A stretch of 64,000 bases of DNA from Bilabrum cf. latius. Its lineage: Eukaryota. Positions within the stretch are counted from its first letter, which is position 1. Each line of letters starts with the position of its first letter. The position numbers and the translations under genes were made by a program. The stretch is from NCBI GenBank assembly GCA_965178125.1, contig OZ237761.1:558001-622000 (forward strand), given 5' to 3'. Positions 1 to 64,000 of this stretch are shown here, piece by piece. A model generated the notes under the pieces. That model was not told where the DNA came from. It ran no database searches and saw nothing but the letters and a program-made list of their open reading frames with translations.

Positions 1-1560
1 TACTGGTACACCCCGGCCTGGTTAATGAGGAAGCCCTGCCAGAACGAGTCGTACGACATCGCGCCTCGGGTGTAACCTGCCTGCCATACCTGCTCTCGCT
101 CTGCCCACGCGGCTGCGTCAGGGTCTCGCTTCGCGTCGGGCTGAAACCGGATACCGGTCGAAGCGAACTTGCGCGAGCTGGCCGTGAGCCACAGCGAAGC
201 CCCACCCGGGGATGAGTGCGCTTGGAGCAGCGGTGCGATGAGGCCCACGGCTCCGCTAGGTGACTCTGGGACGCCTGGTGGCACGTACCCGCTAGCTAAA
301 TGCAGCTGAGCTGCAAGGCCAGAGCCGATCATGCCATCTCCTGCATCGCCGTCCAAGGCATACGATGCAAGCGGTGCCTGGATGGCGAGCGATGTTGATG
401 GTCCCGCAGCTGCACCGTCTGTGCCATCAAGAGGCTCTACAACCCTGGGCTGGTCAGGGCGCGACGAGTCCGGAAACAGAAACGTTCCGTTGGCAGACAC
501 GGAGCAACCCCCGAAATCTGAAGTGGCCTGTGCTGTGGTACTAGCGCCATGCTTCGCGCCGGGTGCGAGCAGGACCAGAAACTGCGGCCTGGGGTGTTTG
601 TCGTGCAGCGAGGGGGTTGGAAATTGTGACGGCCACGCATCCAAGCTTGATCCTGCCGCTGCTTCGGTCTGTGAGTGCGACAACGGCACAGCAGACGGCC
701 CCGCCGCTACTGAATGGTCGTCGCTCATCGATGGCGCGGTTATCTGGTCGAAGAGCAGCAGCGCTAACGAGTCGGCAGGGCACGGGGCAGAGCTGCCTAC
801 CAAGGCAGGGGTTACCGCGTATCCTCCAGGCAACCCGCCCTCAGTAGCCTGCAGCAGACCTCCGGGTCCTCGCCAAAACGTGCTTCTCACGCACGAGGCC
901 GAGACGTTGTGGCCCCACGTTCGGCTGGCCTCGGTGTTCCAGCCCGTGGGAAGCAGCTCCTGAGCCAGCGTGGACCAGACCTCCGTATAAGCAGGAGGAT
1001 TGCTTGAAGTAGCCATCAATGCGGCGGAGACTGACACATTCACCTGGGACACGACGAAAGGAACGTCTCCAAATGGAGCTTGCACGACGTGCGAAATTGA
1101 AGCCGTACCTGCGCCTGCCGCTGTTGTCTTGCTTGCCTGTCCGACCCCAAACCGAATATTTAAATCTTTGCATTGACCGCCATCTGCAGTGTGGACTGGA
1201 CAACGGGATGAGGCTGCGATTCGGTCGCCTGCAGACACCCACCCCGCACCGCCCCGGAACTGCTTGAGAGACGCATCGAAGCCGTTCATGAGCTTGGGTC
1301 CACCCTCATCCTAGCGCAATGTCACAAGACCATCGGCTGCGCACAAGGCGACTAACCTATCGTTGCCAAACTGGTGTAACAAGGACCCGCTCTACGACTC
1401 GTTCGAAGCCCCGAGATAGGATACCGCAGGAAGAATGCCATCAGGTGTCGACCCCCAGCTGCCCCACATGTTACTCCCAGGACTATTATGTGGGCTATCT
1501 GGTTGCCCAAGAGATGGAACCAGCTGGGTCAATGCCAGTACGCATGCCGATATAATGAAC
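1..1560 (-). CDS. Hypothetical, possibly secreted protein; 3' end runs off the left edge, start uncertain (possible upstream exon)
   Basis: One minus-strand frame is open from ~1574 to base 1 when two TAGs (1392, ~1311) are read through. N-terminal hydrophobic stretch FIISACVLALTQLVPSLG. No in-frame ATG upstream of it. No recognisable domain. Confidence 0.55.
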
Positions 1561-2291
1561 CTGCAATAGTGCAACTGCCACCATGCAAACGATACGAAAT
1601 ATCATGCTACTCGACTTGCGGATTTAGAACAATGAGGAAAAGCTAGGATAACTATAATGGTTTGACTGACATGCTGTGGGCTCTTAAAGAAGCGAAATTT
1701 GCTCACAAAGATCCGTAAAATCGTGATCTTTTTGAAACGTGTCGTTTTCTCAAAATACGAATTTGGTCGTTCATCGTGCAGCTAGCGTGGTCCACACTGT
1801 TAGATTGTCGCTTCTATTGCGCCAGGCAGTCCATATTGTGCGACAAACACATCATTATACCTAATAGGATTGCTTAGACTGCCAGAAAGTGGTTTGAGAT
1901 TGCCGATTAGCGCTTGGGTCTGCACGTGGTATCGCGAAGGGAGCTATACTAGTGCTCACGTGGAGCCTTTTGTGATTCATAGCAGTCCAGTGTCTTTTAA
2001 ATACAGCTTTAGATTGATTCTGTTGGTCGTTGATCAGGCAGAGAGGGTACGCAGCCGTTTAGAGCAAGCTGAATTAGATCCTGTTCCGACGTGGAAGCTA
2101 CACAGTGAAGCCCAAGTGTCCCAGCTGCAAAGGTATTGAAAGCCATGTCATCAGCAGCCCCGAGAGACCCCAAGGCTGTGTTGGATCACAGCAAGCAGGC
2201 ACGTGCAAAGATGATGCGAGCTGCTCGACGAGGCTCCACCATGCTTCGCTCCGTAACAGCACTGCAGAAAGGCGACCCGAAATAGAAAGTT

Positions 2292-5200
2292 ATGGACGCT
2301 GTCAAACAAAAGCACGCAGCCGAGGAAAGAAAGAGGCGCGCAGAGTTTGCGTTTGTTGATCGCGGCGAAGAATTTTTCTGGATCAAGGACAGCAAAGAGG
2401 CGTTTCGCCCAGCGAAGGTTGTTGATAAGCGGAAGGACGGAGGCATGACAGTGGAATACACGGGCGGTACCAGGACAACAAAGACTGTGTCTAAGGATGA
2501 CGTAGGCCCCCGCATCTCCCGGCCGGAATCCCTTCGCGTTGAATTCGAGGACATGGTTCGAATGGAGGACGTGAACGTCGCGACCATCTTGCACAACCTC
2601 AGGATGCGGTTCAAAGCGGACCGAATCTACACTAACATTGGTGAGATACTGTTTAAGGCGATAGATGCGTCGTGCGCTCGCTCGGCTCGATTTCTCTGCT
2701 TGCACGGCACTCGAATCGCATCGCTGGTGCCGGCGTGGCACGCACTTGACGCAGCACTCTGCTAACTCCGTGCCTCACTCCCCGAGATGTGTCATCGCCA
2801 GAACCCTTGGCTCCCCCGCAGGTACCATTTTGGTGTCTCTGAACCCCTTCAAATGGATGGATGGCGTCTATTCCGCGGAAGTTGCAGAGAGGTACCTGCG
2901 ACGGCAGGTGGGCGAGCAGGTGCCGCCGCACGTGTTCGGCATCGCATCGGCCGCTTACGGAAACCTTACAAACGAGCAGGTGGACCAGGCCATCATCATC
3001 TCTGGCGAATCGGGCGCGGGGAAGACCGAGGCCACCAAGAAGTGCCTGCAATTCCTGGCCGAGGCAGCCTCTCGCGTCGCGGGGTCGTCCGAGAAGAAGT
3101 CCGGTGAGGCGGGGGGCGGTGTATCGATCGAGAAGAAGCTGCTGAACGCCAACCCGGTGCTGGAGGCATTTGGAAACGCCAAGACGGTCCGGAACAACAA
3201 CTCCTCCCGGTTCGGGAAGTGGATGGTGGTGCACTTCAACTACCGCTCCCAGATCTGCGCCTCTGAGATCATCAACTACCTCCTTGAGAAGTCCAGGGTG
3301 GTGTTGCAGGCCAACGAGGAGAGGAACTATCACATCTTCTACCAGGTCTGCCAGATCCCGTGGATGTAGCACGAGTTCGACCTCACCCACCCAGAGGACT
3401 ATCACTACACCAACCAGAGCGGGTGCATCGAGGTGCCGCGGATGAACGACAAGGAGGAGATGGAGGACGTCATGCAGGCCATGTGGGCCGTGGCAGGCAT
3501 GACGCCGCCAGCAGGAGTGCCTGCCACGGAGCGCCCCCCCGATCAGTTCGTGGGCATGGTCAGGCTCGCCGCCGCCATCCTGCACATTGGCAACGTCGAG
3601 TTCGTTCCGGTGCCAGGCAAGGAGGACGAGCAGTGCACCATCTCGTCCTCCGTGGCCTCGGAGAGAGCCATCGCGAACGCCGCTCGGATCCTTGGCGTGG
3701 ACGCCCTGGCGTTGAGGCAGTCGCTACACAAGAAGGTCATCCAGTCCGGGACGGAGCGCATCACCACGGAACTGTCGGCAGAGAGGGCTTCAGACGCCCG
3801 GAACTCGCTGTCGAGGGCACTGTACGGGCGCGCGTTCGACTGGCTCGTGCGGCAGGTCAACTCAAGCATGGTGGCTAACAAGGCCAGCTCGCAGAACATC
3901 GTGGGCATCCTCGACATCTTCGGGTTCGAAATCTTCGAGCACAACTCCTTCGAGCAGCTGTGCATCAATTTCTGCAACGAGAAGCTGCAGCAGCACTTCA
4001 ACACGCATGTGTTTAAAGAAGAGGAAAAGTGCTACATTGCAGAGGGTATCGACTACTCGGAAGTTGAGTTCATTGACAACCAGGACGTGCTGGACCTTGT
4101 CGAGAAGAAGCCGACCGGCCTGCTGGTCCTGCTCGACAACGAAGTCAAGATGGGCGCGCGCGGCACGGACAAGAACTTCATCGCGCAGGTCAACAAGTCC
4201 CACGCGAAGAACAAGAGGTTTGGCCGCGCCAAGCGCAAGCAGGGCCCCATGTACTTTGGAGTGAACCATTACGCAGGACGCGTGGACTACGACGCCGAGG
4301 GCTTTTTGGAGAAAAACAAGGACGAGTTGCTGCTCAACCTGGTGGAGCTCTGCTGCTCCTCTTCGGAGCCCTTTATGCAGATCCTCTTCTCGAAGGAGAG
4401 GGGAGGGTCCAGCGCAAGTCCCGCGGCCGGCAGCAAGAGCCCCTCCCGCAAGTCGGGCAAGAAGAGCTCGGGCGGATCGCGCAAGGAGACGCAGGCGTCG
4501 CAATTCAGGAAGCAGCTCGATGATCTGATGAAGACGCTTAACCGAACGTTCCCGCACTATATCCGGTGCGTGAAACCGAACTCGTCCAAGAAGCCCGACA
4601 TCTTCGAGGGCCCCCTCACGCTGCAGCAGCTCAAGTACGCCGGCGTGTTCGAGGCCGTTATGGTCAGGCAGCAGGGCTTCCCGTTCAGGTGGACCCACGA
4701 CGTCTTCTACAAGCGGTACAGGTGCTGTGCCTCCGATAGGGCGCGCTTCCTGGCACAGATCCCTCCCGGGGCCGATTTCAGGCAGCTGGCGACGGACCTC
4801 CTCTCCGACCTCCAGGTGGCCGACCCGCCGCGCAGACCGGAGGAATATGCCGAGCCGCTCAAGAACTGCAAGTTCGGGCGCACGATGGTTCTGTACAAGG
4901 CCGAGCCGCACCGCGTCCTCGAGACGATGAGGGACGTCACCAGGGTGCATTACGCCAGGGTGTGCCAGCGGGTGGTGAGGGGACACCTTGGCCGGTGCAA
5001 GTTTCTTGCTGTCAAGAAGGTGTACGACGCCATCAAGCACGCGATCAAGTCCAGGAACCTGGAAACGCTTGACGCCGCCATCGTGCTGGGCAAGGCAGCC
5101 CCCTTCAGGCTGTTCATTTTGCGCGAGGCATCGTCCATCCGCGAGGTGCTGGTGGCCGAGAAGAAGTGCAGGGAGGAGCTGGAGAGGGTGCGCCCGCTGG

Positions 5201-8200
5201 ACCCCGTGGAGCACTACGAGGCGTACAACGCTGCTCTGCAAGAGGCAGACAGGCTGAAGCTGATGGAGGAAGCGATCTCGCGGGAGGTGCAGGCCAAGTT
5301 TGCCTCGGTGAAGAAGAGGAAGGAAACCACCGCGGCCCTAAAGAAGGGCATCGAGCGCGGTGACAAGGCCCTCATCGAGGGTGCGCTGGAGCAGCTGGTG
5401 GACCTGGAGAAGGAGTGGGGCCCAATCGTGTCAGAGGACCAGAGGAAGCAGGCAGCCGAGACGCTCGAGATCATCCGCAAGGAGGACGAGGCGCTGCAGG
5501 GACTGCGAGACGCGCTCACTTCGCCTGAGGGCACGCTTAGAGGCAAGGTGGGCGAGCTTCTCCTGGATGGGGTCCGTTCAGAGGCTTTACATGCAGCCGC
5601 GGCCGACTGCCGCAAGCACAACATCCGCACCGATGTCGGCCTCTCGCTGATCGAAGCAGCCGACGCCATCGTGGCGATGCGCAACGCCTTCAAGGCCAAG
5701 GACAACGGCGCCATCGAGGCCGCCGTGGGGGCCGTGTCCAAGCTCAAGAAGGATGGGAGGCTGGGCCCCGAGGCGGAGACGGAGGTGGAGCTGGCCGAGA
5801 ACGAGGTCATGGACAGGAGGGTGCAGCGGGACTTCGAGGCGGCGCTGGCGCAGGGGGTGCCCTAGGGCAAGGTGGGTGCCCTGCAGTTCAAGACGGCAGA
5901 CGTGGGCCCTCTCGAGGAGGTCCTCAGGATCGGCGAATCCATGACGGACACATCAAAGCCAACGCGGATGCTCCTGGACGCTGCTAAGCTCATCCACGGC
6001 CTGCGCAAGGCTGTGTGGTCAAAGGACTGGCACAAAATGAGGCAGCAGCTCGACAAGGCTGCCGGCATGGTGGTTCCCAAGACGGCCGTCCCAGAGCTGC
6101 ATCTTGTTCAGCTCGAGGTGGATAACCGCATGCTGATCCACCAGTTGACCGAGGCGCTGTCCAAGGGAGCGGCGTCTGGGTTCGTGGGCGTGATCGAGAC
6201 GAGCGACATCGACACCACCCTACTCGAGGCGAGGCTGGACCACTGGAAGCAGGTGGGCTGGCACACGGACAAGGCCAAGGCCCTGGTTAGAGTGGCCACG
6301 ACCTTCCTCCTCCTCCGGCGCGCGCTCCGCGAGGGCGAAGAAGACGAGGCGCTCGAAGCGGCCATTAAGGAAGCAGAGAGAGCCGTGGAGGAAGGCGAGG
6401 CTGCGGCGAGCCAAGAAGGCGGCAGGACCGGTGCGGCGTCCGGTGCCGGGGCGGCCGACCCCGTGGGTATCGCGGGCAGCGGCCCCGCGGCCAAGAAGCA
6501 GGCCAAGCTCTTGCCTAGCCAGGCTGAGCAGGAGCTCCGGCTGTCCCGCTACGAGCTGGAGAACAAGAAGGTGCTCGCGGCGCTCCAGGACGCCCTGCAG
6601 CGCGGCGCTCCTCAGGGCAAGATCGGCAGCGTGGACCTCAGCAGCGTGGACATAACCCAGCTCACCAAAGCCCTGGAGCTAGCCAGCGAGCTGGGCTGCC
6701 GCACTCCCGAGGCGTGGTGGCACCGCGACGTGGGCGAAGCTCTCCTCGATATGCGCAAGTCAGTGCTCCGCGGTGATTGGGCCGGAGTCGAGTCTTGCAC
6801 CGCAGAGGTGCGGGCAATGGACGGACAGAAACCAGACGACCACAACTCGGCAGGGGGCGGCGCTGATCCCCTGCAGTTCCCCGGGGTACACTCATCCGAT
6901 ACGCAGAGGTCTAGAGCCAGCAGCGTCAACTCGATGCAGTCCATTGCGGCGCGGGCCGTAGCCAAGGCAAAGGCCGAAAAAGCTGCCGCCTCGGGCGCAG
7001 GCGCAGACGACCAGGCAGCAGCCCCTGCCGCCTCGTCTGCGCTGAGCATGTTCGCGAAGGCGGGACGTGCCGTTCGCTCTCCCAGCTTTGGCGGCTCCGT
7101 GGGCAGCGCTGGCGGAGGTCCGAAGCAGCGACCGACCGATTTCATGTTCCTACCGTCGCCCGTGCTCAACGAGCTGCAGCTGGTGCAGGACGAGCTGGAC
7201 AACAGGACCATCCTCTCGAGCGTGCAGGCTGCTCTGCTCAACGGCCGGCCCGTGGGGCAGGTGGGCGACATCGACGCGAACGGGGTGCAGGTGCAGGAGC
7301 TAGAGGTGAGCGTGTCCAAGTGCGACCGCCTCGAGCCCAAGACCGCCGTCGCGAGGCAGCACGTGGAAACCGGCGTGAGGGTGCTGCAGCTGCGCAGGGC
7401 GCTGCTGTCCGACTCATGGAGCGACGTGGAGCTCGTGCTCTCGACTCTACGGGACGACGGGCCGCTGCCCGACGGACCCAAGTCCGAGGGTGCGGTGGCG
7501 CCGGACGTGCTCGGCATGCTGACTGTGGCTCCCGTGGCGCGGGACGAGGTTATGCTCATGCGGCTAGAGGCGGGGTACAGGAAGGTCATCAAGGCGCTCA
7601 CGGACGCGCTGTCCAGCGACGGTCCATCCGGTGTGGTGGGCGACCTTGACGTATCGCGGCTGTCGGTGGGTCAGCTAGAGGAGGGCGTGGAGGTGGCCGA
7701 GCAGCACGGCACGCAGACCATCAAGGCGAGGCACCTGCTTGCCCTCGCTCGTTTCATCTGGAAGGTGCGGAGGGCTGTGCTGCAGGACAACTGGGACTCG
7801 GCCAAGGCCTTGCTGGACACGGCCGGGGACCTGCTCGGAGAGACGTCGGCTCTGCCGGTCGGCTGCGAGGTGCCTCAGCAGACCAAGTCGGAGGTGCGGC
7901 TGCTCAAGGCGGAGGCTTCCAACAGGCAGATCGTGAGCCAGGCCAGGGCCGCGCTGCAGGAAGGAGGGCCAAAGGGTGACGTGGGGCACCTGAACCTGAC
8001 CCTGATCGAGGTGCAGCCGCTCGAGGACGCCGTGGAGCAGGCCATGTGCCTGGGCCCCGCCACAGGAGAGGCGCGCTGCCTCGTGGCGACCTGCGTGCAC
8101 CTTCGTGCGGTGCGGCTGGCCCTCATGGCCGGTCAGTGGGAGAAGCTGCAGCGCTTCGTGGACTACGCGGACGGCGTGGCGAGCAGGTTCGGCGCCGGGC

Positions 8201-11200
8201 CTATCGACCCGGAGCTGCTGCGGGCCGCTGCGCACGAGGAGGAGCAGATTCAGATCAAGGAGGCTGAGGGGGATGGCGCGGGCGATAGCGACCAGCCCAG
8301 GCTGCCGCCCGCCTCGGTGCCGGCGTGGCAGCACTCCTCGGCCGGCAAGCACCTGGGCGTGCAGGGTCAGATGGGAGAGTGGGCGGTGGTGTCTAGGCTA
8401 GCAAGCGAGTCCGGCCTGGCTGCCGTGGGAGCCGCGGACCCCGTGGCCGCCCTGCCCCCTGGTGTCGCACGGCCCCTTCCCTTCGACATCGCGACGGACG
8501 GCCTCGCCAGCCTTTCTCTGGCCGAGCTGAGGGTGTGCCAGGCAGAGCTGGACAACCGTGCCATCATCGTGAAGCTCTCCGAGGCCCTCTCGAGCGGCTC
8601 GGCACAGGGTCCCACGGGCCACCTGGACGTCAGCTGCGTGGACACGGACGGCCTCGAGGATGCAATCTAGTTCGCGGAGGGGGTCGGCTGCACGACGGTG
8701 GAGGCGCGGCAGGTGCTTGCCACGGCCAAGGTGGTGGTCAAGCTCAGGGAGGCCCTCAGGTCGCACGACTGGTCCTACCTCGAGGCGGTGCTGGCGGAGG
8801 CCCACGGAAAGGTGCTCGCCAGCATTGTGGCACCAGAGATGCGGGCTGCGCAGGACGAGCTGGACAACAGGGCGGTACTGGTCGAGCTGACGCAGGCCCT
8901 GTCGCGGGGTAGGCCACAGGGCCAGACCGGCAGGCTGTACACGGGCAGCGTGGAGCTGAAGCCGCTGGAGGAGGCCATCGACATGGCCAGTCGGGTGGGC
9001 ACCAAGACCACCGAGGCGAGGCAGATGCTGTTCACGGCTCGAGTCGTCCTTCGGCTGCGGCACTCGCTGCTGGTTGGCGACCTGAACGAGGCGCAGCTGA
9101 CGCTGCAGGCAGTCCGCGGGCGGCCCGTGGCCACTGTTGCCATGTCGGAGATCCGCATGGCACAGGATGAGGTGGACAACTGGGTGCTGCTGCGCGAGCT
9201 GACGGAGGCCCTCGAGAATGGCAGGGCCAAGGGGACTGTGGGCGCTCTGGAGATCGAGGGCTGCGTGGAGACGGAGGGGCTCGAGGCGGCCATCCGCCGC
9301 GCCGAGGACAGGGGGGTCAAGACTAGGGAGGCACAGGCACTGGTCCTCGGCGCTGTGCAGGCTCTTAAGCTCAGGCGGGCGCTGCTCGCCGGCGACTGGT
9401 CCAAGGTGGAGGCGGTCGTTCGCGAGAGCGCGGGGGTGGCCGGCCTGGCGGCGCTGGCCGTGGAGGAACTCGCGCTGGCCTCGGACGAGCTGGATGACCG
9501 CAGGGTGGTGCGCCTGCTGGAGACGGCTCTGCGGCAGGGCAGCGCGAGGGGCGAGCCGGGCGAGCTAGACCTCAGTGGGGTCGACACCACCGCGCTGGAC
9601 GAGGGGCTCGCGACTGCGTCCGATCTCGGCTGCAAGACGGAGCGCGCGGAGGACCTGCAGAAGGCCGCCAAGCTGATCCGCCGTCTGAGGTCGGTGCTTC
9701 TCGCGGAGAACTGGGAGTGGGTGGCCACGGTGCTCCCGGATGCCAGGCAGGACAAGCGCGTGTTCCCCGTGGAGAGCTTGCAGGAGCTGCAGCTGGTGCA
9801 GGACGAGCTGGACAACAGGACCATCCTCGCCCAGCTGACCGCCGCACTGTCCTCAGGGGCTGCCCGGGGCGCCGTCGGCAGCATCGACGTGGACGGAATC
9901 GACACGGGCGGCCTGGACCGAGCGATATCCTTCTCCCGCCAGCTGGGGTGCAAGACGGTCGAGGCCTCTCAGATGGTCGCAACCGCGCAGCTGGTCCGGA
10001 GGCTGCGGCAAGCCCTCTCCGCGGGAGACCTGGAGCTGGCTGGAGAGCTGCTGGACGGCGTGCGCGGCAAGGTGCTGGCTGCGGCAGCCGCGGAAGAGGT
10101 GCGTGCAATCAAGCACGAAGTGGACAACTGGCGCGTGATCGGGGCGCTGACCTCGGCCGTGAGCGCGGCTGCGGAGGCTGGCATCGACGGGGACGGTGCC
10201 GGAGCCAGCGACGGCGAGGGCAAAGGCCCCGCGAGCAACAGCGCGGCTGCCCGAGCCGCGGCGGCGCTGGCCGGCTCGTCCGGAGGCTCCGATGGGGAGG
10301 GCGCCGAGGGCGGCTCGCTGGCTGTCCTCGACGCTGCCATCGCGCGCACGATGGAGCTGGGCTGCCACACGGCAGAGGCGAGGGATGCCCTCTTCAGCGC
10401 CCTCACCGTGCGCAGGCTGAGGTATGCCGTGGCCGAGGCCGACTGGGACTTTGCCGAGAAGGTGGTGGCCGAGGCAGACAGGGACTCCCACCGCCTCATC
10501 GCCGGCGCGCGGCCCCAGGTGGAGACCGTGAGGGAGGAGCTGGAGCTGCGCAAGGTGCTCAAGGGCCTCCGCAGCGCCGTGGACGCGCAGGACGAGACGG
10601 AGATCAGCTCCTTCCTGGCGCGCGGGGCGCGGCTCGGGCTGGCAGCCCACGCGAGCCAGGAGGTGCGCGCTGCGATGGAGCAGGCCTCCCTGGCTCTCTC
10701 TAGGCTGCACCGGTGTAGGTCCAGTCTGCAGGCCGGTCTCAAGGCCATGGCGGCGCCGCAGCTCGTGGACGCGCTGACGTCTGCCACGTCGATCGGGTTC
10801 CGCGGACCGTTGGTGGATGAGGCCCGCAAGGCGCTGGAGAAGATCCGCGGAGCTACCACAAGGGCGACGCAGGCCCTCCGCACTGTGGACACGGATGCGA
10901 TGGAGGCCAGCCTCCGCGAGTGCGAGAGCATCGGCCTGTCGCTTCCGCTGCTGCGCGACATTCGGGCGCTGCTAGCCCTGCCGCGACCTGTCCTGCTGCA
11001 GAAGCAGGTGCGGGCGGCAGTTGCGTAGGGCGACGCCGAGCGGGTCGTGTCAATCACCATGGAGATCAAGAGCAACTTCTTCGACGAGGGCGGCCGGCTG
11101 GACGACCCGGGCCTCAGCCTGCACAACTACGAAGAGGTGCGCCCGCCGCAGATCGTCAGCGCGTCGTACGGACTGACCGACACCACGGAGGACATGCTTC

Positions 11201-12486
11201 GCTGGTCGAAGCAGCCGATCCACAGCAGCTTCACCAGGCTGGGCGAGGACCCGGAGCTCAGGCGAGTCGCCGCCAGGTGTTTCAGAGCGGTCCTCTCCTT
11301 CATGGGAGACCGGGGCACTGCGGCCGCTGGCGCCCAGGGGCGCAAGAGCAGGTGCGTGGAGCAGGCGCAGGAGGCGCTCGCTGTGGCGCACCAGCAGGTG
11401 CCTCTACGAGACGAGCTGTTGCTGCAGATCTGCAAGCAGCTGACGGACAACCCCAGCGAGGACTCGAGGGCCCGCGGCTGGGTCCTCTTGCACGCGGCGT
11501 TGAGCAGCTTCCCACCCTCTGCCACGTTCGAAAACCACCTCGAGTGCTTCCTGCGGAGGCATGGGCGACTGGCTTCCGTTCGTGCGATGCACTTGCGCAT
11601 GTTTAAGGGCGCGGCCAAGGCGCCTGCCTCGGCGGAGCTGCTACGGAAGGCGCTCGAGCAGGCGGGGCTGCCTCCGCTGGGCAGCGCGTCTGGCTCTGGC
11701 TCTTCTCCCGGTGCCTCGACTGGGCAGGGCGGGGCCGCCGCATCTGCCGGGGGAGGGGCCGGGGCCCTCGCAGCCAGTGCGCCGAGTAGCTCGGCTGCGG
11801 AACCGCCGGCGGCGCCGGGGGCGGGCGCCGCCAACCCGTTCCTCAGCGAGATTGCGAGCCCCATCCAGCAGCCCGGCCAGAGGGGCCGAAGCAAGCTGGC
11901 GCAGGCATCGACGGGGCCCGTCGCGCCGTCCACGTCCGCGGTCGGGCGACGATCCGGTGGTGCGGTGGAGGGCAAGTCACAGGACTCCACCGACGAGAGA
12001 CAGCGCGGCGCTGGCGCGCCTCAGCTGCAGCCCGCTCCTGGACCCGTCGTGGCGGGTGGCTTGGGTGCGGATGGCAAGGGGGAGGTGCCTCACTTGGAGC
12101 GGAGGGACTCTAGCGACTCGGTGAGCGAGCTTCAGGGCGACTCGGACGTGTCGTTCGCCCGCTTCAAGCCCGCGAGCGCCCGGGCGGCGGACCGGCATGA
12201 CTCGGTGGACATTCAGCTCGAGCAGGCGCTCTCCACCGTGGCCGACTCGCTGCGGCCGTCGTCCAAGCGGACCCCGCCCGCGGCTTCGAGGCAGGAGCAG
12301 GGGTAGGCTAAGGCATCGGACGCAGGGAGCGGAGCGTACCCGGTGAGCAGCATCCGCGACCTGCAAGCGCACGGCTAGGGTGGCCCCAGCGTTCGGTCCA
12401 GCTAGGGTGCGCAACGTTAGGCAGGTACGTCCGGCAAGCTGGATCGCTTAGCTGCGCTTCGAGCATCGCTTGGCAGCTTTGATTGA
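2292..12486 (+). CDS. Giant unconventional myosin (~3,337 aa): motor, IQ, long helical repeat tail, C-terminal MyTH4; intron 2641-2821; 8 in-frame TAG
   Basis: Motor motifs GESGAGKT, NNNSSRFGK, ILDIFGFE and HYIRCVKPN. IQ-like motif QRVVRGHLGR. MyTH4 motif LRDELLLQICKQLTDNP...RGW. GT..AG intron restores YTNIG/TILVSLNPFK. TAGs at 3367, 5863, 8668, 11026, 12304, 12376, 12403, 12418; true stop TGA 12484-12486. Confidence 0.93.
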
Positions 12487-12606
12487 GATTGTGGTTGTTA
12501 GACTGCGTATTTTGACAATAACCTATTTTTGTCGGATAAGAATATGAGAATCGGATTCAGAATGGCACCACACTACACCGAGGACACAAGACGGCTTTGC
12601 AGAGCG

Positions 12607-13845
12607 TCAGCCAAAGCCACCCATGGCAATAGCCTGCAGCCTGGCTTCCAATCGCTCGAGGCACACATAACCACACCCGTTGTCATTCCAGTGACACGGG
12701 GGCACCTCATGGCACTCTCGAGCCACGAGGCTCTGCATGGCGTCAAACCTGCGGCACCTCGTCTTAAAGTCTGGGATCCTCGCGGCGCGCTGGTCCAGCT
12801 GGCGCTCCGCCTCGCGAACAAGAACCAGGTCGGTCGCCTGCAGCTGCCTGTATTTGCTGGATTGCACTAGCTCGATCACCTCTGGTTCCTCCTCCTCGAT
12901 GGGTGGGTGCCTGCAAAAGGCCTTTCCTGTATCGTCCAAATGGGGCTTGCTGGAGTTCTTGGCGGCGATGTGCGCCACCCAGTGCAGCGGCACGCTCAGC
13001 GCGTCTGCCAGCAGCACGAAAGACTCCGTGGGTCTGTCGGCCACCACAACAAAGTCGTAGAAGGAGAGGATGGCCCTAGCCCGAGGCGTCACCCTGTCCA
13101 CTGTGGCTTGGTTGGGCCAGACCGACCTCAAAATGGACTTGCTTCCCGCCTTCCATTCAGCAGATGACTTGCGCTAATAGGAGCCATTCCACTCAGTGTT
13201 TCGCCCGGTCTTTTCTAAATGTGTACCCTGTGCATTCTATGTTATTGATGAGTCCGTTTGCGCTTGGAGCATCCTCCTGTCACCAGTCCATCGGTTGACA
13301 GCTTGGAGCCTGGCTGTCATGCAGTCGTCAGGAGGCTACATATAATATGACAGAGGGCTTGTATGCCGCATTAGCATGCTTATTTTTCCAGAGACTGTCG
13401 GGGCCACGCCTTGCCGCGTGCATTTTTCATGGTAAAATAGACTTAGAGCTCGAGAACTTGGATGCCTAACGGACGCAACAACGAAGGGTGCCACCCGGTG
13501 CCTATCGAGTACAGTTTGCATAGACCTGCGGGTGGCGTGATTTGCCCATATACCCGGTTCTCGCGGAGCTCGAAGCACATCAAGCAGAGAGCTGCTTGTG
13601 TGGTCTGCATTGTATCCACTCAAGCCCCGGCGCTTCGCGATTCCGCGAAGCACGCCACTCAAAGAAGAGGACAACGTTTTGAATGTCTTGATTTGAACGA
13701 TACTTCGCTCGGCCCAGCTCTCAAACGTTTTCAAGTCTACGCTCGGTACTTCAAGTTGACAACTTGAGCTGCCTATCGCGCACACCACTGGCAGCAGCCC
13801 AACCAAAGCAATCACACGGGCAGTTCGCAGAAGCATTACAATCAT
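12607..13845 (-). CDS. Sulfotransferase, galactose-3-O-sulfotransferase-like, with signal anchor
   Basis: ORFs 13336..13884 and 12607..13131 are in one frame joined through TAGs. 5'-PSB-like IKTFKTLSSSL and 3'-PB-like VRHPSSRALSLFYH. Hydrophobic N-terminus; TGA stop. Start Met at 13845 or 13836. Confidence 0.7.
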
Positions 13846-13923
13846 AACATAAAAGTATATCTTAAAGTGTTTCCTCCTCGACAATGGCTACCCTATCTGA
13901 GTAGACCGGAACACGCCTTGCGA

Positions 13924-15337
13924 TCACGTTCCTGCGGGGGCAGCAGCGGCGCTCGAAGCTCCCCCCATTGCAGCTCCAGAAGCCCCCGTTGCAGGATCAG
14001 CCGACTTGGCAGCCGCCCTCGCCTTTGCTCTCGCCCTTGACTCCTTCTTGCGCCGCTGTATCTCGCGATAGAGCCGGTCTCTGTAGTCGGCAGCCGTGTA
14101 CTTCTCGTTGTCCGATACCTTGATCCTCAGGATGCGGGGGCACGCGGGCTCATCGTCCGGGTTATGGAACGCCGCCACGTATGGATGAGCAAGTGCCTCC
14201 TTGGCGGAGGGCCTCTTGGCGGGGTTAAAGGAAAGGCACCTGCCAATGAGGTCGAGAGCAATCTTATCCGCCTTGGGGAACACAGAGGCGAGGCTCCTCT
14301 TCTTGACGGGCGGGAGGGATTCCAGCATGGTGGCAGCGTAGGGACTGCTGATGGCCTTCACGTCCTCCTTGGAAGGCATCCCCGTGACCTCCAGGATCCG
14401 GTCCAGCTGGTTGATCGTGGACGACCCGGGGAAGATGGGCTTCCCGTTGATCATCTCGCCTAGGATGCAGCCGACGCTCCACATGTCCACACCCTTGGTG
14501 TACTTGGTGGACCCCAGGAGGATCTCGGGGGCCCTGTACCACCTGGTCGCGACATAGTCGGTTAGAACCACCGCGGGCTTCCCGTCTGCTCCGTCGAGGT
14601 CTGCGATGCTCCTGCACAGCCCAAAATCGCACACTCGCACGTGGCAGTCCGAATTGAGAAGAAGATTGCTCGGTTTGATGTCTCGGTGCAGCAACTCGGC
14701 GGTGTGCATAAAGTACAGCGACTTGAGCAACTGGTAGATGACGTACTGCTTGTGGATGTCCTCTAGAATGTTCGCACGAATCACCGCGTGCAGATCAGTC
14801 TCTGCGCGAAGTGGGTAGATGAAGTCGGGGCCAGGATGCTGCCGCGAGAGGCATCAAGCGGCTTCGGTTTGTGAGATCATCTGCAGTCGAGCGGCCGCGA
14901 CACAACCTGAAGGTCTGCCAAGGTGCTCAGTATGGGAATTTATACTGGCCTCACCCATGTACTCAAAAACCAAAAATATATCCTTGTCGTTTTCAGCTCG
15001 AATGATGTTTGTTAGCCTGATGATATTGTCGTGACCAGCAAGTTCTTGCAAGTACATGATCTCGCGGTACGTTCTTTGCGCATCTGTTGAGTTTCTGAAA
15101 GCATCAAAGCACTTCTTTAATGCCACCGTTTGACCAGATCGACGATCGACTGCTTTCCACACGATACCGTAGGCCTGCTTGCAGAAGACAGAAAACGCTG
15201 CCACCGGATTCATTGCTTCAATCCACGATCATGTGATGTAGACTGCGTGCTCAAAACTCCATTCATCTCACCCCCTTCCCTAACTTCTGTAGTATATCAT
15301 ATTTTCGCAACACGTGCTTTTCAAGCTCTTCGGACAT
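13924..15337 (-). CDS. MAPK15: MAP kinase ERK7/MAPK15-like; exons 15337-15272, 15174-14955, 14801-13924
   Basis: Spliced product [30 protein letters not shown]...[12 protein letters not shown]...[30 protein letters not shown] activation loop. Two canonical GT..AG introns; TGA stop. Confidence 0.93.
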
Positions 15338-15648
15338 GACGTGAGGGCCACCGCGCAAAAGTGGGCCGATTCCGATGGGTCTGGTTAGGCAGTTTGTTGC
15401 GTTCTGTTTGATGATCGTGGGTGGAACGGGGCTTGCGGGTGGTAAGGGGCTTCTACCATTGATGCACGCACCTTTCCGGTACAGTCAAAGCAGACGAGTA
15501 TCGACCAAATATCTACACGCAAAAGTAGCCCACTCGAACTTCCACATGTGGCCTACCACCTCGCCAGATGGTGGTGGATTGCGACCATCAGCGAGAAATC
15601 CGGAGTCGATACTGCTTCAGCAAGCGACCAGACAGGCACCGAACAGGC

Positions 15649-18600
15649 ATGTCTGCTACGCTTCAAGATGCTAGCAGCCTTTTAGAACTTTTGTCAAATG
15701 GATCAGATGCAGATGCAGCTGGTATAGCCGCTGGCCTTACGGCACACCTTCATGAAAGGTCCCAATATGTAGCTGACAGCGAGCTCGATGAGGAAGCACT
15801 CGAGCTTCGCGAACTTAGCGTGATCCTCCAGGACGCGATGTTTGATTCGATTCGATTTGGTTGCAGGGGGACACTGGCCGCCCTCGTAGCCGGCGGCGTC
15901 GCCCCTCGTGACAAACGGCTGTTGCTGCTAGCGTCTCAAATGAACGACCCAACCAGTCTTGCACTGGTGTTGACGGTCCATGGGAATTGGGACGATATAT
16001 CACGTACATCGTAGGCCCACATGCAGGCCGCGATTTCGAATGGAAGTCCAGTGCAGCCCATAGAGGATGGAAGTGTGGATGCCTTCGGTCGCGGTCCGTT
16101 GCACTACGCAAAAACATCTGCCATTGCCGACATCCTTTGTTCATCGTTGGGGTCAGGCATCGATGAGACTCATTCACACTCGAAGAGCGGTGCAAGTCCT
16201 GCTGGGGGTCGTGGGACGGCTGTCGCTGGCCTGCTCGCACCTGACGGCATGGGCCGCTCGCCTCTGCATGCGAGCAGCTGCCTCGGCTAGGACGGACCTT
16301 TGCCCATCTTGCTGCGCCAGCAGCCTATTCTGGCGCGTCTTGATGCAAAAGATGCCGTGGGAATGGCCGCTCTCGGCTATGCGGTGGCAGGGGCTGCGGG
16401 CGGCTTGGTTGCTGCTGCTGGATCTGCCTACCGGGCGAAGCGGGGAAGCGCAGCAGGAGCAGGAGCAGTTGCAATGGCTCCCATGGATGAGTTCGACGCC
16501 ACAGAATGGGCCCTGTTGCACGGATCCCTGGAGCGCCGCACGATTGGCCCGATGCAGTGCATGCACGCTCTCCTCGCGTCGGGCGCGGATGCATCCGCTG
16601 GACAGGGGCCTCTGGCTGAGGGCTTGGTGGCCGTCGCGGCTGCTGGGGCTGCTTTACTCATGGACTTTCTGCGGGATAACTTTGGCGTATTGATTGTGGA
16701 GCCGGCTGGTCCCGCTCGCCCGTAGGAGCAGGGAGTGGATGACTGGGCCGCCGAAGTGGATGCCTCGCTTGGTGCATGCCTCGAGATGCTGCTGCATGCA
16801 GGTGCAGACCCTAGCGCTAGAGTCAGGGTGCGTGCTGCGCAAGTCTCCGATCCACTGGTTCAGGCATTGGAAGGTGATGACAGCCACTAGAGGGAGGGGC
16901 AAGGTGCAAGCCACGAACAAGGTACAGCTAGTGTGGCGGATGGTGCCCCGGCGTCTGGCTCTAGATCCAGCTTTAGCCACATGAGGATAGCCTCCTCTAA
17001 GGATATTCGAGCGGCTGTGAGGGATGCCGATGGTGCCCCGGCGTCTGGCTCTAGATCCAGCTTTAGCCACATGAGGATAGCCTCCTCTAAGGATCTTCGA
17101 GCGGCTGTGAGGGATGCCGATGGTGCCGGCGGGAGCACCCAACAGGCGAAGGGCAGTGGCACTGGGGAACAGTGGGAGAGGAACGTGGTCCGAGTCAAGT
17201 CGAGGCTGAGGCTTGGCACGGGCAAGTCAGCGCTGGAGTTGGGACTGATGTCCTCATCTGCGAGACAAGGGAAGCAATCGCAAGCTACCAAGCGGCGTAC
17301 ATCCGGTTCTGACCTCTAGGTTCAGACCGTTCGCTTGCTTCCCGCGGTGGACTATGGCGCGCTACTGCTTAGCCTCAGGTCAGAGGACCCTGACGTCCTA
17401 GCGGCAGCGAGGGCGCAGTCGCGCGTGGAAGGAGGAACCCACGAGGCAAAACGATCCATGCGACTAGCGGATGCCGTTGCTGCGGACAGCCCTGGGGCAT
17501 TCACTTCGCTGGATGGTGCCGCGAGTGCGAGTGGGTCTGGCTCAGCAGGCCATGCGGATCGTCGCGACACAGTCTCGATCGAAGAGGCCGTCAGCTCCAG
17601 CAACAAACCAAGCACCGTGGCGGCAGTTGATCTGGTTCGTCACTTGCGGCTGCCTCGGTCCGTTGCTTTGTTAGAGCGTTTTGGTGCCACTGCTAGCCGG
17701 TCAGAGCGCCCCCTCAGACCCTCAGTTTAGCAGCACGACGATGAGGTCGAGTCTATCCACAGCATTCCCGAGGTGGTTCACGAGTTTGGCGACAATGATG
17801 CGGAGCAAGGCCCCGAGGAAAGTGATAGCTCAGAGTCAAGCATCACCCCGCCAGGTTCACAGGAAGAATCACCTCAACTGGAAATGGACTCTGCCTCGGC
17901 TGCCGGTCAGCAACCCGACGCTACGTCTTCTGCCTAGGAATTGGCCTCGGGCCAGGCATCCGCTGACAGTGGTGTTACTTCGGGCAGCTGGACAGATGCT
18001 GCCCTGCCCACGGTCGCAGAGGGGCGTGGCGGGGAAGAGGACTCATCGAGGGAGCCAAGCGACCACAGACTGACAAGCACCGACACGGTCGAGATGCATG
18101 CCGCTGCGACCCCCATCCTAGCGCTAGCAAGACAAGGGCCAAGCAAGCCAGCCCTCCCATCCACGCCGTCAGCCAGCTCTACCCCACGTCAGGGCGCAGC
18201 ATTACACAAGGGTCGTCTGAGCACCCCGCGGTCCTTTCGGTTTGCGACACCCATTGGGGGTACTGCTGGTGCCTTCGGCAGAGACCAGAAGGAAGGCGGA
18301 GGCGCGGCCATGCAGCCACTGACGCCGGGGAGCATGGTCCCTTCCTCGCAGCGGCGGATGACCCACGTGAAGTCTTTCAGCATGGGAAGCCGCAAGGGGG
18401 TCGCGCTCGTTGGCGCGATTCGGCTGGGGGAGCCCGCTGCGGTGCAAGGGCTGTTGGAGGCGGGCGTGGATCCCAACGCAAGGGACAGCGAGGGCGTTCC
18501 TGCCCTAGTCGTGGCTGCCAGGCTGGCTCACCCGGAGATGGTGTCACTGCTGCTGGACAAGGGAGCCGAGGTGTCAGCCACGGGCCCTGGGATGGGGGCG

Positions 18601-20247
18601 ACTGCATTGCATGCCGCTGCTACATGCCTGTGGGGCGGCTTGGCGGACAGAGACGCGCAGTAGGACGCCGGCATGTCGACAGCTAGAGCGGCGGGAGACG
18701 TGATAGGGGTACTTCGGCGTTTACTGCACGCAAAGGTAGGGACCCACGTGCCAGACATTAGTGGTCGCACGGCGCTTCACATCGCTGCGTCCATCCCTGG
18801 CTTGGCCAGCTTGACCCAGGCGGTTCTGTCTCTTGCGCGGGATCGGGTGGACAGGGTATAGCGAAGTGATCGTTCGGAAGGATCTAATCGTGCGGGATTG
18901 ACCGTCCGACCGCTTGGTACACGCCAAGAGGAACTGGCAGAATGCGTAGAGCAGATCGTGGATACGTGGTGCGAAGAAGCTGCCCAGTTTGCAGCTATGG
19001 TTCGGAAGGCAGGGGCATCCACGAGCATCCGAGATGCCACGGGACATGACCCCTTGGACTGGGTGAGAGTTGGACTGCGAGTATGTGGAGACAAGATTCG
19101 GGCGTTGTAGCTCGCTCTGATGGTTTCTGAGGAACCGTCTGGACGTAGTGAGCAAAGATCTTCCCACGTTAAAGCAGAGACGTAGACTGCGGCTGAACTG
19201 GTGCGTATTTCTCTTGCAGCCGTTGGGGAAGAAGAGAAATATGCCGCATCGCACGCCGACTAGATGGAGTACTCTGGAAACCGGCCAGGCCAGCAGTACT
19301 TGGCTGAGGACGGCGATGATGACGACGATATCATTGATCTTGAGTCTGATAGTGGCGGCAGCAACGATGCAGGCGACGGCGACGACGACGGATTGGGGAG
19401 TGATTCGGCGAAGATTGGAGACGGTGGTGACCGTGGGATACCTGGTGCAGGTAAGGACGCTGACCTGCAGCTGTCCGTCGCTAGGAGATTGCTGGTTGGC
19501 TTGTTGGAGCTAGATGCGGTGCTCTCTGCAGACTACTAGGAAGAAGAAGGCGGTGATGGTGCACAAGAAGCGGAAGCAAAGAGCGACCCGATGCAGGGCG
19601 CACCGGACACTGGTGGGCGGTAGGGTTCCGCTATTGGCGCTGCGAGTAGGACGAACGAGGATGACTCTGCCCGAGAAGTGCCGGTGCCCATTCCAAGGGG
19701 TCTAGACCGTGGTCAGGTGGGTAGTAGTGACATGGGAAACGATGAAGAAGAGCCTGGCACTGTCCAAGGGCGCATCGATTCGGCTGACGACGGCAATGCC
19801 GGCAGCGAGCCCGATGAGACAAAGGCGAACATAGGTAGTGACAGCAACAGCACGAGTGGAATCCATACCGACCAGTCGGTAGTGTCAGCAAGCCGACCGC
19901 AGGAAATAGGCACCATAGATGCGCCACGGAACATAACAGGAAGTGCAGACAAGCCAGACGACTCAAATGGCGAGCATGACCAAGCAAGCTCCTCTGGCAG
20001 ACGCGATGATGGGGTCAATCAGGCCGCTGGCACACCCACAGATCAGGTCACTGGCGAAGCGACTGCTGCATAGGGTTCCGGTGCAGACAACCCGACGACA
20101 AGTTAGGATGGAAAAGGTGCAGACGCATCAGAGGCGGTCCGGGCAGCTACCGCGAGCCAAGAGCCCGTGCCTTCGGCAAAGGACTCTGCAACAGATCAGC
20201 CAAAAGACAGCAGCGACAGTGGTGGAGGCTGCTGCATAGTCTCTTGA
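15649..20247 (+). CDS. Ankyrin-repeat protein (~1,532 aa) with acidic low-complexity regions and C-terminal CC-CaaX motif
   Basis: Eleven track ORFs lie in one frame separated only by TAG (~16 in total). Ankyrin motifs DAFGRGPLHYA, GRSPLHAS, GVDPNARDSEGVPAL, GRTALHIAA. Ends GGCCIVS-TGA. Confidence 0.85.
16939..17127 (+). repeat. 90-bp in-frame tandem duplication (2 copies plus a fragment) in the ankyrin gene
   Basis: gatggtgcc... starts at 16939, 17029 and 17119; the copies are near-identical. Confidence 0.95.
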
Positions 20248-20342
20248 GCATGCTGAATTGCCGTAGAGCTGTCCTTTTTGAGCTGTTGTTTGTTAGAATG
20301 TCTGCATGAAAGTGGTATTTATTAGTATCGACCTTGTGACCG

Positions 20343-23300
20343 TCATTTATCACCCTCTCCACACAGCGACAGCGCCACTTTGACCAGGCTTGCGACCAGG
20401 TGCTCACCACCCTCTGTATATTCAGGGTGAGGGGAACACGCCACTATGGAGCCACGTCCCACTCTAGCGCTGAGCACCGCTGCTCTGTCGAACATTGCAC
20501 CAGGGGCTGCACTGTGCTCCTGGCAGGATTCGAGAAACCGACCCAGTACAGTGACGTTCGTGGCCGGAGGCTAGCCTTGCTTTGGGAGGGCTGGCTTCGT
20601 CGGCATCTGGCACTCGAAGACCTCCACGATCGGACCGTTGGCATACCTCAACACGACGGGGATGTCAAGCTGCATCGCTTGCAACACGTGCTACATGGCT
20701 GCGCTAACGGTATCAGCAAATGGAAGAAGCATACGGGAGACGCCCGCGCGAACAGGGCGAGCCCCTCCCCTAGTCAATCCAAGAATTTTGCAGGCCTTTA
20801 TGACGGTGGTGTTCCAGGCGCTGGGCGAATCGCTACCAGTGGCACTGTTAGGGGATACGCCACCATTGCTGCCGCTCATGAGTTGTTGCAGCTCAGAAAA
20901 CACGAGCCCACCAGCAACACGAGCCAGAGACGCGGCTGGGCTTCCCAAGCCGGTGCTCGGTTGAGTTCCATTGGTAGTATCGATGGCCCTGCTTGCACTC
21001 TGGCTACCTGCGGACAGCTCTTTCTACAGCAAATGAACCCACGGATGACCAAGCTTATCTCCAGATAGCTACACAGAAACGTCTGCAACACCCCTGCGCC
21101 AGTGCGCTCGATCCACGATCTCGATAGAGTCACCCAGCAAATGCAGCCTAGAATCTGCCAGCGCATAGAACATACCGGCACAGAATCCGCAGAGTGCGCC
21201 GCCACGCTGCACAAATTCCTTAAGTTGCTGCCTACCCTCCTGCACGCCTGGGGCCTGCGGATCAGGGTCACGGAGCAACACCCCTTCGTGCGGGTCCATT
21301 TCATCGTGAGATAGCTTTGGCAAACTGTTTTGAATGCGTGCTGCTGCGTGTGCGAAAGCGGCGTCATAGCGCCAAGCATCTCCACCAGGCAGTATGATGG
21401 CATCGGGAGGACTCTACACAATAGTTGCGGCTGCCGCCACTCCTGCGTGTGGATCACCATCTGGCATGAGGGCTCCTAGTAAAATGTCATGTGCTCGAAT
21501 GAACTGCAGACTTATCCGCCCTGCCTGCTGCAGCGAACCCAGTGCCTGATCGAATGAATGTCGGTGAGGGTCGTCTCTGCCAGCCACGAGCAAGACGGCT
21601 ATCCGCGGCGTCTTAGGATCTGGGGTTCCTGAAGCCTTCTGTTCATGAAATTCAGGCTAGATCTTGCTGTGAGCAGTGCAAATCCCATTGCCAAGAGCCT
21701 GCACTGGTCCACCAGCCAAAACAATGGCAGGGATCGAACCATCAACAGTCTGCGATGGAATCGGAACCCCTGGAAATAGCCTCTCAAGGTCTGTACGTGC
21801 CTGCGAATGCCCAAGCTCGGCTGCCGCTTGGAAAGCAAGCGATTGCGTCAAATCGTTCTCAACAGCCCCACCCGCAGCGGCTGCTCTTGCAGCCGCTCCT
21901 ACCCGCGCGCCACTGTGCTATCGTTGTTCGCGCTTCCGCATGGCCCAGCCCCACGAATACGCAGCCTGCCCCGCCATATCATGGTCACCGCACAGCACAG
22001 CAGCCGCTAGACACAGGTCTCTCGCGCGTTTGGCACCATCTGCGCCGTCTTGTTCCAGCCTAGCAAGGTCCCCAGACTCGGTCGCCTGAAGGCGCAATCG
22101 TCTGGCTAGAGTATGAACATAATTTGTATCAGAAGGGCTGGTAGCGCGCTGCAACATCGACACAAGGTATGCGGCAGGCGCAGCTGCCCGAAACCCTGCT
22201 ATCGTATGTGCGGGGTCCTTGGGCCAGTCGCCACCACGAGCAGCGGCGTTCCACTCGGAGCGGGCAGTGACCTCTTGCGGCGTCTGCAGAAGTGCTAGCA
22301 ACAAGTCGGCTAGGCCGCCGGAACTCAGAGGCTGCCTGTCTATTCGTAGCACGGATGCTGCCAAAGCGAGGGCAGAGGCACCAGAAGTGAGCATCGGCCG
22401 CACGCACCTTCGTAAAGCGTACGGATTTCCACCGGAGGCACCCACTGCAATCAAGCTTGCCCCTGCCGCAACTCTTTGGCAAGCCAGTCGCAAAGCATGT
22501 GGCATGCTAGACAAGGAGGCCGCAGAGGTAGCCTTGGTAACAAGAGCTCCAATTACTGATACCACCTGCACGCCGCTTTTCTCACGGTCTGATGCCCACC
22601 TGCGCGACCTAGCGGCTGCACCTGCCGCATGCAAAAGTGCCTTGTACTCAGCTGCGAATGGGCCGCTGCTATTCAATGCATGTAGGGCCGCAGCGCCCGC
22701 TGCTTGGTTCTCGTCGACACGCTTCGGCTGCGGGCGCGGCAGCTGTTCTGGCAAGGCGATAGGACCCTGCACAGATGGCTCTTTATACGGTATGCGTTCT
22801 AATTGACTGATCAGGCGCGCACTAGCGAGCTTGACGCGCGCTAGCGATGTGGTGGGACACAGAGTGTGGACGCCAAGCCTATCACACGCGTCGGCGAGCT
22901 GTTGCGTTGCCCTCTTGCCCATTTCGCTCGCATACCCCGGTCGAATAGATGGATACTGGGCTAAGCATGCCTTGACAAGTGAGGAAGATGCTGCACTGAC
23001 CTTGGTCCACGTCATGGCCAATAGCTCTGCCTTGTCGGCGGCACTGGCATGTGTCTCATGCCACCACACCGCATCGGCTGACAATCGCAATGCAACGGCA
23101 AGGCAAGATGGACTCTTCGCTGCGACACGGTGCGAGGATACGTGTTGTACAAGTTGCTGCAGCTGCTGCAAAGCTGCTTCTGCTGGACGGATGTTCCCTT
23201 CGCGAGCTCGCATGGCGGCTATGTGCGAGGCAGGCTCTGACGCAAGACTCGATGCGGATTGCATTGCCAAGAGCACCACGCTTCCAGCTAAAGGACATGG

Positions 23301-24746
23301 ATACCGAGCCCTCCAGCTAAAGTCCAGGGGTTGGCACACTGGTTGGCTGCTAGCACAGCCCGCCAGCCCCGCCGCACCTGTTGGCAGGGCCGACCCATCG
23401 TGGCTGTGCAACCCTATGGCAGCGGCAATCCGGCTAGAGTAGTAGGAAGATTCGTCGATCAACTCTCCGCTCTACATGGCCGGACATTGCACCATGGCAC
23501 CACGCCGCTTTCTGTCGAGCTGTTCGGTGGCATATTTCCGCGTGGCCCAGGCCCATGAGGGTCCCAGCCCGCCCACCATGTGCTCAAGCTGAAACCACAT
23601 CTGCCGCGTCAGCAGGCCGACTTCGCCCTCTGATGAGCCCTACGCAAGGGCCTGCATGGAAGCCACGATGTGACCTCTAGCTGCCACCATAGTATCAGGT
23701 ATATCCAAGCAATCGTCAAGCTCCCTCCAGCCCAAGCCCGCGAAAGAACCAGCGTCTCGGCTGGTGGCGGCCGTCGGCCCATCCGCCTCTGGCACTGTTG
23801 GCCATGCTTCCGATTGCTCCTCGTCCCAGACCCACACAAATACGTCAACGTCATTAATACTTTTAGCGACAACCTTCCCTATCTACAGCCTGTCGCCCTC
23901 TGACCAGAAGAAGCCCCCAGCCCTGTCACAAAAATCGGGTACTGCCGCCACCAGTTCGCTGATTCCCCGCGAAGCAGAAGATTCGGCACCACTGGCAGCC
24001 CGGCTATGACCAGATGAACCACTTCCATCACCACCCCGGCGATCGCTGCTCGCGAGCGGCATCGGTTTGTTCCCTGTGAGTCCACGACCGTCCCACCGCG
24101 GCACAGGAGCCCGCCTCGCCGCCCACCCACGGACTGGAGCATTGCCCACATGCACAACCTCGAATGCAACACGACTACGAAAATATGACTGTAATAATGT
24201 ACACTGGTGCCTTGCTGCCTGCATACAGGCTTCGAGTGGCTTGCTGCCTGCCGGGCTAGCGCTGTCATTACACAGCACGGTGCACACCCCAATCCGAACA
24301 CATGGATGACTCGCAGCACTTGCGCTGCCAGTCTGCTGAAACGGAAGGAGGGGCATAGGACCGCCTGTACCCTCTAGCAATTCCATCATAGACTGTTTAG
24401 GGAAAGATGCGCCGTGCATGGGATTTGACGCCACAGTGGCTAGGAAGGGGCCGGGAAGCCCGACCTCGCCGAGAGGTTCGGCCCGCAGCTGCCTATTGCC
24501 CGCCTAAAGCCACAATCGGCAACCCCCTGCAGCGACTGGTGCCTCTATGATTGACATTGACATTTTGACGCCAGGTACTGCTTGTCTGGCCAGAGATGGA
24601 GGTGCTGTGGCTTGCTGGGACGGACGTGCCGATCCGAGACTCTAGGGTGCAAGATCGGGTTGCCGGTGACTGTGCTCCTGAGCCTGAAGGCCAGCATGGT
24701 TGATGTTTGACCTATCTGTAGGAACCACTGATGACGTGCAACCCAT
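20343..24746 (-). CDS. Large protein (~1,467 aa): N-terminal MGC acylation motif and C-terminal BPL_N-like class I glutamine-amidotransferase-fold domain
   Basis: Single frame through TAGs only. Starts MGCTSS. C-terminal motifs DAIILPGG, FVQRGGALCGFCAG, RYANGP and CSPHPE. TGA at 20343. Confidence 0.78.
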
Positions 24747-25054
24747 ACTCAGGTTGATTTCACGCTCTAAAGTTGATATTCTCTCCGCGAGAATGCTAGG
24801 GGTTAGTTGGCTTACAAAGCGAAGCAGTGGCTTGCGAGAAAGAAACAAGTCCGAAAAAATGAATCAAGAAAACGAAATTGTTGCCACAGTTATGTCCTTC
24901 GCGTGTGCTGCGGCCTGAAGGAAGGAAGGAGTTCTGGCCTGGCTTGGCCGTAGATCGAGCACTACCATGCAGTGGTCCATCATTTTTCTGCTTTCCTGCT
25001 GCTCTTCTTCAACAGATCGCTTTGAAAGATTCGCCATTTATCACCTCTTAATCC

Positions 25055-26191
25055 ATGCAAGGATTCATTGATTCTGTTGCCGGTGCTTGGGATAAGAGTA
25101 ATTGGCAGGTTCTTGCCGTGTCTGCTGCAGTTGCGGCGTCAGGTTTATTTCTTGCGCATATGACCCGACGAAGACGCGTATCTGCTCGATAGGCCAAGGT
25201 TCTAATCATTGGCGGCACACATGGGCTTGGTTTGCAGCTGCAACGGCAGTTTGTGAGACTAGGTGACAGGGTAGTGGTTGTTGGTAGGAAATGCGGGTCC
25301 ACAGTGCCTGGCATCGCACACTTTATTTCAGCAGATGTATCGAGAGCCGAAAATGTGTCTTCAATGATGAAAGATGCGTTCGACAAGCTGGGTGGATGTG
25401 ATGCTGTGATCTGCAACGCTGCTCTCACGCAATCAATAAAAGGACCGCTCGCCGGGTCTACCGCCGCAGAACTGCAAGAAGCCTCTCAGGTAATTCAAAC
25501 AAATCTGACCGGCTCAATGATGTGCGCAGCCGCTGCAATCGGAGAGATCAAGCAGCGTGGCGGGCAGGGCCATATTTTTTTTATGGAGGGGGCGGGTTCG
25601 AACTCACGTGCCACGCCAAATAGCGCTGCCTACGGCGCTTCCAAGGCGGGCCTGAGCCAGCTAGCAGCAACACTGTAGAAAGAAGTATCGCATGGTAAAC
25701 ATGGGGTGGGGGTGCACCTACTTCAGCCAGGCATGATGATCACAGATCTGTTGATGCGCAGCTGCTCCTCGCCGACCACGGCACGGGTCTTCAACGTGCT
25801 AGCAGAGCCGCCCGCCACCGTGGCAAAATGGATGGCCCCCTAGATCCGTAGCATTGCGCTGCAGAGAACAGGGAAGAAAGCTCTGCCTTGGCCACGGGAT
25901 GAGGCTCCGAGTCGTAGTTCGGAGCAAGAGGGCACTGCTTCAGCTGTCCCGTCCGAGGCAACAGGCGAACACGAACAGGAGTCCAGCGAATCGGCACCTG
26001 AGATGGTCTCTAGTGGCGAGGCGGTGCGATTCTTGCAGCCTCTTGGCGTCATATGGCGTTTTATGGGCTGGTTTGGCGCCAAGGACCGCCTGATCGACGA
26101 GGCCAAGGCGCCTACTTTGGTGCAAGAGGGAAGGGACTGGAGGGAGGCAGTGACGGACCCGCAGCTCTAGAAGGACTGCCAAGAGCGATGA
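25055..26191 (+). CDS. Short-chain dehydrogenase/reductase, chlorophyll(ide) b reductase NYC1/NOL-like (378 aa)
   Basis: IIGGTHGLG, NAA, GHIFFMEGAGS, YGASK, VHLLQPGMMITDLL, FNVLAEPPATVA. Four in-frame TAG; TGA stop. Confidence 0.8.
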
Positions 26192-26361
26192 ACGTTTGTG
26201 TTCCAAAGAAATGCTTAAACTGTACAATCCTGGGATACCCATTGAATTACAGACCTAAAATAAGGCCCACAGGCCTCGCAAAGGCTGCATGTCGCGCACA
26301 AAAGCTCCAAGCCCAACCAACGTGGCAGGAACCACTTGTCCCACTCCCTGCTGCCGTCTCT

Positions 26362-29300
26362 TCACCGCCGGCCACCCCTCTGCATCAAAAAGGATATCAT
26401 GTCCACGTCATCTCCGCCGCTGCCGTCATCACCATTGTCCGTGCTCGGAGTCACTTCGACCTACGTGTCCTCACGCACTCCGTGGATCAAAGCGTCGGGC
26501 TCTGCCTCGGTCCCCTGCTTTTGCCCAATTCTAGACCTGCTACATGCTGCGCTGTCATCAGGTGCCGAGAATCTCGATTCAGTTTCGACGGAATTCCTCC
26601 CTAGGATTGCACCGCTGCTTGATTCACTCGCAGGCGCCGCAGCGGATCCATCAGCCGCATCTCCAGCACCAGCAACTTTCTCACCTTCCCCAACCTCACG
26701 CTTCGCCAGGATGGCTGCCAAGCCACCAGCGGATAGCCTAGAAGAAGGCTTCGGTATCCCCAGCGCATCGATTGCGGATAGTAATGCGGCCTTCTTGAGC
26801 TGGTGCACGCCCTTGGACTTGCGGAGCGCATGCTTCATGCTCGGCACTGAGGACAGCTTGCCCGCCTGCATCAGCTCCTCCATCACAACGGCAGCGCGCT
26901 CGTGCTCTTGGCTGGCCCAGGCCATGCTGGGAGAATCGAGCCCGCTGCTGCTGCTTTCACTTGATTCGTCAGCGTGGCCAGCTCCAGTGCTCTACTCCGC
27001 GATGTGATCATGCAGCACATCTAGCAGTTGATTCGTCTTAGGCGTTGAATCCGATGGCTTGGGCAGCCCAAGCGTGGAAATGGCCTACTCGAGCGCTTGG
27101 TGCTCGAACAAGGTATTGCCATTGTAGTTCAGCTTTACAGCTTCCATGTCGGGGAAACCAGCCAGCTTGCCTGCGTTCACAAGCTTCTCCAGCACCGCGG
27201 CCACTTGCTCGTGCTTCTCACTGGGCCACTTGGGGTCAGCAGAGTCGGAATCGCCAGTGTCACTACTCCCAGAATCGCTCCCGTGGCTGCCAGATGCAGC
27301 TGCCTGGGATCTCTGCTTCGCCAGGATGGCTGCCAAGCCGCCAGAAGATAGCCTAGAAGAAGGCTTCGGCATCCCCAGCGCATCGATTGCGGATAGCAAA
27401 GCGGCCTTCTTGAGCTGGTACACGCCCTTGGACTTGCGGAGCGCATGCTTCATGCTCGGCACTGAGGACAGCTTGCCCGCCTGCATCAGCTCCTCCATCA
27501 CAACGGCAGCGCGCTCGTGCTCTTGGCTGGCCCAGGCCATGCTGGGAGAATCGAGCCCGCTGCTGCTGCTGCTCTTGGCGGTGTAGGTGCTGCTTGCAGT
27601 GCTCCTGGTGTCGTCTTGCGCACCGTCAGAAGTCTTAGATTCAGGCCTGTGCGAGATTTCCTTGCCAGTAGCTCGATCCTTGGTGGACAACGGCAAACTG
27701 CTCGTCATGGCCGGCTCTGAAGCCCCCTCTGCATCAGAGGCAGCCGTGCAAACGGCAGTGCTAGCCCCGGAACCCTGGCCATTGCTGTGTTCTCGCAGCA
27801 TTGCCAATAATGTATGCGGCCGTATGCCAGAGAAGGATGGCACGGGCAGCCCAACCGCGGCGATAGCAGCCTCAAGCGCCTCCCTCTTGAACTAGACCTT
27901 TCCCTTGCGGTAAATCTTAACGGCGTTCATGTCGGGAAAACCAGCCAGCTTGCCTGCGTTCACAAGCTCCTCCAGCACCGCGGCCACTTGCTCGTGCTTC
28001 TCACTGGGCCACTTGGGGTCAGCAGAGTCGGAATCGTCAGTGTCACTACTCCCAGAATCGCTCCCATGGCTGCCAGATGCAGCTGCCTGGGATCCAGCTC
28101 CCTTCCCGTGCGCGATCCGCGCAATGTCCGCCCGAATGCTTGAAGACTGCTGTCCGATAGCGACGACCAGGCTGGCGAAAGTAGGTCCGTGAGGCACCTC
28201 GCGGGGCTGCAGCACCTTGAAGCGATCGTCCTGCTCTGACGATGATCCAGGCTCACCCTGCTGCAACTTTTCGGACGACATGCGTCCGGCGAACAAGGAC
28301 GTTGCCTCTTTAGCCACACGGATACCATCCTTCCACTCGGTATCACCGGCGTATTTGGATGGAAGCTGTGTGAGCTGCTGCAGGATAGGCCCCCATGGCC
28401 AAGATTCTGGGTACTCGGTCCTGGGCTGGAGCTAGTCCACAGTGTCATCGACAGTGCGCACCAGGTCGACCAGCAGTCGAATCCTTCTTTCCCACTCATC
28501 AAACGCATTGACCACACGTCTACCCTCTCCACCGAACTGTTTCACGATGCTATCACGAGTTTGCTGCAGCTCGTGCCCGCTGGTCTTTCCTTCGTCGATG
28601 GCGCGCTGCAAGGCCACCGACAGCCCAGGCGTGTGGCGGAGGGAGCCAGCGAGAGGGGCCAATGGAAGTAGCAACGATGGCGATAGCAACGCATTGAGAA
28701 CATTACTGCCGTCCTTCAGCCCTAGTTGTGGCTCACTACTGGTGGAACCACCATCTGGTTGCTGCCATTCGTTGAGCTATAAAGCGACAATCGCAGCACC
28801 AACCCTCGTAGACGTGATTGACGCCAATAATTCGTCCATGCAATGCGATATCCATGTCTTCGCAAGCTGTTTGGAAGCTTTCCAACTTATTGAAGTAACG
28901 GATGGTGGCCTTGCATGATCTGCTGGCTCAGATGCGTCGGCTCGATGTTCAGCAGTTGGTGCTTGCCTGGCTGCTGCCGCGTGTTGGCCTGTTTTGTCCG
29001 CTGGAGTCGCACTAGGCACGAGGCGCTGCTTGGAAGCAAGCCTCAACCTCTTTTTAAGCTCCTACAAGTTGACTCTGACCTCGAATGCACCGCTGTCACC
29101 TCGCTTCGTCCCAGAGGGCGCTTCGCTCGTGCTCAGGCGGAAGAGCTCCCCATTCTCTCGGAGCAATTGCCTGGCAGAGAGCTTGCTCCCTCGCATGCCT
29201 CGCAGAAGCCACGAGTCGCCTGCGATCGCGCGGGCGGTCTGCTGGCTATCACTTGGCAGGCTCTCTTCCCCATCGACCGGGGCCTCCTCGCTGCCCAGCA

Positions 29301-30291
29301 GCTGTGCCACGTCCACGCCCTGGCCGCGCGTGAGGTTGACAGCAAGACGAGTGGCTAGACCCGCAGGGGAGAGTGCCCAGTCGGCCAGCTGCTGTGGCGT
29401 CGCTAGTTCGTCGTCGGATATGTCCTTCGCGCTGCAAGGCGACTCTGCCTCGCTGCCCGCAGTGTCTGCTGCCGTTGCGGAGGAGCTGGTTGCGTTGGAG
29501 CTGGTTGTACCGGACTTGGAGGCTTCAGCTTGTCCCCGCTCTGCCGTCTCAGGCGCCCACTCGGACCCGTGCAGATCACCACCAATGCTGTCAATATCCT
29601 GCAGCCAGGATTGCATCGATACAAAGTCCAGCGTGCGGGCCACTTCGGCAGGGAGCGCCCCCTCAGTGACTGCAAGCTGCGCGGGGGTCGAAGCGAGCAC
29701 GACCCTGCGGCCCATGAGCGGCAGGCGGGCCAGGGCAGGGAGCATGCGCCTCGAGTCACCGACGAATACCACCCCGTCGAGCCGCTACTCGAGATTGCCA
29801 GCCCCATCCTCTGCCCCATCCTTATACCCACCTGCACCACTGGCAGTGGCCTTGCTGCTGGCAGTGGCGGCGAATCGCCTGGCGTTCCCCTTGAGGCACG
29901 CAGGGTCCGCGGGCGGAGACTGCGCCGCGATGTACATCAACTCAGCGGCAATTGCGACGTCAGAGAGCCCCTGTGAAGCATCCTGCACGTTCTTAATGGT
30001 GGTCGGCTGCACCTGGTCCTGCACCTGCACCTGGTCCTGGTCCTGGGAGCCCACCTCTGCCTCTGAGCGCGGGCTCGAGCCGGATGCTGAGGTTGTTCCG
30101 GGGAGCCGCCGCACCAAGAGGTCGGACATCTCCAAAGTAGTGGCTACACTCGAACTAGCCCCCCCTCGGCTTGAAGGCGGTCTTTCCGAGACGAAGGCGA
30201 GGCCAGATACGATACGTGCACTCCTGCGAGTGTGGGCAGTAGGTACGCAGAACAACAGCAAGGATGCAAACTTCGTGCAATAATAAAGCAT
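26362..30291 (-). CDS. Large hypothetical protein with four C-terminal internal repeats; start may be 30291 or ~30129
   Basis: Seven track ORFs share one frame and each ends in TAG; terminal TGA at 26362. Confidence 0.72.
26700..28094 (-). repeat. Interleaved internal duplications A1-B1-A2-B2 within the CDS
   Basis: 27927-28094 matches 27144-27311 (offset 783). 27315-27572 matches 26700-26955 (offset 615). Copies are near-identical. Confidence 0.9.
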
Positions 30292-31488
30292 AAGCCCATA
30301 TGCGGTGTGAATGTCTCACATCTTTAATCTCGCCGATATTGATGCCTCGAGCTTGCTCATGGCGCGCCTGACGTTGGCTGCTTCGAATGTGAACCCGCCG
30401 CGTCTGAACTACTCCCTCAGCCAACCGCCATCAACCACAACCACTAGCTTGCAATCTTTGGAATGGGTATTACCAGTAGATAGAAACCTATCAGGGCGTA
30501 AGTGGCTTGCACCTCGCAGGGCGAGCACCCGAGTGTGCCGAAGACCAAGGCACGACCCACACAAATTCCGAACGCGTCTCGCGACTGCTTGAGTCCTGCG
30601 CTGTGCAATCAATGTGCGCGACAATGCCCGCGCATTATTTATACTGCGAAGCCCGGCCTATCTCATTATAAAGCTGCTTTTTCCAGATTTTAGGCAACAA
30701 GCACAACCCGGAAATGTATTTTTAACTCCGGACTGGATCTCATTCGAAACAGCTATAGTTGGTCATAGAGCACCACTGCACGAATAATTTGGATTCATGC
30801 TTGTCCTGAGCATCAGTTCAAGCGCTCCCTCCATCTGTGGGGCATGGCAAGATGTAGCCTGCTCACAGCGGTGCTGAGCGGGCTCAGGAAAAGGAGAGGC
30901 CTCATTCCGGCAAGTCCATCCCCGCTGCACGGCGGGCCGCACGCCGTCACTATCCCCGGTCCAATATGGCACCAACCGGCCCAGGACGGCCTGCTTGCAG
31001 CAGCCCCACCGTGCCAACGACGATGGGTCCACGGCCGGGCTGGCCCGGCCAGCACACTCCTCAGCCGGCTGCCGCTGCCCATTGTTGAACTACAGACTGC
31101 CAGTGGGACGCGCGGGGTGGCCAGCATGACCGTACGTTGCGGGTTGGCTCAAGGGTGACCTGCAAAGGGTGCCTTCTGACACCTTCATTTAGGATAGCGT
31201 GGCAATGGTCAGACATTTCGGGCCTCGTCCAGGATGTAGAATGCAGTGAATGTATTCTATAGCATTCATTAATTGAGTCGACGGCCTCCAGTCTGCTGAA
31301 AGCGGTCACGGCGATCCGTGGGTGAACGTCGTGACGCGTGTGACGGAGCCGCGATCCTGGTATTGATGCGCAGGTAGCAACACCGTGCTGATCGTTTTCT
31401 TGATGCTAGCCGATTCTAACAATATCTGGGTTCACAGGGGCTTCTGCGACTGTCCTATCCAAAAAGTGCTTTGGCCTGGCGCTTCACT

Positions 31489-33984
31489 TCACGACCTAAC
31501 CGGGGGTGCCTCGATCCCACTGCAGGCTTCGTTGAATCGGCTCACGAGCAGCTCCAGCAAGGCCGGGTGCTCTGACACAAGTGGAGATGTCAGCACACGC
31601 TCGGCAAGAACTTTGCCATCACCAGCGGAGGCGGGAGGGCCGCCGCCTGACACGCCCTTCAGGGCATCTTCCACGATCTCGGCCACATCTCCACCGGCAC
31701 CGGCGTGCTTGCCAGGGAGTGCAAACTGCATCGCGAGCACCACATGTTTGTTCTCGTCTGCCTCACCCGCAGGATGTATGGATGACCGAACCGCGTCCTG
31801 CACGGCGTTCTCAAGCATCGGGTTGCAAAAGTCGAAGCGCTTGCCCTCTCGTCTCTCCATGGCGCAGCCCGTCACTGGGGGTGGCACACTACCGGCAGGT
31901 GTGGCCGCGGCGATGTAGTGCTGCAGAGCAACAGACAACGCCCGACGGACTTGGTTCACCTCTTTGCTTGGCGAGCCATGTTCCACGAGCAGCACGCTGC
32001 TCGCGCTAGCAGAATGCCTTGCATTTACATCGCAGAAAGGCGAGGTGGTGCCGACCATTGCGCTTCTGGTAGCTTTGCCATGCTTTGAAGCTGCGATCAC
32101 TGCAGCCCCGACGTTTTCCCGAAGGATGTGAGCCAAGTGTGCAGCTCCGCTCGGAATCTCAGTTGGAGGCCTTGCCGTTTCGCTTCCTTCTGCTGCACCG
32201 ATCGCCGCCCCAGACCCCTGGGCAGCATCTTCAACCTTGACCTCGGATGTGCTCGGCTCTAGAACAGACAAGTCGACCAGCGGCCTCGCAATGGTGACAT
32301 CGCTCTGTAGCTCCGACGCAAGCACACCCCACCCACTCGACCCAAGCACTTTGCACACCTTCTCGACTTGACCAGGCAAGAACTCCTTGATGGTGCGGGA
32401 GGGTCCAAAGAACAGGGGGAGCACCACAATGGCAGGCACTCCGGCAGCTCGTCGTTTGGCACGCTGCACCCCACCGTCCTCCTAGTCCAGCATGCTCTGT
32501 GCCCTCAGTGCACCATACAGAGTCTTCGCAAACATGTCCGGGGCCTTGCCGTCTGGCATGGCTCGGACCGGCACCTTCTCGGAATGCCTCGCAGAGCACG
32601 CCTTGACGGAGGCACAGCCGCCCAGCGCCAGCTCGAGCCGCCTAGCCAGGGCGCGGAGCTGGATGTGGGCGGCCCCGCGCACCGACCCGTTGTCAACGAG
32701 AAGAACCACTGGGGAACGAATTGAGCCGAGGTAGTCGGGAAGTCTTGGCCGTTCCAGCGCCAATCGGATGCTATCCAATTCCGGCTCTGATAGCACTGCA
32801 CTTGGTGGGTAAGATTGTGCTGCGGGCGCGCCTTCTTTCTGCTTGGAGCTCCTGCTGCTGCCGCCCGCGGCCGAGGTCCCGCCCCCTCGCTTGACTCTGC
32901 CCGGGCCCCTGCGAACAGATTCGGGCACCGACGTGGCTTTGGCACAGGCGAAGATCGCTGCTTTGATCGCATCAGAAGCACCATGAAGCGGGGAAGACTC
33001 CGGTGGCATGCCCGTCCTCTCCTCTTCGATGCAAGCTCTGAGGCCTTCTCGGTACGTCGGGTAGCTGAGCTTGGCACCGAGCACGAGCTTAATCCTGCGG
33101 TTAGAGACGCGCTTGCTGTCTCCATAAAATGACTTTGCCATCGCACTCATGGCTGGCTCTGCGGCTTCGTACTTCACGACGGGAGGGGGCGGCGTGCCAG
33201 TCAGTCGGCAGGCGAGCAGATTGACAGAGTGAGCCGGGGCCGGCTCATCGTCCACAACGTTGAATATCGCCAAGCTTGCATCGGCACCTACTGTCGGACG
33301 CACCGGGGCAGTGGGTGCCAGCATGCTTCGAATCAGGACTTGGGAGATGTCGTCCACATGTGCTCGCGAGAACCACTGCCCCTCCTTATAAATGATGCGA
33401 GCGGATGACGACGCACCCGACTTGACCTTCTACTGCGGTCCACGCAGTGGGCCGTAGATGCCCGGCAGTCGGAAAATGTGAGCCGGGAGACCGCTAGAGA
33501 GCCACTGCTGCTCGCAAGCTAGCCTGCCCTTGCCTCGCTTCAAGCTTGGCTTTGGCGCGGTTGTTTCATCCACCCAAGCGCCATCCCGATTTCCGTACAC
33601 ACTAGTTGTTGATAGGTAAGCAGCCCATCGCAGCTTCTCCATGTGACCTTGAGCAGCCATGTGTCGAATGCACGGAAGGAAGGGATCTTTGCCGACATTC
33701 TCGCCAGTCTTCAGTGGCGGTGCAGTTGCCACTATGTGCGTTGCGGTTTCCAAATGCTTATACAACTCTATCGGTGAATACTCTTTGCCTTGAGGATCAA
33801 CCGATCCCTGCACTTCCACGCCACAAGACCGTAGTCGCTCCACGTACTCTCCCTTCGCTTCGTCTGCCCGTATCGTCCCAACAATGCGCCACCCTGGCAG
33901 TAGCGAACGGGCACACAGCGCAAAACGGGATCCTACATACCCTAATCCAAGTACTACAATCGTGTCTGCGCTCCTACTGCTCAT
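31489..33984 (-). CDS. Fusion protein (~831 aa): YeeZ-like NAD(P)-dependent epimerase/atypical SDR plus tandem CbiX/SirB-like chelatase domains
   Basis: N-terminal half: VLGLGYVG, YLSTTSVYG, FRLPGIYGP, FSRAHVDDI. C-terminal half: LLVDNGS...SARHS, VLPLFFGPS, LLVEHGSP, MERREG, FALPGKHAG. Joined through TAGs at 33430 and 32482; TGA stop. Confidence 0.8.
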
Positions 33985-34088
33985 TCGATGGTGTGATTGA
34001 CAATAAAAAATGCCCGTCACAGCAATCATCACACGCACAGATCTAGACCCTCCCCGCACCACAAGGAACTCAAAAATGTGCCGGCCTG

Positions 34089-38189
<4,101 letters not shown>

Positions 38190-38261
38190 TGTGTTGGTAC
38201 GTGTAGATAGCACAAACTTTCGGACTGGTGGTTGCGACAAGAGAATGAGAACGAATTATCA

Positions 38262-38902
38262 AGAAAAGAGCACCACAATCCAGTCGACACAGGGTCACAC
38301 CTAATTGGACTCCATCTCGAGGTTGGCCATGGACAGCCTAGCCCAGTAATCCTGCAGCACACGCATGCACCCATCGTGCCCGTCCACCAGAGCAGCCAGC
38401 AGAGGCGACCCCATCGCCCTCCCGCCCACATCGCCCACACACTCCAGCCCGCCTGCCAGCTTGCCCGGCTTCAGCCGCTTGTCCAGCTCCACTGGCGTGG
38501 GACGCCCGTGTTTAGCGGCGCTGAGCACCATAGCAGCGTCTTGGTAGGCGTCTATCGCGCGGCGCCAGCCCGCCAAATGCGACGCTCGTGTGTTGTATCA
38601 ACACGAAGATCTCGCCTTGCGCATGCCAAGCTTTCGGGCCTCGGTCGAGCCACTCCCGGCGTGTTGAGTCCCATGCCGTCCGCATATCATCATCTTTAAG
38701 GTCCACATTTGCCCCCCGCGCGCAACAGCGCCGCTCGCGCTGCCTCTACCTTGCCCTTCCGTCCGTTCGTGCCCCTGCTAGGAGACATTCTCGTAAGCAT
38801 TCGATCCGGCCCGAGCACGGCCGCTTGCAGCAGTCTTGCATGGCCCTGGGCATTGATTTCACTTCGTAGAAACGCCTTTGAGCGCTTTGTTAGTCCATTC
38901 AT
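38262..38902 (-). pseudogene. Degraded ankyrin-repeat-like gene fragment
   Basis: Ankyrin-like pieces (ALLRAG/ANVDLKDDDMRTAW; SPLLAALVDGHDGCMRVL) are spread over three frames, so frameshifts and not TAG readthrough are needed to join them. Boundaries approximate. Confidence 0.35.
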
Positions 38903-39017
38903 AACCAGTTGAATGCATGTATGGCAATGTCAAGCCGCACTGATTGCAGGTTCAATCGAATCTGAATTCTTGTCACACATGTGCAGACACATGAGGCAAA
39001 CGCACAGTACGACGCAC

Positions 39018-42000
39018 TCACGCGCGAGCTCCCTCACGCGCTCCTTCCTCTTCCGACTCGCTGTCCGCCCCGTTTGCCGAAGCAGCCTGCTGGCCAGCCC
39101 CCGCTGACCCAGCGGCGGCCGACCCTTCCCCGGCAGGAGCCGGCGCGGCCATGGCCTCCCTCAGCACGCCAACCACGCTGGGGAATGCGAACCACTCGGG
39201 GATGGCCTCCCCCGCCCTCATCCTCCTCCTGAACTCTGTCCCCGAGAGCTTCTGCACCTCTAGCCCCTCCGCCTTTGCCTCGCTCTCCGGCACGAAGCCC
39301 TTCTCCTCCGTGTACACCACGTTCTCGAACGTCTCGACGGTCACGCCTAGCTCGCTCGCGAACTGCTCCGCCATCACCTGCGCGTCATAGGGCCCGTGGA
39401 AGTCCTCGCCAGTCACCGTGCTCTTGGTGCCCGCCATGTCCCGCCCCACCACAAAGTGCGTCGCCCCGAAGTTCTTGCGGATGAGCAGGTGCTGGAGGGC
39501 CTCCCTGGGCCCCGCCATGCGCATTGAGTAGGGAAGGTATCCCCAGGTGATGCGCTCGTGCGGCCTCTCCCTCTGCAGTGCCTCGTAGGTTGCGATCCTT
39601 AGGGCAGGGTCGATGTCGCCCGGCTGGGTGGGCCCAGTGGTCAGGTGCACCATCATGCGTGCATCCTCGCCTTGCTTCTCGAGGGCGCGCAGCACCAGCT
39701 GGTAGTGCGCCTGATGCAAGGGGTTGCGGGCCTGGAAATACACGATGGGGGTGTCGCTTGGCCCGCTGGGGGTCATGCCGTGCATCGCCCTCACCTCCTT
39801 AGGAGTGTAGAAACGAGAGGCTGCCGCGGACCTGAACTCCTCCGCGGCCTCGGCGGACTCACCGAACCCAGCCGCCTTGGCCAGCCCGTCGGGCAGCGAG
39901 GGAACAAGGTCGGGCATCTCAAGACCGTGGAGCTTGCCGCCCACGTACACCGGGCCAGTGCCCTCGAAAAGATCAAAGACACCGGGATGGTCCATGCGAG
40001 TGGTGCCAAACAGGTGGTGCGCTTCCTTGACCTTGTCCGGCTTCCACACGTCTGCCACGTCCAGCACCGCCACGTGCTTGCCCTTGTAGGCGAGGACGAT
40101 CCGATCCCCGTCCTTGACTCGCTTTGCGGCCGCATCGGGCAGATCCAGGTTCATAGGCATGGGCCACAGCTGCTGCTCGGGCAGCCGCATGTGCTCCAGG
40201 ACACTCGTGTACTCTTCCTAGTTCATGAAACCGGTCAGCGGGGAGAACCCGCCGGACAAAAGCTGAGCAACAGACGTGGCCTGTCTCTCCGACAGCTCCC
40301 ACGTCACTCCAGAGAGGTCACCATCCTCTGTGCGGGCCGCCACATCTGCGAGCAGGTCTTGCTTCGCCTTGGCCGCCACTGCTCGTTGCTCGGGTGTGGC
40401 ATCGGGTGAGGCGGCCTCGGACCCGCCCACCATGAGATCTACCAGCTTGCCGCCGTGGGGCTCCCCGGGGATTGCCGCCCTGGTGTGGATCCCGCACTCG
40501 GTGTTTTCGTACCTCACGAAGCGGCCCGCACGCTCTGACTCGTGGGGGTACACCGGCACCGTTGTGTGGATGTCACCGAAGCTCTTGTACACGAAGACGT
40601 GCTCCGAGGGCGGGCTGCCCCTCAGTTCCTTCCGGCTCGCTCGCCAGTACGGCTTGCCAAGGTCGAATTTTTTCCAAGGGAGCGCCTCAGGCTCGTGCCT
40701 GGTCCTGGGGCACAGCCACTCGTCGTGCCTCCAAACGTAGTTGTGCGCCTTGTTGACGGGCACGTCGTGCTCATCCACGTATGCGAGCACATCCTCGAGA
40801 GACCACGACGCCATGGGATTGAAGATCTTGCGGTCTGCTTCCCATGCGTCCAGCTCCACCCGGGCGTTCCCCTGGTCTCGTCGCCTGCCGGTGATGAGGA
40901 TCTCCTTGCCCACGTCGGACAGCACGCGGTTGAACGGCTCCACCTTGGAGTGCTGGTCAAAATCCGCGTGCGAGATGGCTTCCCTGTGCCCGTGCACCCT
41001 CTCAAAATCCTCCATGGTCTCCAGTCCGATGGGCTTATACACTGTGGCCTCCCTCTCATACCTCTGCTGCATGCGAGCCATGAGCTCGTGCGTCTCGGGG
41101 AAGAGGTGGAGGGTGTCCACGGCTGCGGGGGAGAGCGGGAAAAGCAAAGAGAGTTGTGGAACGAATAGAAGCGTAGGTACGTGAATACTAGTTGGAGGCG
41201 GCCTGAACTGGAATGATCCTTCGTGCAAGACAAGTCTTCGCGTTTCGCCAATGGCTCGAGAGGCCGTGGCATCTGGCGTTCGGAAGCCACTGCAAGCACG
41301 ACGGCAGACTACCCATGGCATCATGCTGTATGTTAGCAGACAGTCATGCCTTGGATGGGTACAGCAGTCATTCGCTCGAACCCAAGGGGCCAAGGGGCAA
41401 GGCCCCGTCACACGGTTGCAAAAGGGCAACGAGTCTGCCCGCTTGCTACAAACTGATGAATTTCTCACCTACCCAGGCCATCCCGTCAAATACCTTCGGC
41501 GCATGTTTTTTAAACAAGTCCACAATCACATTATCCGTGTGAAGCCACGCTGCGAACAAAAGAGGGAAATTGCGAGGCGATACGGGTCCGTGGCAGTGAC
41601 AATGACATGCCTTCTGCCAATGCCCTTGACTAAAATGCGTCACGTCGAGCAAGGTATTATATAGTATTCGTAAATCTACATATATAATCATGACGAAGCG
41701 CCAGATCGAGCCTAGCATTGCGCGTTATGATGCGCGCCAACGCAGGGCACCAGCCAGACATGCCGACGTGTTCCAAGCCCGGCAAGTCGGGCAGACCGCA
41801 AAAAACACCGCAAAATTCGCATGCTCCCCTATCTCACCAGTCGCAAATGCTACACCCTTCCCATCTGCTGGCAGGTGGGCGCTGACCAACTCCTTGAACT
41901 CGGCTTCGAGGTCCTTGAGACGGGCCTAATCACCAGAGGCAGTGCTCGACGCAAATGACCTTGAGTAGGTTGCTGCACGCCGCACGACCCCGGCTTGACG

Positions 42001-42045
42001 AAATCGCGACACCAATGACCTAGTCTGTTGGGACAAACGCTGCAT
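39018..42045 (-). CDS. APS/PAPS reductase-ATP sulfurylase fusion with mitochondrial-type presequence; introns 41550-41837 and 41123-41468
   Basis: Spliced AFATA/WLHTD...VA/VDTLHLFPET, ITGRRRDQ, KIFNPMASW, ERAGRF, ECGIH (reductase). Then PHGGKLVDL, GFSPLTGFMN(TAG)EEY, FQARNPLHQAH, VGRDMAG (ATP sulfurylase). TGA stop. Confidence 0.92.
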
Positions 42046-42204
42046 TGTAGCTGTTGATAGCCTTCGATAGTGAGCCAAGTCAACGACGCGACAAGTTGCA
42101 ATGCAGTTCCGGTTACAAGTCGCGCGTTTCGCCGCGGCAAGGCGATGCACCCACGGCTGCGACCCACGATGAAACGCTGAAGGGGCTGTATCACAAGGAA
42201 TAAC

Positions 42205-45200
42205 ATGCTAACTTCCGATCAGCTACGATATGGGCTAGCAGGAATGGCCGGAACAATTGCAGTAGGCACTATCGTCCAGCTAGTGCGCGGTATGCAGGCC
42301 AAAAATGCGAAGCAAGCGGGGCGCGTCATCGGTGAGGGCGAAACTCGTCTTCAGTCGAGCAAGGCCCGCTACCACGACGTATTTGCAGATGGATCGTCCG
42401 CTATCGAGGTAACCAGAAAATACATGTAAGTGCGTTGGAAGAGCTGTGACTGTTTCGTGGACTGGCTAAGATTTTGTCGAATCCATGGGCCTCGGCGCCA
42501 GCCCCCTGTGCTGTGGTGACGGCTACGAACCACTCGTGTCAAATTGTCAAAAGCCGGGCTACAGCGCCACCGTACTCTGTGTAATTATGCTGTTGTACTA
42601 TCGTGATAGTAGTGCTGCTACAGTTGCCGTGCAACTCTCCGTTCCATCGAATCTGCTACACCTCCGTGACCTCTCGCAGCGACCAGAGCTTGCCAAGCAC
42701 CATCGAAGTAGCCCGATCTGGGACTCAGCCCGACCAAGCTAGGCCACTTGTGGTCATTAGAGGAGCCGGAAGCGACGGTGCCGCGCTCCTAGGCCCGCTC
42801 GCATCCAAGGCCGCGCTCGATGCGGCAACCTCCCGCGGCGTGGCGGGGCACGTCGAGGGCGTGCTGTCCGCTGGAGGCCGGGTCCTTCTCGCGGGCGGAG
42901 CGGCCGCCGCGGGCGCCCTCGCCGATGGAATCGAGCTCGCCGGCAAACCACTGGAGGCGAGCAGCATTGCGGCCGTTCTCGGAGCAGGTGCTCCGCGGCC
43001 CGCGCAGGGCCTCGCTTGGGTCCCCGACGCTGCCGCCGCCGTGGCCCTCGCCCGGCGGCTGGACCTGGCCGGTTCCGCAATGCGCGGCGTCCGTGTGGCA
43101 CTCGCCGAGACCGTGGAGGAAGCGCGCCTGGCTCTGCCTGGCGTGGGTGCCGCCGCCGCCGCCGCCAGAGGGGCCGCCGCGGGGTCGGTGCTGTTCGTCC
43201 GGGACGGAGCAGGATCCGTGGTGCTTCCTCTCGAGGGAGCCGGCGAGCCGGACGTGGAAGGCGGAGGTGCGGTGGAGTACAGCGGCCACAAGCGGGCGGG
43301 AGTGGTGGTCGTTGTCCCCGCCGTGGGGACGCTCGCCCTCGCGGGGGCAGCGGACGCGCTGGCCGCCTCCAGGGAACTGCGCGTGGGCGTGCTGCGCCTG
43401 CGTGCAGTGCACCCGTTCCCGGCCGACGAGGTCGCAGCAGCCCTCCGCGGGCTGGGCACCAAACCGGAACTGCTCGTGTCCCTGCAGGACTGGACCTCGG
43501 CGGTCCCCACAGGACTAGGGGGCGATGGCGCCGGCCTCGTGTTTGGCCACCAGGATCGAGACGGGGCAGGCGCGGCGGAAGAAGGCGATGAAGACGAGGA
43601 CGAGGACGGGCAGGACGGCAGCAGCGGGGGCATCGAGGACGAGTCCAAGGCCGAGGGCAAGACCGGCGGCGGCGGCGAAGACGAAGAGCATCACGGCGCG
43701 GCTGGCGGTGTGACGAGTGCGAGCGCCGTGTCTCTCGCCAAGGATGAGGACGCTGCGGGACGCGTTGAGGCCGCGTCCGCGCTGGCCTGGCTGCGCGGCG
43801 CCGTGCAGGCCGCGGCCGGTTCCGCTCACGCCGTGTCGGCCGTGGCGCTCCCCGCCCGGGAGTGGGGCCGGGCGCGGGGGCTCCGTCGGCTGCTGGGTGT
43901 GGCATCGAGCAAGCTCACCGATGGTAGCAGCGGGGGGGGCTCCACTGGAGCGGCTGCCGACGTGCAGGCGGTCGCGGGCGAGGTGGTGGCAAGCCGGGGG
44001 ATCGAGGTCGTGAGGCTGCTCGCGGCGCCTGGTTCCGCAGAGCGCGGCGCCGAGGTAGCCGTGGGCGTTGCAACGAGCGGCTCCGCACTCGCGTTTGAGG
44101 CGGGCCTGGCTCCGTGGGCGAGCAACGCTGGCGTGCACCTGCAGTGGCGGGCGCTGGCAACGCGCACCGTTGGTGCGAAGACCCGCCCTCTGTCTGCCTC
44201 GGCTGCGGCCTTCCTGCTGCTGCTGGCCCCCCCCACGGAGATCCTGCTGGTGGACGACCTAGAGGTGGCGGGTTCCGCTGATCTAGGCGCCGCGCTTGGT
44301 TCCGCAGAGGGCGCCGCGCGGCTCCGGATCGTCGATGAGAGGGCCGCCAAGCGCGTGGTGGAGGCGAGGCGCTCCGTGGCTCTGGCCAACGGGGGCACCG
44401 GCGAGGACGGCGGCGATGCGGGAGGGGAAGAAGGGGGGCCGGAAGGAGGTGCTGCTGGTAGTGCTCTCGAGTCGTTGTTGTCCAGAGAGGACGCGGCCTG
44501 CCTGGCAGTCACCGAGGGAGTCGGGCAGAAGGCGCTGGCCCTCTACGCTGCGACCACCCCTCGCATGTCCGTTGAGTTCTCGGGCGGAAGCACAGCCCCC
44601 CTCGGTGCATTGTTGTCTCTAGGAGGCCCTCAGGACGTGCTGGCAGGAGCGGGCCGCGCCAGGACGCTGGTACTAGACGCGGAGGAAGCCGCGGAGGAGG
44701 CGGCCAAGGCGAAGAAGGAGGCCGAGGAGGCCGGCCCCGAGGCGCTGGACGGCTCGGTTCTGGTCCAGAGGGCGCTGCAGAAGGGCGGGCTGGGCGCTTC
44801 ACCGGTCCGCATGAGCAGCGGGCTGTCGGTGGCGTCGGGTGGGACTTCCTCGGTCCCTCCCCTGGCCGATTTCGCGCCCAAGATCGCGGTCAGCGCGCAT
44901 GCCGTGCTCGGACTCAAAGCCGCGGGCCTGGCCGCGGTCGTGGACCCCGAGGCAAAGGCACTGCACGACGGTGCGCTGGGCGTGCTGGGCAGCAGCTCGG
45001 GGATCGAGAGGGACACGGGCTCGAGAGTTTGGGCCGAGGGGGAGCTGGAGGAGATGCTGGCGGAGGGGGGACCAGGGGAGGGCAAGTCCTCGGCAGGGGG
45101 CAGCAGCGGCTCGACGGGGTCGCCGGCCGCCGGGGCGGGGGCGGGGGCGGCTGCGGGTCGGTCGGTGGCTGGCTCTGTCGCGAGCACGGCTCGTCTCTCC

Positions 45201-46883
45201 CGCTCCCTGCGCCTTGTTCCCCTGAGCCAGGGCATCATCTTGCACTCCGCCGCTGCGGCCGATGCGCTTGAGGGCCTAATCCCTACGAGCGCGGTGGCGG
45301 CGGCGTGGGCGGTGGCCGCCGCGGCGTCTGCGTCCAGTGGCCTGGCTCCGGCTCCCGCGTCTGGAGCGGGCACCGACGCGGCCGGTGACGCAAAGCAGGC
45401 GCCTTCCGCGTCGGTGCTTGCCGCCTGGCCGGCCCCGCGATCCGCGCTGCCTGTCGCCACCCTCGCTCTAGAGGAGCAGGCAGCCAAGGAGGCGGCCGAA
45501 GCAGCTGCAGAGGACGCCGACGGCGAGGGCGTTCCCCTGGGCACCAAACCACCGGCCCCGCCCAGCGTGGAATCGAGCCTCAAGGCGGGCGGGGAGGCGC
45601 CCAGGCACCCCGCCATGCCGCTCTTGTTCCCCGAGTCCTTCGGTTCAACGGTGCGGGCGCGACCCGCCGAGGAGGAGGAGGTGTTCGTGGTCAAGGTGCA
45701 GGCCAAGAAGAGGCTCACGCCGGCCGAGTACCAGCGCAACATCTTCCACATCGAGTTCGACACGCGGGGCACCGGGCTCAAGTATGAGATCGGGGCGGCG
45801 CTGGGCGTGTTTGGCCACAACGACCCCAAGGAGGTGGACACGTTCCTGCGGTGGTACGGCGTGGACGGCTCTAAGGCGGTGACCCTGCCACCGCCTGAGC
45901 TCATGGCAGAGGGCGGCGCGGCTCGCGAGCTGCCCCCCGGGTGCGCAGAGACAACGACAGTGCGGAGGGCCTTCACCCAGGTGCTGGACCTGTTCGGAAA
46001 GCCGGGCAAGGCATTCTATGAGAAGCTCGGTGCGTACGCCACGGACGTGGACGAGCGGGTGAGGCTGTTCTATTACGCCACGCAGGAAGGCAAGGAGGGC
46101 TTCCGCAGGCGGGCGGAGGATGAGAACGTGACCTACGCTGACGTGCTGCAGGAGTTCCCATCGGCCTAGCCCCCGCTGCTCGACCTGCTGACGCTCATCC
46201 CCGCGATCAAGCCGAGGCACTACTCCATTGCATCATCGCAGAGGGTTCATCCAGGCTCCGTGCATCTGCTGGTGGTGCTGGTGGACTGGAAAGACTCGCG
46301 GGGCAGGCCGAGGACGGGTCAGTGCACGAGGTACCTGGAGGGGCTGACCGTGGGGGAACAAGTGGCGGTATCCATCAAGCCGTCCGTGATGCTGCTGCCG
46401 CCCGACCACCGGTCCCCCGTGGTGATGGCGGGCCTGGGCACCGGCATGGCACCATTCCGAGCCTTCATCGAGGAGCGGGCGTGGTTCAAGCAGCAGGGCC
46501 AGGAGGTGGGTCCCATGGTGCTGTACTTTGGGGCGAGGCACAGGCACGAGGAGTACCTGTATGGCGACGAGCTGGACGCGTACCATAAGGAGGGAGTGCT
46601 CACGGGCCTGCGCCTGGCCTTCTCTCGCGACCAGCAGCAGAAGGTGTACATCCAGCACCTGATGATGCAGGACCGGGAGATGCTGGCCGAGCTGCTGCTA
46701 GACGAGGTGGGCAAGCACAGGGGGGGCAGGTTCTATCTGTGCGGGCCCACCTGGCCGGAGGGCCCGGTGCAGGATGCCATCGAGAAGAGTTTCCGGGAAG
46801 CCCGCGGCATGAGCGAGCAGGAGAGCGCGAGCACCGTGCAGCAGCTCAAGGAGGACGAGAGGTACATCCTCGAGGTGTACTGA
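42205..46883 (+). CDS. MET10: Sulfite reductase [NADPH] flavoprotein (alpha) subunit, MET10-like; intron 42426-42679
   Basis: RLTPAEYQRNIFHIEFD, KPRHYSIASS, GLGTGMAPFR, YFGAR, FYLCG, C-terminus YILEVY-TGA. PFOR-like LRAVHPFP region. One TAG at 46167. GTAAGT..CAG intron keeps the frame. Confidence 0.88.
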
Positions 46884-47067
46884 GGCACTTAAGGGAGGTC
46901 GTGGGTTTATGTAGTGTTCTACTCCATTCTTCTTCGCACACGTGGCGATTATCTCTTTCGCAGCGTTTCGGACTTGTTTGGCCAATAAAAGTGAACGCAA
47001 CTTTAGATGCGAAAACCAATTTTTCGCCCGTTGGAGTTGTGCGAAGAATTTGTGCAATCAGTGGACT

Positions 47068-49980
47068 ATGGATCAGCTACCTACTACGTTTAAGCGCTCA
47101 ATAGCACCTCCAAATACTGGATTTGGACGCAGCGATCGGGCGGGCGTGTTTATCGGGCGTGATGATGAGCAAGCTCCGCTTGATTTGATGCGGCAGATGG
47201 AGTAGGAGGAAGCAGCTCGATTTGAACGGAAGAGACAGATGCGCGAAGAAAAACGAGCCACTCGCAGGCGTTCTAAGGCTGCTGTTCCAACCAAGCAAGC
47301 TTCGGATGAGCAAATCCCAGAGCCTCCGAAACGCAGCGCGCCGAGTGCGCCTGCTTGTTCGCAAGAGCTAGCGGATGCGACGTCCACAGCGCTGAAATCA
47401 TGCGCTTGTGCAGAGGAAGACAAGGCAGAAGAATCGCGGCAAGCAGCTGGCGGAAGCCCAGGCCAAACGCCTGGGCCTCTCGGCGCGGACGCTGGAACAC
47501 CACCAGCCGAGAGCAAGGCGCCTGGCTTGGACTACTAGGCATCAGATGCAGCTCATCCTGATTTCAGCGTAGCAGACATGGAGAAACCTACAGAAGAGAC
47601 ATAGCACGATTAGGTTGAGCCCCAGGCCGCCGCCTGCGAGATAAACGAGGAGAGGGGGCCGGCCGAGCCTGAGGAATGTAGCGACGACGCCAGCAGTGCC
47701 AGTGCCGCTGGCAGTGCCAGTGGTGATGCCGATGGCAACCCCGACGGAGCAGAGGAGCACGGCACGGCCCGGCTGCTTCAGTCCACGGAAGAGCGTCTCC
47801 GCATGCAGATCCGCACGGCCTACAACAAGGCAGAGGCCGCCCGCCGCGAGATGATCGCGCTTGAGAGCCAGCACGAGCGGCAGATCCTCACGCTCAAGCG
47901 GCAGCTGCAAGGAGTCAGGCGAAAGTACAACACACTCCGGGCGGCGGCCTCGGACCCCGAGAAAGAAGCCATCCGGAGGATCGAGGAGGCGCAGCGAACC
48001 TTCATGAAGCAGAGGCAGCAGGCAGAGGAGCGCACCGCAAGGGACCTCATGAGGGCCCACGCGGCGGGGGCGGCGGCCGTGGCACAGGCCCGCATGCTCG
48101 CAGCCAAGCGGTGCGCCAAGGTGGCCAAACAGGCGGAGCAGGGCGCGGCGGAGAGCCAGGCAGACGCCGAGGCCCGGCTAGAGGCGGTCCGCGAGGAGTG
48201 GGAAGACATGCTCTCGGCGGCCAAGCGGGCACACGAAGAAGACGCAGCCAAGTGGGAGGACAGGGCACTGCTGCTGCAGGAGCAGCACGACGCGGAGGTG
48301 AAGGCCCTCAGGGAACAACGGGAGGAGGGGGTGAGGCGGGCGCATGAGACCGCCGCCGCCGCGGTAGAAGCCGCCAAGGAACAAGCGAGGGTGGCCAGGG
48401 AGCAGGCCGAGAGGCAGGCCACCGCTGCCGAGGAGCAGGCCAGCGCCAAGGTCAGCGAGGCATCCCTGCAGGCCCAGAGGTAGCTCGAGGCGGCCGAGGC
48501 AAGGGCGGCCGCAGAGGTGGCTAGGGTGGAGCGCCAGTACGCAGAGGCCCAGGCTCAAATGCGGGAGGAGCACAGGCAGGCCATGCAGCAGGCGGCAGAG
48601 GCCAAGCGGGCCTCGGTGTACCGGGCCCGCGACTCGGAGGCGGCTCGCGCCAAGGCCGCCGTGGAGCAGGCCAGGAAAGAGGGGTCCACCAGGCTGCGGG
48701 CGGCCGTGGAGGCCAGGGAACAAGCGGAGCGGGAGCTCGAGGAACAGCTTGAGGAAACGAGGGGCAGGGCACAGCTGGCCGAGCGCGCGCTGGAAGAGGC
48801 CAGGGGGACCTGGCAGCAGGAGAGGAACTCCCTAGAGTCCGGTCTGAAGGACTCGCGGGAGGAAATTGCGAGGATGCAGGCAGAGCTAGACCACGCACGT
48901 GCCGGTTCGGAGGCCTAGAGCCTGCGCGAAAAGGAGCTGCAAGAGAAGATCCAGGGCCTGAGAAGCAGCGTGGAAGCCTTAAAGACGGAGAAATCGAAGC
49001 TCCAGGGAGAGCTAGAGGCTGCGAGCGCAAGTCTACAAGAGGAAAAGGACGCAGGAGCGGCTGCAGACCGCGAGAGAGACGAGTCCGAGGGCGTGCTGCT
49101 GGCCCGCATAGACGCTCTCGAGAAGCAGCTCCAAGAGGCCAACGCTGGAAGGGACATGGAGAGACAGAGGGCGGACGCAGCCGTGGCGGCGGCTGCGGCA
49201 CGAGAAGAAGGTGCCAAGCAGGCCAAGGACGGGCAGAAGCTGGCAGAGCAAGACGCCGGGCACGCGAGGTCTCAGCTGCTGGCGCTGGGCAAGCGCGTGG
49301 AAGTGCTGAGCGGAGTGCTGCAAGAGGCCAAGAGGAGAGGAGAGCTGTCTCGCGCCATGCAGGACCGGGCCTCTGCGGGACTTCTAGAGGCGGAAAAGGA
49401 GGCTGCGCTTGCGGAGGCGAGGCGGCTGGCGGCAGAAGCAGGCGAGCTGGCCGGTCACCGCAATCCTCAGCAGCGGATCAAGTACGTGCAGCAGCTCAAA
49501 CAGGAGAACCATGAGCTAAGGCAGCAGTTGGTGCGACTCAGGGCCAGGACGAAGTCTGCTTCTGCTGCCGGCAAGAAGCGATCCGGGAGTAGGGGTGCTG
49601 CTCCCGCTGGGGCTGGGGCTGGTGTTGGGGGTGGTGCACCATCGGTACACAAGGCAAGTGCGGCTTCCCAGGGTAGCTCCTTCGGTTCTTCCATTGCCGG
49701 GGAGGGTGACAATGGGGGAGTAGATTCAGTTCCGGTGTCTTAGATCGCCGGATCCATCGGGGCTGCTCTTGAGGGGGCCGAGGCGTGCGTGAGGGAGTCG
49801 GGGGCTGCACCAAGTTCCGGGGCCTCTGTCGTGAAGAGGATCCGGTTAAAGGTCAAAGGTGGGGCAAAGAGTGGCGAGGTAATAGGCAAGGGGAAGGTGG
49901 CAGGCCGGGAGTCGGGAGCAAGCAGGGGATTGCGGGCCACGCAAACGAATGTTCGTGGACGTTTCGCGGGACGATCCTGA
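47068..49980 (+). CDS. Long coiled-coil protein with HMMR/KIF15-type C-terminal motif (~970 aa)
   Basis: One frame through several TAGs. LAGHRNPQQRIKYVQQLKQENHEL matches the HMMR_C-type motif. TGA at 49978. Confidence 0.8.
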
Positions 49981-50353
49981 ATCAGATTCTTGATGGAGGT
50001 TTCAACGCGACCTCTTTTTTGTGGCTCTGTCGTCGAACTGTAGCAACAGACACATTTTTTGACTCGGCTGCGCATTTTGTGGCGGACTTCCGGTGCGACC
50101 ACGCGTTGCGACTGACTGCGACGCAGCGAACCGAAGTGCTTGATTCGTCGACGGTTCACCAGCGACTTAATTCTCTTCATTTCGAAGCCTAAATGGATCC
50201 AGCTCCTGCACCCCCTGCGGCTGGCGCTGTCCGCGTTGCAATTGGAGGCACTAACGGATTCCCTGAGTAAGACAAGCGGTCGATGCATCGGTTCGACTGG
50301 CAGCTGCGCTACTTAGGCCTATTTCGGAATGCAGAAGATCGCTAGTCCTGCCG

Positions 50354-51000
50354 ATGCAGCAAAGCCAGAATGCTTCCGCGCAGTCTCCGTTGGATCCTTC
50401 TTTTATTCTCAGAAAGGATGGCATGGTGCTCGTGCACGATGCTATCAGGCGTGACTTTCCCAGATTGATTGCAGCTATAGAGAAAGCCAACCCAGACCAA
50501 GACTGGTAGTTTCGCAACTTGGCCGAATGGTACGTGAAGTACTTCCAAGCTTCCGTTCATTCACACCATGGTTAGCATACTTTATCGCTTTGTGCACTTT
50601 TCATGATGATTGATGCAGGACCCGAGCAATTCACGCGCTGCAGGCTCCCCAACCCACCAACCTTCCCTCGAATCTCGTGCAGCTCGCCACGAAACATACC
50701 CCTCACGCCCCCAACGATCCACAACCAACCCCAAATACGATGTTCCTACTTTGTCTCACAGACGTCGAAGAGGAGGTGTTCTACCCTTGGCTCAGCAAGC
50801 GATGCACAGTCCCTGCGAAGATGACGACCGACCACGGCGACCTTCTCGAGAGGATGGCGAAGATAGAAGAGGGCCTCCTTGCCCTCGTGAAAAAGTCCTG
50901 CGGCGGGACTGCAGCCGACAGCACATCGGCTGCCGACATGCAGGCAGCCCGCCGGGCTGCCATCCCCGTGCTGGCGGGCCAGGTGCGTGACCTTGAGGCC
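50354..51000 (+). pseudogene. Hemerythrin-like (HHE) domain gene, 5' part, interrupted by the viral element; intron 50571-50761
   Basis: MVLVHDAIRRD...VHSHHD/VEEEVFYPW...MTTDH. The frame runs directly into the poly-C end of the AT-rich element. Confidence 0.75.
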
Positions 51001-52050
51001 CCCCCCCGCTACGGTAATAAATAAATTTATTCCCTTCGGTTAAGGATGATTAACATCATCAATAGTTCCAGTCCATCAGAGCTAAAGCTCTTCAGTCCGT
51101 TCCACTCCTTTTGGAGCTAGTCGCTCCAAAAGTCAAGGTGATCCTCTTCATACTGCTACTTCATATAACTGCTTTATCCTTCTAATTATATAAAATCAAT
51201 TATATATAAAACTCTATACGATGACCATATCCATACTTTGGGTATATATTATAGTAAGTTCTAATCAAAACGTGGATGTAGCCCTCTTGTGAAGGTGTTA
51301 TGGGACTCTAGCCATTTTCTAGCCAAAAGTTCCATCACTTTATGGGACTCCATTATTCAACCTTCTAAACTACCTTCATTATACCCCCTTATCCTCGCTT
51401 ATACCTTCACAAATGGAACCAAACGCGTGTATTATGATTGATGGGTAAAATTCTAAGGCTACCCCCTTGAAATGGCATTTAAGGGCTGAAGTAGTAATTT
51501 AAATATTATTTTGAGGGTTATAATAGCATCTAAATATATAAATATGTGTATAATTATAAATATATGGCGTAGAATGATAAAATGAGGTAGTAATTGATAC
51601 TTTCCAAAGTAGGTTCATACTTTCCAAAGTATCTTCATACTTTTTGAAGTATGGCACAAAATCGCAATAGTGGCTTTAATGGACAACTGAAATTGAATAT
51701 GAATATTTAGATTCATCATTTAATATTAAATGTGGCTCTTTAACCGGATGACATTGAATATGAATAATCAAGTTCACATTTGATTTGAACCTGAATATTG
51801 GAATTCACGATTTCTTAGGAAATATGAGGGTCTAACCAACAGGATTTAATATTAAATTTTAAGCCTTTATTAAGGGTGTATATGCTTAGGATATTACTTT
51901 ATATAATAATCAATATAATTTTCACCATCCACAGGCGGTTATTGTGGGTTAATCCATCAACTGAATAACGGTCGGGCACTCCTTTAAGTATTGGGCAAAA
52001 TAAAATGGATTAAAGGCAAAATAATATAAAATAATATAAGATAATATATA
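51001..52050. repeat. Candidate left terminal inverted repeat / non-coding terminus of the element
   Basis: Starts with a C-run and has no obvious gene. Hairpin cttttggagc-N5-gctccaaaag at 51108-51132. Three ~21-bp palindromic units (tactttccaaagta) at 51597-51654. The partner end is outside the window. Confidence 0.5.
51207..51342 (+). repeat. Conserved structured non-coding repeat, copy 1
   Basis: tatacgatg...atatcc...aaaacgtggatgtag...gttccatcacttta, shared with copies 2 and 3. Confidence 0.85.
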
Positions 52051-52055
52051 ATAAT

Positions 52056-52589
52056 ATGACGGTAGATTATAAAAACTCTAAAATATACAAGCTCTATTGT
52101 GTTGAAGACCCTTCTATTTGTTTCATTGGGGGCACAGCTTAGACGCTATTATCCACGGTTAAAGCTCTTCATAAGCAAAGCAAAAAATTAGATACGGTAG
52201 AACGAAAAGGATTACAGACAACTTATGAGATAGAAATCTTAGAAAAGTATCCCTGTGAGTGTATCAATGAACTAAATAAACGAATAGGTTATTGGTAGCA
52301 ATAGTATCCATCTTGTATTAAGAAAAAATAGCCTAAAGTGAGAGATAGACATCAATATTATTTAGACAACAAAGACCATATTAAAAAAATGACTAAGAAA
52401 TACAGAAAAGAAAACAAACAAAAAATGATTGAATACGACAGACAATACCGAAAGGATAACGAAGCCAAAATAAAAGCAAAAACCCAATGTCCTATTTGTG
52501 AGGCTGTTGTTAATAAATACAAGCTTAAGCAACATCAAGCAACGAAACAATGTCAAGCAATTAAAGCAAAATAGACGCCTAGCGACTAA
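52056..52589 (+). CDS. GIY-YIG-like endonuclease (NCLDV-type, degenerate) with C-terminal zinc finger, 177 aa
   Basis: DYKNSKIYKL...CFIGGTA(TAG)TL...IEILEKYPCECINELNKRIGYW, then CPIC...HQATKQC. Five TAG; TAA stop. Confidence 0.75.
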
Positions 52590-52805
52590 ATATAAATATA
52601 TACTGATCCTAACGCCGGATGGGGTTCGGTGTTGATGCCAGAGTGGGAGCGCGTGAACGTCTCGTTGGGTTCCGATGGCGGTTGCGACCGGGAAGGTGCG
52701 ACCAAGCCAACGGATTGCTTGCGATGACGCGCATACCCTCTCTGTGTTCAGGAGAGGGGCGGAGATTGGGTAATTTTTGCCCACCCTCCCAACCCCCTCC
52801 TCCTC

Positions 52806-52886
52806 GGCGGAGTAGTGCACGTGCTCTTCCCAGCCCCGGTCAGTCCGGTCAAGGGTAGCGCACAGGCACAGCTTTGTCAGGTCTTG
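52806..52886 (+). repeat. Direct repeat copy 1 (copy 2 at 55031-55111)
   Basis: ggcggagtagtgcacgtgctc...gtcaggtcttg is identical in both places. Confidence 0.95.
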
Positions 52887-52909
52887 ACCAACCTCCACCT
52901 GCCTCGAGC

Positions 52910-54796
52910 ATGCTCCCCGGTAGACCAGGCACTCGGGACTTCGGCGATCCGACAGTGCTCGCGGAGGCGCTCAGCAGTGCAGCATCACGGTCAACGGGCC
53001 CGGCAGGCCCTCAGCTTCTTCTTCCTCGTGTGTCTCCGGCTTACGACTCCCCCGGCGTGACTCCGGGCACCAGCCGCTAGCTTGACGCGGTCTGGGGCCG
53101 CCTTCCTGGGGATCTCCAACGGGCAGTGTTGCACTCCACGACGCTGCGGGGAACGGCCGACCCAGCGACAATTCTGCATCTACGCCTGTTTGCGCTGTGG
53201 CACAGCATTCCGACTCTGCGCCAGGAAGAGCTGCTGTCGCGCCTCTCCGCCCACGTGGAATTACAATGGTACTTCTCGCACCGACTGGCAGCCTCGATGC
53301 ACTCATCCCCGCCACCGGTCGACGCTACACCCGCTCATCAGCCACCCCGTGAACCTCCTGTGTCATCTTCTGCCTCACCGCAGCCTGCGTCTTCAATTGA
53401 CCCAGTTTCACCGGGCGCAGGCACGGCAGTGGACTCCGCGGCCGTTCGCTCGCAACCAGTGGAGATTTTGTAGCGTGAGGCCTCTGCACCTTCAATCGCT
53501 GCAATTCGAATGCAGAATTGGTTTTCTGATGATTTCTTGGCAACGTTGACCTCGATCTTTCGCCAATCCGCGTTCATGCCGCGGTTTTGCTAGGCTGACG
53601 CGCTTCATTTGGACGCTAGCGGCCGCGATTTCGCTGCAGAACTGGCCCGTGCTCTGTTTGGTCAGGCCGTGACGAGAGCCAAGATTGAATCGGCTATTTT
53701 CTCGTTCACGAGCCGGCTTCATGCAGCTCTGCCGATGAGCAATGCTAGTTTTGGGAAGTTCGATGCGTCCAACTCGGAGTCGTCTGCTGCAGGCGGACGA
53801 GAAAAGTAGGTGCCATCTAGCGAGTTACTATGCACTATTTACTCGGCTATTTCCTTTGCTTTAGGCTGTGTGCTCGTGCGCGCTGCTTGCGTGCATTCGG
53901 CGGCGTCCTTGCCGTCCTGGTTGCCGCAGGGCAGCAGCTCGTGGTCGTGTCCAGCATCACTAGTGCCCGATTGGAAAACCCTGGGGCAGGTTCGCAATGA
54001 TTTTCTTCGTTTGGTTAGTGCTTCCGGGGCATCATCTGCATCGGCGTCCCGACTAGAGGTGGTGTTTGCCGCTGTGTGTGTGATACCACGCGGAAGTTCA
54101 GCCTTTGAGATGCTCTCCTCCCATGCTTGGCGCCATACAGGCGAACGCTGTGACGTTGAGGTTCGTGACCTTGTTGGGAATGAGATTCCTTCGTGCTCTT
54201 CTGGCGACTGCATGCGTCTCCTACAATTGCTGCATCCGTGGGCCACTGAGGCATGCAGATCAGGCGAACCTGGCCTCGTGCGCGGACTGCTACAGGGAGT
54301 CCAGGCTGACATGCAGGCGCCGTCCCGTCGAGCAGCACTGTCCCGTCACTTCGACCCCCGCGGGGGCAGTGGAGGCCGGGGCAGTGGAGGCGGGGGCAGT
54401 GGAGGCTCCAGGCGCAGTGGGGGCGACAGCGACCAGCCCAGTACCGATCGTGGCGGAGGTCGACACCGTCGAGGCCGTGGACGTGGCGGTGCAGGCCAGC
54501 AAGGTGGCCAGCACCAGCGTGCGGACCGGCAGGACGGGGGTTCCACCAGGAAGTCCAAGGAGCCTTCACCTGACCCTCCCCCACGAGGTACGTCACGTCA
54601 GAGCCAGCCCCAACTGCAGGCGCAGACGAAGACTACGCCCGGTAGCTGGCGCTCAGCTGCCCCACGTCAGGGCCAGTCTTCGTGGCGAACACGAAGCCGA
54701 TCGTCAAGGCGCAGGTCGTACGGGCGCTCCGCAGCTTCTGCTCACGAGAAGTTGCAGGAGCGGTGCACGGACATTCCATCCGCATCGCGGCAGTGA
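52910..54796 (+). CDS. Retroelement ORF1 (gag-like by position), ~628 aa
   Basis: Four track ORFs in one frame joined through TAGs at 53078, 53471, ~53591 and 53807. Gly/Arg-rich C-terminal region. Gag assignment rests on position only. Confidence 0.6.
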
Positions 54797-54990
54797 TGTG
54801 TTTGGACCGTGCTGGGGTCGCCTTCGAGGTCATTAGGCGATTCGGCAGATGGAAGTCGGCATCTGCATGCGAGGTGTACTTGCGGGGCGTCAGGGAAGGC
54901 TTGCCTCCTCTGGAGCTCGGCGGCAGGAGCCTCGATTTGAACAGGCCAGTGTGGGTGCTGGCCAGCGCGCTGCGGCTGAACTTGGAGTGA
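54660..54990 (+). pseudogene. Tyrosine recombinase C-terminal remnant
   Basis: GHSIRIAA...IRRFGRWKSASACEVYLR carries the HxxR, GRWxS and catalytic Tyr motifs of DIRS/Ngaro YRs. The N-terminal catalytic Arg region is missing. Confidence 0.8.
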
Positions 54991-55196
54991 GCCACACAGC
55001 CGCAGCGTACAAGACATGGCGGTAAGATTTGGCGGAGTAGTGCACGTGCTCTTCCCAGCCCCGGTCAGTCCGGTCAAGGGTAGCGCACAGGCACAGCTTT
55101 GTCAGGTCTTGCCATGTCTGATTGTGGTGTATCCATATATGTATATATTCTCATCGTTTTTTTAAAACTCAAAAATTATAACTTAGTATTATAGAT

Positions 55197-55967
55197 ATGA
55201 ACTTTAATAATTATGTCATTGAAAATCCCGTCCTAATGAAGCAGATTTATAAGGCTACAGACCATATTACGGATAGCACGCAGAAAATTTTAGAGACCAT
55301 TACTACGTATGTAGATTTAGGTGGTAAGTTTTCCAAACCTAAATTAATTAATAAAAATATAGTTAGTGATATTAAAGAGAAAAAAGCCGTCAAAAAACCC
55401 AAGAAAGAAGAGAAACAGAAGATACAACACGATAATAACGACCAAGTTGAAATTAAGCAAACATACATTCTAGATAAATTTAATGACTATAAACCACCAA
55501 ATAATAAAATTTATAATGATGTAGATGATTTACAACCGCCAGAATTAATTAGATAGACCGCAATAGATGAAAAATTAACCGGTATGGAGCCTGACAGTGA
55601 AAGCGAAATAAACAGCGTTAGTACCGAACAAGACTAGATAGAAGCAGAAACTGATGACGAAATGATACCTGAGGAAGAGAAAAAAATAATAGGTGATTTA
55701 ATTAAATTAGAGAATCAGGATTATAGGTATAAAGTGTCCGTAAATGGAAATGATGTATTTTTTGGTGAAATTAATTTACCCGATGTAGAGGCTCTTAAGA
55801 AATAGTTTAGCCCTCGTAAATTACAAATTATGATATCAAAAATAAAAAGGAATTATAATATTAATAATAGCGATGATATCAACAGCCCTGAGTTTTGGAA
55901 TAGCCGGGTATATTTGACCCTTGATGTGAAGGCCGAACACGAAAAACTACAAGATATCTATAATTAA
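55197..55967 (+). CDS. Viral hypothetical protein (256 aa); C-terminus resembles the C-terminal domain of 60085..60792
   Basis: Open through TAGs to TAA. YKVSV...VFFG...KRNY...SPEFWNSRV parallels YMIKV...VHFG...KKNY...SPAFWSRFV. Confidence 0.7.
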
Positions 55968-56030
55968 AAGCCCCTACAACTTAATAAACGGGCTAGAATT
56001 TAATTAAATATTTTAATATAACCGCTATAT

Positions 56031-56170
56031 TAAAATCTATACGATGGCTATATCCACAAATTGCGTATAATTATATAGTATTTCTAGCAAAACGTGGATG
56101 TAGGGCCTCTTGTGAAGGTGGTATGGGACCTTTAGATAATTTTTAAAAATAGTTCCATCACTTTAGAAGG
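56031..56170 (+). repeat. Conserved structured non-coding repeat, copy 2
   Basis: Stem ctatatccac (56048-56057) pairs with gtggatgtag (56094-56103); second stem 56114-56129 pairs with 56152-56164. Confidence 0.85.
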
Positions 56171-56283
56171 TGTTAAAATACACCATTCATATCACAATCT
56201 ATTTTTTAGGGCTAAATGGCAAAAATCACCTTTTACCTTCATTAATTATTATAGCCCCTTTAAGCCCTCTATAATTAAATATG

Positions 56284-56302
56284 GCGTTTAAAATAGTTTA
56301 AA
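56284..56302 (+). promoter_or_regulatory. Viral promoter motif GYGTTTAAAATRRYTTAAA, 47 nt upstream of ATG
   Basis: The same motif lies 46-48 nt before four viral start codons. Confidence 0.7.
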
Positions 56303-56330
56303 AATATATTTCTAATAATATATATAGAAA

Positions 56331-59108
56331 ATGAATAATAAAAACCTCGTTAGTTTCCCCATCAAGCACAATCAAAAAATACCCGATGTTAAAAGCTGGC
56401 GTTATCTCACCAAACCCGAGCCTAAACGATTTAATAATCAGAATATGGCTATTATCACCGGAGAAATTAATAATATAACCGTGTTTGATATTGATTCATA
56501 TAAATGGAGCGATAAGAAGGAGCATTTATTCATCAAGAAATTTTCAGATGACTTTGTGAAGCGGTTCAACACATTCACGGTTAAAACAGCGGGTGGAGGG
56601 TATCATTTATATTTTAAATATGATTAGAATATATTAACTACCACCAATAGAGATATTGACGTTGATATTCGTAATGATGGGGCTTATGTAGTGGCACCAC
56701 CAAGTGGCATAAATGGGTCAAAATACGAAGTTATTAATAATGTAGAAATAAAAAAATGTCCTAAGGAGCTTTATAAATTTTATGAAAAGTATATTATTAA
56801 ATCCTCTAAGAAATCCAACGTAAAAGGGGCGAGTAAAAGGATATCAAAAATTGATAATCAAGATGTGAATAACTGTATGATGAAATTCATTCTAAATGGT
56901 AAAGACTGGTCAATTATATTAAATAGATTAGATAAGAAATATTTAAATAATTATAGTGATTGGTATAAAGCAACCCTAGCGAGTAAATATTTAGGATTTA
57001 AGAAGGAATGGTAGGAGTGGAGCAAGAAGGGCAATAAATACGACTACCACAAAAATAACAAGGTGTGGAACTCTATCCATTATTTTGATAAGTTAAAAAC
57101 CTTTAATTTAGTTAATTCAATAATTTAGAATGATAAAAGTTTAAAGGCATTTGTGAAGGATAAGTATATTTCAAAGTGTTATTATCGTCCTTATGACGAG
57201 AATATTAACGGGTATACAGAAATTAATAAACCTAAGTTAGATGATATAGAGAAGCCCGAACGCTTTTTTAAATATGAATATAACTATGTGGTAAAAAGTG
57301 ATACAGGAACAGGTAAAACAACAGCATTTAAGAAGTATATTAAACAGGTTCAAACGCCGTTCTTATCCATTGTGTCCCGTGTATGTTTAGGCACAGAGCA
57401 ATACGAGAGCTTTTTAAATGAAGATATTAAATGTGAGTTCTACCAGAATAAAGATTTTGATTTTGGATAGTCTCTTATTATTACGCCGGAAAGTATCCCC
57501 CAAATTGTGAATTATGATTTTTCTAAATACATCGTATTCTTGGATGAATTCAATAGCATTATAGAGCATATATTAAGTTCTACCACGATGAATAATAATA
57601 GGGTTCTTGTATTATTTATTATTTTAAAAATGATAAGGACGTGTAAATAGTTTATTGCTGTAGATGCTGACATATCCCAGATAGCGATGAAATTTTTAAA
57701 ATGTGCTGGAGTAGAATTTAGCTTCATTAAGAATAAATATAAGCATTTTAAGGACGTAAAAGTATATTTTGAAAAAGACCAATAGAAATTTTACGATAAA
57801 TTAAAAAGTGAAGATAAATTTATACTGGCGTGTGATAGCAAGAAGAACGCAGATACATTTTATAAAATGTTATGTAAAGATGGTATAGAGGACGTTAAAT
57901 TAATTACTAGTGATTTATTACCTGATGAAGATGTGAGCTTAGATAAATATGATAAAATTATATTTAGTCCTAAAGTCATTTACGGATTAGATAGTGTAAT
58001 GGAACGCCCAGTGTATGGATTATATAAAGGAAAAACGATTCTACCGCCGTAGATGATGTAGCAACTGGCAAGATGTAGAAATCCCGAATATATGAATATA
58101 TATTTTGAAGATGTAAAATCCATTTATCCAAGATATGAGAATTTAAAGGAGGTATAGACGACCTTAAATATGGAAATTAACGCATAGACAGATTTATATA
58201 CTAAATTAGAAAAATACGAAAAAAGGATAATGTAGGAGAATGATATTGACATTGATATTTTTGAGGGAGAAGATGATGAAGAGATAGCCCATAAAGCAAT
58301 GATAGAGGCATCATACAAGGTTTATTTACCACTCAAGAAATTATATAATTTCAAATGTGATACATACGAAACAAATAAATATATTCATTTATAGCTTATT
58401 CTTAAAAACAGGGGTGCCGATGTATAGGTGGATAAGGAATTACCACAACGAATGAATAAATAGCAGATGAAAGAGGCGACAATGGAGATACTACAAGAAA
58501 AGATTGATTCAATTGATGTAGAGAACGACCATATAAAAAGAAGAATTGAAATTTTAGGGCTACCAGAGACAGCCATAACGGAGGATATTAAAATGTTATT
58601 AATTGATAATTACAAATTAATGAATTATTTTAATTATGCTAATTTCAAGAGAAAAGATAAATATAAACTAATGACAGAATTAAAGGATAGAAAGGATTTT
58701 AAGGATGAGAAAGCAAAAAGTACAAAGAATAAAATAATCATATTATAGGAGATGTTATAGACGCTTAAATTGAATAAATTTGATTTAAGTTATACACGTA
58801 AAAATGAGAAATCCATTAAATATATAGAAATGGGTAAAAGATATGTAGAAGTAAGCGGGGCGAGATTATAGAAGCCAATAGAAACCGATAGTGAATTACA
58901 CGGGGCAATAGTAAAATTATATAAGTAGTTATTTGGAAATATTAAAACCTCTTGGAGTATGGGAAATAAAAAGGATAAAAAGGATAGAGAATTAAGAATT
59001 AAATTCACCAAGGAGAAAGAATTATTTGATGAAGTTTATAAATATTAGTATCCCGAAATGAAGGACATATACAAGGAATCCAACGAACGATTAGATCAGA
59101 ATATTTAA
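56331..59108 (+). CDS. Bifunctional prim-pol + PriCT-2-like + SF2 (UL9/origin-binding-like) helicase, 925 aa
   Basis: ITVFDID, TAGGGYHLYF, DIRNDGAYVVAPPS; YSDW...EWSK; KSDTGTGKT, FLDEFNS, M(TAG)QLARCR. About 19 in-frame TAG, no internal TAA/TGA; TAA stop. Confidence 0.9.
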
Positions 59109-59120
59109 TACCTTTTTTAT

Positions 59121-59139
59121 GTGTTTAAAATAACTTAAA
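59121..59139 (+). promoter_or_regulatory. Viral promoter motif, 46 nt upstream of ATG 59167
   Basis: gtgtttaaaataacttaaa. Confidence 0.7.
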
Positions 59140-59166
59140 CATTATATATTTATATAATATATAGTG

Positions 59167-59469
59167 ATGAGCGATATTTAGAGTTCAAGCAATACAGAGG
59201 AGCAACCAAAAATTAATTATATGTAGGAATATTACAAAACAAACAAAGACAAATGGAATAAAAAATATTTAGCTAGAGGAAATGAAAAAGTTAAATGCGA
59301 TGTGTGTGATTGTTATTATAGAAGGAAGGACAGAACGAGACACGAACGAACGAAGAAACACCAAAAAAATCTCAAAGAACCAAAAAAGGATATACTAGAG
59401 GAATATATCAAAAAACTTAATCAAACCCTGCTTAATAGCGGGATTAAACCACCGGAGATATCAATTTAA
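59167..59469 (+). CDS. C2H2 zinc-finger protein, 100 aa (absent from the ORF track)
   Basis: CDVCDCYYRRKDRTRHERTKKH. Two TAG; TAA stop; preceded by the promoter motif. Confidence 0.78.
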
Positions 59470-59509
59470 ATTTATCTATTTATTTATTTTTTATAAATAA
59501 AAAGATTTT

Positions 59510-60031
59510 TCAACCTTTAATAACCATCCAATTAGCGGACCAATCATTAGAGGAATTACCACCCGTTAAATGAATCGTAAATCCATCGGTTCCTGCTACT
59601 ACGTGGGAAAATTCAACCGGCTCACTGGCGGGGGTGATTGTAGTAATAAAAACCAAATCACTAGAAGTCATACCCGGAACACTAGCAAATTCAGTAGCAC
59701 CTCCACCACTCCAATTTACCCTTCCTTTATGCGCTACGGTGTTATTTGCTACTACTTCACCTTTTACGGTTAAATCACATTCGTGACCGTCTTCATCAAA
59801 ACTCATAACTAAACCAGCAGATGCGGTATTGGCACCGAATCGTAAAGCTTCACCCGAAGTGATGTAAGAGATACCCTTACTGTCAAGATGTAATCCTGCG
59901 TTGCTAACAACTACATCACTACTATTCACAACAGCATTTACATATAGACCACTACTATCTAATCTACCAGTTGCGACATTCTTACATTGAATAGATATAT
60001 CATTAGGTTGCGATAATCTTGCTAAGCTCAT
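59510..60031 (-). CDS. Viral hypothetical protein, Gly/Ser/Val-rich, possibly a virion fibre or minor structural protein (173 aa)
   Basis: Intact ORF with beta-strand-like composition. Function is inferred only. Confidence 0.65.
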   Translation of the reverse strand: MSLARLSQPNDISIQCKNVATGRLDSSGLYVNAVVNSSDVVVSNAGLHLDSKGISYITSGEALRFGANTASAGLVMSFDEDGHECDLTVKGEVVANNTVAHKGRVNWSGGGATEFASVPGMTSSDLVFITTITPASEPVEFSHVVAGTDGFTIHLTGGNSSNDWSANWMVIKG

Positions 60032-60084
60032 TTTTTGTATATATAAATAAGAGAAAAACTAAAACTTATATCAAACCTATAATA

Positions 60085-60792
60085 TTAAACTTTCATTAAT
60101 TTTTTAGCTCTATCTACGGCGTCCATAAAGCTATCTTTTAATGTTGGTTCATTCCATAATACAAACCTAGACCAAAAAGCGGGGGATTTATAGTCTTTAA
60201 AGTCTTCATTTATTGAATGTCTTTTAATATAATTTTTCTTTTTACGGTTTGCTTCCTTCTCTCCATCTTTATTATAATATTGTATAAAGTCCATATAAGG
60301 GGTACCATCATTCTTAATTCCACCAAAATGAACAGTAAACAGAATATTATTACCTTGAACTACTTTAATCATATATTTTTTATTAGATTTAGTTGATTTA
60401 TATAAATTAAAAACTGGTTTAGGTCTAAATGATTTCACGTGTCCGTTATTAAATTTTTCCTTCATTGCTTCCTCTATTTCTTCCGTGTCTAATTCTCCAA
60501 AGGTTAAAGGGGTCTCTTTATTTATTCTTTTAGTGGGTCTATATATATCTCCTTTTTCCTAATATCCCTTTTCTCCCTTCTAATTCTTCCAATCCTCTAA
60601 TTTCCATCGTCTTAAATTTTTCTATGCTTCATTTAATTTAATTTTATCATATGTCCCCCCTAGTTTTTTATAACGAGCAAAATATGCTAATGAACGATAA
60701 GCTGAAGGCTTTTTATACGTTCTATTTACTTTCTCAACTGCCTGACGCCATAATTTAGGATTATTAATATAACTAGGTATATTATCATTCAT
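60085..60792 (-). CDS. Two-domain conserved viral protein (DUF5872-like + Tlr6F/DUF5754-like), 235 aa
   Basis: KPSAYRS...YKKLGG, RWKLEDWKN(TAG)KGEKGY, DIYRPTKRI; then KKYMI...VHFG...YMDF...YIKRH...SPAFWSRFVLW. TAA stop. Family names are from recall and unverified. Confidence 0.7.
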
Positions 60793-60800
60793 CTATATAA

Positions 60801-60959
60801 TTAATAAAATGATAATTTTTTAATTGCGTGAGCCGTTTTCTTTCTGTATTCTTCATAGAGTCTTTTATTATTTGGATTCTTCATCAATTTATTTTTTACC
60901 TTCTTTAATGCCTTCTTAATAGCATACTAAACAAAGATATTACTAATAATATTAATCAT
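60801..60959 (-). CDS. Small basic viral protein (52 aa)
   Basis: ATG..TAA frame with one TAG that fills the gap between neighbouring genes. Confidence 0.45.
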
Positions 60960-60986
60960 ATATTATATAATTAATAAATATTTAAT

Positions 60987-62510
60987 TCAAAGTATAAAAC
61001 CGCCTTTTTTTCCTTTCCTTGATATAATTTCTTCTTTTTCATTTACGACCATTAAATCATTCTATCCGTGGATAATTAATTTCTATCCTTCTTTACCCTC
61101 TTCTTCAATCTTAAAATATCCTATTGCTTTTGCTGTGCGTAGGCGTATTTTTTTATTAAAAGTGATACTGTCGGTGTGTATTCTCACGATATATTTAGCG
61201 TTGTTCTAATTCACTTTCTTCATCAACTTAGACCGTCCATAACTCAACAAAAATGGCTTTATTTTTCCCCAGCTATATTTAAATGGCACCTTGTGTTTTA
61301 GATGATAAATAAATTCTCCGTCATCATCCATCTCCACACGGTCTATATTGAATTTGTCTATATTAATTTTGTCATTTTTAGAGGTTATAACCTTTTTCTT
61401 AGAACTACATAATTTACCCCATAGAGAATTTAATATTTCTTTGGCTAGACGTAATACATTCTTTAATTTAAAACATAATGCTGTCCTCCTGATATCATTA
61501 AATATACTCACATACTTAAAAAAAAGGCTATCACCTTTAATATATTTATCATAGGTCATAAAATTAAATTCGTCGCTTGACATCTCTATCTCACAACCAT
61601 ATTTAACAAACATATTAATATCAGTAAAGACATAATAAGTAAATTCATTTTCAAATACCTTCATCATTTGAAAGATATTCGGGTCGCATTTCCCTTGGCT
61701 CACCTTACATTTATAAATCCCTATTTCATTATTTTTAATTATCTAATTATTTTCAACTCGTTTATATATGGGGTTTCCGTATGGAAATAATGAACTTGAT
61801 GACATAATGGCGGGGTAATGACTATTTATATCGTAGGTGATAAACTCCTCATATTGTCCCTTCTTGTGATATTGAATCCCGCCACGCGTTGAACCTTCAA
61901 TAAATACCGCTTCCTCTGGGGTTATATCTGGTGGGCTATCTATCATCATATTAAACATTGTAAAGAAATGAAGGGCTGTTTGTCTGATTCCATATTTCAT
62001 TACATCTAATGATGGGTTCTCATCGTGTAATTCATCACTTGCTATACTCAACCTTAAACTCCATTCTTTGATATCTTCATCCTCTGGGCATTCGTGAATG
62101 GTATAATGAAGATAATATTTCTTTGAATGATAATCGGTCAGGCTCTCAACTCTATATTTATCTTTTTCAATTATTTCGGCTTTATCGGTTAATTTAACAA
62201 CCATAGATTTATGGCACCGCACAAATAAAGGTTTCATCCTCTAGACGGCTTTAAATGAACCATCTTTATATTCTAAACAAACCCTTTTAAAACTCTCTTT
62301 TTTCCTACTTAGATAATAGACCTTTATATCGTCTTTCTCTCTAATCTCTATATCCATTTTTAAACCTGAAACAAGTTTATAAAGGTTCTTTGTAGTTATG
62401 GGCTTACCGTTAAATACCTTTTCTAGATACTTTACGGATTGAATGGGGTTATCATACTTTTTACCAAAGCATATATTTAATTGATTTAACACATTTTCGT
62501 AATTTATCAT
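60987..62510 (-). CDS. polB: Protein-primed family B DNA polymerase, compact (507 aa)
   Basis: RGG, motif A YDINSHYP, motif B KEILNSLWG, motif C IHTDS. Motif C lies beyond the TAG at 61206. Five TAG; TGA stop. Confidence 0.88.
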
Positions 62511-62539
62511 TTCCTATAGTATATTATATTTAATATATT

Positions 62540-62558
62540 TTTAAGCCATTTTAAACAC
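62540..62558 (-). promoter_or_regulatory. Viral promoter motif, 48 nt upstream of the polB ATG
   Basis: Reverse complement reads gtgtttaaaatggcttaaa. Confidence 0.7.
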
Positions 62559-62588
62559 ATATTATAAAGTTTAAATTATAAAATGTAA

Positions 62589-62930
62589 TTATTGTTTCGG
62601 AGCAGTGAGGATTAATATAAATCTCTTCACTTGCTCATCACTTAAGAAGGTATAACGAGAAGAAGGACTGAATAGCATTACATCATCCTTTAGTTTAAAT
62701 ACTGACGAAGTTCGCCAGCCTATGGGGTAGAGAGAACTAACATACGCATCATAATTTTTTAAATGGGGCTTTTGTTTTAATAATCTCTAGATATATTTTT
62801 TTAATAAAGTCTTCATTTCTAAATCATTATATCCATCATCTGGACGAGGAGGAAACACAAAATTATATACGGGCTTATTGTTTTTAATAAGTTGAGTTCT
62901 AACAATTTGAATATCACGTAATTTAACCAT
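62589..62930 (-). CDS. Viral hypothetical protein (113 aa)
   Basis: ATG..TAA with one internal TAG; partial promoter motif upstream. Confidence 0.6.
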
Positions 62931-62975
62931 TTTTATATATATACTATAGATATTTTATTTTTAAGCCAAATAGAC

Positions 62976-62994
62976 GCGTTTAAAATGACTTAAA
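62976..62994 (+). promoter_or_regulatory. Viral promoter motif, 47 nt upstream of ATG 63023
   Basis: gcgtttaaaatgacttaaa. Confidence 0.7.
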
Positions 62995-63022
62995 GATTTT
63001 ATTTTATTATAATATATATAGA

Positions 63023-63568
63023 ATGTCAAAATTTGAGAGTTATGAACCGAGCGAATTAATGGAACTTTTAGAAGAAGGAGCCGTAAAGAAAGCCAAGAAA
63101 TATATTAATCAATTCTTCTTTAAAACTTTTAAAGGGATATTTTTTAATAATACCGTAGAAGATAAATTTGAACTAGTGGATGAAGACGAATTAAATGGTT
63201 TGTATCTAACCCCTGATATGAAGACCGACAGCGCCAAAAATCCATTTGTTCCATACATTTATATGTTTTCTAGTGAGCCCCCGATTTATTATACAGGAAA
63301 TTTTGAGAGTAAAGACCCCATAATGACAATTAAAAAGAAGGACAAACCCATCAAATATATTAATTTGTCATACGGTCAATTTATACCCGAGGAAGTAGAG
63401 GAACCAGAAGAAGAAGAAGAACCAATAAGACCCAAGAAAAAGACTAAGAAGAGGAATAAGAAGAAACAAAAACGTGATAATAATAGAAATGTTGATAAAC
63501 CAGATGATGAAGATGATGATGAAGAAACCTTTAGAGACCAACTAAACGAGGCATTAAAAGATTTCTAA
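63023..63568 (+). CDS. Viral hypothetical protein with acidic/basic tail (181 aa)
   Basis: Intact ORF, TAA stop, promoter motif upstream. Confidence 0.75.
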   Translation: MSKFESYEPSELMELLEEGAVKKAKKYINQFFFKTFKGIFFNNTVEDKFELVDEDELNGLYLTPDMKTDSAKNPFVPYIYMFSSEPPIYYTGNFESKDPIMTIKKKDKPIKYINLSYGQFIPEEVEEPEEEEEPIRPKKKTKKRNKKKQKRDNNRNVDKPDDEDDDEETFRDQLNEALKDF

Positions 63569-63680
63569 ATAATTTAATATTTCTACTAATATTAAATATG
63601 ATATCTTTATTAAAAGTTGAACACCTTGACCATCTAATAAAAGGGCTAGAATATTAAAATATATATGGTTATCTCTATAT

Positions 63681-63820
63681 TAAAATCCATACGATGGCTA
63701 TATCCACAAATTGCGTATTAGTATATGTATTATTTAGCAAAACGTGGATGGATTAGCTTTATGAAGATGATTTGATTGATAACGTATTTCTAGCCCAAAA
63801 GTTCCATCACTTTAGAAGGT
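63681..63820 (+). repeat. Conserved structured non-coding repeat, copy 3
   Basis: tacgatggctatatccacaaattgcgtat...agcaaaacgtggatg...gttccatcactttagaagg. Confidence 0.85.
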
Positions 63821-63979
63821 TGTAATATAGCCCCTTCTAACTCCCATCATCAATATGTTAAATATTAATTTTATCATTAATATCTAATTATTATTTACCA
63901 ATATGACATTTATAACAAATTGAATATTTCATATCTTTAATTCTAGACACTCCGCATTTTTTACACGCCTTTTTTCCAT

Positions 63980-64000
63980 TGATGCCAGAGTGTACGCGCA
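63980..64000 (+). mobile_element. Possible left end of a second YR-retroelement insertion
   Basis: TGATGCCAGAGTG is identical to the first 13 nt of the 52633 element, at an AT-to-GC transition. Confidence 0.5.

Follow-up and report, generated by a model that had tools for sequence, protein, structure and literature searches.

The locus raises the question of whether TAG is still a stop codon in this genome and, if it is not, which amino acid it specifies. We consider it very probable that the window, by which we mean the whole 64-kb stretch of DNA that was analysed, belongs to the nuclear genome of an intron-poor, GC-rich eukaryote in which UAG encodes glutamine while UGA and UAA act as terminators, and that this code is shared by an integrated AT-rich element and by a relative represented by a metagenome contig, L112. 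Such a code matches the known kind of variant in which only UAG has changed to Gln (NCBI table 15 pattern). The host genes of the window are the following:

2791-12486, forward strand: myosin (Myosin_head, long repeat tail, MyTH4), 8 TAG, TGA stop; the ORF is probably preceded by a further 5' exon
12607-13914, reverse strand: 435-aa ORF with no family match, 4 TAG, TGA stop
13924-15350, reverse strand: MAP-kinase-like gene, 0 TAG, TGA stop; its last exon matches positions 99-263 of the Pkinase profile, and two more upstream exons lie in other frames
15568-20247, forward strand: ankyrin-repeat protein, 16 TAG, with CCIVS (a CaaX motif) immediately 5' of the TGA
20343-24848, reverse strand: 1501-aa protein with a BPL_N-like segment, 12 TAG, TGA stop
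25055-26191, forward strand: short-chain dehydrogenase (SDR), closest matches chlorophyll b reductase-like, 4 TAG, TGA stop
26362-30291, reverse strand: 1309-aa repeat-rich protein, 8 TAG, TGA stop
31489-34113, reverse strand: fusion of NAD-epimerase-like and CbiX-like parts, 2 TAG, TGA stop
34089-38240, reverse strand: GH47 alpha-mannosidase, 9 TAG, including 37860-37862 (aa127), 36528-36530 (aa571) and 34884-34886 (aa1119)
39018-42053, reverse strand: fusion of PAPS-reductase and ATP-sulfurylase (ATPS), TAG at 40218-40220 (PUA domain) and another in exon 1, TGA stop
42603-46883, forward strand: PFOR-like, FAD_binding_1 and NAD_binding_1 domains in a sulfite-reductase-flavoprotein-like architecture, 1 TAG (46167-46169)
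46909-49980, forward strand: coiled-coil protein (HMMR_C), 8 TAG, TGA stop

The earlier note on this DNA held that the host frames are interrupted only by TAG, and the codon counts bear this out. Across 13 GC-rich ORFs (14,830 codons) we find 78 in-frame TAG codons, spread over 12 of the 13 ORFs, and not a single in-frame TAA or TGA; the ORF starts were set mechanically, and the true coding sequences may exclude a handful of these TAGs. In the two other frames of the same ORFs the totals are 229 TAG, 86 TAA and 495 TGA, which corresponds to per-frame expectations of 114.5, 43 and 247.5, respectively, and to Poisson probabilities of observing none in frame of 2e-19 for TAA and 3e-108 for TGA. 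All 13 ORFs end in TGA, one more than the 12 complete genes for which this had been claimed, and none ends in TAA; TGA is a terminator in this DNA. When TAG is translated as sense, ORFs of 3282, 1559, 1501, 1309, 874, 1383, 835, 1426 and 1023 aa emerge, while table 11 yields fragments. Moreover, conserved Pfam domains continue 3' of TAGs: that of ATP-sulfurylase beyond aa436, the catalytic domain of GH47 beyond aa571 and FAD/NAD binding at about aa1189. Likewise, the earlier observation that some 16 TAGs in the ankyrin gene are followed by a CaaX motif before TGA was confirmed, as the 16 TAGs lead to an end in ...GGGCCIVS and TGA.

The same conclusion is reached from RNA-derived contigs. The ATPS gene consists of exons at about 42053-41838, 41549-41469 and 41122-39018, and its two introns (GT..AG, more precisely GTGAG..CAG) are spliced out in contigs of X5, X6 and X7, three runs from two studies, and left unspliced in the DNA run. 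From this structure, 135 aa or more at the start of the mechanically defined ATPS ORF are intron or UTR, including one of the counted TAGs (aa19). A check proposed earlier was whether transcripts read CAG at these sites, as editing or assembly error would entail; the spliced contigs keep TAG, with its letters unchanged. None of the runs that contain the sequence is catalogued as RNA, and X5 carries the label 'RNA? (probably DNA)'; it is the spliced contigs alone that point to RNA. Among the X5 contigs listed, 17 TAG sites are covered with 0 differences from the window, and the contigs over 31400-33982 (the epimerase/CbiX fusion) and 47078-49462 (the coiled-coil gene) likewise show 0 differences. 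The window agrees with run X1 and with the X5-X7 contigs, and all words sampled from it occur in X2-X4. It is thus extremely unlikely that the code is unchanged and that the TAGs reflect assembly or sequencing errors, RNA editing, pseudogene lesions or missed introns: some ORF starts are indeed mechanical, introns do exist and the TAG at aa19 of the ATPS ORF is accounted for in this way, but the frames are broken by TAG and never by TAA or TGA, X1 and X5-X7 agree with the window, conserved domains flank the TAGs in open frames, and L112 independently displays the same pattern. Frame statistics, domains continuing downstream and spliced RNA-derived contigs together support TAG as a sense codon.

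Whether TAA has remained a stop is less directly visible in the host genes, none of which ends in it, and here the AT-rich element is informative. Its features are:

51100-64000 and continuing past the window end, no strand assigned: AT-rich virus-like mobile element, about 30% GC, 9 ORFs
52600-55111, forward strand: GC-rich insertion within the element, with a 725-aa ORF (52619-54796, 5 TAG, TGA stop) and exact 81-nt direct repeats (52806-52886 and 55031-55111)
56331-59108, forward strand: primase-helicase (Prim-Pol, PriCT_2, helicase), 19 TAG, including 58059-58061 (aa577) and 57648-57650 (aa440), TAA stop
60987-62510, reverse strand: family-B DNA polymerase (DNA_pol_B_2), 5 TAG, TGA stop

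If both TAA and TAG encoded Gln (NCBI table 6 pattern), with TAA merely rare because of GC-richness, the lack of any host gene ending in TAA would be accommodated. We nevertheless regard this as very unlikely, because the host genes use CAA 140 times and TAA never, and because the element, at 30% GC, contains 49 CAA and 38 TAG codons in the frames of its nine ORFs, no TGA, and no TAA where 165 would be expected per frame. Furthermore, seven of the nine element ORFs end in TAA (the other two in TGA), among them the primase-helicase, which ends at aa925, a point aligned to residue 926 of its closest homologue (P0361, 933 aa). From its absence in frame and its place at the end of these element ORFs, we infer that TAA too is a terminator. 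The earlier statement that TAA and TGA remain stops therefore stands as an observation for TGA, for which all 13 host ORFs speak, and as an inference for TAA.

The harder question is which residue TAG specifies, and the host alignments give a mixed answer. TAG had been said to fall at Gln-typical sites, on the strength of the motifs GFMNxEEY in ATPS (x being the TAG at 40218-40220), WGWQIFxAIE in GH47 (x being the TAG at 34884-34886) and GVPxGKVG in the myosin repeat, as compared with its paralogous copies GAPQGKIG and GRPQGQTG. All of these motifs are present in the sequence, and the claim holds for GH47, as the two TAG sites that can be aligned, aa571 and aa1119, are both Q in human ER mannosidase I. 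It is weaker for ATPS, where the column in a MAFFT alignment of 120 rows made with fast settings contains E 91, K 11 and Q 11 of 120 homologues (among 25 rows listed, the eight with an NGGFSPL motif have, by eye, Q 5, K 2 and R 1), and for the myosin repeat, where the column is mixed. In the myosin motor domain the TAG column is variable (R33 K23 A15 L8 Q7 of 120), and at SDR aa208 it consists of A 98 and R 9 of 120, with R, V, A, S and V in the five nearest homologues. The FAD-domain TAG is opposite R in rat CPR and the epimerase-like TAG opposite S in 3ius. Most host TAG columns are thus variable (E, R/K, A, S), and alone they do not favour Q.

These columns would be compatible with TAG being a sense codon for Glu, Lys or Arg. 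TAG encodes Glu in peritrich ciliates and in Blastocrithidia, the ATPS column is 76% Glu, and the myosin and FAD columns feature R or K. Naive log-odds scoring against a general background also preferred K or R, giving R 2.4, K 0.6 and Q -1.2 over 4 host columns and K 7.7, N 4.6 and Q 3.8 over 17 element columns. This score was set aside in favour of a calibrated classifier, because the AT-rich family is rich in K and N, and because pseudocounts under-penalised an invariant-Q column.

That column lies in the primase-helicase of the element, for which relatives are plentiful (3,962 homologues and 80 IMG/VR loci, the latter from an alignment-based scan; a single-protein scan of viral contigs with the primase returned none). 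In an alignment of 149 homologues, all 146 rows without a gap at aa577 have Q opposite this TAG, as do 79 of 79 HSPs from the 80 IMG/VR loci, which argues against any other residue. Similarly, the column of the TAG at aa440 has Q in the majority of homologues (82/149). P0361 has Q at 5 of its 18 aligned TAG sites, on a par with the 27% that it shows where the codon is truly Q, against 0-5% at K, E, D, N, R and S codons; indeed, in the two closest homologues Q is as frequent at TAG sites as at true Q codons. An empirical-substitution classifier, trained on the same primase alignment and calibrated by resampling, ranked Q first among the residues for the TAG columns, with a small margin (E -0.9, K -1.65) and a Q model built from only 13 positions. 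For calibration, the classifier was given 17 positions at a time that truly encode another residue; it returned Q in 0/300 resamples for each of E, K, N, D, R, L, I and T, and in 1/300 for S. Elsewhere in the element, a small GIY-YIG-like ORF (e177) has two TAGs opposite Ile in 4/4 loci, a point against Gln; the Glu of the motif is also lost in e177.

L112 provides a comparison at shorter distance. This contig is syntenic with the window, with 82% identity over the ATPS C-terminus, and carries in-frame TAGs of its own. At the window TAG sites aa127 and aa571 of GH47, both in conserved contexts, L112 has CAG. The sole well-aligned reciprocal pair sets an L112 TAG opposite a GAG (Glu) in the window, a point on the side of Glu, to be weighed against the two TAG=CAG pairs and the Q at both human GH47 sites. 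Since L112 stems from a related organism that shares the code, the reassignment would have preceded the divergence of two or more species. A six-frame screen of metagenome loci L081-L160 for the ORF gain expected from TAG read-through was swamped by spurious ORFs of GC-rich bacterial DNA. With the invariant column, the enrichment in the closest homologues, the calibration and the L112 pairs taken together, a residue other than Gln appears quite unlikely. The earlier proposal that TAG means Gln is thus supported by the alignments, and Gln is the best reading of this codon; so read, TAG would account for about 11% of the Gln codons of the host genes and about 38% of those of the element.

A final alternative is that TAG is ambiguous, meaning Gln inside genes and acting as a context-dependent stop elsewhere. 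Condylostoma, karyorelicts and Amoebophrya sp. Kv have been put forward as examples of such codes, in which stop and sense depend on context. A gene ending at TAG would be invisible in the window, since read-through continues to the next TGA, and TAGs do cluster at some C-termini: four of those in myosin lie within the last 60 codons, and in the SDR one lies 6 codons ahead of the TGA. Against this, those C-termini that can be checked sit at TGA, as seen for the CaaX motif of the ankyrin protein, for the conserved ...YILEVY end of the PFOR-like fusion (the ...EVY of a diflavin-type reductase), and for ATPS, where ...ARA/...GRA is followed by TGA in the window as well as in L112. A TGA is available to all 13 ORFs, and none of them requires TAG as a stop. 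We therefore hold an ambiguous code to be unlikely, and retain UAG as Gln with UGA and UAA as terminators.

How would such a code operate? UAG would be read by a tRNA-Gln with anticodon CUA, probably alongside an eRF1 with weakened recognition of UAG. TAG codons may mostly have been born from CAG by C-to-T change, and may then have spread as a synonymous, AT-richer Gln codon. The integrated AT-rich element would be translated by the host system and would now depend on the variant code. Within the 64-kb window we found no tRNA gene, no Rfam family and no eRF1 gene.

As to the identity of the host, the proteins most similar to its own, at 40-55% identity, come from dinoflagellates, stramenopiles, rhizarians and green algae. 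The earlier remark that the organism does not look like a ciliate agrees with our data, as no feature of the window, including a GC content of about 60% and the closest homologues, fits a ciliate or fornicate. Those matches to the myosin that carry an organism name are spread across stramenopiles, chlorarachniophytes, a labyrinthulomycete and plants. In an ATPS tree the query falls in a clade of 18 sequences (support 0.947), nested in a clade of 29 that includes a Chloropicon sequence, with the named dinoflagellate sequences outside.

According to the available excerpts of the sources, a change of UAG to Gln with UAA kept as stop is found in the fornicate Iotanema spirale, the ciliate Protocruzia tuzeti and two phyllopharyngean ciliate lineages (PMC11687900, PMC5304391). 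As described there, these share with our case that TAG is Gln, that TAA and TGA are not sense codons and that UAA and UAG are uncoupled; the differences are the GC content of about 60%, the long genes with few introns and the nearest homologues, which are neither ciliate nor metamonad. Another candidate for comparison is Amoebophrya sp. ex Karlodinium veneficum, which in the excerpts has GT/AG introns and, in about half of its genes, in-frame stops, UAG being presumed to encode Gln (PMC12005148, PMC6394959). In addition to these likenesses it belongs to the alveolates, and the ATPS fusion in the window is of the type of the named dinoflagellate matches. However, as far as these texts describe it, it is much more AT-rich and has all three stops in frame, whereas here TAA and TGA are absent from 14,830 codons. 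Other UAG-only changes listed in the excerpts are those of an uncultured rhizarian (Leu), Scotinosphaera (Ser), phyllopharyngeans (Leu) and the ciliate PL0344 (UAG Glu, UAA Lys) (PMC11687900). In these, too, UAA does not follow UAG, but the residue differs, and Leu, Ser or Glu is unsupported in our data. A full-text search of the literature, supplementary files excluded, yielded no description of a GC-rich non-ciliate in which only UAG is Gln.

The element resembles Polinton-like viruses and virophage-like elements in being an AT-rich island in a GC-rich host and in combining a PolB of the protein-primed type with a primase-helicase, and Pfam places DNA_pol_B_2, Prim-Pol and PriCT_2 in its replication module. 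Its genes carry TAG codons, whereas in-frame TAG occurs in the primase gene of 0/80 IMG/VR relatives, which reside on contigs of 15-28 kb with about 30% GC. The element extends past 64000; by Pfam, the part of it within the window contains no capsid, packaging ATPase, protease or integrase, and the seven small ORFs examined have no match to morphogenesis genes (double-jelly-roll capsid, penton, packaging ATPase). AT-rich elements of Cafeteria carry GC-rich retrotransposon insertions, which invites comparison with the GC-rich insertion and its direct repeats. The crAss-like 'code 15' bacteriophages, which in the available excerpt have many in-frame TAGs read as Gln (PMC9523058), also combine a viral or mobile genome with TAG as Gln; in that description the phage code differs from that of the host, whereas the code of the element matches its host.

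We tentatively suggest, as a possibility somewhat short of even odds, that the window documents an independent, hitherto undescribed origin of a UAG-only change to Gln in a GC-rich non-ciliate protist or alga, shared by at least two species and accompanied by a code-adapted endogenous virus-like element. In the excerpts of the overview, nuclear code changes outside ciliates are few, and changes of UAG with UAA kept as stop are fewer still (PMC11687900). Cases that affect only UAG bear on whether UAA and UAG must co-evolve through shared recognition by eRF1 and wobble, and a GC-rich case is informative because codon capture under AT pressure is not obviously applicable where TGA is the preferred stop. 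On the practical side, gene callers that apply the standard code split such genes, as illustrated by a protein-library entry (P0506) that is a 107-aa fragment of the primase gene with 99% identity. The AT-rich element serves as an internal control on codon meaning and offers a way to test how the host range of viruses and mobile elements is shaped by a variant code; in the available part of a giant-virus catalogue, the confirmed isolates all come from hosts with the standard code (PMC13524828). If both the independent origin and the adaptation of the element to the code are true, the element would exemplify mobile or viral DNA of eukaryotes that is tied to hosts whose nuclear code is non-standard.

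The first ~51,100 nt of the window are 55–70% GC, and the sequence beyond is ~30% GC except for a GC-rich block at 52.6–55.1 kb. Translated with table 11, the GC-rich part yields fragments only; with TAG taken as sense it gives nine ORFs of 835–3282 aa. The genes of this part, here called the host part, are eukaryotic nuclear genes, and spliceosomal introns with GTGAG..CAG ends were found in window genes.

Products recognised with Pfam
Myosin (Myosin_head and MyTH4)
Ankyrin protein
BPL_N-like protein
25055–26191, plus strand: short-chain dehydrogenase (SDR)
34089–38240, minus strand: GH47 mannosidase
39018–42053, minus strand: PAPS-reductase/ATP-sulfurylase fusion (ATPS)
Protein with PFOR-like, FAD_binding_1 and NAD_binding_1 parts
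Coiled-coil protein
MAP-kinase-like gene

Sulfur-assimilation genes adjoin one another at 31489–46883. The ATPS fusion, with an N-terminal extension rich in Arg/Ser, lies head to head with the gene for the PFOR-like FAD/NAD protein, which presumably resembles the fungal sulfite reductase alpha subunit, and close to an epimerase-like and CbiX-like fusion whose CbiX-like part we take to be of the siroheme chelatase type. Recent internal duplications are seen in the ankyrin gene (16900–17100), where a ~32-aa stretch (DGAPASGSRSSFSHMRIASSKD.RAAVRDA) occurs twice in tandem, and in a 1309-aa protein (26362–30291) with two pairs of near-identical ~100-aa modules.

Across 13 host ORFs (14,830 codons), with expected numbers per frame taken from the off-frames, TAG occurs in frame 78 times (114.5 expected); as the ORF starts were set mechanically, some of these TAGs may be non-coding. 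TAA and TGA are both absent from the frame, against 43 and 247.5 expected (Poisson P of zero 2e-19 and 3e-108, respectively), and all 13 ORFs end in TGA. TAG alone therefore acts as a sense codon, and the earlier note, which had proposed TAG as sense and TGA as stop, was right on both; each of the motifs it quoted is present in the sequence. Nor is TAG a terminator in those window genes that have conserved sequence downstream. The ATP-sulfurylase domain lies downstream of a TAG in the ATPS PUA domain (the first 135 aa of this ORF, including one TAG, are intron or UTR), the GH47 catalytic domain lies downstream of the TAG at codon 571 and spans that at 1119, and the FAD/NAD-binding domains span a TAG at codon 1189 and reach the family-typical ...EVY end. 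In the ankyrin ORF, 16 TAGs are followed by a CaaX motif (CIVS) immediately before TGA. Under an ambiguous code some genes elsewhere in the genome may end at TAG, but no gene in the window requires TAG as a stop, and the checkable C-termini all coincide with TGA.

Which amino acid TAG encodes was examined in homologues of the host genes.

Residues found at host TAG sites
ATPS: E 91, K 11, Q 11, R 3, S 3, N 1 of 120 homologues
Myosin motor: R 33, K 23, A 15, L 8, Q 7 and others of 120 homologues
SDR, codon 208: A 98, R 9 and others of 120 homologues; five nearest R, V, A, S, V
FAD domain: R in rat CPR
Epimerase-like: S in 3ius
GH47, codons 571 and 1119: both Q in human ER mannosidase I

Among 25 ATPS rows examined by eye, the eight with an NGGFSPL motif have Q in five, K in two and R in one. 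Naive log-odds scoring of four host columns favoured R. Taken alone, the host-gene columns are suggestive but do not decide the matter.

An alignment-based scan of metagenome contigs for the ATPS family gave 80 loci, among them L112, a contig of 3,281 nt and 57% GC from a close relative. It has the same gene order as the window, the ATPS C-terminus and then GH47, with 82% amino-acid identity over 186 residues of the ATPS C-terminus and nucleotide identities of 80% (ATPS) and 70% (GH47). The window GH47 TAGs at codons 127 and 571 are CAG in L112, both in conserved contexts, and one L112 TAG stands opposite a window GAG; six other TAG pairs fall in poorly aligned stretches and were left out. In-frame TAGs also occur in L112 itself, one in ATPS and four in a 906-codon GH47 ORF that contains neither TAA nor TGA, and its ATPS terminates at TGA; the code variant therefore extends beyond one species.

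The most telling evidence on the amino acid comes from the sequences of the element, the AT-rich virus-like stretch at 51100–64000 that runs past the window end. It encodes a primase-helicase (56331–59108, plus strand), a DUF5872/DUF5754 protein and a family-B polymerase; several further ORFs match no family. Nine element ORFs (2,667 codons) contain 38 TAGs in frame, no TAA (165 expected per frame) and no TGA (100 expected). A HMMER search with the 925-aa primase-helicase, its 19 TAGs entered as X, found 3,962 relatives, and we aligned 149 of the 150 matches listed. Among these, the TAG at codon 577 corresponds to Q in all 146 non-gap rows, and that at codon 440 to Q in 82 of 149; in 80 independently found IMG/VR loci, all 79 HSPs have Q at codon 577. 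The K/N-rich composition of the primase-helicase family led scoring against a general background to favour K, but K was not upheld by substitution profiles derived from the alignment itself, in which homologue residues were recorded for each query residue type. With these profiles, the 17 usable TAG columns ranked Q first (E -0.9, K -1.65). On resampling with sets of 17 positions whose true residue was E, K, N, D, R, L, I or T, none of the 300 trials per residue gave Q, and for S 1 of 300 did; true Q sets of six were recovered in 70 of 100. In the two closest homologues among the matches listed, 5 of 18 and 4 of 17 TAG sites carry Q, matching the rate at genuine Q codons (27–29%; other residues 0–7%). 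The earlier reading of TAG as Gln is thus upheld by the primase-helicase columns, the CAG pairs in L112 and the Q residues of human ER mannosidase I.

The match omitted from the alignment, a 107-aa public library protein (P0506), is 99% identical to primase residues 121–227, the stretch between two TAGs, and shows that standard-code gene calling cuts these genes into fragments. The GIY-YIG-like ORF e177 (52056–52589) has five TAGs in 177 codons and no TAA or TGA. Two of its TAGs stand opposite Ile in four of four related loci, and with the Glu of the GIY-YIG motif replaced, the domain may have degenerated or been repurposed.

Public sequencing runs make assembly or sequencing error and RNA editing very unlikely. 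Ten contain part of the window and four all its sampled words; X1, X5, X6 and X7 were compared with 31400–50000. Two introns, GT..AG on the minus strand, are spliced out in contigs of X5, X6 and X7 (from two studies), where 41122 adjoins 41469 and 41549 adjoins 41838; DNA run X1 lacks both joints. The run labels are guesses ('RNA?'; X5 'probably DNA'), and RNA origin is proven for the spliced contigs only. One of these, from X5, continues through the ATPS TAG at 40218–40220 with no differences, so the RNA check for editing that the earlier note had called for leaves this TAG unchanged. Seventeen TAG sites in four genes fall within the listed X5 contigs, again with no differences, and the sole difference reported across the region is intergenic (38383–38388).

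TAA had been proposed to remain a stop. It is never in frame and ends seven of the nine element ORFs (TGA ends two), and the primase ORF terminates within a few residues of its best homologue's end; no host ORF of the window ends in TAA, however, and we infer its role as a host terminator. Table 6, with TAA and TAG both Gln, was rejected, CAA occurring 140 times in the host and 49 in the element and TAA never in frame.

The lineage was approached through the same genes. The ATPS fusion also occurs in named dinoflagellate matches (~50% identity), and FastTree placed it in an 18-sequence clade (support 0.947) nested in a 29-sequence clade containing a Chloropicon sequence. Named myosin matches are from stramenopiles, chlorarachniophytes, a labyrinthulomycete and plants, and the nearest SDR matches include one annotated chlorophyll(ide) b reductase. 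Amoebophrya sp. Kv was excluded, its genome being described in excerpts of PMC12005148 as AT-rich with all three stop codons in frame. Known UAG-only reassignments are few, according to part of the text of PMC11687900, and a full-text literature search, supplements aside, found no published case fitting the window genome.

Several repeats mark the element. A conserved ~40–50-nt motif (GTTTAAAAT..TTAAA..ATAT-rich) at 56284–56333, 59121–59170 and 62976–63025 lies immediately upstream of the start codons of the primase and the small ORFs e100 and e181, an inverted copy (62520–62556) lies upstream of the polymerase on the opposite strand, and the motif looks like a shared promoter. Three direct copies of a ~190-nt AT-rich sequence (51184–51368, 56003–56191 and 63653–63840; 61–96% identical in pieces; spaced by 4,823 and 7,650 nt) may mark unit boundaries or have a regulatory role. 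A GC-rich 2.4-kb insertion (52600–55111) has a 725-aa ORF with five TAGs, a TGA stop and no family match, as well as exact 81-nt direct repeats (52806–52886 and 55031–55111), and is probably a host-type mobile element targeting the AT-rich element; at 63979–63999, a 21-nt match to the start of this insertion may begin a second copy.

The code variant is real and its earlier interpretation holds: the organism is a further case of a known, rare kind, with UAG alone reassigned to Gln. The element's relatives are IMG/VR contigs of 15–28 kb (median GC 0.30), and none of 80 has a TAG within the primase match, against 38 in-frame TAGs in the element here; the window copy therefore gained its TAGs in a host where TAG is Gln. 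Judging from these counts, a host with the standard code would mistranslate it.

What the first reader, a model, noticed from the sequence alone, without database searches (positions are those of the whole stretch)
51001..64000. Endogenous Polinton-like virus/virophage that is itself recoded to the host's TAG=Gln code
Seen: the 925-codon primase-helicase has ~19 in-frame TAG and no TAA/TGA despite very AT-rich sequence. PolB motif C is reached only through TAGs. TAG occupies typical Gln sites (GIY-YIG GTA*T, M*QLARCR beside helicase motif VI, WKN*). Eight of ten viral genes end in TAA, showing TAA is still a stop. The ORFs show no frameshifts, so this is not decay. Inference: a eukaryotic dsDNA virus lineage adapted to, and restricted to, a recoded host. 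Any helper giant virus would face the same code. Standard-code virus mining would miss such elements.
Basis: partly seen in the sequence, partly recalled or inferred. Interest (0 to 1): 0.92.

Follow-up and report, generated by a model that had tools for sequence, protein, structure and literature searches.

The report
Integrated virophage that reads TAG as glutamine
An AT-rich virophage-type mobile element sits in the GC-rich genome of a single-celled eukaryote that reads TAG as glutamine, and the element's own genes use TAG the same way, so it probably cannot be expressed in hosts with the standard code.

Summary
From about 51,001 to the window end lies a 29-32% GC element, next to 55-71% GC host DNA.

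- **Stop codons:** its nine ORFs (2,668 codons) hold 38 in-frame TAG, no TAA and no TGA. Seven end in TAA and two in TGA.
- **TAG is glutamine:** TAG sits at an invariant Gln of the primase-helicase (74 of 74 homologues). Close relatives have Gln at 7 of 13 and 3 of 5 TAG sites.
- **Host code:** nine long host ORFs also carry in-frame TAG.
- **Virus type:** the replication genes group with those of metagenomic virophages that have Sputnik-type capsid genes. One near-complete relative shares the primase-helicase, the PolB-like gene and a zinc-finger gene.
- **Missing parts:** no capsid, ATPase, protease or integrase gene lies in the roughly 10.5 kb available. The rest of the element is beyond the window.
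- **Residence in the host:** a high-copy GC-rich host repeat is inserted at 52,604-55,129. Copies without it, and variants about 0.5% different, occur in public runs.

This is a new member of a known kind. Polinton-type elements that use the host's TAA/TAG=Gln code were reported in Streblomastix, and the nested layout matches the endogenous virophages of Cafeteria. Interest is moderate.

The parts
51001..51183 (.). Junction with host DNA and the left non-coding end of the element. It starts with a run of nine C, then GCTACGGTAATAAATAAATT.
   Evidence: GC switch seen. Host contigs of runs X1 and X2 end at 51029 with 0 differences and at host-like depth. No ORF of 60 aa or more lies between 51025 and 52035.
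51184..51370 (+). Copy 1 of a roughly 190-nt intergenic repeat.
52056..52589 (+). ORF of 177 aa with 5 TAG and a TAA stop.
   Evidence: Homologues found by tblastn in 5 of 80 virophage-type loci. No Pfam hit at E <= 0.01.
52604..55129 (.). GC-rich insert of 2,526 nt: an internally deleted copy of a high-copy host repeat, with an 81-nt perfect direct repeat at 52806-52886 and 55031-55111.
   Evidence: Contigs of X1 and X2 join 52603 to 55130, which is the empty site. k-mer depth is 2,000-10,000 against about 100 for the host flank. A contig of X6 has about 3 kb more at 54607/54610. No Pfam domain in its ORFs.
55197..55967 (+). ORF of 256 aa, acidic, 3 TAG, TAA stop. Function unknown.
56003..56190 (+). 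Copy 2 of the roughly 190-nt intergenic repeat.
56286..56302 (+). Promoter-like motif GTTTAAAATNNYTTAAA, 45 nt before the primase-helicase ATG. Other copies are at 59123-59139 (+), 62540-62556 (-) and 62978-62994 (+).
   Evidence: 4 exact matches; 0 in 100 shuffles of the whole window. Each lies 41-46 nt upstream of a start codon.
56331..59108 (+). Primase-helicase of 925 aa with 19 TAG and a TAA stop.
   Evidence: Pfam Prim-Pol 7.1e-16 and PriCT_2 3.3e-06. 312 homologues at E <= 0.001, most of those listed about 900 aa long. TAG columns analysed.
59164..59469 (+). ORF of 101 aa with a zinc-finger-like motif, 2 TAG and a TAA stop.
   Evidence: zf-U1 at E 0.018, below the cut-off. Homologue next to the PolB-like gene in L041 and L029.
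59510..60031 (-). ORF of 173 aa, 41% GC, no TAG, TGA stop. Weak leads point to a lectin or fibre-tip-like protein.
   Evidence: leads only; no Pfam or PHROG hit
60085..60792 (-). DUF5872-family protein of 235 aa with 3 TAG and a TAA stop.
   Evidence: Pfam DUF5872 3.3e-21. Homologues in 6 of 80 loci.
60987..62510 (-). Protein-primed-type family B DNA polymerase-like protein of 507 aa with 5 TAG and a TGA stop.
   Evidence: Pfam DNA_pol_B_2 2.7e-14. Family profile against phi29 polymerase 1.6e-08. AF2 model pLDDT 86.3; best fold match phi29 polymerase, E 3.3e-14. P0121 is 87-89% identical.
62589..62930 (-). ORF of 113 aa with 1 TAG and a TAA stop. It matches the N-terminal ~105 residues of the ~600-aa PolB-like family, so the gene is split here. 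It is in the same frame as the PolB ORF, 26 codons upstream.
   Evidence: hhalign probability 96.4%, E 1.1e-09, to profile positions 6-108 of 606; frame and gap
63023..63568 (+). ORF of 181 aa, no TAG, TAA stop. Function unknown.
63653..63840 (+). Copy 3 of the roughly 190-nt intergenic repeat.
63950..64000 (.). Probable start of a second GC-rich host repeat. It shares TTGATGCCAGAGTG with 52630-52645 of the first insert.
   Evidence: read; k-mer depth rises in the last bin in X1 and X5. This is an inference.

Best explanation
This is the left part (about 10.5 kb without the insert) of an endogenous virophage-type element. It belongs to the Polinton/virophage class of small dsDNA viruses and is integrated in the nuclear genome of a GC-rich, intron-poor eukaryote.

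The host's translation system reads UAG as glutamine and stops at UGA and, as the element's own genes indicate, at UAA.

The element is translated by that system, so TAG is an ordinary Gln codon for it. Under its strong AT bias TAG has become 38% of its Gln codons, while TAA stays the main stop.

The window holds the replication module: a primase-helicase, a split protein-primed PolB-like gene and small DNA-binding proteins. Four of the nine genes share a promoter-like motif.

The element exists in several slightly different copies. This copy has been invaded by at least one high-copy host repeat.

**Shown:** the codon pattern, Gln at TAG sites, homology to virophage replication genes, the insert and its empty site, and variant copies.

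**Inferred:** a capsid module beyond the window, dependence on a giant virus, and loss of expression in standard-code hosts.
For: **Codon counts.** 38 TAG, 0 TAA and 0 TGA in frame in 2,668 codons, against 330 TAA and 201 TGA in 5,336 off-frame codons.

**Primase-helicase alignment (74 of the 120 listed homologues).** Gln makes up 13.8% of residues at the 19 TAG columns against a 2.9% background. None of 2,000 random column sets reaches that. TAG577 is Gln in 74 of 74, TAG440 in 40 of 74, and TAG574 in 20 of 74, where it is the commonest residue.

**Close relatives.** P0129 and P0130 (62-72% identical) have Gln at 7 of 13 TAG sites, against 10 of 13 CAA/CAG sites and 4.6% Gln overall (P = 6e-07). 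P0121 (87-89% identical PolB) has Q, Y, K, Q, Q at the five TAG sites.

**Variation between copies.** One variant copy changes CAG to TAG at codon 923. 7 of 9 listed differences in the primase-helicase are synonymous.

**Host.** Nine ORFs of 835-3,282 aa open only when TAG is read as sense (67 TAG in all). All nine end in TGA. In the GH47 mannosidase, TAG571 and TAG1119 align to Gln of the human enzyme.

**Virophage kinship.**
- L001, the closest IMG/VR relative, has Sputnik_MCP_1st 7.8e-34, MCP_V20_C 5.8e-17 and penton V18-19 5.8e-15.
- The tree puts the window with P0001-P0003, sister to the clade that holds L001 (local support 95).
- The record of L041 (21,279 bp, CheckV 99%) has the capsid gene (4.9e-52), the penton gene, a primase-helicase, a PolB-like gene and an o101-like gene.

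**Residence in the host.** Contigs of X1 and X2 run from host DNA to 51029 with 0 differences, at depths 76.6 and 50.4, close to the flank. The joint 52603>55130 shows copies without the insert. Variant contigs differ by about 0.5%.

**No tRNA gene in the window**, so the window holds no suppressor tRNA gene of the element's own.
Against: - No capsid, penton, packaging ATPase, protease or integrase gene lies in 51-64 kb. The element is cut by the window end.
- The host contigs reach only 29 letters into the element, under the 31 the tool asks for a bridge. X1 or X2 may be the data the window was assembled from. No long reads were available.
- Some TAG sites sit at columns that are not Gln in homologues: TAG906 is Arg in 68 of 74 (though Gln in P0001), TAG228 is Asp in 51 of 74, and GIY-like TAG81 and TAG92 are Ile in 4 of 5.
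- The PolB-like gene is split relative to its ~600-aa family. It has Ser where 53 of 57 relatives have a conserved His, so part of the element may be degenerating.
- The pieces P0129 and P0130 show a broken gene in the closest relative, for unknown reasons.
- Pattern scans found no relative with TAG at Gln577 or Gln578 in IMG/VR or JGI metagenomes.
- Whether the host itself stops at TAA is not shown by host genes in this window.
Confidence: 0.8

Rival explanations
1. The AT-rich part is a capsid-less Polinton-like transposon or an integrated linear plasmid, not a virus. It would be a self-replicating element with a primase-helicase and a protein-primed PolB that also follows the host code.
For: No structural gene lies in the 10.5 kb seen. 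The PolB-like family is poorly annotated: 7 of 8 relatives scanned have no Pfam hit.
Against: The nearest full-length primase-helicases lie on contigs with Sputnik-type capsid and penton genes. A CheckV-99% record combines the same replication genes with those capsid genes. Only about half of a typical 17-26 kb genome of this group fits in the window (contig lengths).
Confidence: 0.1
2. Assembly chimera or contaminant. The AT-rich sequence would belong to a free virus or to another TAG-recoded organism in the sample and was joined wrongly to host DNA.
For: There is a homopolymer (nine C) at the junction. k-mer depth of the AT-rich part is several times that of the flank and differs between runs. 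No long-read check was possible.
Against: Contigs of two runs from different samples continue from host DNA into the element at host-like depth with 0 differences. A repeat of host-like composition that is also high-copy in the host runs is inserted in the element. The element shares the host's rare TAG usage.
Confidence: 0.06
3. Decaying pseudogenes, or TAG read as a residue other than Gln.
For: TAG906 and TAG228 lie at Arg and Asp columns. The closest relative's gene is in pieces.
Against: Only one of the three stop codons is ever in frame: 38 TAG against 0 TAA and 0 TGA, in 29% GC DNA. There are no frameshifts. Differences between copies are mostly synonymous: 20 of the 30 listed rows that lie in ORFs. 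Gln is the most enriched residue at TAG columns at 4.8-fold; the next is Arg at 2.4-fold.
Confidence: 0.03

Closest known systems
Endogenous mavirus-like elements (EMALEs) of Cafeteria burkhardae (Hackl et al. 2021, eLife, PMC8547959; passages read)
   Same: AT-rich virophage genomes embedded in a GC-rich protist genome, in many slightly different copies. About one in four is interrupted by GC-rich retrotransposons. The low-GC types carry both a primase/helicase and a protein-primed PolB.
   Different: No code change is described there. Here the element and host read TAG as Gln. The nearest relatives' capsid genes are Sputnik-type by Pfam. The insert here shows no reverse transcriptase or recombinase domain (it is an internally deleted copy). 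The capsid, integrase and terminal repeats of this element were not seen.
Endogenous Polinton-type viral elements of Streblomastix strix that use the host's TAA/TAG=Gln table (Bellas et al. 2023, PNAS, PMC10120064; passages read)
   Same: An integrated small dsDNA virus whose genes follow a non-standard nuclear code of the host. The authors read this as a long association.
   Different: In that case both TAA and TAG are Gln, and the elements were found through capsid genes of a metamonad Polinton group. Here only TAG is recoded, TAA is the element's main stop, and the kinship is with virophages.
Nuclear code with UAG=Gln and UAA kept as a stop (Iotanema spirale; Panek et al. 2017, PMC5304391; abstract read)
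   Same: The same codon table as inferred here: UAG is Gln, and UAA and UGA are stops.
   Different: It describes an organism's code and no virus. Whether the present host is related to that organism is unknown.
Code-15 (TAG=Gln) bacteriophages such as crAss-like phages (PMC9523058; search listing and start of abstract only)
   Same: Virus genes full of in-frame TAG read as Gln.
   Different: Those phages use a code different from that of their host. Here the code is the host's own, and the window holds no tRNA gene.

Membership tests
Virophage (Sputnik/mavirus-type small dsDNA viruses) | Double jelly-roll major capsid protein and penton protein | tested here: inconclusive
   None in 51-64 kb (Pfam; tblastn with L001's capsid and penton genes), but the element is cut by the window end. 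Relatives L001, L002 and L041 have both.
Virophage (Sputnik/mavirus-type small dsDNA viruses) | Replication gene groups with those of virophage genomes | tested here: met
   In the tree of 75 primase-helicases, the window clade is sister to the clade holding L001 (local support 95). Contigs with Sputnik-type capsid genes lie on both sides of the tree.
Virophage (Sputnik/mavirus-type small dsDNA viruses) | Packaging ATPase and cysteine protease | tested here: inconclusive
   Not found in the window part. Not searched in relatives.
Virophage (Sputnik/mavirus-type small dsDNA viruses) | Replication depends on a giant virus | not testable with these tools
   No giant-virus sequence in the window.
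Polinton/Maverick-type element | [quoted passage not shown] | tested here: met
   DNA_pol_B_2 2.7e-14. Family profile against phi29 polymerase 1.6e-08. Fold match to phi29 polymerase E 3.3e-14, TM 0.45-0.51. Exonuclease motifs were not checked.
Polinton/Maverick-type element | Retroviral-type (rve) integrase and terminal inverted repeats | tested here: inconclusive
   No integrase domain in the nine ORFs. Only one end of the element is in the window, so inverted terminal repeats cannot be seen.
Nuclear code with TAG=Gln and TAA/TGA stops (NCBI table 15 pattern) | In-frame TAG in conserved genes, at Gln positions of homologues | tested here: met
   Element. Host: 2 of 3 alignable TAG sites are Gln in solved homologues.
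Nuclear code with TAG=Gln and TAA/TGA stops (NCBI table 15 pattern) | TAA and TGA still terminate | tested here: met
   Met for the element: 0 in-frame TAA or TGA, and 7 TAA and 2 TGA ends. If TAA were read through, tails would run 10-1,105 codons. For host genes only TGA ends were seen (9 of 9).
Nuclear code with TAG=Gln and TAA/TGA stops (NCBI table 15 pattern) | tRNA-Gln with anticodon CUA, altered eRF1, peptide evidence | not testable with these tools
   No tRNA gene in the window. No whole genome is held.

The most novel reading that the evidence does not exclude
This virophage lineage took up the UAG=Gln code recently. Its closest relative, about 70% identical, has Gln at most of the same sites across 437 codons that a standard-code gene caller read as one open frame. 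The virophage is still active in a host with the rare UAG-only reassignment. Its helper giant virus must then live under the same code. That would make a host, giant virus and virophage trio sealed off from standard-code relatives by the genetic code.
Probability: 0.3. Interest if true: 0.8.

Novelty: new member of a known kind. Interest (0 to 1): 0.6.

Why it matters
**A code barrier to host range.** With 19 TAG codons in its main replication gene, the element should be unreadable in a standard-code host.

**Evidence on the host's code.** The AT-rich element gives the clearest evidence in this window that the translation system stops at TAA while reading TAG as Gln. Host genes here, which are GC-rich and all end in TGA, cannot show that. 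UAG-only reassignment is rare in eukaryotes.

**Blind spot in virus mining.** Standard-code gene calling cuts these genes into pieces of 61-165 aa. Mining pipelines built on such calls would miss or misjudge elements like this one.

**A second nested system.** The layout of host repeat inside virophage inside host repeats what was described for Cafeteria. It offers a second system for asking why mobile host repeats land in integrated virophages.

Tried and rejected
- **Whole genome:** none is held, so the contig could not be extended and other copies could not be read.
- **Scans for TAG at invariant Gln577 or Gln578:** 0 hits in IMG/VR and 0 in JGI metagenomes. The CAR control gave 34 hits in IMG/VR. 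No positive control was run on the metagenome collection.
- **Sequencing runs:** no RNA holder is listed. Run X5 (another organism label; host flank identical, at low depth) has no cover of 55340-63343. Its kind (RNA or DNA) is uncertain, so this shows neither silence nor absence.
- **k-mer depth:** depth of the element is 2-13 times that of the flank, but depth from contigs is not a copy number. Integrated multi-copy and free viral DNA could not be told apart.
- **RNA and tRNA:** Rfam gave no credible RNA family in 50.9-64 kb. ARAGORN found no tRNA.
- **Uninformative searches:** PHROGs, and Pfam for o256, o173, o181 and the insert's ORFs, gave no convincing hit. A single-sequence PDB search with PolB found only a chance hit (E 0.69). 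BLASTP of o113 against P0123 and P0151 was marginal; the profile comparison settled it.
- **Protein atlas for o173:** weak lectin or fibre-tip leads only.
- **Wider PolB family:** its columns at the five TAG sites are variable and uninformative.
- **Tree:** the first maximum-likelihood run did not finish. The FastTree result is used instead.
- **Promoter motif:** it is not shared by relatives; 4 of 111 loci, from two contigs, have one match each.
- **Papers:** supplementary files were not requested. Tables of elements in Bellas 2023 and Hackl 2021 might list similar cases.

Full report
**1. What is in the sequence**

The window is 55-71% GC up to about 51.0 kb. It then drops to 45-51% over 50-56 kb and to 29-31% from 56 kb to the end.

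Reading the sequence puts the switch at 51001-51010: host-like DNA, nine C, then AT-rich DNA.

The intermediate GC of 52-55 kb comes from a GC-rich block at 52604-55129. It carries an 81-nt perfect direct repeat.

Under the standard table the AT-rich part holds only short ORFs of 61-181 aa. With TAG read as a residue it resolves into nine tightly packed ORFs of 101-925 aa on both strands.

Across these nine ORFs there are 38 in-frame TAG, no TAA and no TGA in 2,668 codons. The two other frames of the same stretches hold 330 TAA, 201 TGA and 136 TAG in 5,336 codons. Seven ORFs end in TAA and two in TGA.

If TAA were not a stop, the seven TAA-ended genes would run on for 10 to 1,105 codons and pass up to 10 more TAA.

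The observation therefore stands and is far beyond chance.

**2. TAG means glutamine**

*Wide alignment.* The 925-aa ORF has Prim-Pol and PriCT_2 domains. It has 312 homologues at E <= 0.001; most of the 120 listed are about 900 aa long, and the best is 49% identical. I aligned 74 of the 120 listed, leaving out 46 lower-ranked or lower-coverage rows.
- At the 19 TAG columns the homologues have Gln in 13.8% of cells, against 2.9% overall. None of 2,000 random sets of 19 columns reaches this.
- Gln is the most enriched residue at 4.8-fold; Arg is next at 2.4-fold.
- The 15 CAA/CAG columns give 19.9% Gln.
- TAG577 lies at an invariant Gln next to the arginines of the last helicase motif (74 of 74). 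TAG440 is Gln in 40 of 74. TAG574 is Gln in 20 of 74, where it is the commonest residue.

*Sites that do not fit.* TAG906 lies at a column that is Arg in 68 of 74, and TAG228 at one that is Asp in 51 of 74. In the small GIY-like ORF, two TAG sites align to Ile in 4 of 5 distant homologues.

*Closer relatives are clearer.*
- Two pieces on one ENA contig, P0129 (437 aa, 72% identical) and P0130 (234 aa, 62% identical), have Gln at 7 of the 13 TAG sites they cover. They have Gln at 10 of 13 CAA/CAG sites and 4.6% Gln overall (binomial P = 6e-07).
- P0001 has Gln at TAG906.
- For PolB, P0121 (499 aa, 87-89% identical, full length) has Q, Y, K, Q, Q at the five TAG sites. P0122 has Q, E, K, E, Q.

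*Variation between copies.* Among the differences that variant copies in public runs show against the window, one is CAG>TAG (primase-helicase codon 923) and one is GAG>TAG (o101 codon 12).
- 7 of the 9 listed differences in the primase-helicase are synonymous if TAG is Gln (P = 0.0013 against a 25% expectation).
- 20 of the 30 listed rows that lie in ORFs are synonymous.
- Only 40 of 358 differences were shown by the tool. I left out the 6 that lie in the insert.

**3. The host uses TAG as sense too**

In 1-51 kb, nine ORFs of 835-3,282 aa appear only when TAG is read through (67 TAG in 13,192 codons). All nine end in TGA.

They are ordinary eukaryotic genes. They include a myosin with MyTH4, a GH47 mannosidase (5.4e-135), a PAPS-reductase/ATP-sulfurylase fusion, and ankyrin and FAD/NAD-binding proteins.

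In segments alignable to solved structures, GH47 TAG571 and TAG1119 both face Gln of the human enzyme. ATP-sulfurylase TAG436 faces Glu of the yeast enzyme.

TAG is 11% of the host's TAG+CAA+CAG codons and 38% of the element's.

TAA is rare in every frame of host genes. Its meaning in the host is therefore shown only indirectly, by the element.

**4. What kind of element**

*Relatives of the primase-helicase.* An alignment-based scan of IMG/VR gave 122 relatives among 507 pattern matches. 80 were kept, mostly from contigs of 17-26 kb.
- The closest, L001 (37% identical), encodes a Sputnik-type major capsid protein (Sputnik_MCP_1st 7.8e-34, MCP_V20_C 5.8e-17) and a penton (V18-19, 5.8e-15).
- By tblastn that capsid type is seen in 6 of the 80 loci (L001-L005, L007) and nowhere in the window.
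- In a FastTree tree of 75 primase-helicases, the window pairs with P0001 (100), then with P0002+P0003 (100). This four-member clade is sister to a 15-member clade that holds L001 (95). These are local support values, not bootstraps.

*Shared accessory genes.* The GIY-like ORF has homologues in 5 loci, the DUF5872 protein in 6, and the PolB-like and o101-like genes in L041 and L029.

*A near-complete relative.* The whole record behind L041 (21,279 bp, CheckV 99%) has the capsid gene (4.9e-52) preceded by the penton gene (5.5e-12). L002's record also has the capsid gene. L029's record (72% complete) has neither. So the same replication-gene set occurs in a near-complete virophage genome.

*The PolB-like protein.*
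- It matches Pfam DNA_pol_B_2 over the palm and fingers (2.7e-14).
- It belongs to a large unannotated family: 708 representatives at E <= 0.001, typically 600-620 aa. 7 of the 8 relatives I scanned have no Pfam hit.
- A profile of 58 members hits the phi29 polymerase (1.6e-08).
- An AlphaFold model of the window protein (pLDDT 86.3, pTM 0.85) is closest to phi29 polymerase (E 3.3e-14, TM 0.45-0.51).

*The gene is split here.* The 113-aa ORF just upstream, in the same frame and 26 codons away, matches the first ~105 positions of the family profile (hhalign 96.4%, E 1.1e-09). Relative to its family the gene is therefore in two ORFs, and the second has its own promoter-like motif. P0121 starts at the same Met.

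The window protein has Ser where 53 of 57 relatives have a conserved His. Whether the split is functional or early decay is open. One possibility is a separate N-terminal domain, as with terminal proteins of other protein-primed systems; that comparison is recalled and was not tested.

*Promoter-like motif.* A 17-nt motif, GTTTAAAATNNYTTAAA, lies 41-46 nt before the start codons of four genes. There are 4 exact matches and 0 in 100 shuffles, though the shuffles were of the whole, mostly GC-rich window.

*What is missing.* No capsid, ATPase, protease or integrase gene is in the window part. About half of a genome of this size class would lie beyond 64,000.

**5. Is it really in the host genome?**

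No long reads were available. Four public runs of one study hold the junction region.

When their contigs are laid on 44-64 kb, contigs of X1 (2,206 nt) and X2 (13,989 nt) run through the host flank with 0 differences. Both stop at 51029, at depths 76.6 and 50.4, close to the flank's depth. That is 29 letters into the element, just under the 31 the tool requires for a bridge. One of these runs may be the assembly's own data, so this is supportive but not decisive.

Contigs of both runs join 52603 to 55130 with one A between. These are copies of the element without the GC-rich block.

The block itself has a k-mer depth of 2,000-10,000 against about 100 for the flank. It also occurs in the runs of two other organism labels. 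A contig of X6 has about 3 kb more at 54607/54610. The window's insert is therefore an internally deleted copy of a high-copy repeat of at least 5.3 kb. It has no recognisable domain.

The last 50 nt of the window repeat a 14-nt string from near the start of that insert, and depth rises there. This suggests a second insertion; that is an inference.

Most element contigs differ from the window by about 0.5% and have several times the flank's depth. A contig identical to the window has depth 36.7 in X2.

A run of another study and organism label (X6) holds 55.2-63.5 kb at 1-4% divergence, without most of the host flank.

So several versions of the element exist. Whether all are chromosomal or some are free viral DNA cannot be told from contigs.

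The shared rare code, the inserted host repeat and the junction contigs together make a chimera unlikely.

**6. How it most likely works**

The host's ribosomes, with a tRNA that reads UAG as Gln and a release factor that ignores UAG, translate the element's mRNAs. TAG is therefore neutral as a Gln codon.

The element's AT bias and CAG>TAG transitions then raise its share of TAG. The relatives show Gln at most of these sites. TAA, also favoured by the AT bias, stays the stop.

The result is an element whose main replication gene has 19 would-be stops in any standard-code cell. If it is a virophage, its helper giant virus is translated by the same system.

These last two points are inference.

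**7. Comparison with what is known**

- **Cafeteria burkhardae endogenous virophages** are the closest analogue for architecture. They are AT-rich elements in a GC-rich genome, in many copies, a quarter of them interrupted by GC-rich retrotransposons. The low-GC types have both a primase/helicase and a pPolB (PMC8547959, passages).
- **Bellas et al. 2023** are the precedent for the coding aspect. They state that endogenous viral elements in Streblomastix strix use the host's TAA/TAG=Gln table (PMC10120064, passages).
- **Paez-Espino et al. 2019** noted an ochre-suppressor tRNA in a virophage as a possible sign of stop reassignment in hosts (PMC6905037, passage).
- **Iotanema spirale** has UAG=Gln with UAA kept as a stop (PMC5304391, abstract).
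- **Literature searches.** My four searches found no report of a virophage-type element with TAG-only recoding. This covers only the held open-access library, and no supplements were seen.

**8. Verdict**

It is another case of a known phenomenon and not a new category. What is new is the combination of virophage kinship with a UAG-only code, and the use of the element as evidence for how the host treats UAA.

Confidence in the main explanation is 0.8. Interest is 0.6.

Noticed in passing
window 2638-49980: All nine long host ORFs need TAG read as sense (67 TAG) and all end in TGA. Together with the element's TAA stops, this points to the rare UAG-only Gln reassignment in a GC-rich, intron-poor eukaryote that has a myosin, a GH47 mannosidase and a PAPS-reductase/ATP-sulfurylase fusion.
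   Followed up: partly
window 52604-55129 and about 63950-64000: A GC-rich, high-copy host repeat is inserted in the element. It is internally deleted and has an 81-nt direct repeat. Copies of the element without it exist in the same runs. A second insertion seems to start at the window end.
   Followed up: partly
window 51184-51370, 56003-56190, 63653-63840: Three copies of a roughly 190-nt intergenic repeat with strongly conserved blocks (for example AGCAAAACGTGGATG and AGTTCCATCACTTTA). There is no Rfam match and the function is unknown.
   Followed up: partly
window 60987-62930 (-): The PolB-like gene is split into a 113-aa N-terminal ORF and a 507-aa polymerase ORF. They are in the same frame, 26 codons apart, with a promoter-like motif between them. 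A His conserved in 53 of 57 relatives is Ser here.
   Followed up: yes
window 59510-60031 (-): This 173-aa ORF differs from its neighbours: 41% GC, no TAG, a TGA stop, rich in Ser, Gly and Val. Language-model leads point to lectin or fibre-tip-like proteins. It may be a virion or attachment protein, or a captured gene.
   Followed up: partly
window 52350-52560 and 59220-59400: The C-terminus of the GIY-like ORF and the 101-aa ORF share a basic stretch followed by a Cys/His zinc-finger-like motif. This was seen by eye and as DNA repeat D13.
   Followed up: no
proteins P0129, P0130 and P0150 (ENA contigs): Close relatives of the primase-helicase and PolB occur in public assemblies only as pieces. 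P0150 starts at the first Met after the window's TAG90. This may mean that those relatives are TAG-interrupted too.
   Followed up: partly

Follow-up and report, generated by a model that had tools for sequence, protein, structure and literature searches.

An island of GC-rich DNA inserted in an AT-rich virus-like element is, with high confidence, a deleted copy of a tyrosine recombinase (YR) element, immobile by itself and lying in a viral spacer, where TAG is a sense codon in all three layers: host, virus and island. From its protein relatives the island belongs, again with high confidence, to a small unannotated eukaryotic mobile-element family with a long ORF1 and a separate YR of about 360 aa. 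The family is taken as mobile because ORF1 relatives are found on two other contigs and 14 YR representatives are known. The whole account, including a Ngaro/DIRS-like parent with reverse transcriptase (RT) and RNase H in the deleted middle, stands at about an even chance.

The island and the virus-like element around it

In the 64-kb window (the whole stretch of DNA that was analysed), the AT-rich virus-like element adjoins GC-rich host DNA at about position 51015. Only this left host-virus junction is in the window; the element continues past 64000. Pfam matches in the element are Prim-Pol (E = 7e-16), PriCT_2 (E = 3e-6) and DNA_pol_B_2 (E = 2.7e-14). Its gene content is virus-like: a primase-helicase and a protein-primed PolB are encoded, the set found in mavirus-like elements of low GC. 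Pfam recognised no capsid, penton, packaging ATPase, protease, integrase or TIRs in the 13 kb visible, most of the element lying beyond 64000. The island and its immediate flanks show the following features.

52056–52589, plus strand: uninterrupted upstream viral ORF of 177 aa, ending in TAA and containing 5 TAGs, open with TAG as sense
52603–52607, no strand: CTGAT pentamer at the left edge, recurring at the right edge (55118–55122)
52608–55122, plus strand: GC-rich island, an internally deleted YR-element copy (GC contrast; ORF1 and YR relatives elsewhere)
52608–52805, plus strand: GC-rich 5′ segment preceding repeat copy 1, no homologue; P0004 homology only from 52868
52806–52886, plus strand: first 81-nt copy of the direct repeat, shortly before the ORF1 ATG, 100% identical to 55031–55111
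55031–55111, plus strand: second 81-nt copy of the direct repeat, lying 40 nt past the YR stop, with 11 nt left to the island end
55197–55967, plus strand: uninterrupted downstream viral ORF of 256 aa, ending in TAA and containing 3 TAGs, open with TAG as sense

The GC content is 0.317 in the left viral flank (51016–52607) and 0.298 in the right (55123–64000), and both island edges are abrupt GC changes, each inside one 100-nt bin. The insertion site is a spacer of about 90 nt separating two intact viral genes. The TAA stop of the upstream ORF lies 18 nt before the island and the downstream ORF starts 74 nt past it. A preliminary description of this DNA had placed a GC-rich island between two undisrupted viral genes, and this is borne out by the GC contrast (0.617 versus 0.30–0.32) and by both flanking ORFs being open. 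Its coordinates, 52633–55122, hold at the right end, but the left end belongs about 25 nt further outward, at the GC step at about 52608. It also nested the virus in a host gene, which can be no more than a possibility with the left junction alone in the window.

The perfect 81-bp direct repeats in that description are confirmed, the copies at 52806–52886 and 55031–55111 being identical at 81 of 81 positions (blastn E = 7e-37). Repeat copy 1 is preceded by about 198 nt of unique sequence inside the 5′ edge of the island. This segment (52608–52805) has no match to the remaining island or window and is possibly a promoter, a leader or carried-along sequence. A second (B) repeat pair of at least 10 nt was not found at the island termini, and a search of the island for terminal inverted repeats and for an internal complementary region of the DIRS type gave only 8–10-mers at chance level, as did the search for the B pair. 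A 19-nt imperfect AT flank repeat (52590 versus 55136, 15/19) was rejected as a target duplication, as it is low-complexity AT and inconsistent with the perfect 81-nt repeats. Rfam gave no match at E ≤ 1 in positions 50900–56400, and a tRNA scan of the whole window gave no genes.

The sense reading of TAG applies to the host as well as to the virus and the island. All 9 long host ORFs contain in-frame TAGs, as do 8 of 10 viral ORFs, ORF1 (four) and the YR remnant (one). TAA and TGA still terminate viral ORFs, and TGA terminates all 9 host ORFs examined. The earlier claim was that TAG encodes Gln in all three layers; the sense reading stands, but Gln is seen at only two of the three informative island positions, where TAG aligns to Gln in P0001 (YR) and in P0004 (ORF1), the third being His. 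Three host TAGs were aligned to PDB proteins and fall at variable positions, E/R in myosin, and E and R in ATP sulfurylase and a reductase FAD domain; these alignments were set aside as a guide to the host amino acid.

ORF1, the recombinase remnant and the internal deletion

The coding features of the island are all on the plus strand.

52910–54610, plus strand: ORF1, authentic part, 567 codons with four in-frame TAGs, homology to P0004 and P0005
53078–53080, plus strand: first ORF1 TAG, aligned to His in P0004
53471–53473, plus strand: second ORF1 TAG, aligned to Gln in P0004
53591–53593, plus strand: third ORF1 TAG, the exact end of database protein P0004
53807–53809, plus strand: fourth ORF1 TAG
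54194–54256, plus strand: Cys-X4-Cys-X7-His-X6-Cys spacing in ORF1, read off the translation; P0005 is identical starting with the second Cys
54356–54541, plus strand: Gly/Arg-rich (RGG-like) low-complexity ORF1 tail
54604–54610, plus strand: deletion junction, possible 7-nt microhomology; ORF1–P0005 identity to 54610, YR homology from 54604
54611–54796, plus strand: out-of-frame ORF1 run-on over the YR remnant, ending at TGA 54794–54796
54604–54990, plus strand: YR C-terminal remnant, frame +1, TGA stop at 54988, 70% identical to P0001 residues 252–362 (E = 2e-42)

With TAG read as sense, one island frame is without TAA or TGA for 727 codons, a length that 2000 shuffles of the island sequence never reached (maximum 598, median 252). 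The ATG at 52910 is the ORF1 start backed by P0004 homology, and the frame beginning there contains exactly four TAG codons (53078, 53471, 53591 and 53807), the number of read-through TAGs originally reported. The longest ATG-started ORF begins at 52619 and has a fifth TAG, within repeat copy 1. ORF1 and P0004 share 67% identity over 226 aligned columns. The end of P0004 at the third TAG is expected if the source of P0004 was called under the standard code. ORF1 residues 432–567 and P0005 are identical at 130 of 131 aligned residues, with one 5-residue indel in addition. These two relatives are both short fragments and come from two other contigs.

ORF1 is predicted to be helical, followed by the Gly/Arg-rich tail. 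The tail carries a 15-nt tandem array (54363–54406, 2.9 copies), and P0005 is without one 5-residue unit. The Cys/His spacing differs from the canonical retroviral knuckle and may be taken as a lead only. Pfam showed no families for ORF1, whole or in pieces, and an AF2 model from a 3-row alignment was unusable (mean pLDDT 34.6). ORF1 residues at about 480–540 were tried as a YR box I and rejected, showing no similarity to P0001.

The YR remnant is the counterpart of residues 252–362 in a 362-aa homologue; thus only the last 31% is encoded, as the preliminary description had it in reporting a C-terminal third only. His is encoded at 54772, Arg at 54781, Trp at 54850 and Tyr at 54877, with one in-frame TAG at 54643. 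The motifs HGHSIRIAAV, GRWKS and EVY match the superfamily pattern H-x-x-R ... (H/W) ... Y, and the motif positions are nearly invariant among 149 relatives. The Pfam Phage_integrase (PF00589) match is under the cut-off (E = 0.004, profile positions 92–167 of 172). A weak alignment to Cre (PDB 1crx and others; E = 0.3) covers Cre positions 286–328 and pairs the four residues with H289, R292, W315 and Y324. The remnant is without the whole upstream part, which includes the equivalents of Cre R173 and K201.

The first catalytic Arg (box I), the Lys and the N-terminal core-binding domain are missing from the island YR; P0001 has both the box I Arg (GGLRLGE) and the Lys (LGLHKA). Searches of the window by tblastn with P0001, P0002 and P0003, which are full-length or longer YRs, matched only 54604–54990, and their N-terminal approximately 250 residues gave no match better than E = 0.3. 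The first in-frame ATG of the remnant, at 54796, is past the H-x-x-R motif. Since the remnant lacks the first catalytic Arg and the Lys, has no start before H-x-x-R and is out of frame with ORF1, this copy is unable to make its own recombinase. A search of 1.84 billion proteins yielded 14 YR representatives at E ≤ 1e-10; diverged YR relatives show 60–70% identity. Look-alikes of P0001 in the Atlas are unnamed YR-like clusters only.

The island is taken as an internal-deletion derivative because ORF1 follows P0005 up to 54610 and then diverges, with YR homology from 54604. A single deletion brought ORF1 codon 567 (nt 54610) together with approximately residue 252 of the YR (nt 54604), the possible 7-nt microhomology being derived from protein alignments only. 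P0005 continues for 139 residues past ORF1 codon 567, and the window has no counterpart of them. Lost in the deletion were YR residues 1–251 and any sequence that separated the YR from ORF1. The deletion may have arisen at the short microhomology through template switching or end joining.

Class and mobility of the element

A Ngaro/DIRS-like YR retroelement is the most likely identity of the family, and the deleted middle would then have held RT/RNase H. The gene order that is preserved places ORF1, which has no family, first and the YR remnant last, with the middle deleted; the Ngaro order is described as gag-RT/RH-YR (PMC8547959). Several points lean towards a retroelement: the order ORF1 ... 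YR at the 3′ end, with repeats upstream of ORF1 and after YR; the long perfect repeat pair (81/81), unlike Cryptons, which are described as without long direct repeats (PMC3212892); the nucleic-acid-binding-like Gly/Arg-rich tail of ORF1 and the run-on of P0005 by at least 139 residues, which a YR-only transposon would not need; and the precedent of GC-rich Ngaros in AT-rich Cafeteria virophage elements.

RT and RNase H were looked for in all sequences reached. Pfam gave no families in the island frames except for the weak integrase match, and none in P0004 and P0005, hence no RT or RNase H there. RVT or RNase H is found in 0 of the best 149 YR representatives and in 0 of 25 that were scanned with the longest ones included. 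A search with the 89-residue tail of P0005 for longer relatives returned only P0005, and the tail has no PDB relative. A PDB sequence search with P0005 gave low-complexity Gly-linker matches only and was discarded, and an Atlas look-alike search gave no usable match. The original proposal of a derivative that kept ORF1 and lost RT/RNase H is thus sustained for the kept ORF1 and the lost middle, but not for the RT/RNase H content (0 of 149 relatives). The Ngaro retroelement label itself stays a proposal, as no RT-bearing relative was reached and the repeats form one family (81 nt, two copies) with no B pair, not the Ngaro/DIRS plan A1-[ORFs]-B1A2B2.

The element would enter DNA as a circle via a YR crossover. 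If the island moved after the deletion, RT and YR would have been borrowed in trans from full-length relatives, with its own ORF1 expressed. Mobilisation in trans and passage in virions, which the preliminary description suggested, are conjecture. The more extended reading, an ORF1-only Ngaro-like rider of a TAG = Gln lineage that borrows RT and YR, inserts in viral spacers without doing harm and so could exit in virus particles, is unlikely when all its parts are taken together.

A dead remnant, meaning that a full-length copy entered the virus, lost its middle there, never moved in deleted form and founded no non-autonomous family, is a serious contender that falls a little short of an even chance. 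By blastn no part of the island, its junction included, has a further copy anywhere in the 64-kb window, and the near-identical P0005 copy is without the deletion. Two scans of genome_contigs, a collection that does not hold this organism's genome, were also empty: a YR profile search gave 191 pattern matches with 0 confirmed, and a 28-nt repeat piece gave 0 matches. However, missing sister copies say little when the host genome is outside the searchable collections, and ORF1 is still open for 567 codons with host-like TAG usage. The dead-remnant reading fits either the retroelement or the DNA class and competes only with mobilisation in trans.

A live but somewhat unlikely rival derives the island by deletion from a Crypton-like DNA transposon, which would make it a non-autonomous DNA element. 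The parent would have had ORF1 and YR without RT, excised as a circle and reinserted by YR at a short core. RT or RNase H is found in none of the relatives reached, and the close YR relatives are all stand-alone proteins of 250–420 aa; a stand-alone YR does not discriminate, since the Ngaro YR is also a separate ORF. As in Cryptons, YR is the sole recognisable enzyme, and the CTGAT at both edges, which could be the crossover core, resembles the 4–6-nt terminal direct repeats of Cryptons (Kojima and Jurka, 2011, PMC3212892). The pentamer is not significant: shuffling the two edge stretches of 21 nt gave a common 5-mer in 1980 of 20000 trials (approximately 10%). Internally deleted non-autonomous copies are included among the Cryptons described (PMC3212892), but the perfect 81-nt direct repeat pair and the large upstream ORF1 set the island apart from the class as described there. 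An ORF1 of >700 aa with an RGG-like tail is no described Crypton feature. The island bears no resemblance to GCR1_C, C48 peptidase or DUF3504; DUF3504, which is Crypton-A-derived, had no match in P0001–P0003 (E ≤ 1) or in any of the 149 relatives (E ≤ 0.001), and this rules out that Crypton group alone.

That the island is no transposon but captured host DNA or an assembly chimera is highly improbable: its GC (0.617) equals that of the host (0.614 for 1–51015), but it encodes ORF1 and a YR remnant with a catalytic motif, has diverged (67%, 60–70%) and near-identical ORF1/YR relatives on other contigs, carries its own terminal-region repeats, finds no match in the window's 51 kb of host sequence, and has its edges exactly within a viral spacer.

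Comparison with known nested elements

A transposon nested in an endogenous virus is a known arrangement, and the island adds a further case. Protist cases described are few: Ngaro in Cafeteria, Ty3/Gypsy in Hydrurus, and MULE/LINE in Halocafeteria. In the literature searched, no description was found of the code of this host or of such nesting in a TAG-recoded host, although one may exist in print. With the TAG reassignment common to cell, integrated virus and nested transposon, each of them is limited to hosts that use this code. The value of the case is limited in that the retroelement nature and mobility are inference only.

The closest system is Cafeteria burkhardae, for which GC-rich Ngaros are reported in AT-rich endogenous mavirus-like elements (Hackl et al., 2021, PMC8547959). 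In that report the sites are intergenic in 9 of 20 analysable cases, and copies with ORF1 favor viral DNA. The island shares with these Ngaros a GC-rich insert in an approximately 30% GC virus with primase/helicase and pPolB, in a GC-rich host. It also shares the order ORF1 ... YR, a YR with H-x-x-R and Tyr, an intergenic site, and an ORF1-bearing copy in viral DNA. It differs from the copies described in its size (2.5 kb versus approximately 6 kb), in having no RT/RNase H and only the last 31% of YR, in its single 81-nt pair in place of the A and B repeats, and in the use of TAG as sense in island, virus and host. The Cafeteria deletion variants described are without ORF1 (PMC8547959), unlike the island, which keeps ORF1 and is without the enzymes. 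The idea that ORF1 directs such elements into viral DNA comes from Cafeteria, and a copy with ORF1 but no enzyme offers a natural way to test it. If the rider reading is true, the retained ORF1 would be the protein that correlates in Cafeteria with virophage-DNA targeting, and the common TAG reading would mark a closed, long-lived three-level association within the recoded lineage.

Viral elements of Streblomastix use the reassigned stop codons of their host, and a Hydrurus polinton-like virus holds a Ty3/Gypsy element (Bellas et al., 2023, PMC10120064). Halocafeteria virophages and PLVs are described as holding MULE and LINE elements (preprint 10.64898/2026.07.28.741278). Unlike the Streblomastix case, TAG alone is reassigned here, and unlike the Hydrurus and Halocafeteria cases, the nested element is YR-based.

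Compositional layers and genetic code

Three compositional layers make up the window (host DNA, an AT-rich region and a GC-rich island), and the GC changes at their borders are sharp at 100-nt resolution.

Main features of the window
1 to ~51015: host DNA, GC 0.614
51016 to window end: AT-rich virus-like region, GC 0.317 left and 0.298 right of the island
52608–55122: GC-rich island, GC 0.617
52806–52886 and 55031–55111: perfect 81-nt direct repeat (blastn E = 7e-37)
54604–54990, in another frame than ORF1: tyrosine recombinase (YR) C-terminal end, HGHSIRIAAV ... GRWKS ... EVY
AT-rich region: 925 aa viral protein, Prim-Pol (Pfam E = 7e-16) / PriCT_2 (3e-6) / helicase, 19 in-frame TAGs
AT-rich region: viral protein-primed PolB, DNA_pol_B_2 (Pfam E = 2.7e-14)
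AT-rich region: viral DUF5872 protein (Pfam E = 3e-21)

The preliminary description set the left edge of the island at 52633, about 25 nt too far in; the GC step is at about 52608. The island shows no similarity to the rest of the window (blastn within the window).

All nine long host open reading frames contain in-frame TAGs (68 in total) and end in TGA, none in TAA. Among them are a myosin, GH47, ATP-sulfurylase/PAPS reductase and a reductase flavoprotein; seven of the nine have a Pfam family, at E-values between 3e-204 and 2e-7. In-frame TAGs are also found in 8 of the 10 viral open reading frames (38 in total), where seven stops are TAA and three TGA. Thus TAG is a sense codon and translation stops at TAA and TGA. 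The TAG share of Gln-type codons is 68/621 in host and 38/99 in viral open reading frames. An island TAG is found opposite Gln in P0001, a database YR protein (ARQLALSC), and opposite Gln in P0004, a database relative of ORF1; one island TAG is opposite His in the P0004 alignment. Three host TAGs compared with solved structures fall at variable positions, opposite E/R (myosin), E and R. The earlier assignment of TAG to Gln stands as to sense in host, viral and island open reading frames; Gln itself, with two Gln and one His, is the best choice, though its support here is slight.

Host genes appear as very long single open reading frames with no obvious introns, e.g. the myosin with 3303 codons; examples in positions 1–51015 are 2575–12486, 34089–38255 and 39018–41525.

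The surrounding virus-like element

Once TAG is taken as sense, ten clean open reading frames emerge in the AT-rich region. Low-GC mavirus-like elements of Cafeteria are described as carrying a primase/helicase and pPolB replication module (PMC8547959), and the element here has the same genes and a similar GC of ~30%. In the visible 13 kb, Pfam recognised no gene for a capsid, ATPase, protease or integrase, and the element extends past the window; the region is therefore termed an endogenous virus-like element of the mavirus/polinton-like kind, its virophage status being unproven.

Only the left host-virus border lies within the window. A weakly hemerythrin-like host open reading frame (50740–51024, Pfam E = 0.11) terminates exactly at this junction, its stop codon falling within the first AT-rich bases. 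The hemerythrin-like sequence is split over two frames (50354–50824 and 50740–51024), and either an intron or a frameshift could account for this. Over ~1 kb at the virus's left end (51016–52055) there is no open reading frame of 60 aa or more. This stretch carries a 20-nt tandem repeat at 51597–51643 (2.3 copies) and, at 51688–51807, a family of 28-nt repeats; it could be terminal-repeat or regulatory sequence.

Viral open reading frames 52056–52589 and 59167–59469 have in common a zinc-finger-like motif near the C-terminus, Cys-x2-Cys ... His, with a YY..NKD...KKY stretch ahead of it; by sequence they look like paralogues, and their Pfam zinc-finger matches are only weak. The N-terminus of the former (KIYKLYC...FIGGT) resembles a GIY-YIG nuclease motif. 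The 173 aa open reading frame 59510–60031 (−) lacks in-frame TAGs, stops at TGA, is rich in Gly/Ser/Thr/Val and matches no Pfam family; it could encode a structural or fibre-like protein.

ORF1, the recombinase remnant and their junction

One island frame runs for 727 codons with neither TAA nor TGA, a length that no shuffle among 2000 attains (maximum 598). Homology to P0004 starts at 52868 and takes in ORF1 from its Met (52910) on; identity is 152 of 226 aligned columns. Counted from this Met there are four in-frame TAGs, as stated in the preliminary description, and the P0004 terminus coincides exactly with the third; such an end is expected if genes in a related genome that reads TAG were called under the standard code. 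ORF1 has no Pfam family. The AF2 model (pLDDT 34.6) is not usable; its secondary structure shows helices and then a disordered Gly/Arg-rich tail, in which a 15-nt tandem array lies.

The YR remnant is 70% identical to residues 252–362 of the 362-aa P0001 (E = 2e-42) and 60–61% identical to the C-terminal ends of two other database YR proteins, P0002 and P0003. P0001 residues 1–251, which include the box I Arg and Lys, have no match anywhere in the window; the homology is limited to the C-terminal third, as first described. Pfam Phage_integrase matches below cut-off (E = 0.004, profile positions 92–167 of 172). The PDB gives 17 matches at E ≤ 10, every one a Cre or Cre-derived (Tre) recombinase, and the best (E = 0.32) aligns H289, R292, W315 and Y324. 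The first in-frame ATG, 54796, is downstream of H-x-x-R. The remnant cannot be active as a recombinase.

P0005, a 303 aa ORF1 relative from another contig (18,878 bp), matches ORF1 residues 432–567 with 130 of 131 aligned residues identical and one 5-residue indel, the size of a single tandem-array unit. Beyond this match P0005 runs on for 139 residues that are missing from the window. ORF1 identity to P0005 stops at nt 54610 and YR homology starts at nt 54604; thus a single deletion joined ORF1 to the YR tail, in agreement with the proposed deletion derivative retaining ORF1. The 7-nt overlap, derived from proteins only, suggests microhomology. Past the junction ORF1 crosses the YR remnant out of frame to a TGA at 54794. 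Because a near-identical undeleted relative (P0005) and a 67%-identical one (P0004) exist, sequence comparison shows the family to be multi-copy and diverging, i.e. a mobile element.

Compared with the window, the P0005 copy has a 1-nt indel near 54204, which places its first 27 residues in another frame, and a difference of one unit in the 15-nt array at 54363–54406; its ORF1 may itself be frameshifted. P0012, a 208 aa YR-family relative, combines a YR C-terminal end (residues 109–192, profile match) with an unrelated N-terminal half and may reflect another, independent truncation event in a related YR gene at some other locus.

The island copy is unable to supply recombinase or the product of the deleted middle. 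It can still express, as predicted from sequence, a 567-codon ORF1 with a 62-codon out-of-frame tail. Missing enzymes would come from full-length relatives, and YR crossover would insert the element as a circle without a true duplication of the target. ORF1 may steer insertion towards viral DNA. The same has been proposed for Cafeteria Ngaros, of which ORF1-bearing variants are reported in viral elements and ORF1-less ones in host DNA (PMC8547959). Since all ten viral open reading frames in view are open and the insert, as the preliminary description claimed, leaves both neighbours intact, carriage in virions is possible.

Affinities of the island and known nested elements

That the family is a retroelement is close to an even call, perhaps slightly favoured. 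ORF1 comes first and YR last, with the repeats just outside the coding block; ORF1 is large, with an RGG-like tail, and in the parent it extends at least 139 residues further. The terminal sequence of P0005 (HLKVHDDPLAFTPRKY) may resemble the stretch ahead of RT domains in LTR-type elements. The 81-nt direct repeats of the preliminary description are present, long and perfectly identical, and Cryptons are said to lack such repeats (PMC3212892); a close precedent is reported in Cafeteria (PMC8547959). Against a Ngaro, there is a single repeat pair with ~198 nt of unique island sequence before copy 1, and a second (B) pair sought in the island was not found, which differs from the published A1-[ORFs]-B1A2B2 layout (PMC8547959). 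A 9-nt inverted repeat, 55013–55021 / 55111–55119 (AGACATGGC / GCCATGTCT; 8-nt core from the repeat search, ninth base pair read by eye), flanks copy 2, and nothing like it is found around copy 1.

The YR family is small: of 1.84 billion representatives, 332 match at E ≤ 1e-3 and 14 at E ≤ 1e-10. Its close members are without exception stand-alone proteins of 250–420 aa. The Pfam scan covered 149 of the best 150 matches, omitting P0013, a repeat protein of 1909 aa whose match consists of 16 short stretches. Phage_integrase is found in 111 of the 149, and RVT, RNase H and DUF3504 in none. P0004 and P0005 have no Pfam family, the P0005 tail as query matches P0005 only, and two scans of the genome contig collection gave no confirmed match. 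With RVT and RNase H absent from these relatives and a repeat layout that is not Ngaro, the earlier claim of a retroelement that lost RT/RNase H is unconfirmed.

A Crypton-like DNA element is possible though rather unlikely: CTGAT at both island edges resembles the 4–6-nt terminal repeats reported for Cryptons (PMC3212892), but 1980 of 20000 shuffles produce such a match. Any other reading is very improbable.

Transposons nested in endogenous protist viruses are already known: Ngaro in Cafeteria (PMC8547959), Ty3/Gypsy within a polinton-like virus in Hydrurus (PMC10120064), and MULE and LINE elements in Halocafeteria, where Ngaros are reported absent (preprint 10.64898/2026.07.28.741278). Viral elements of Streblomastix are described as using the host's reassigned stops (PMC10120064). 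Relative to these cases, the island adds a host recoded at TAG only and an ORF1-only derivative.
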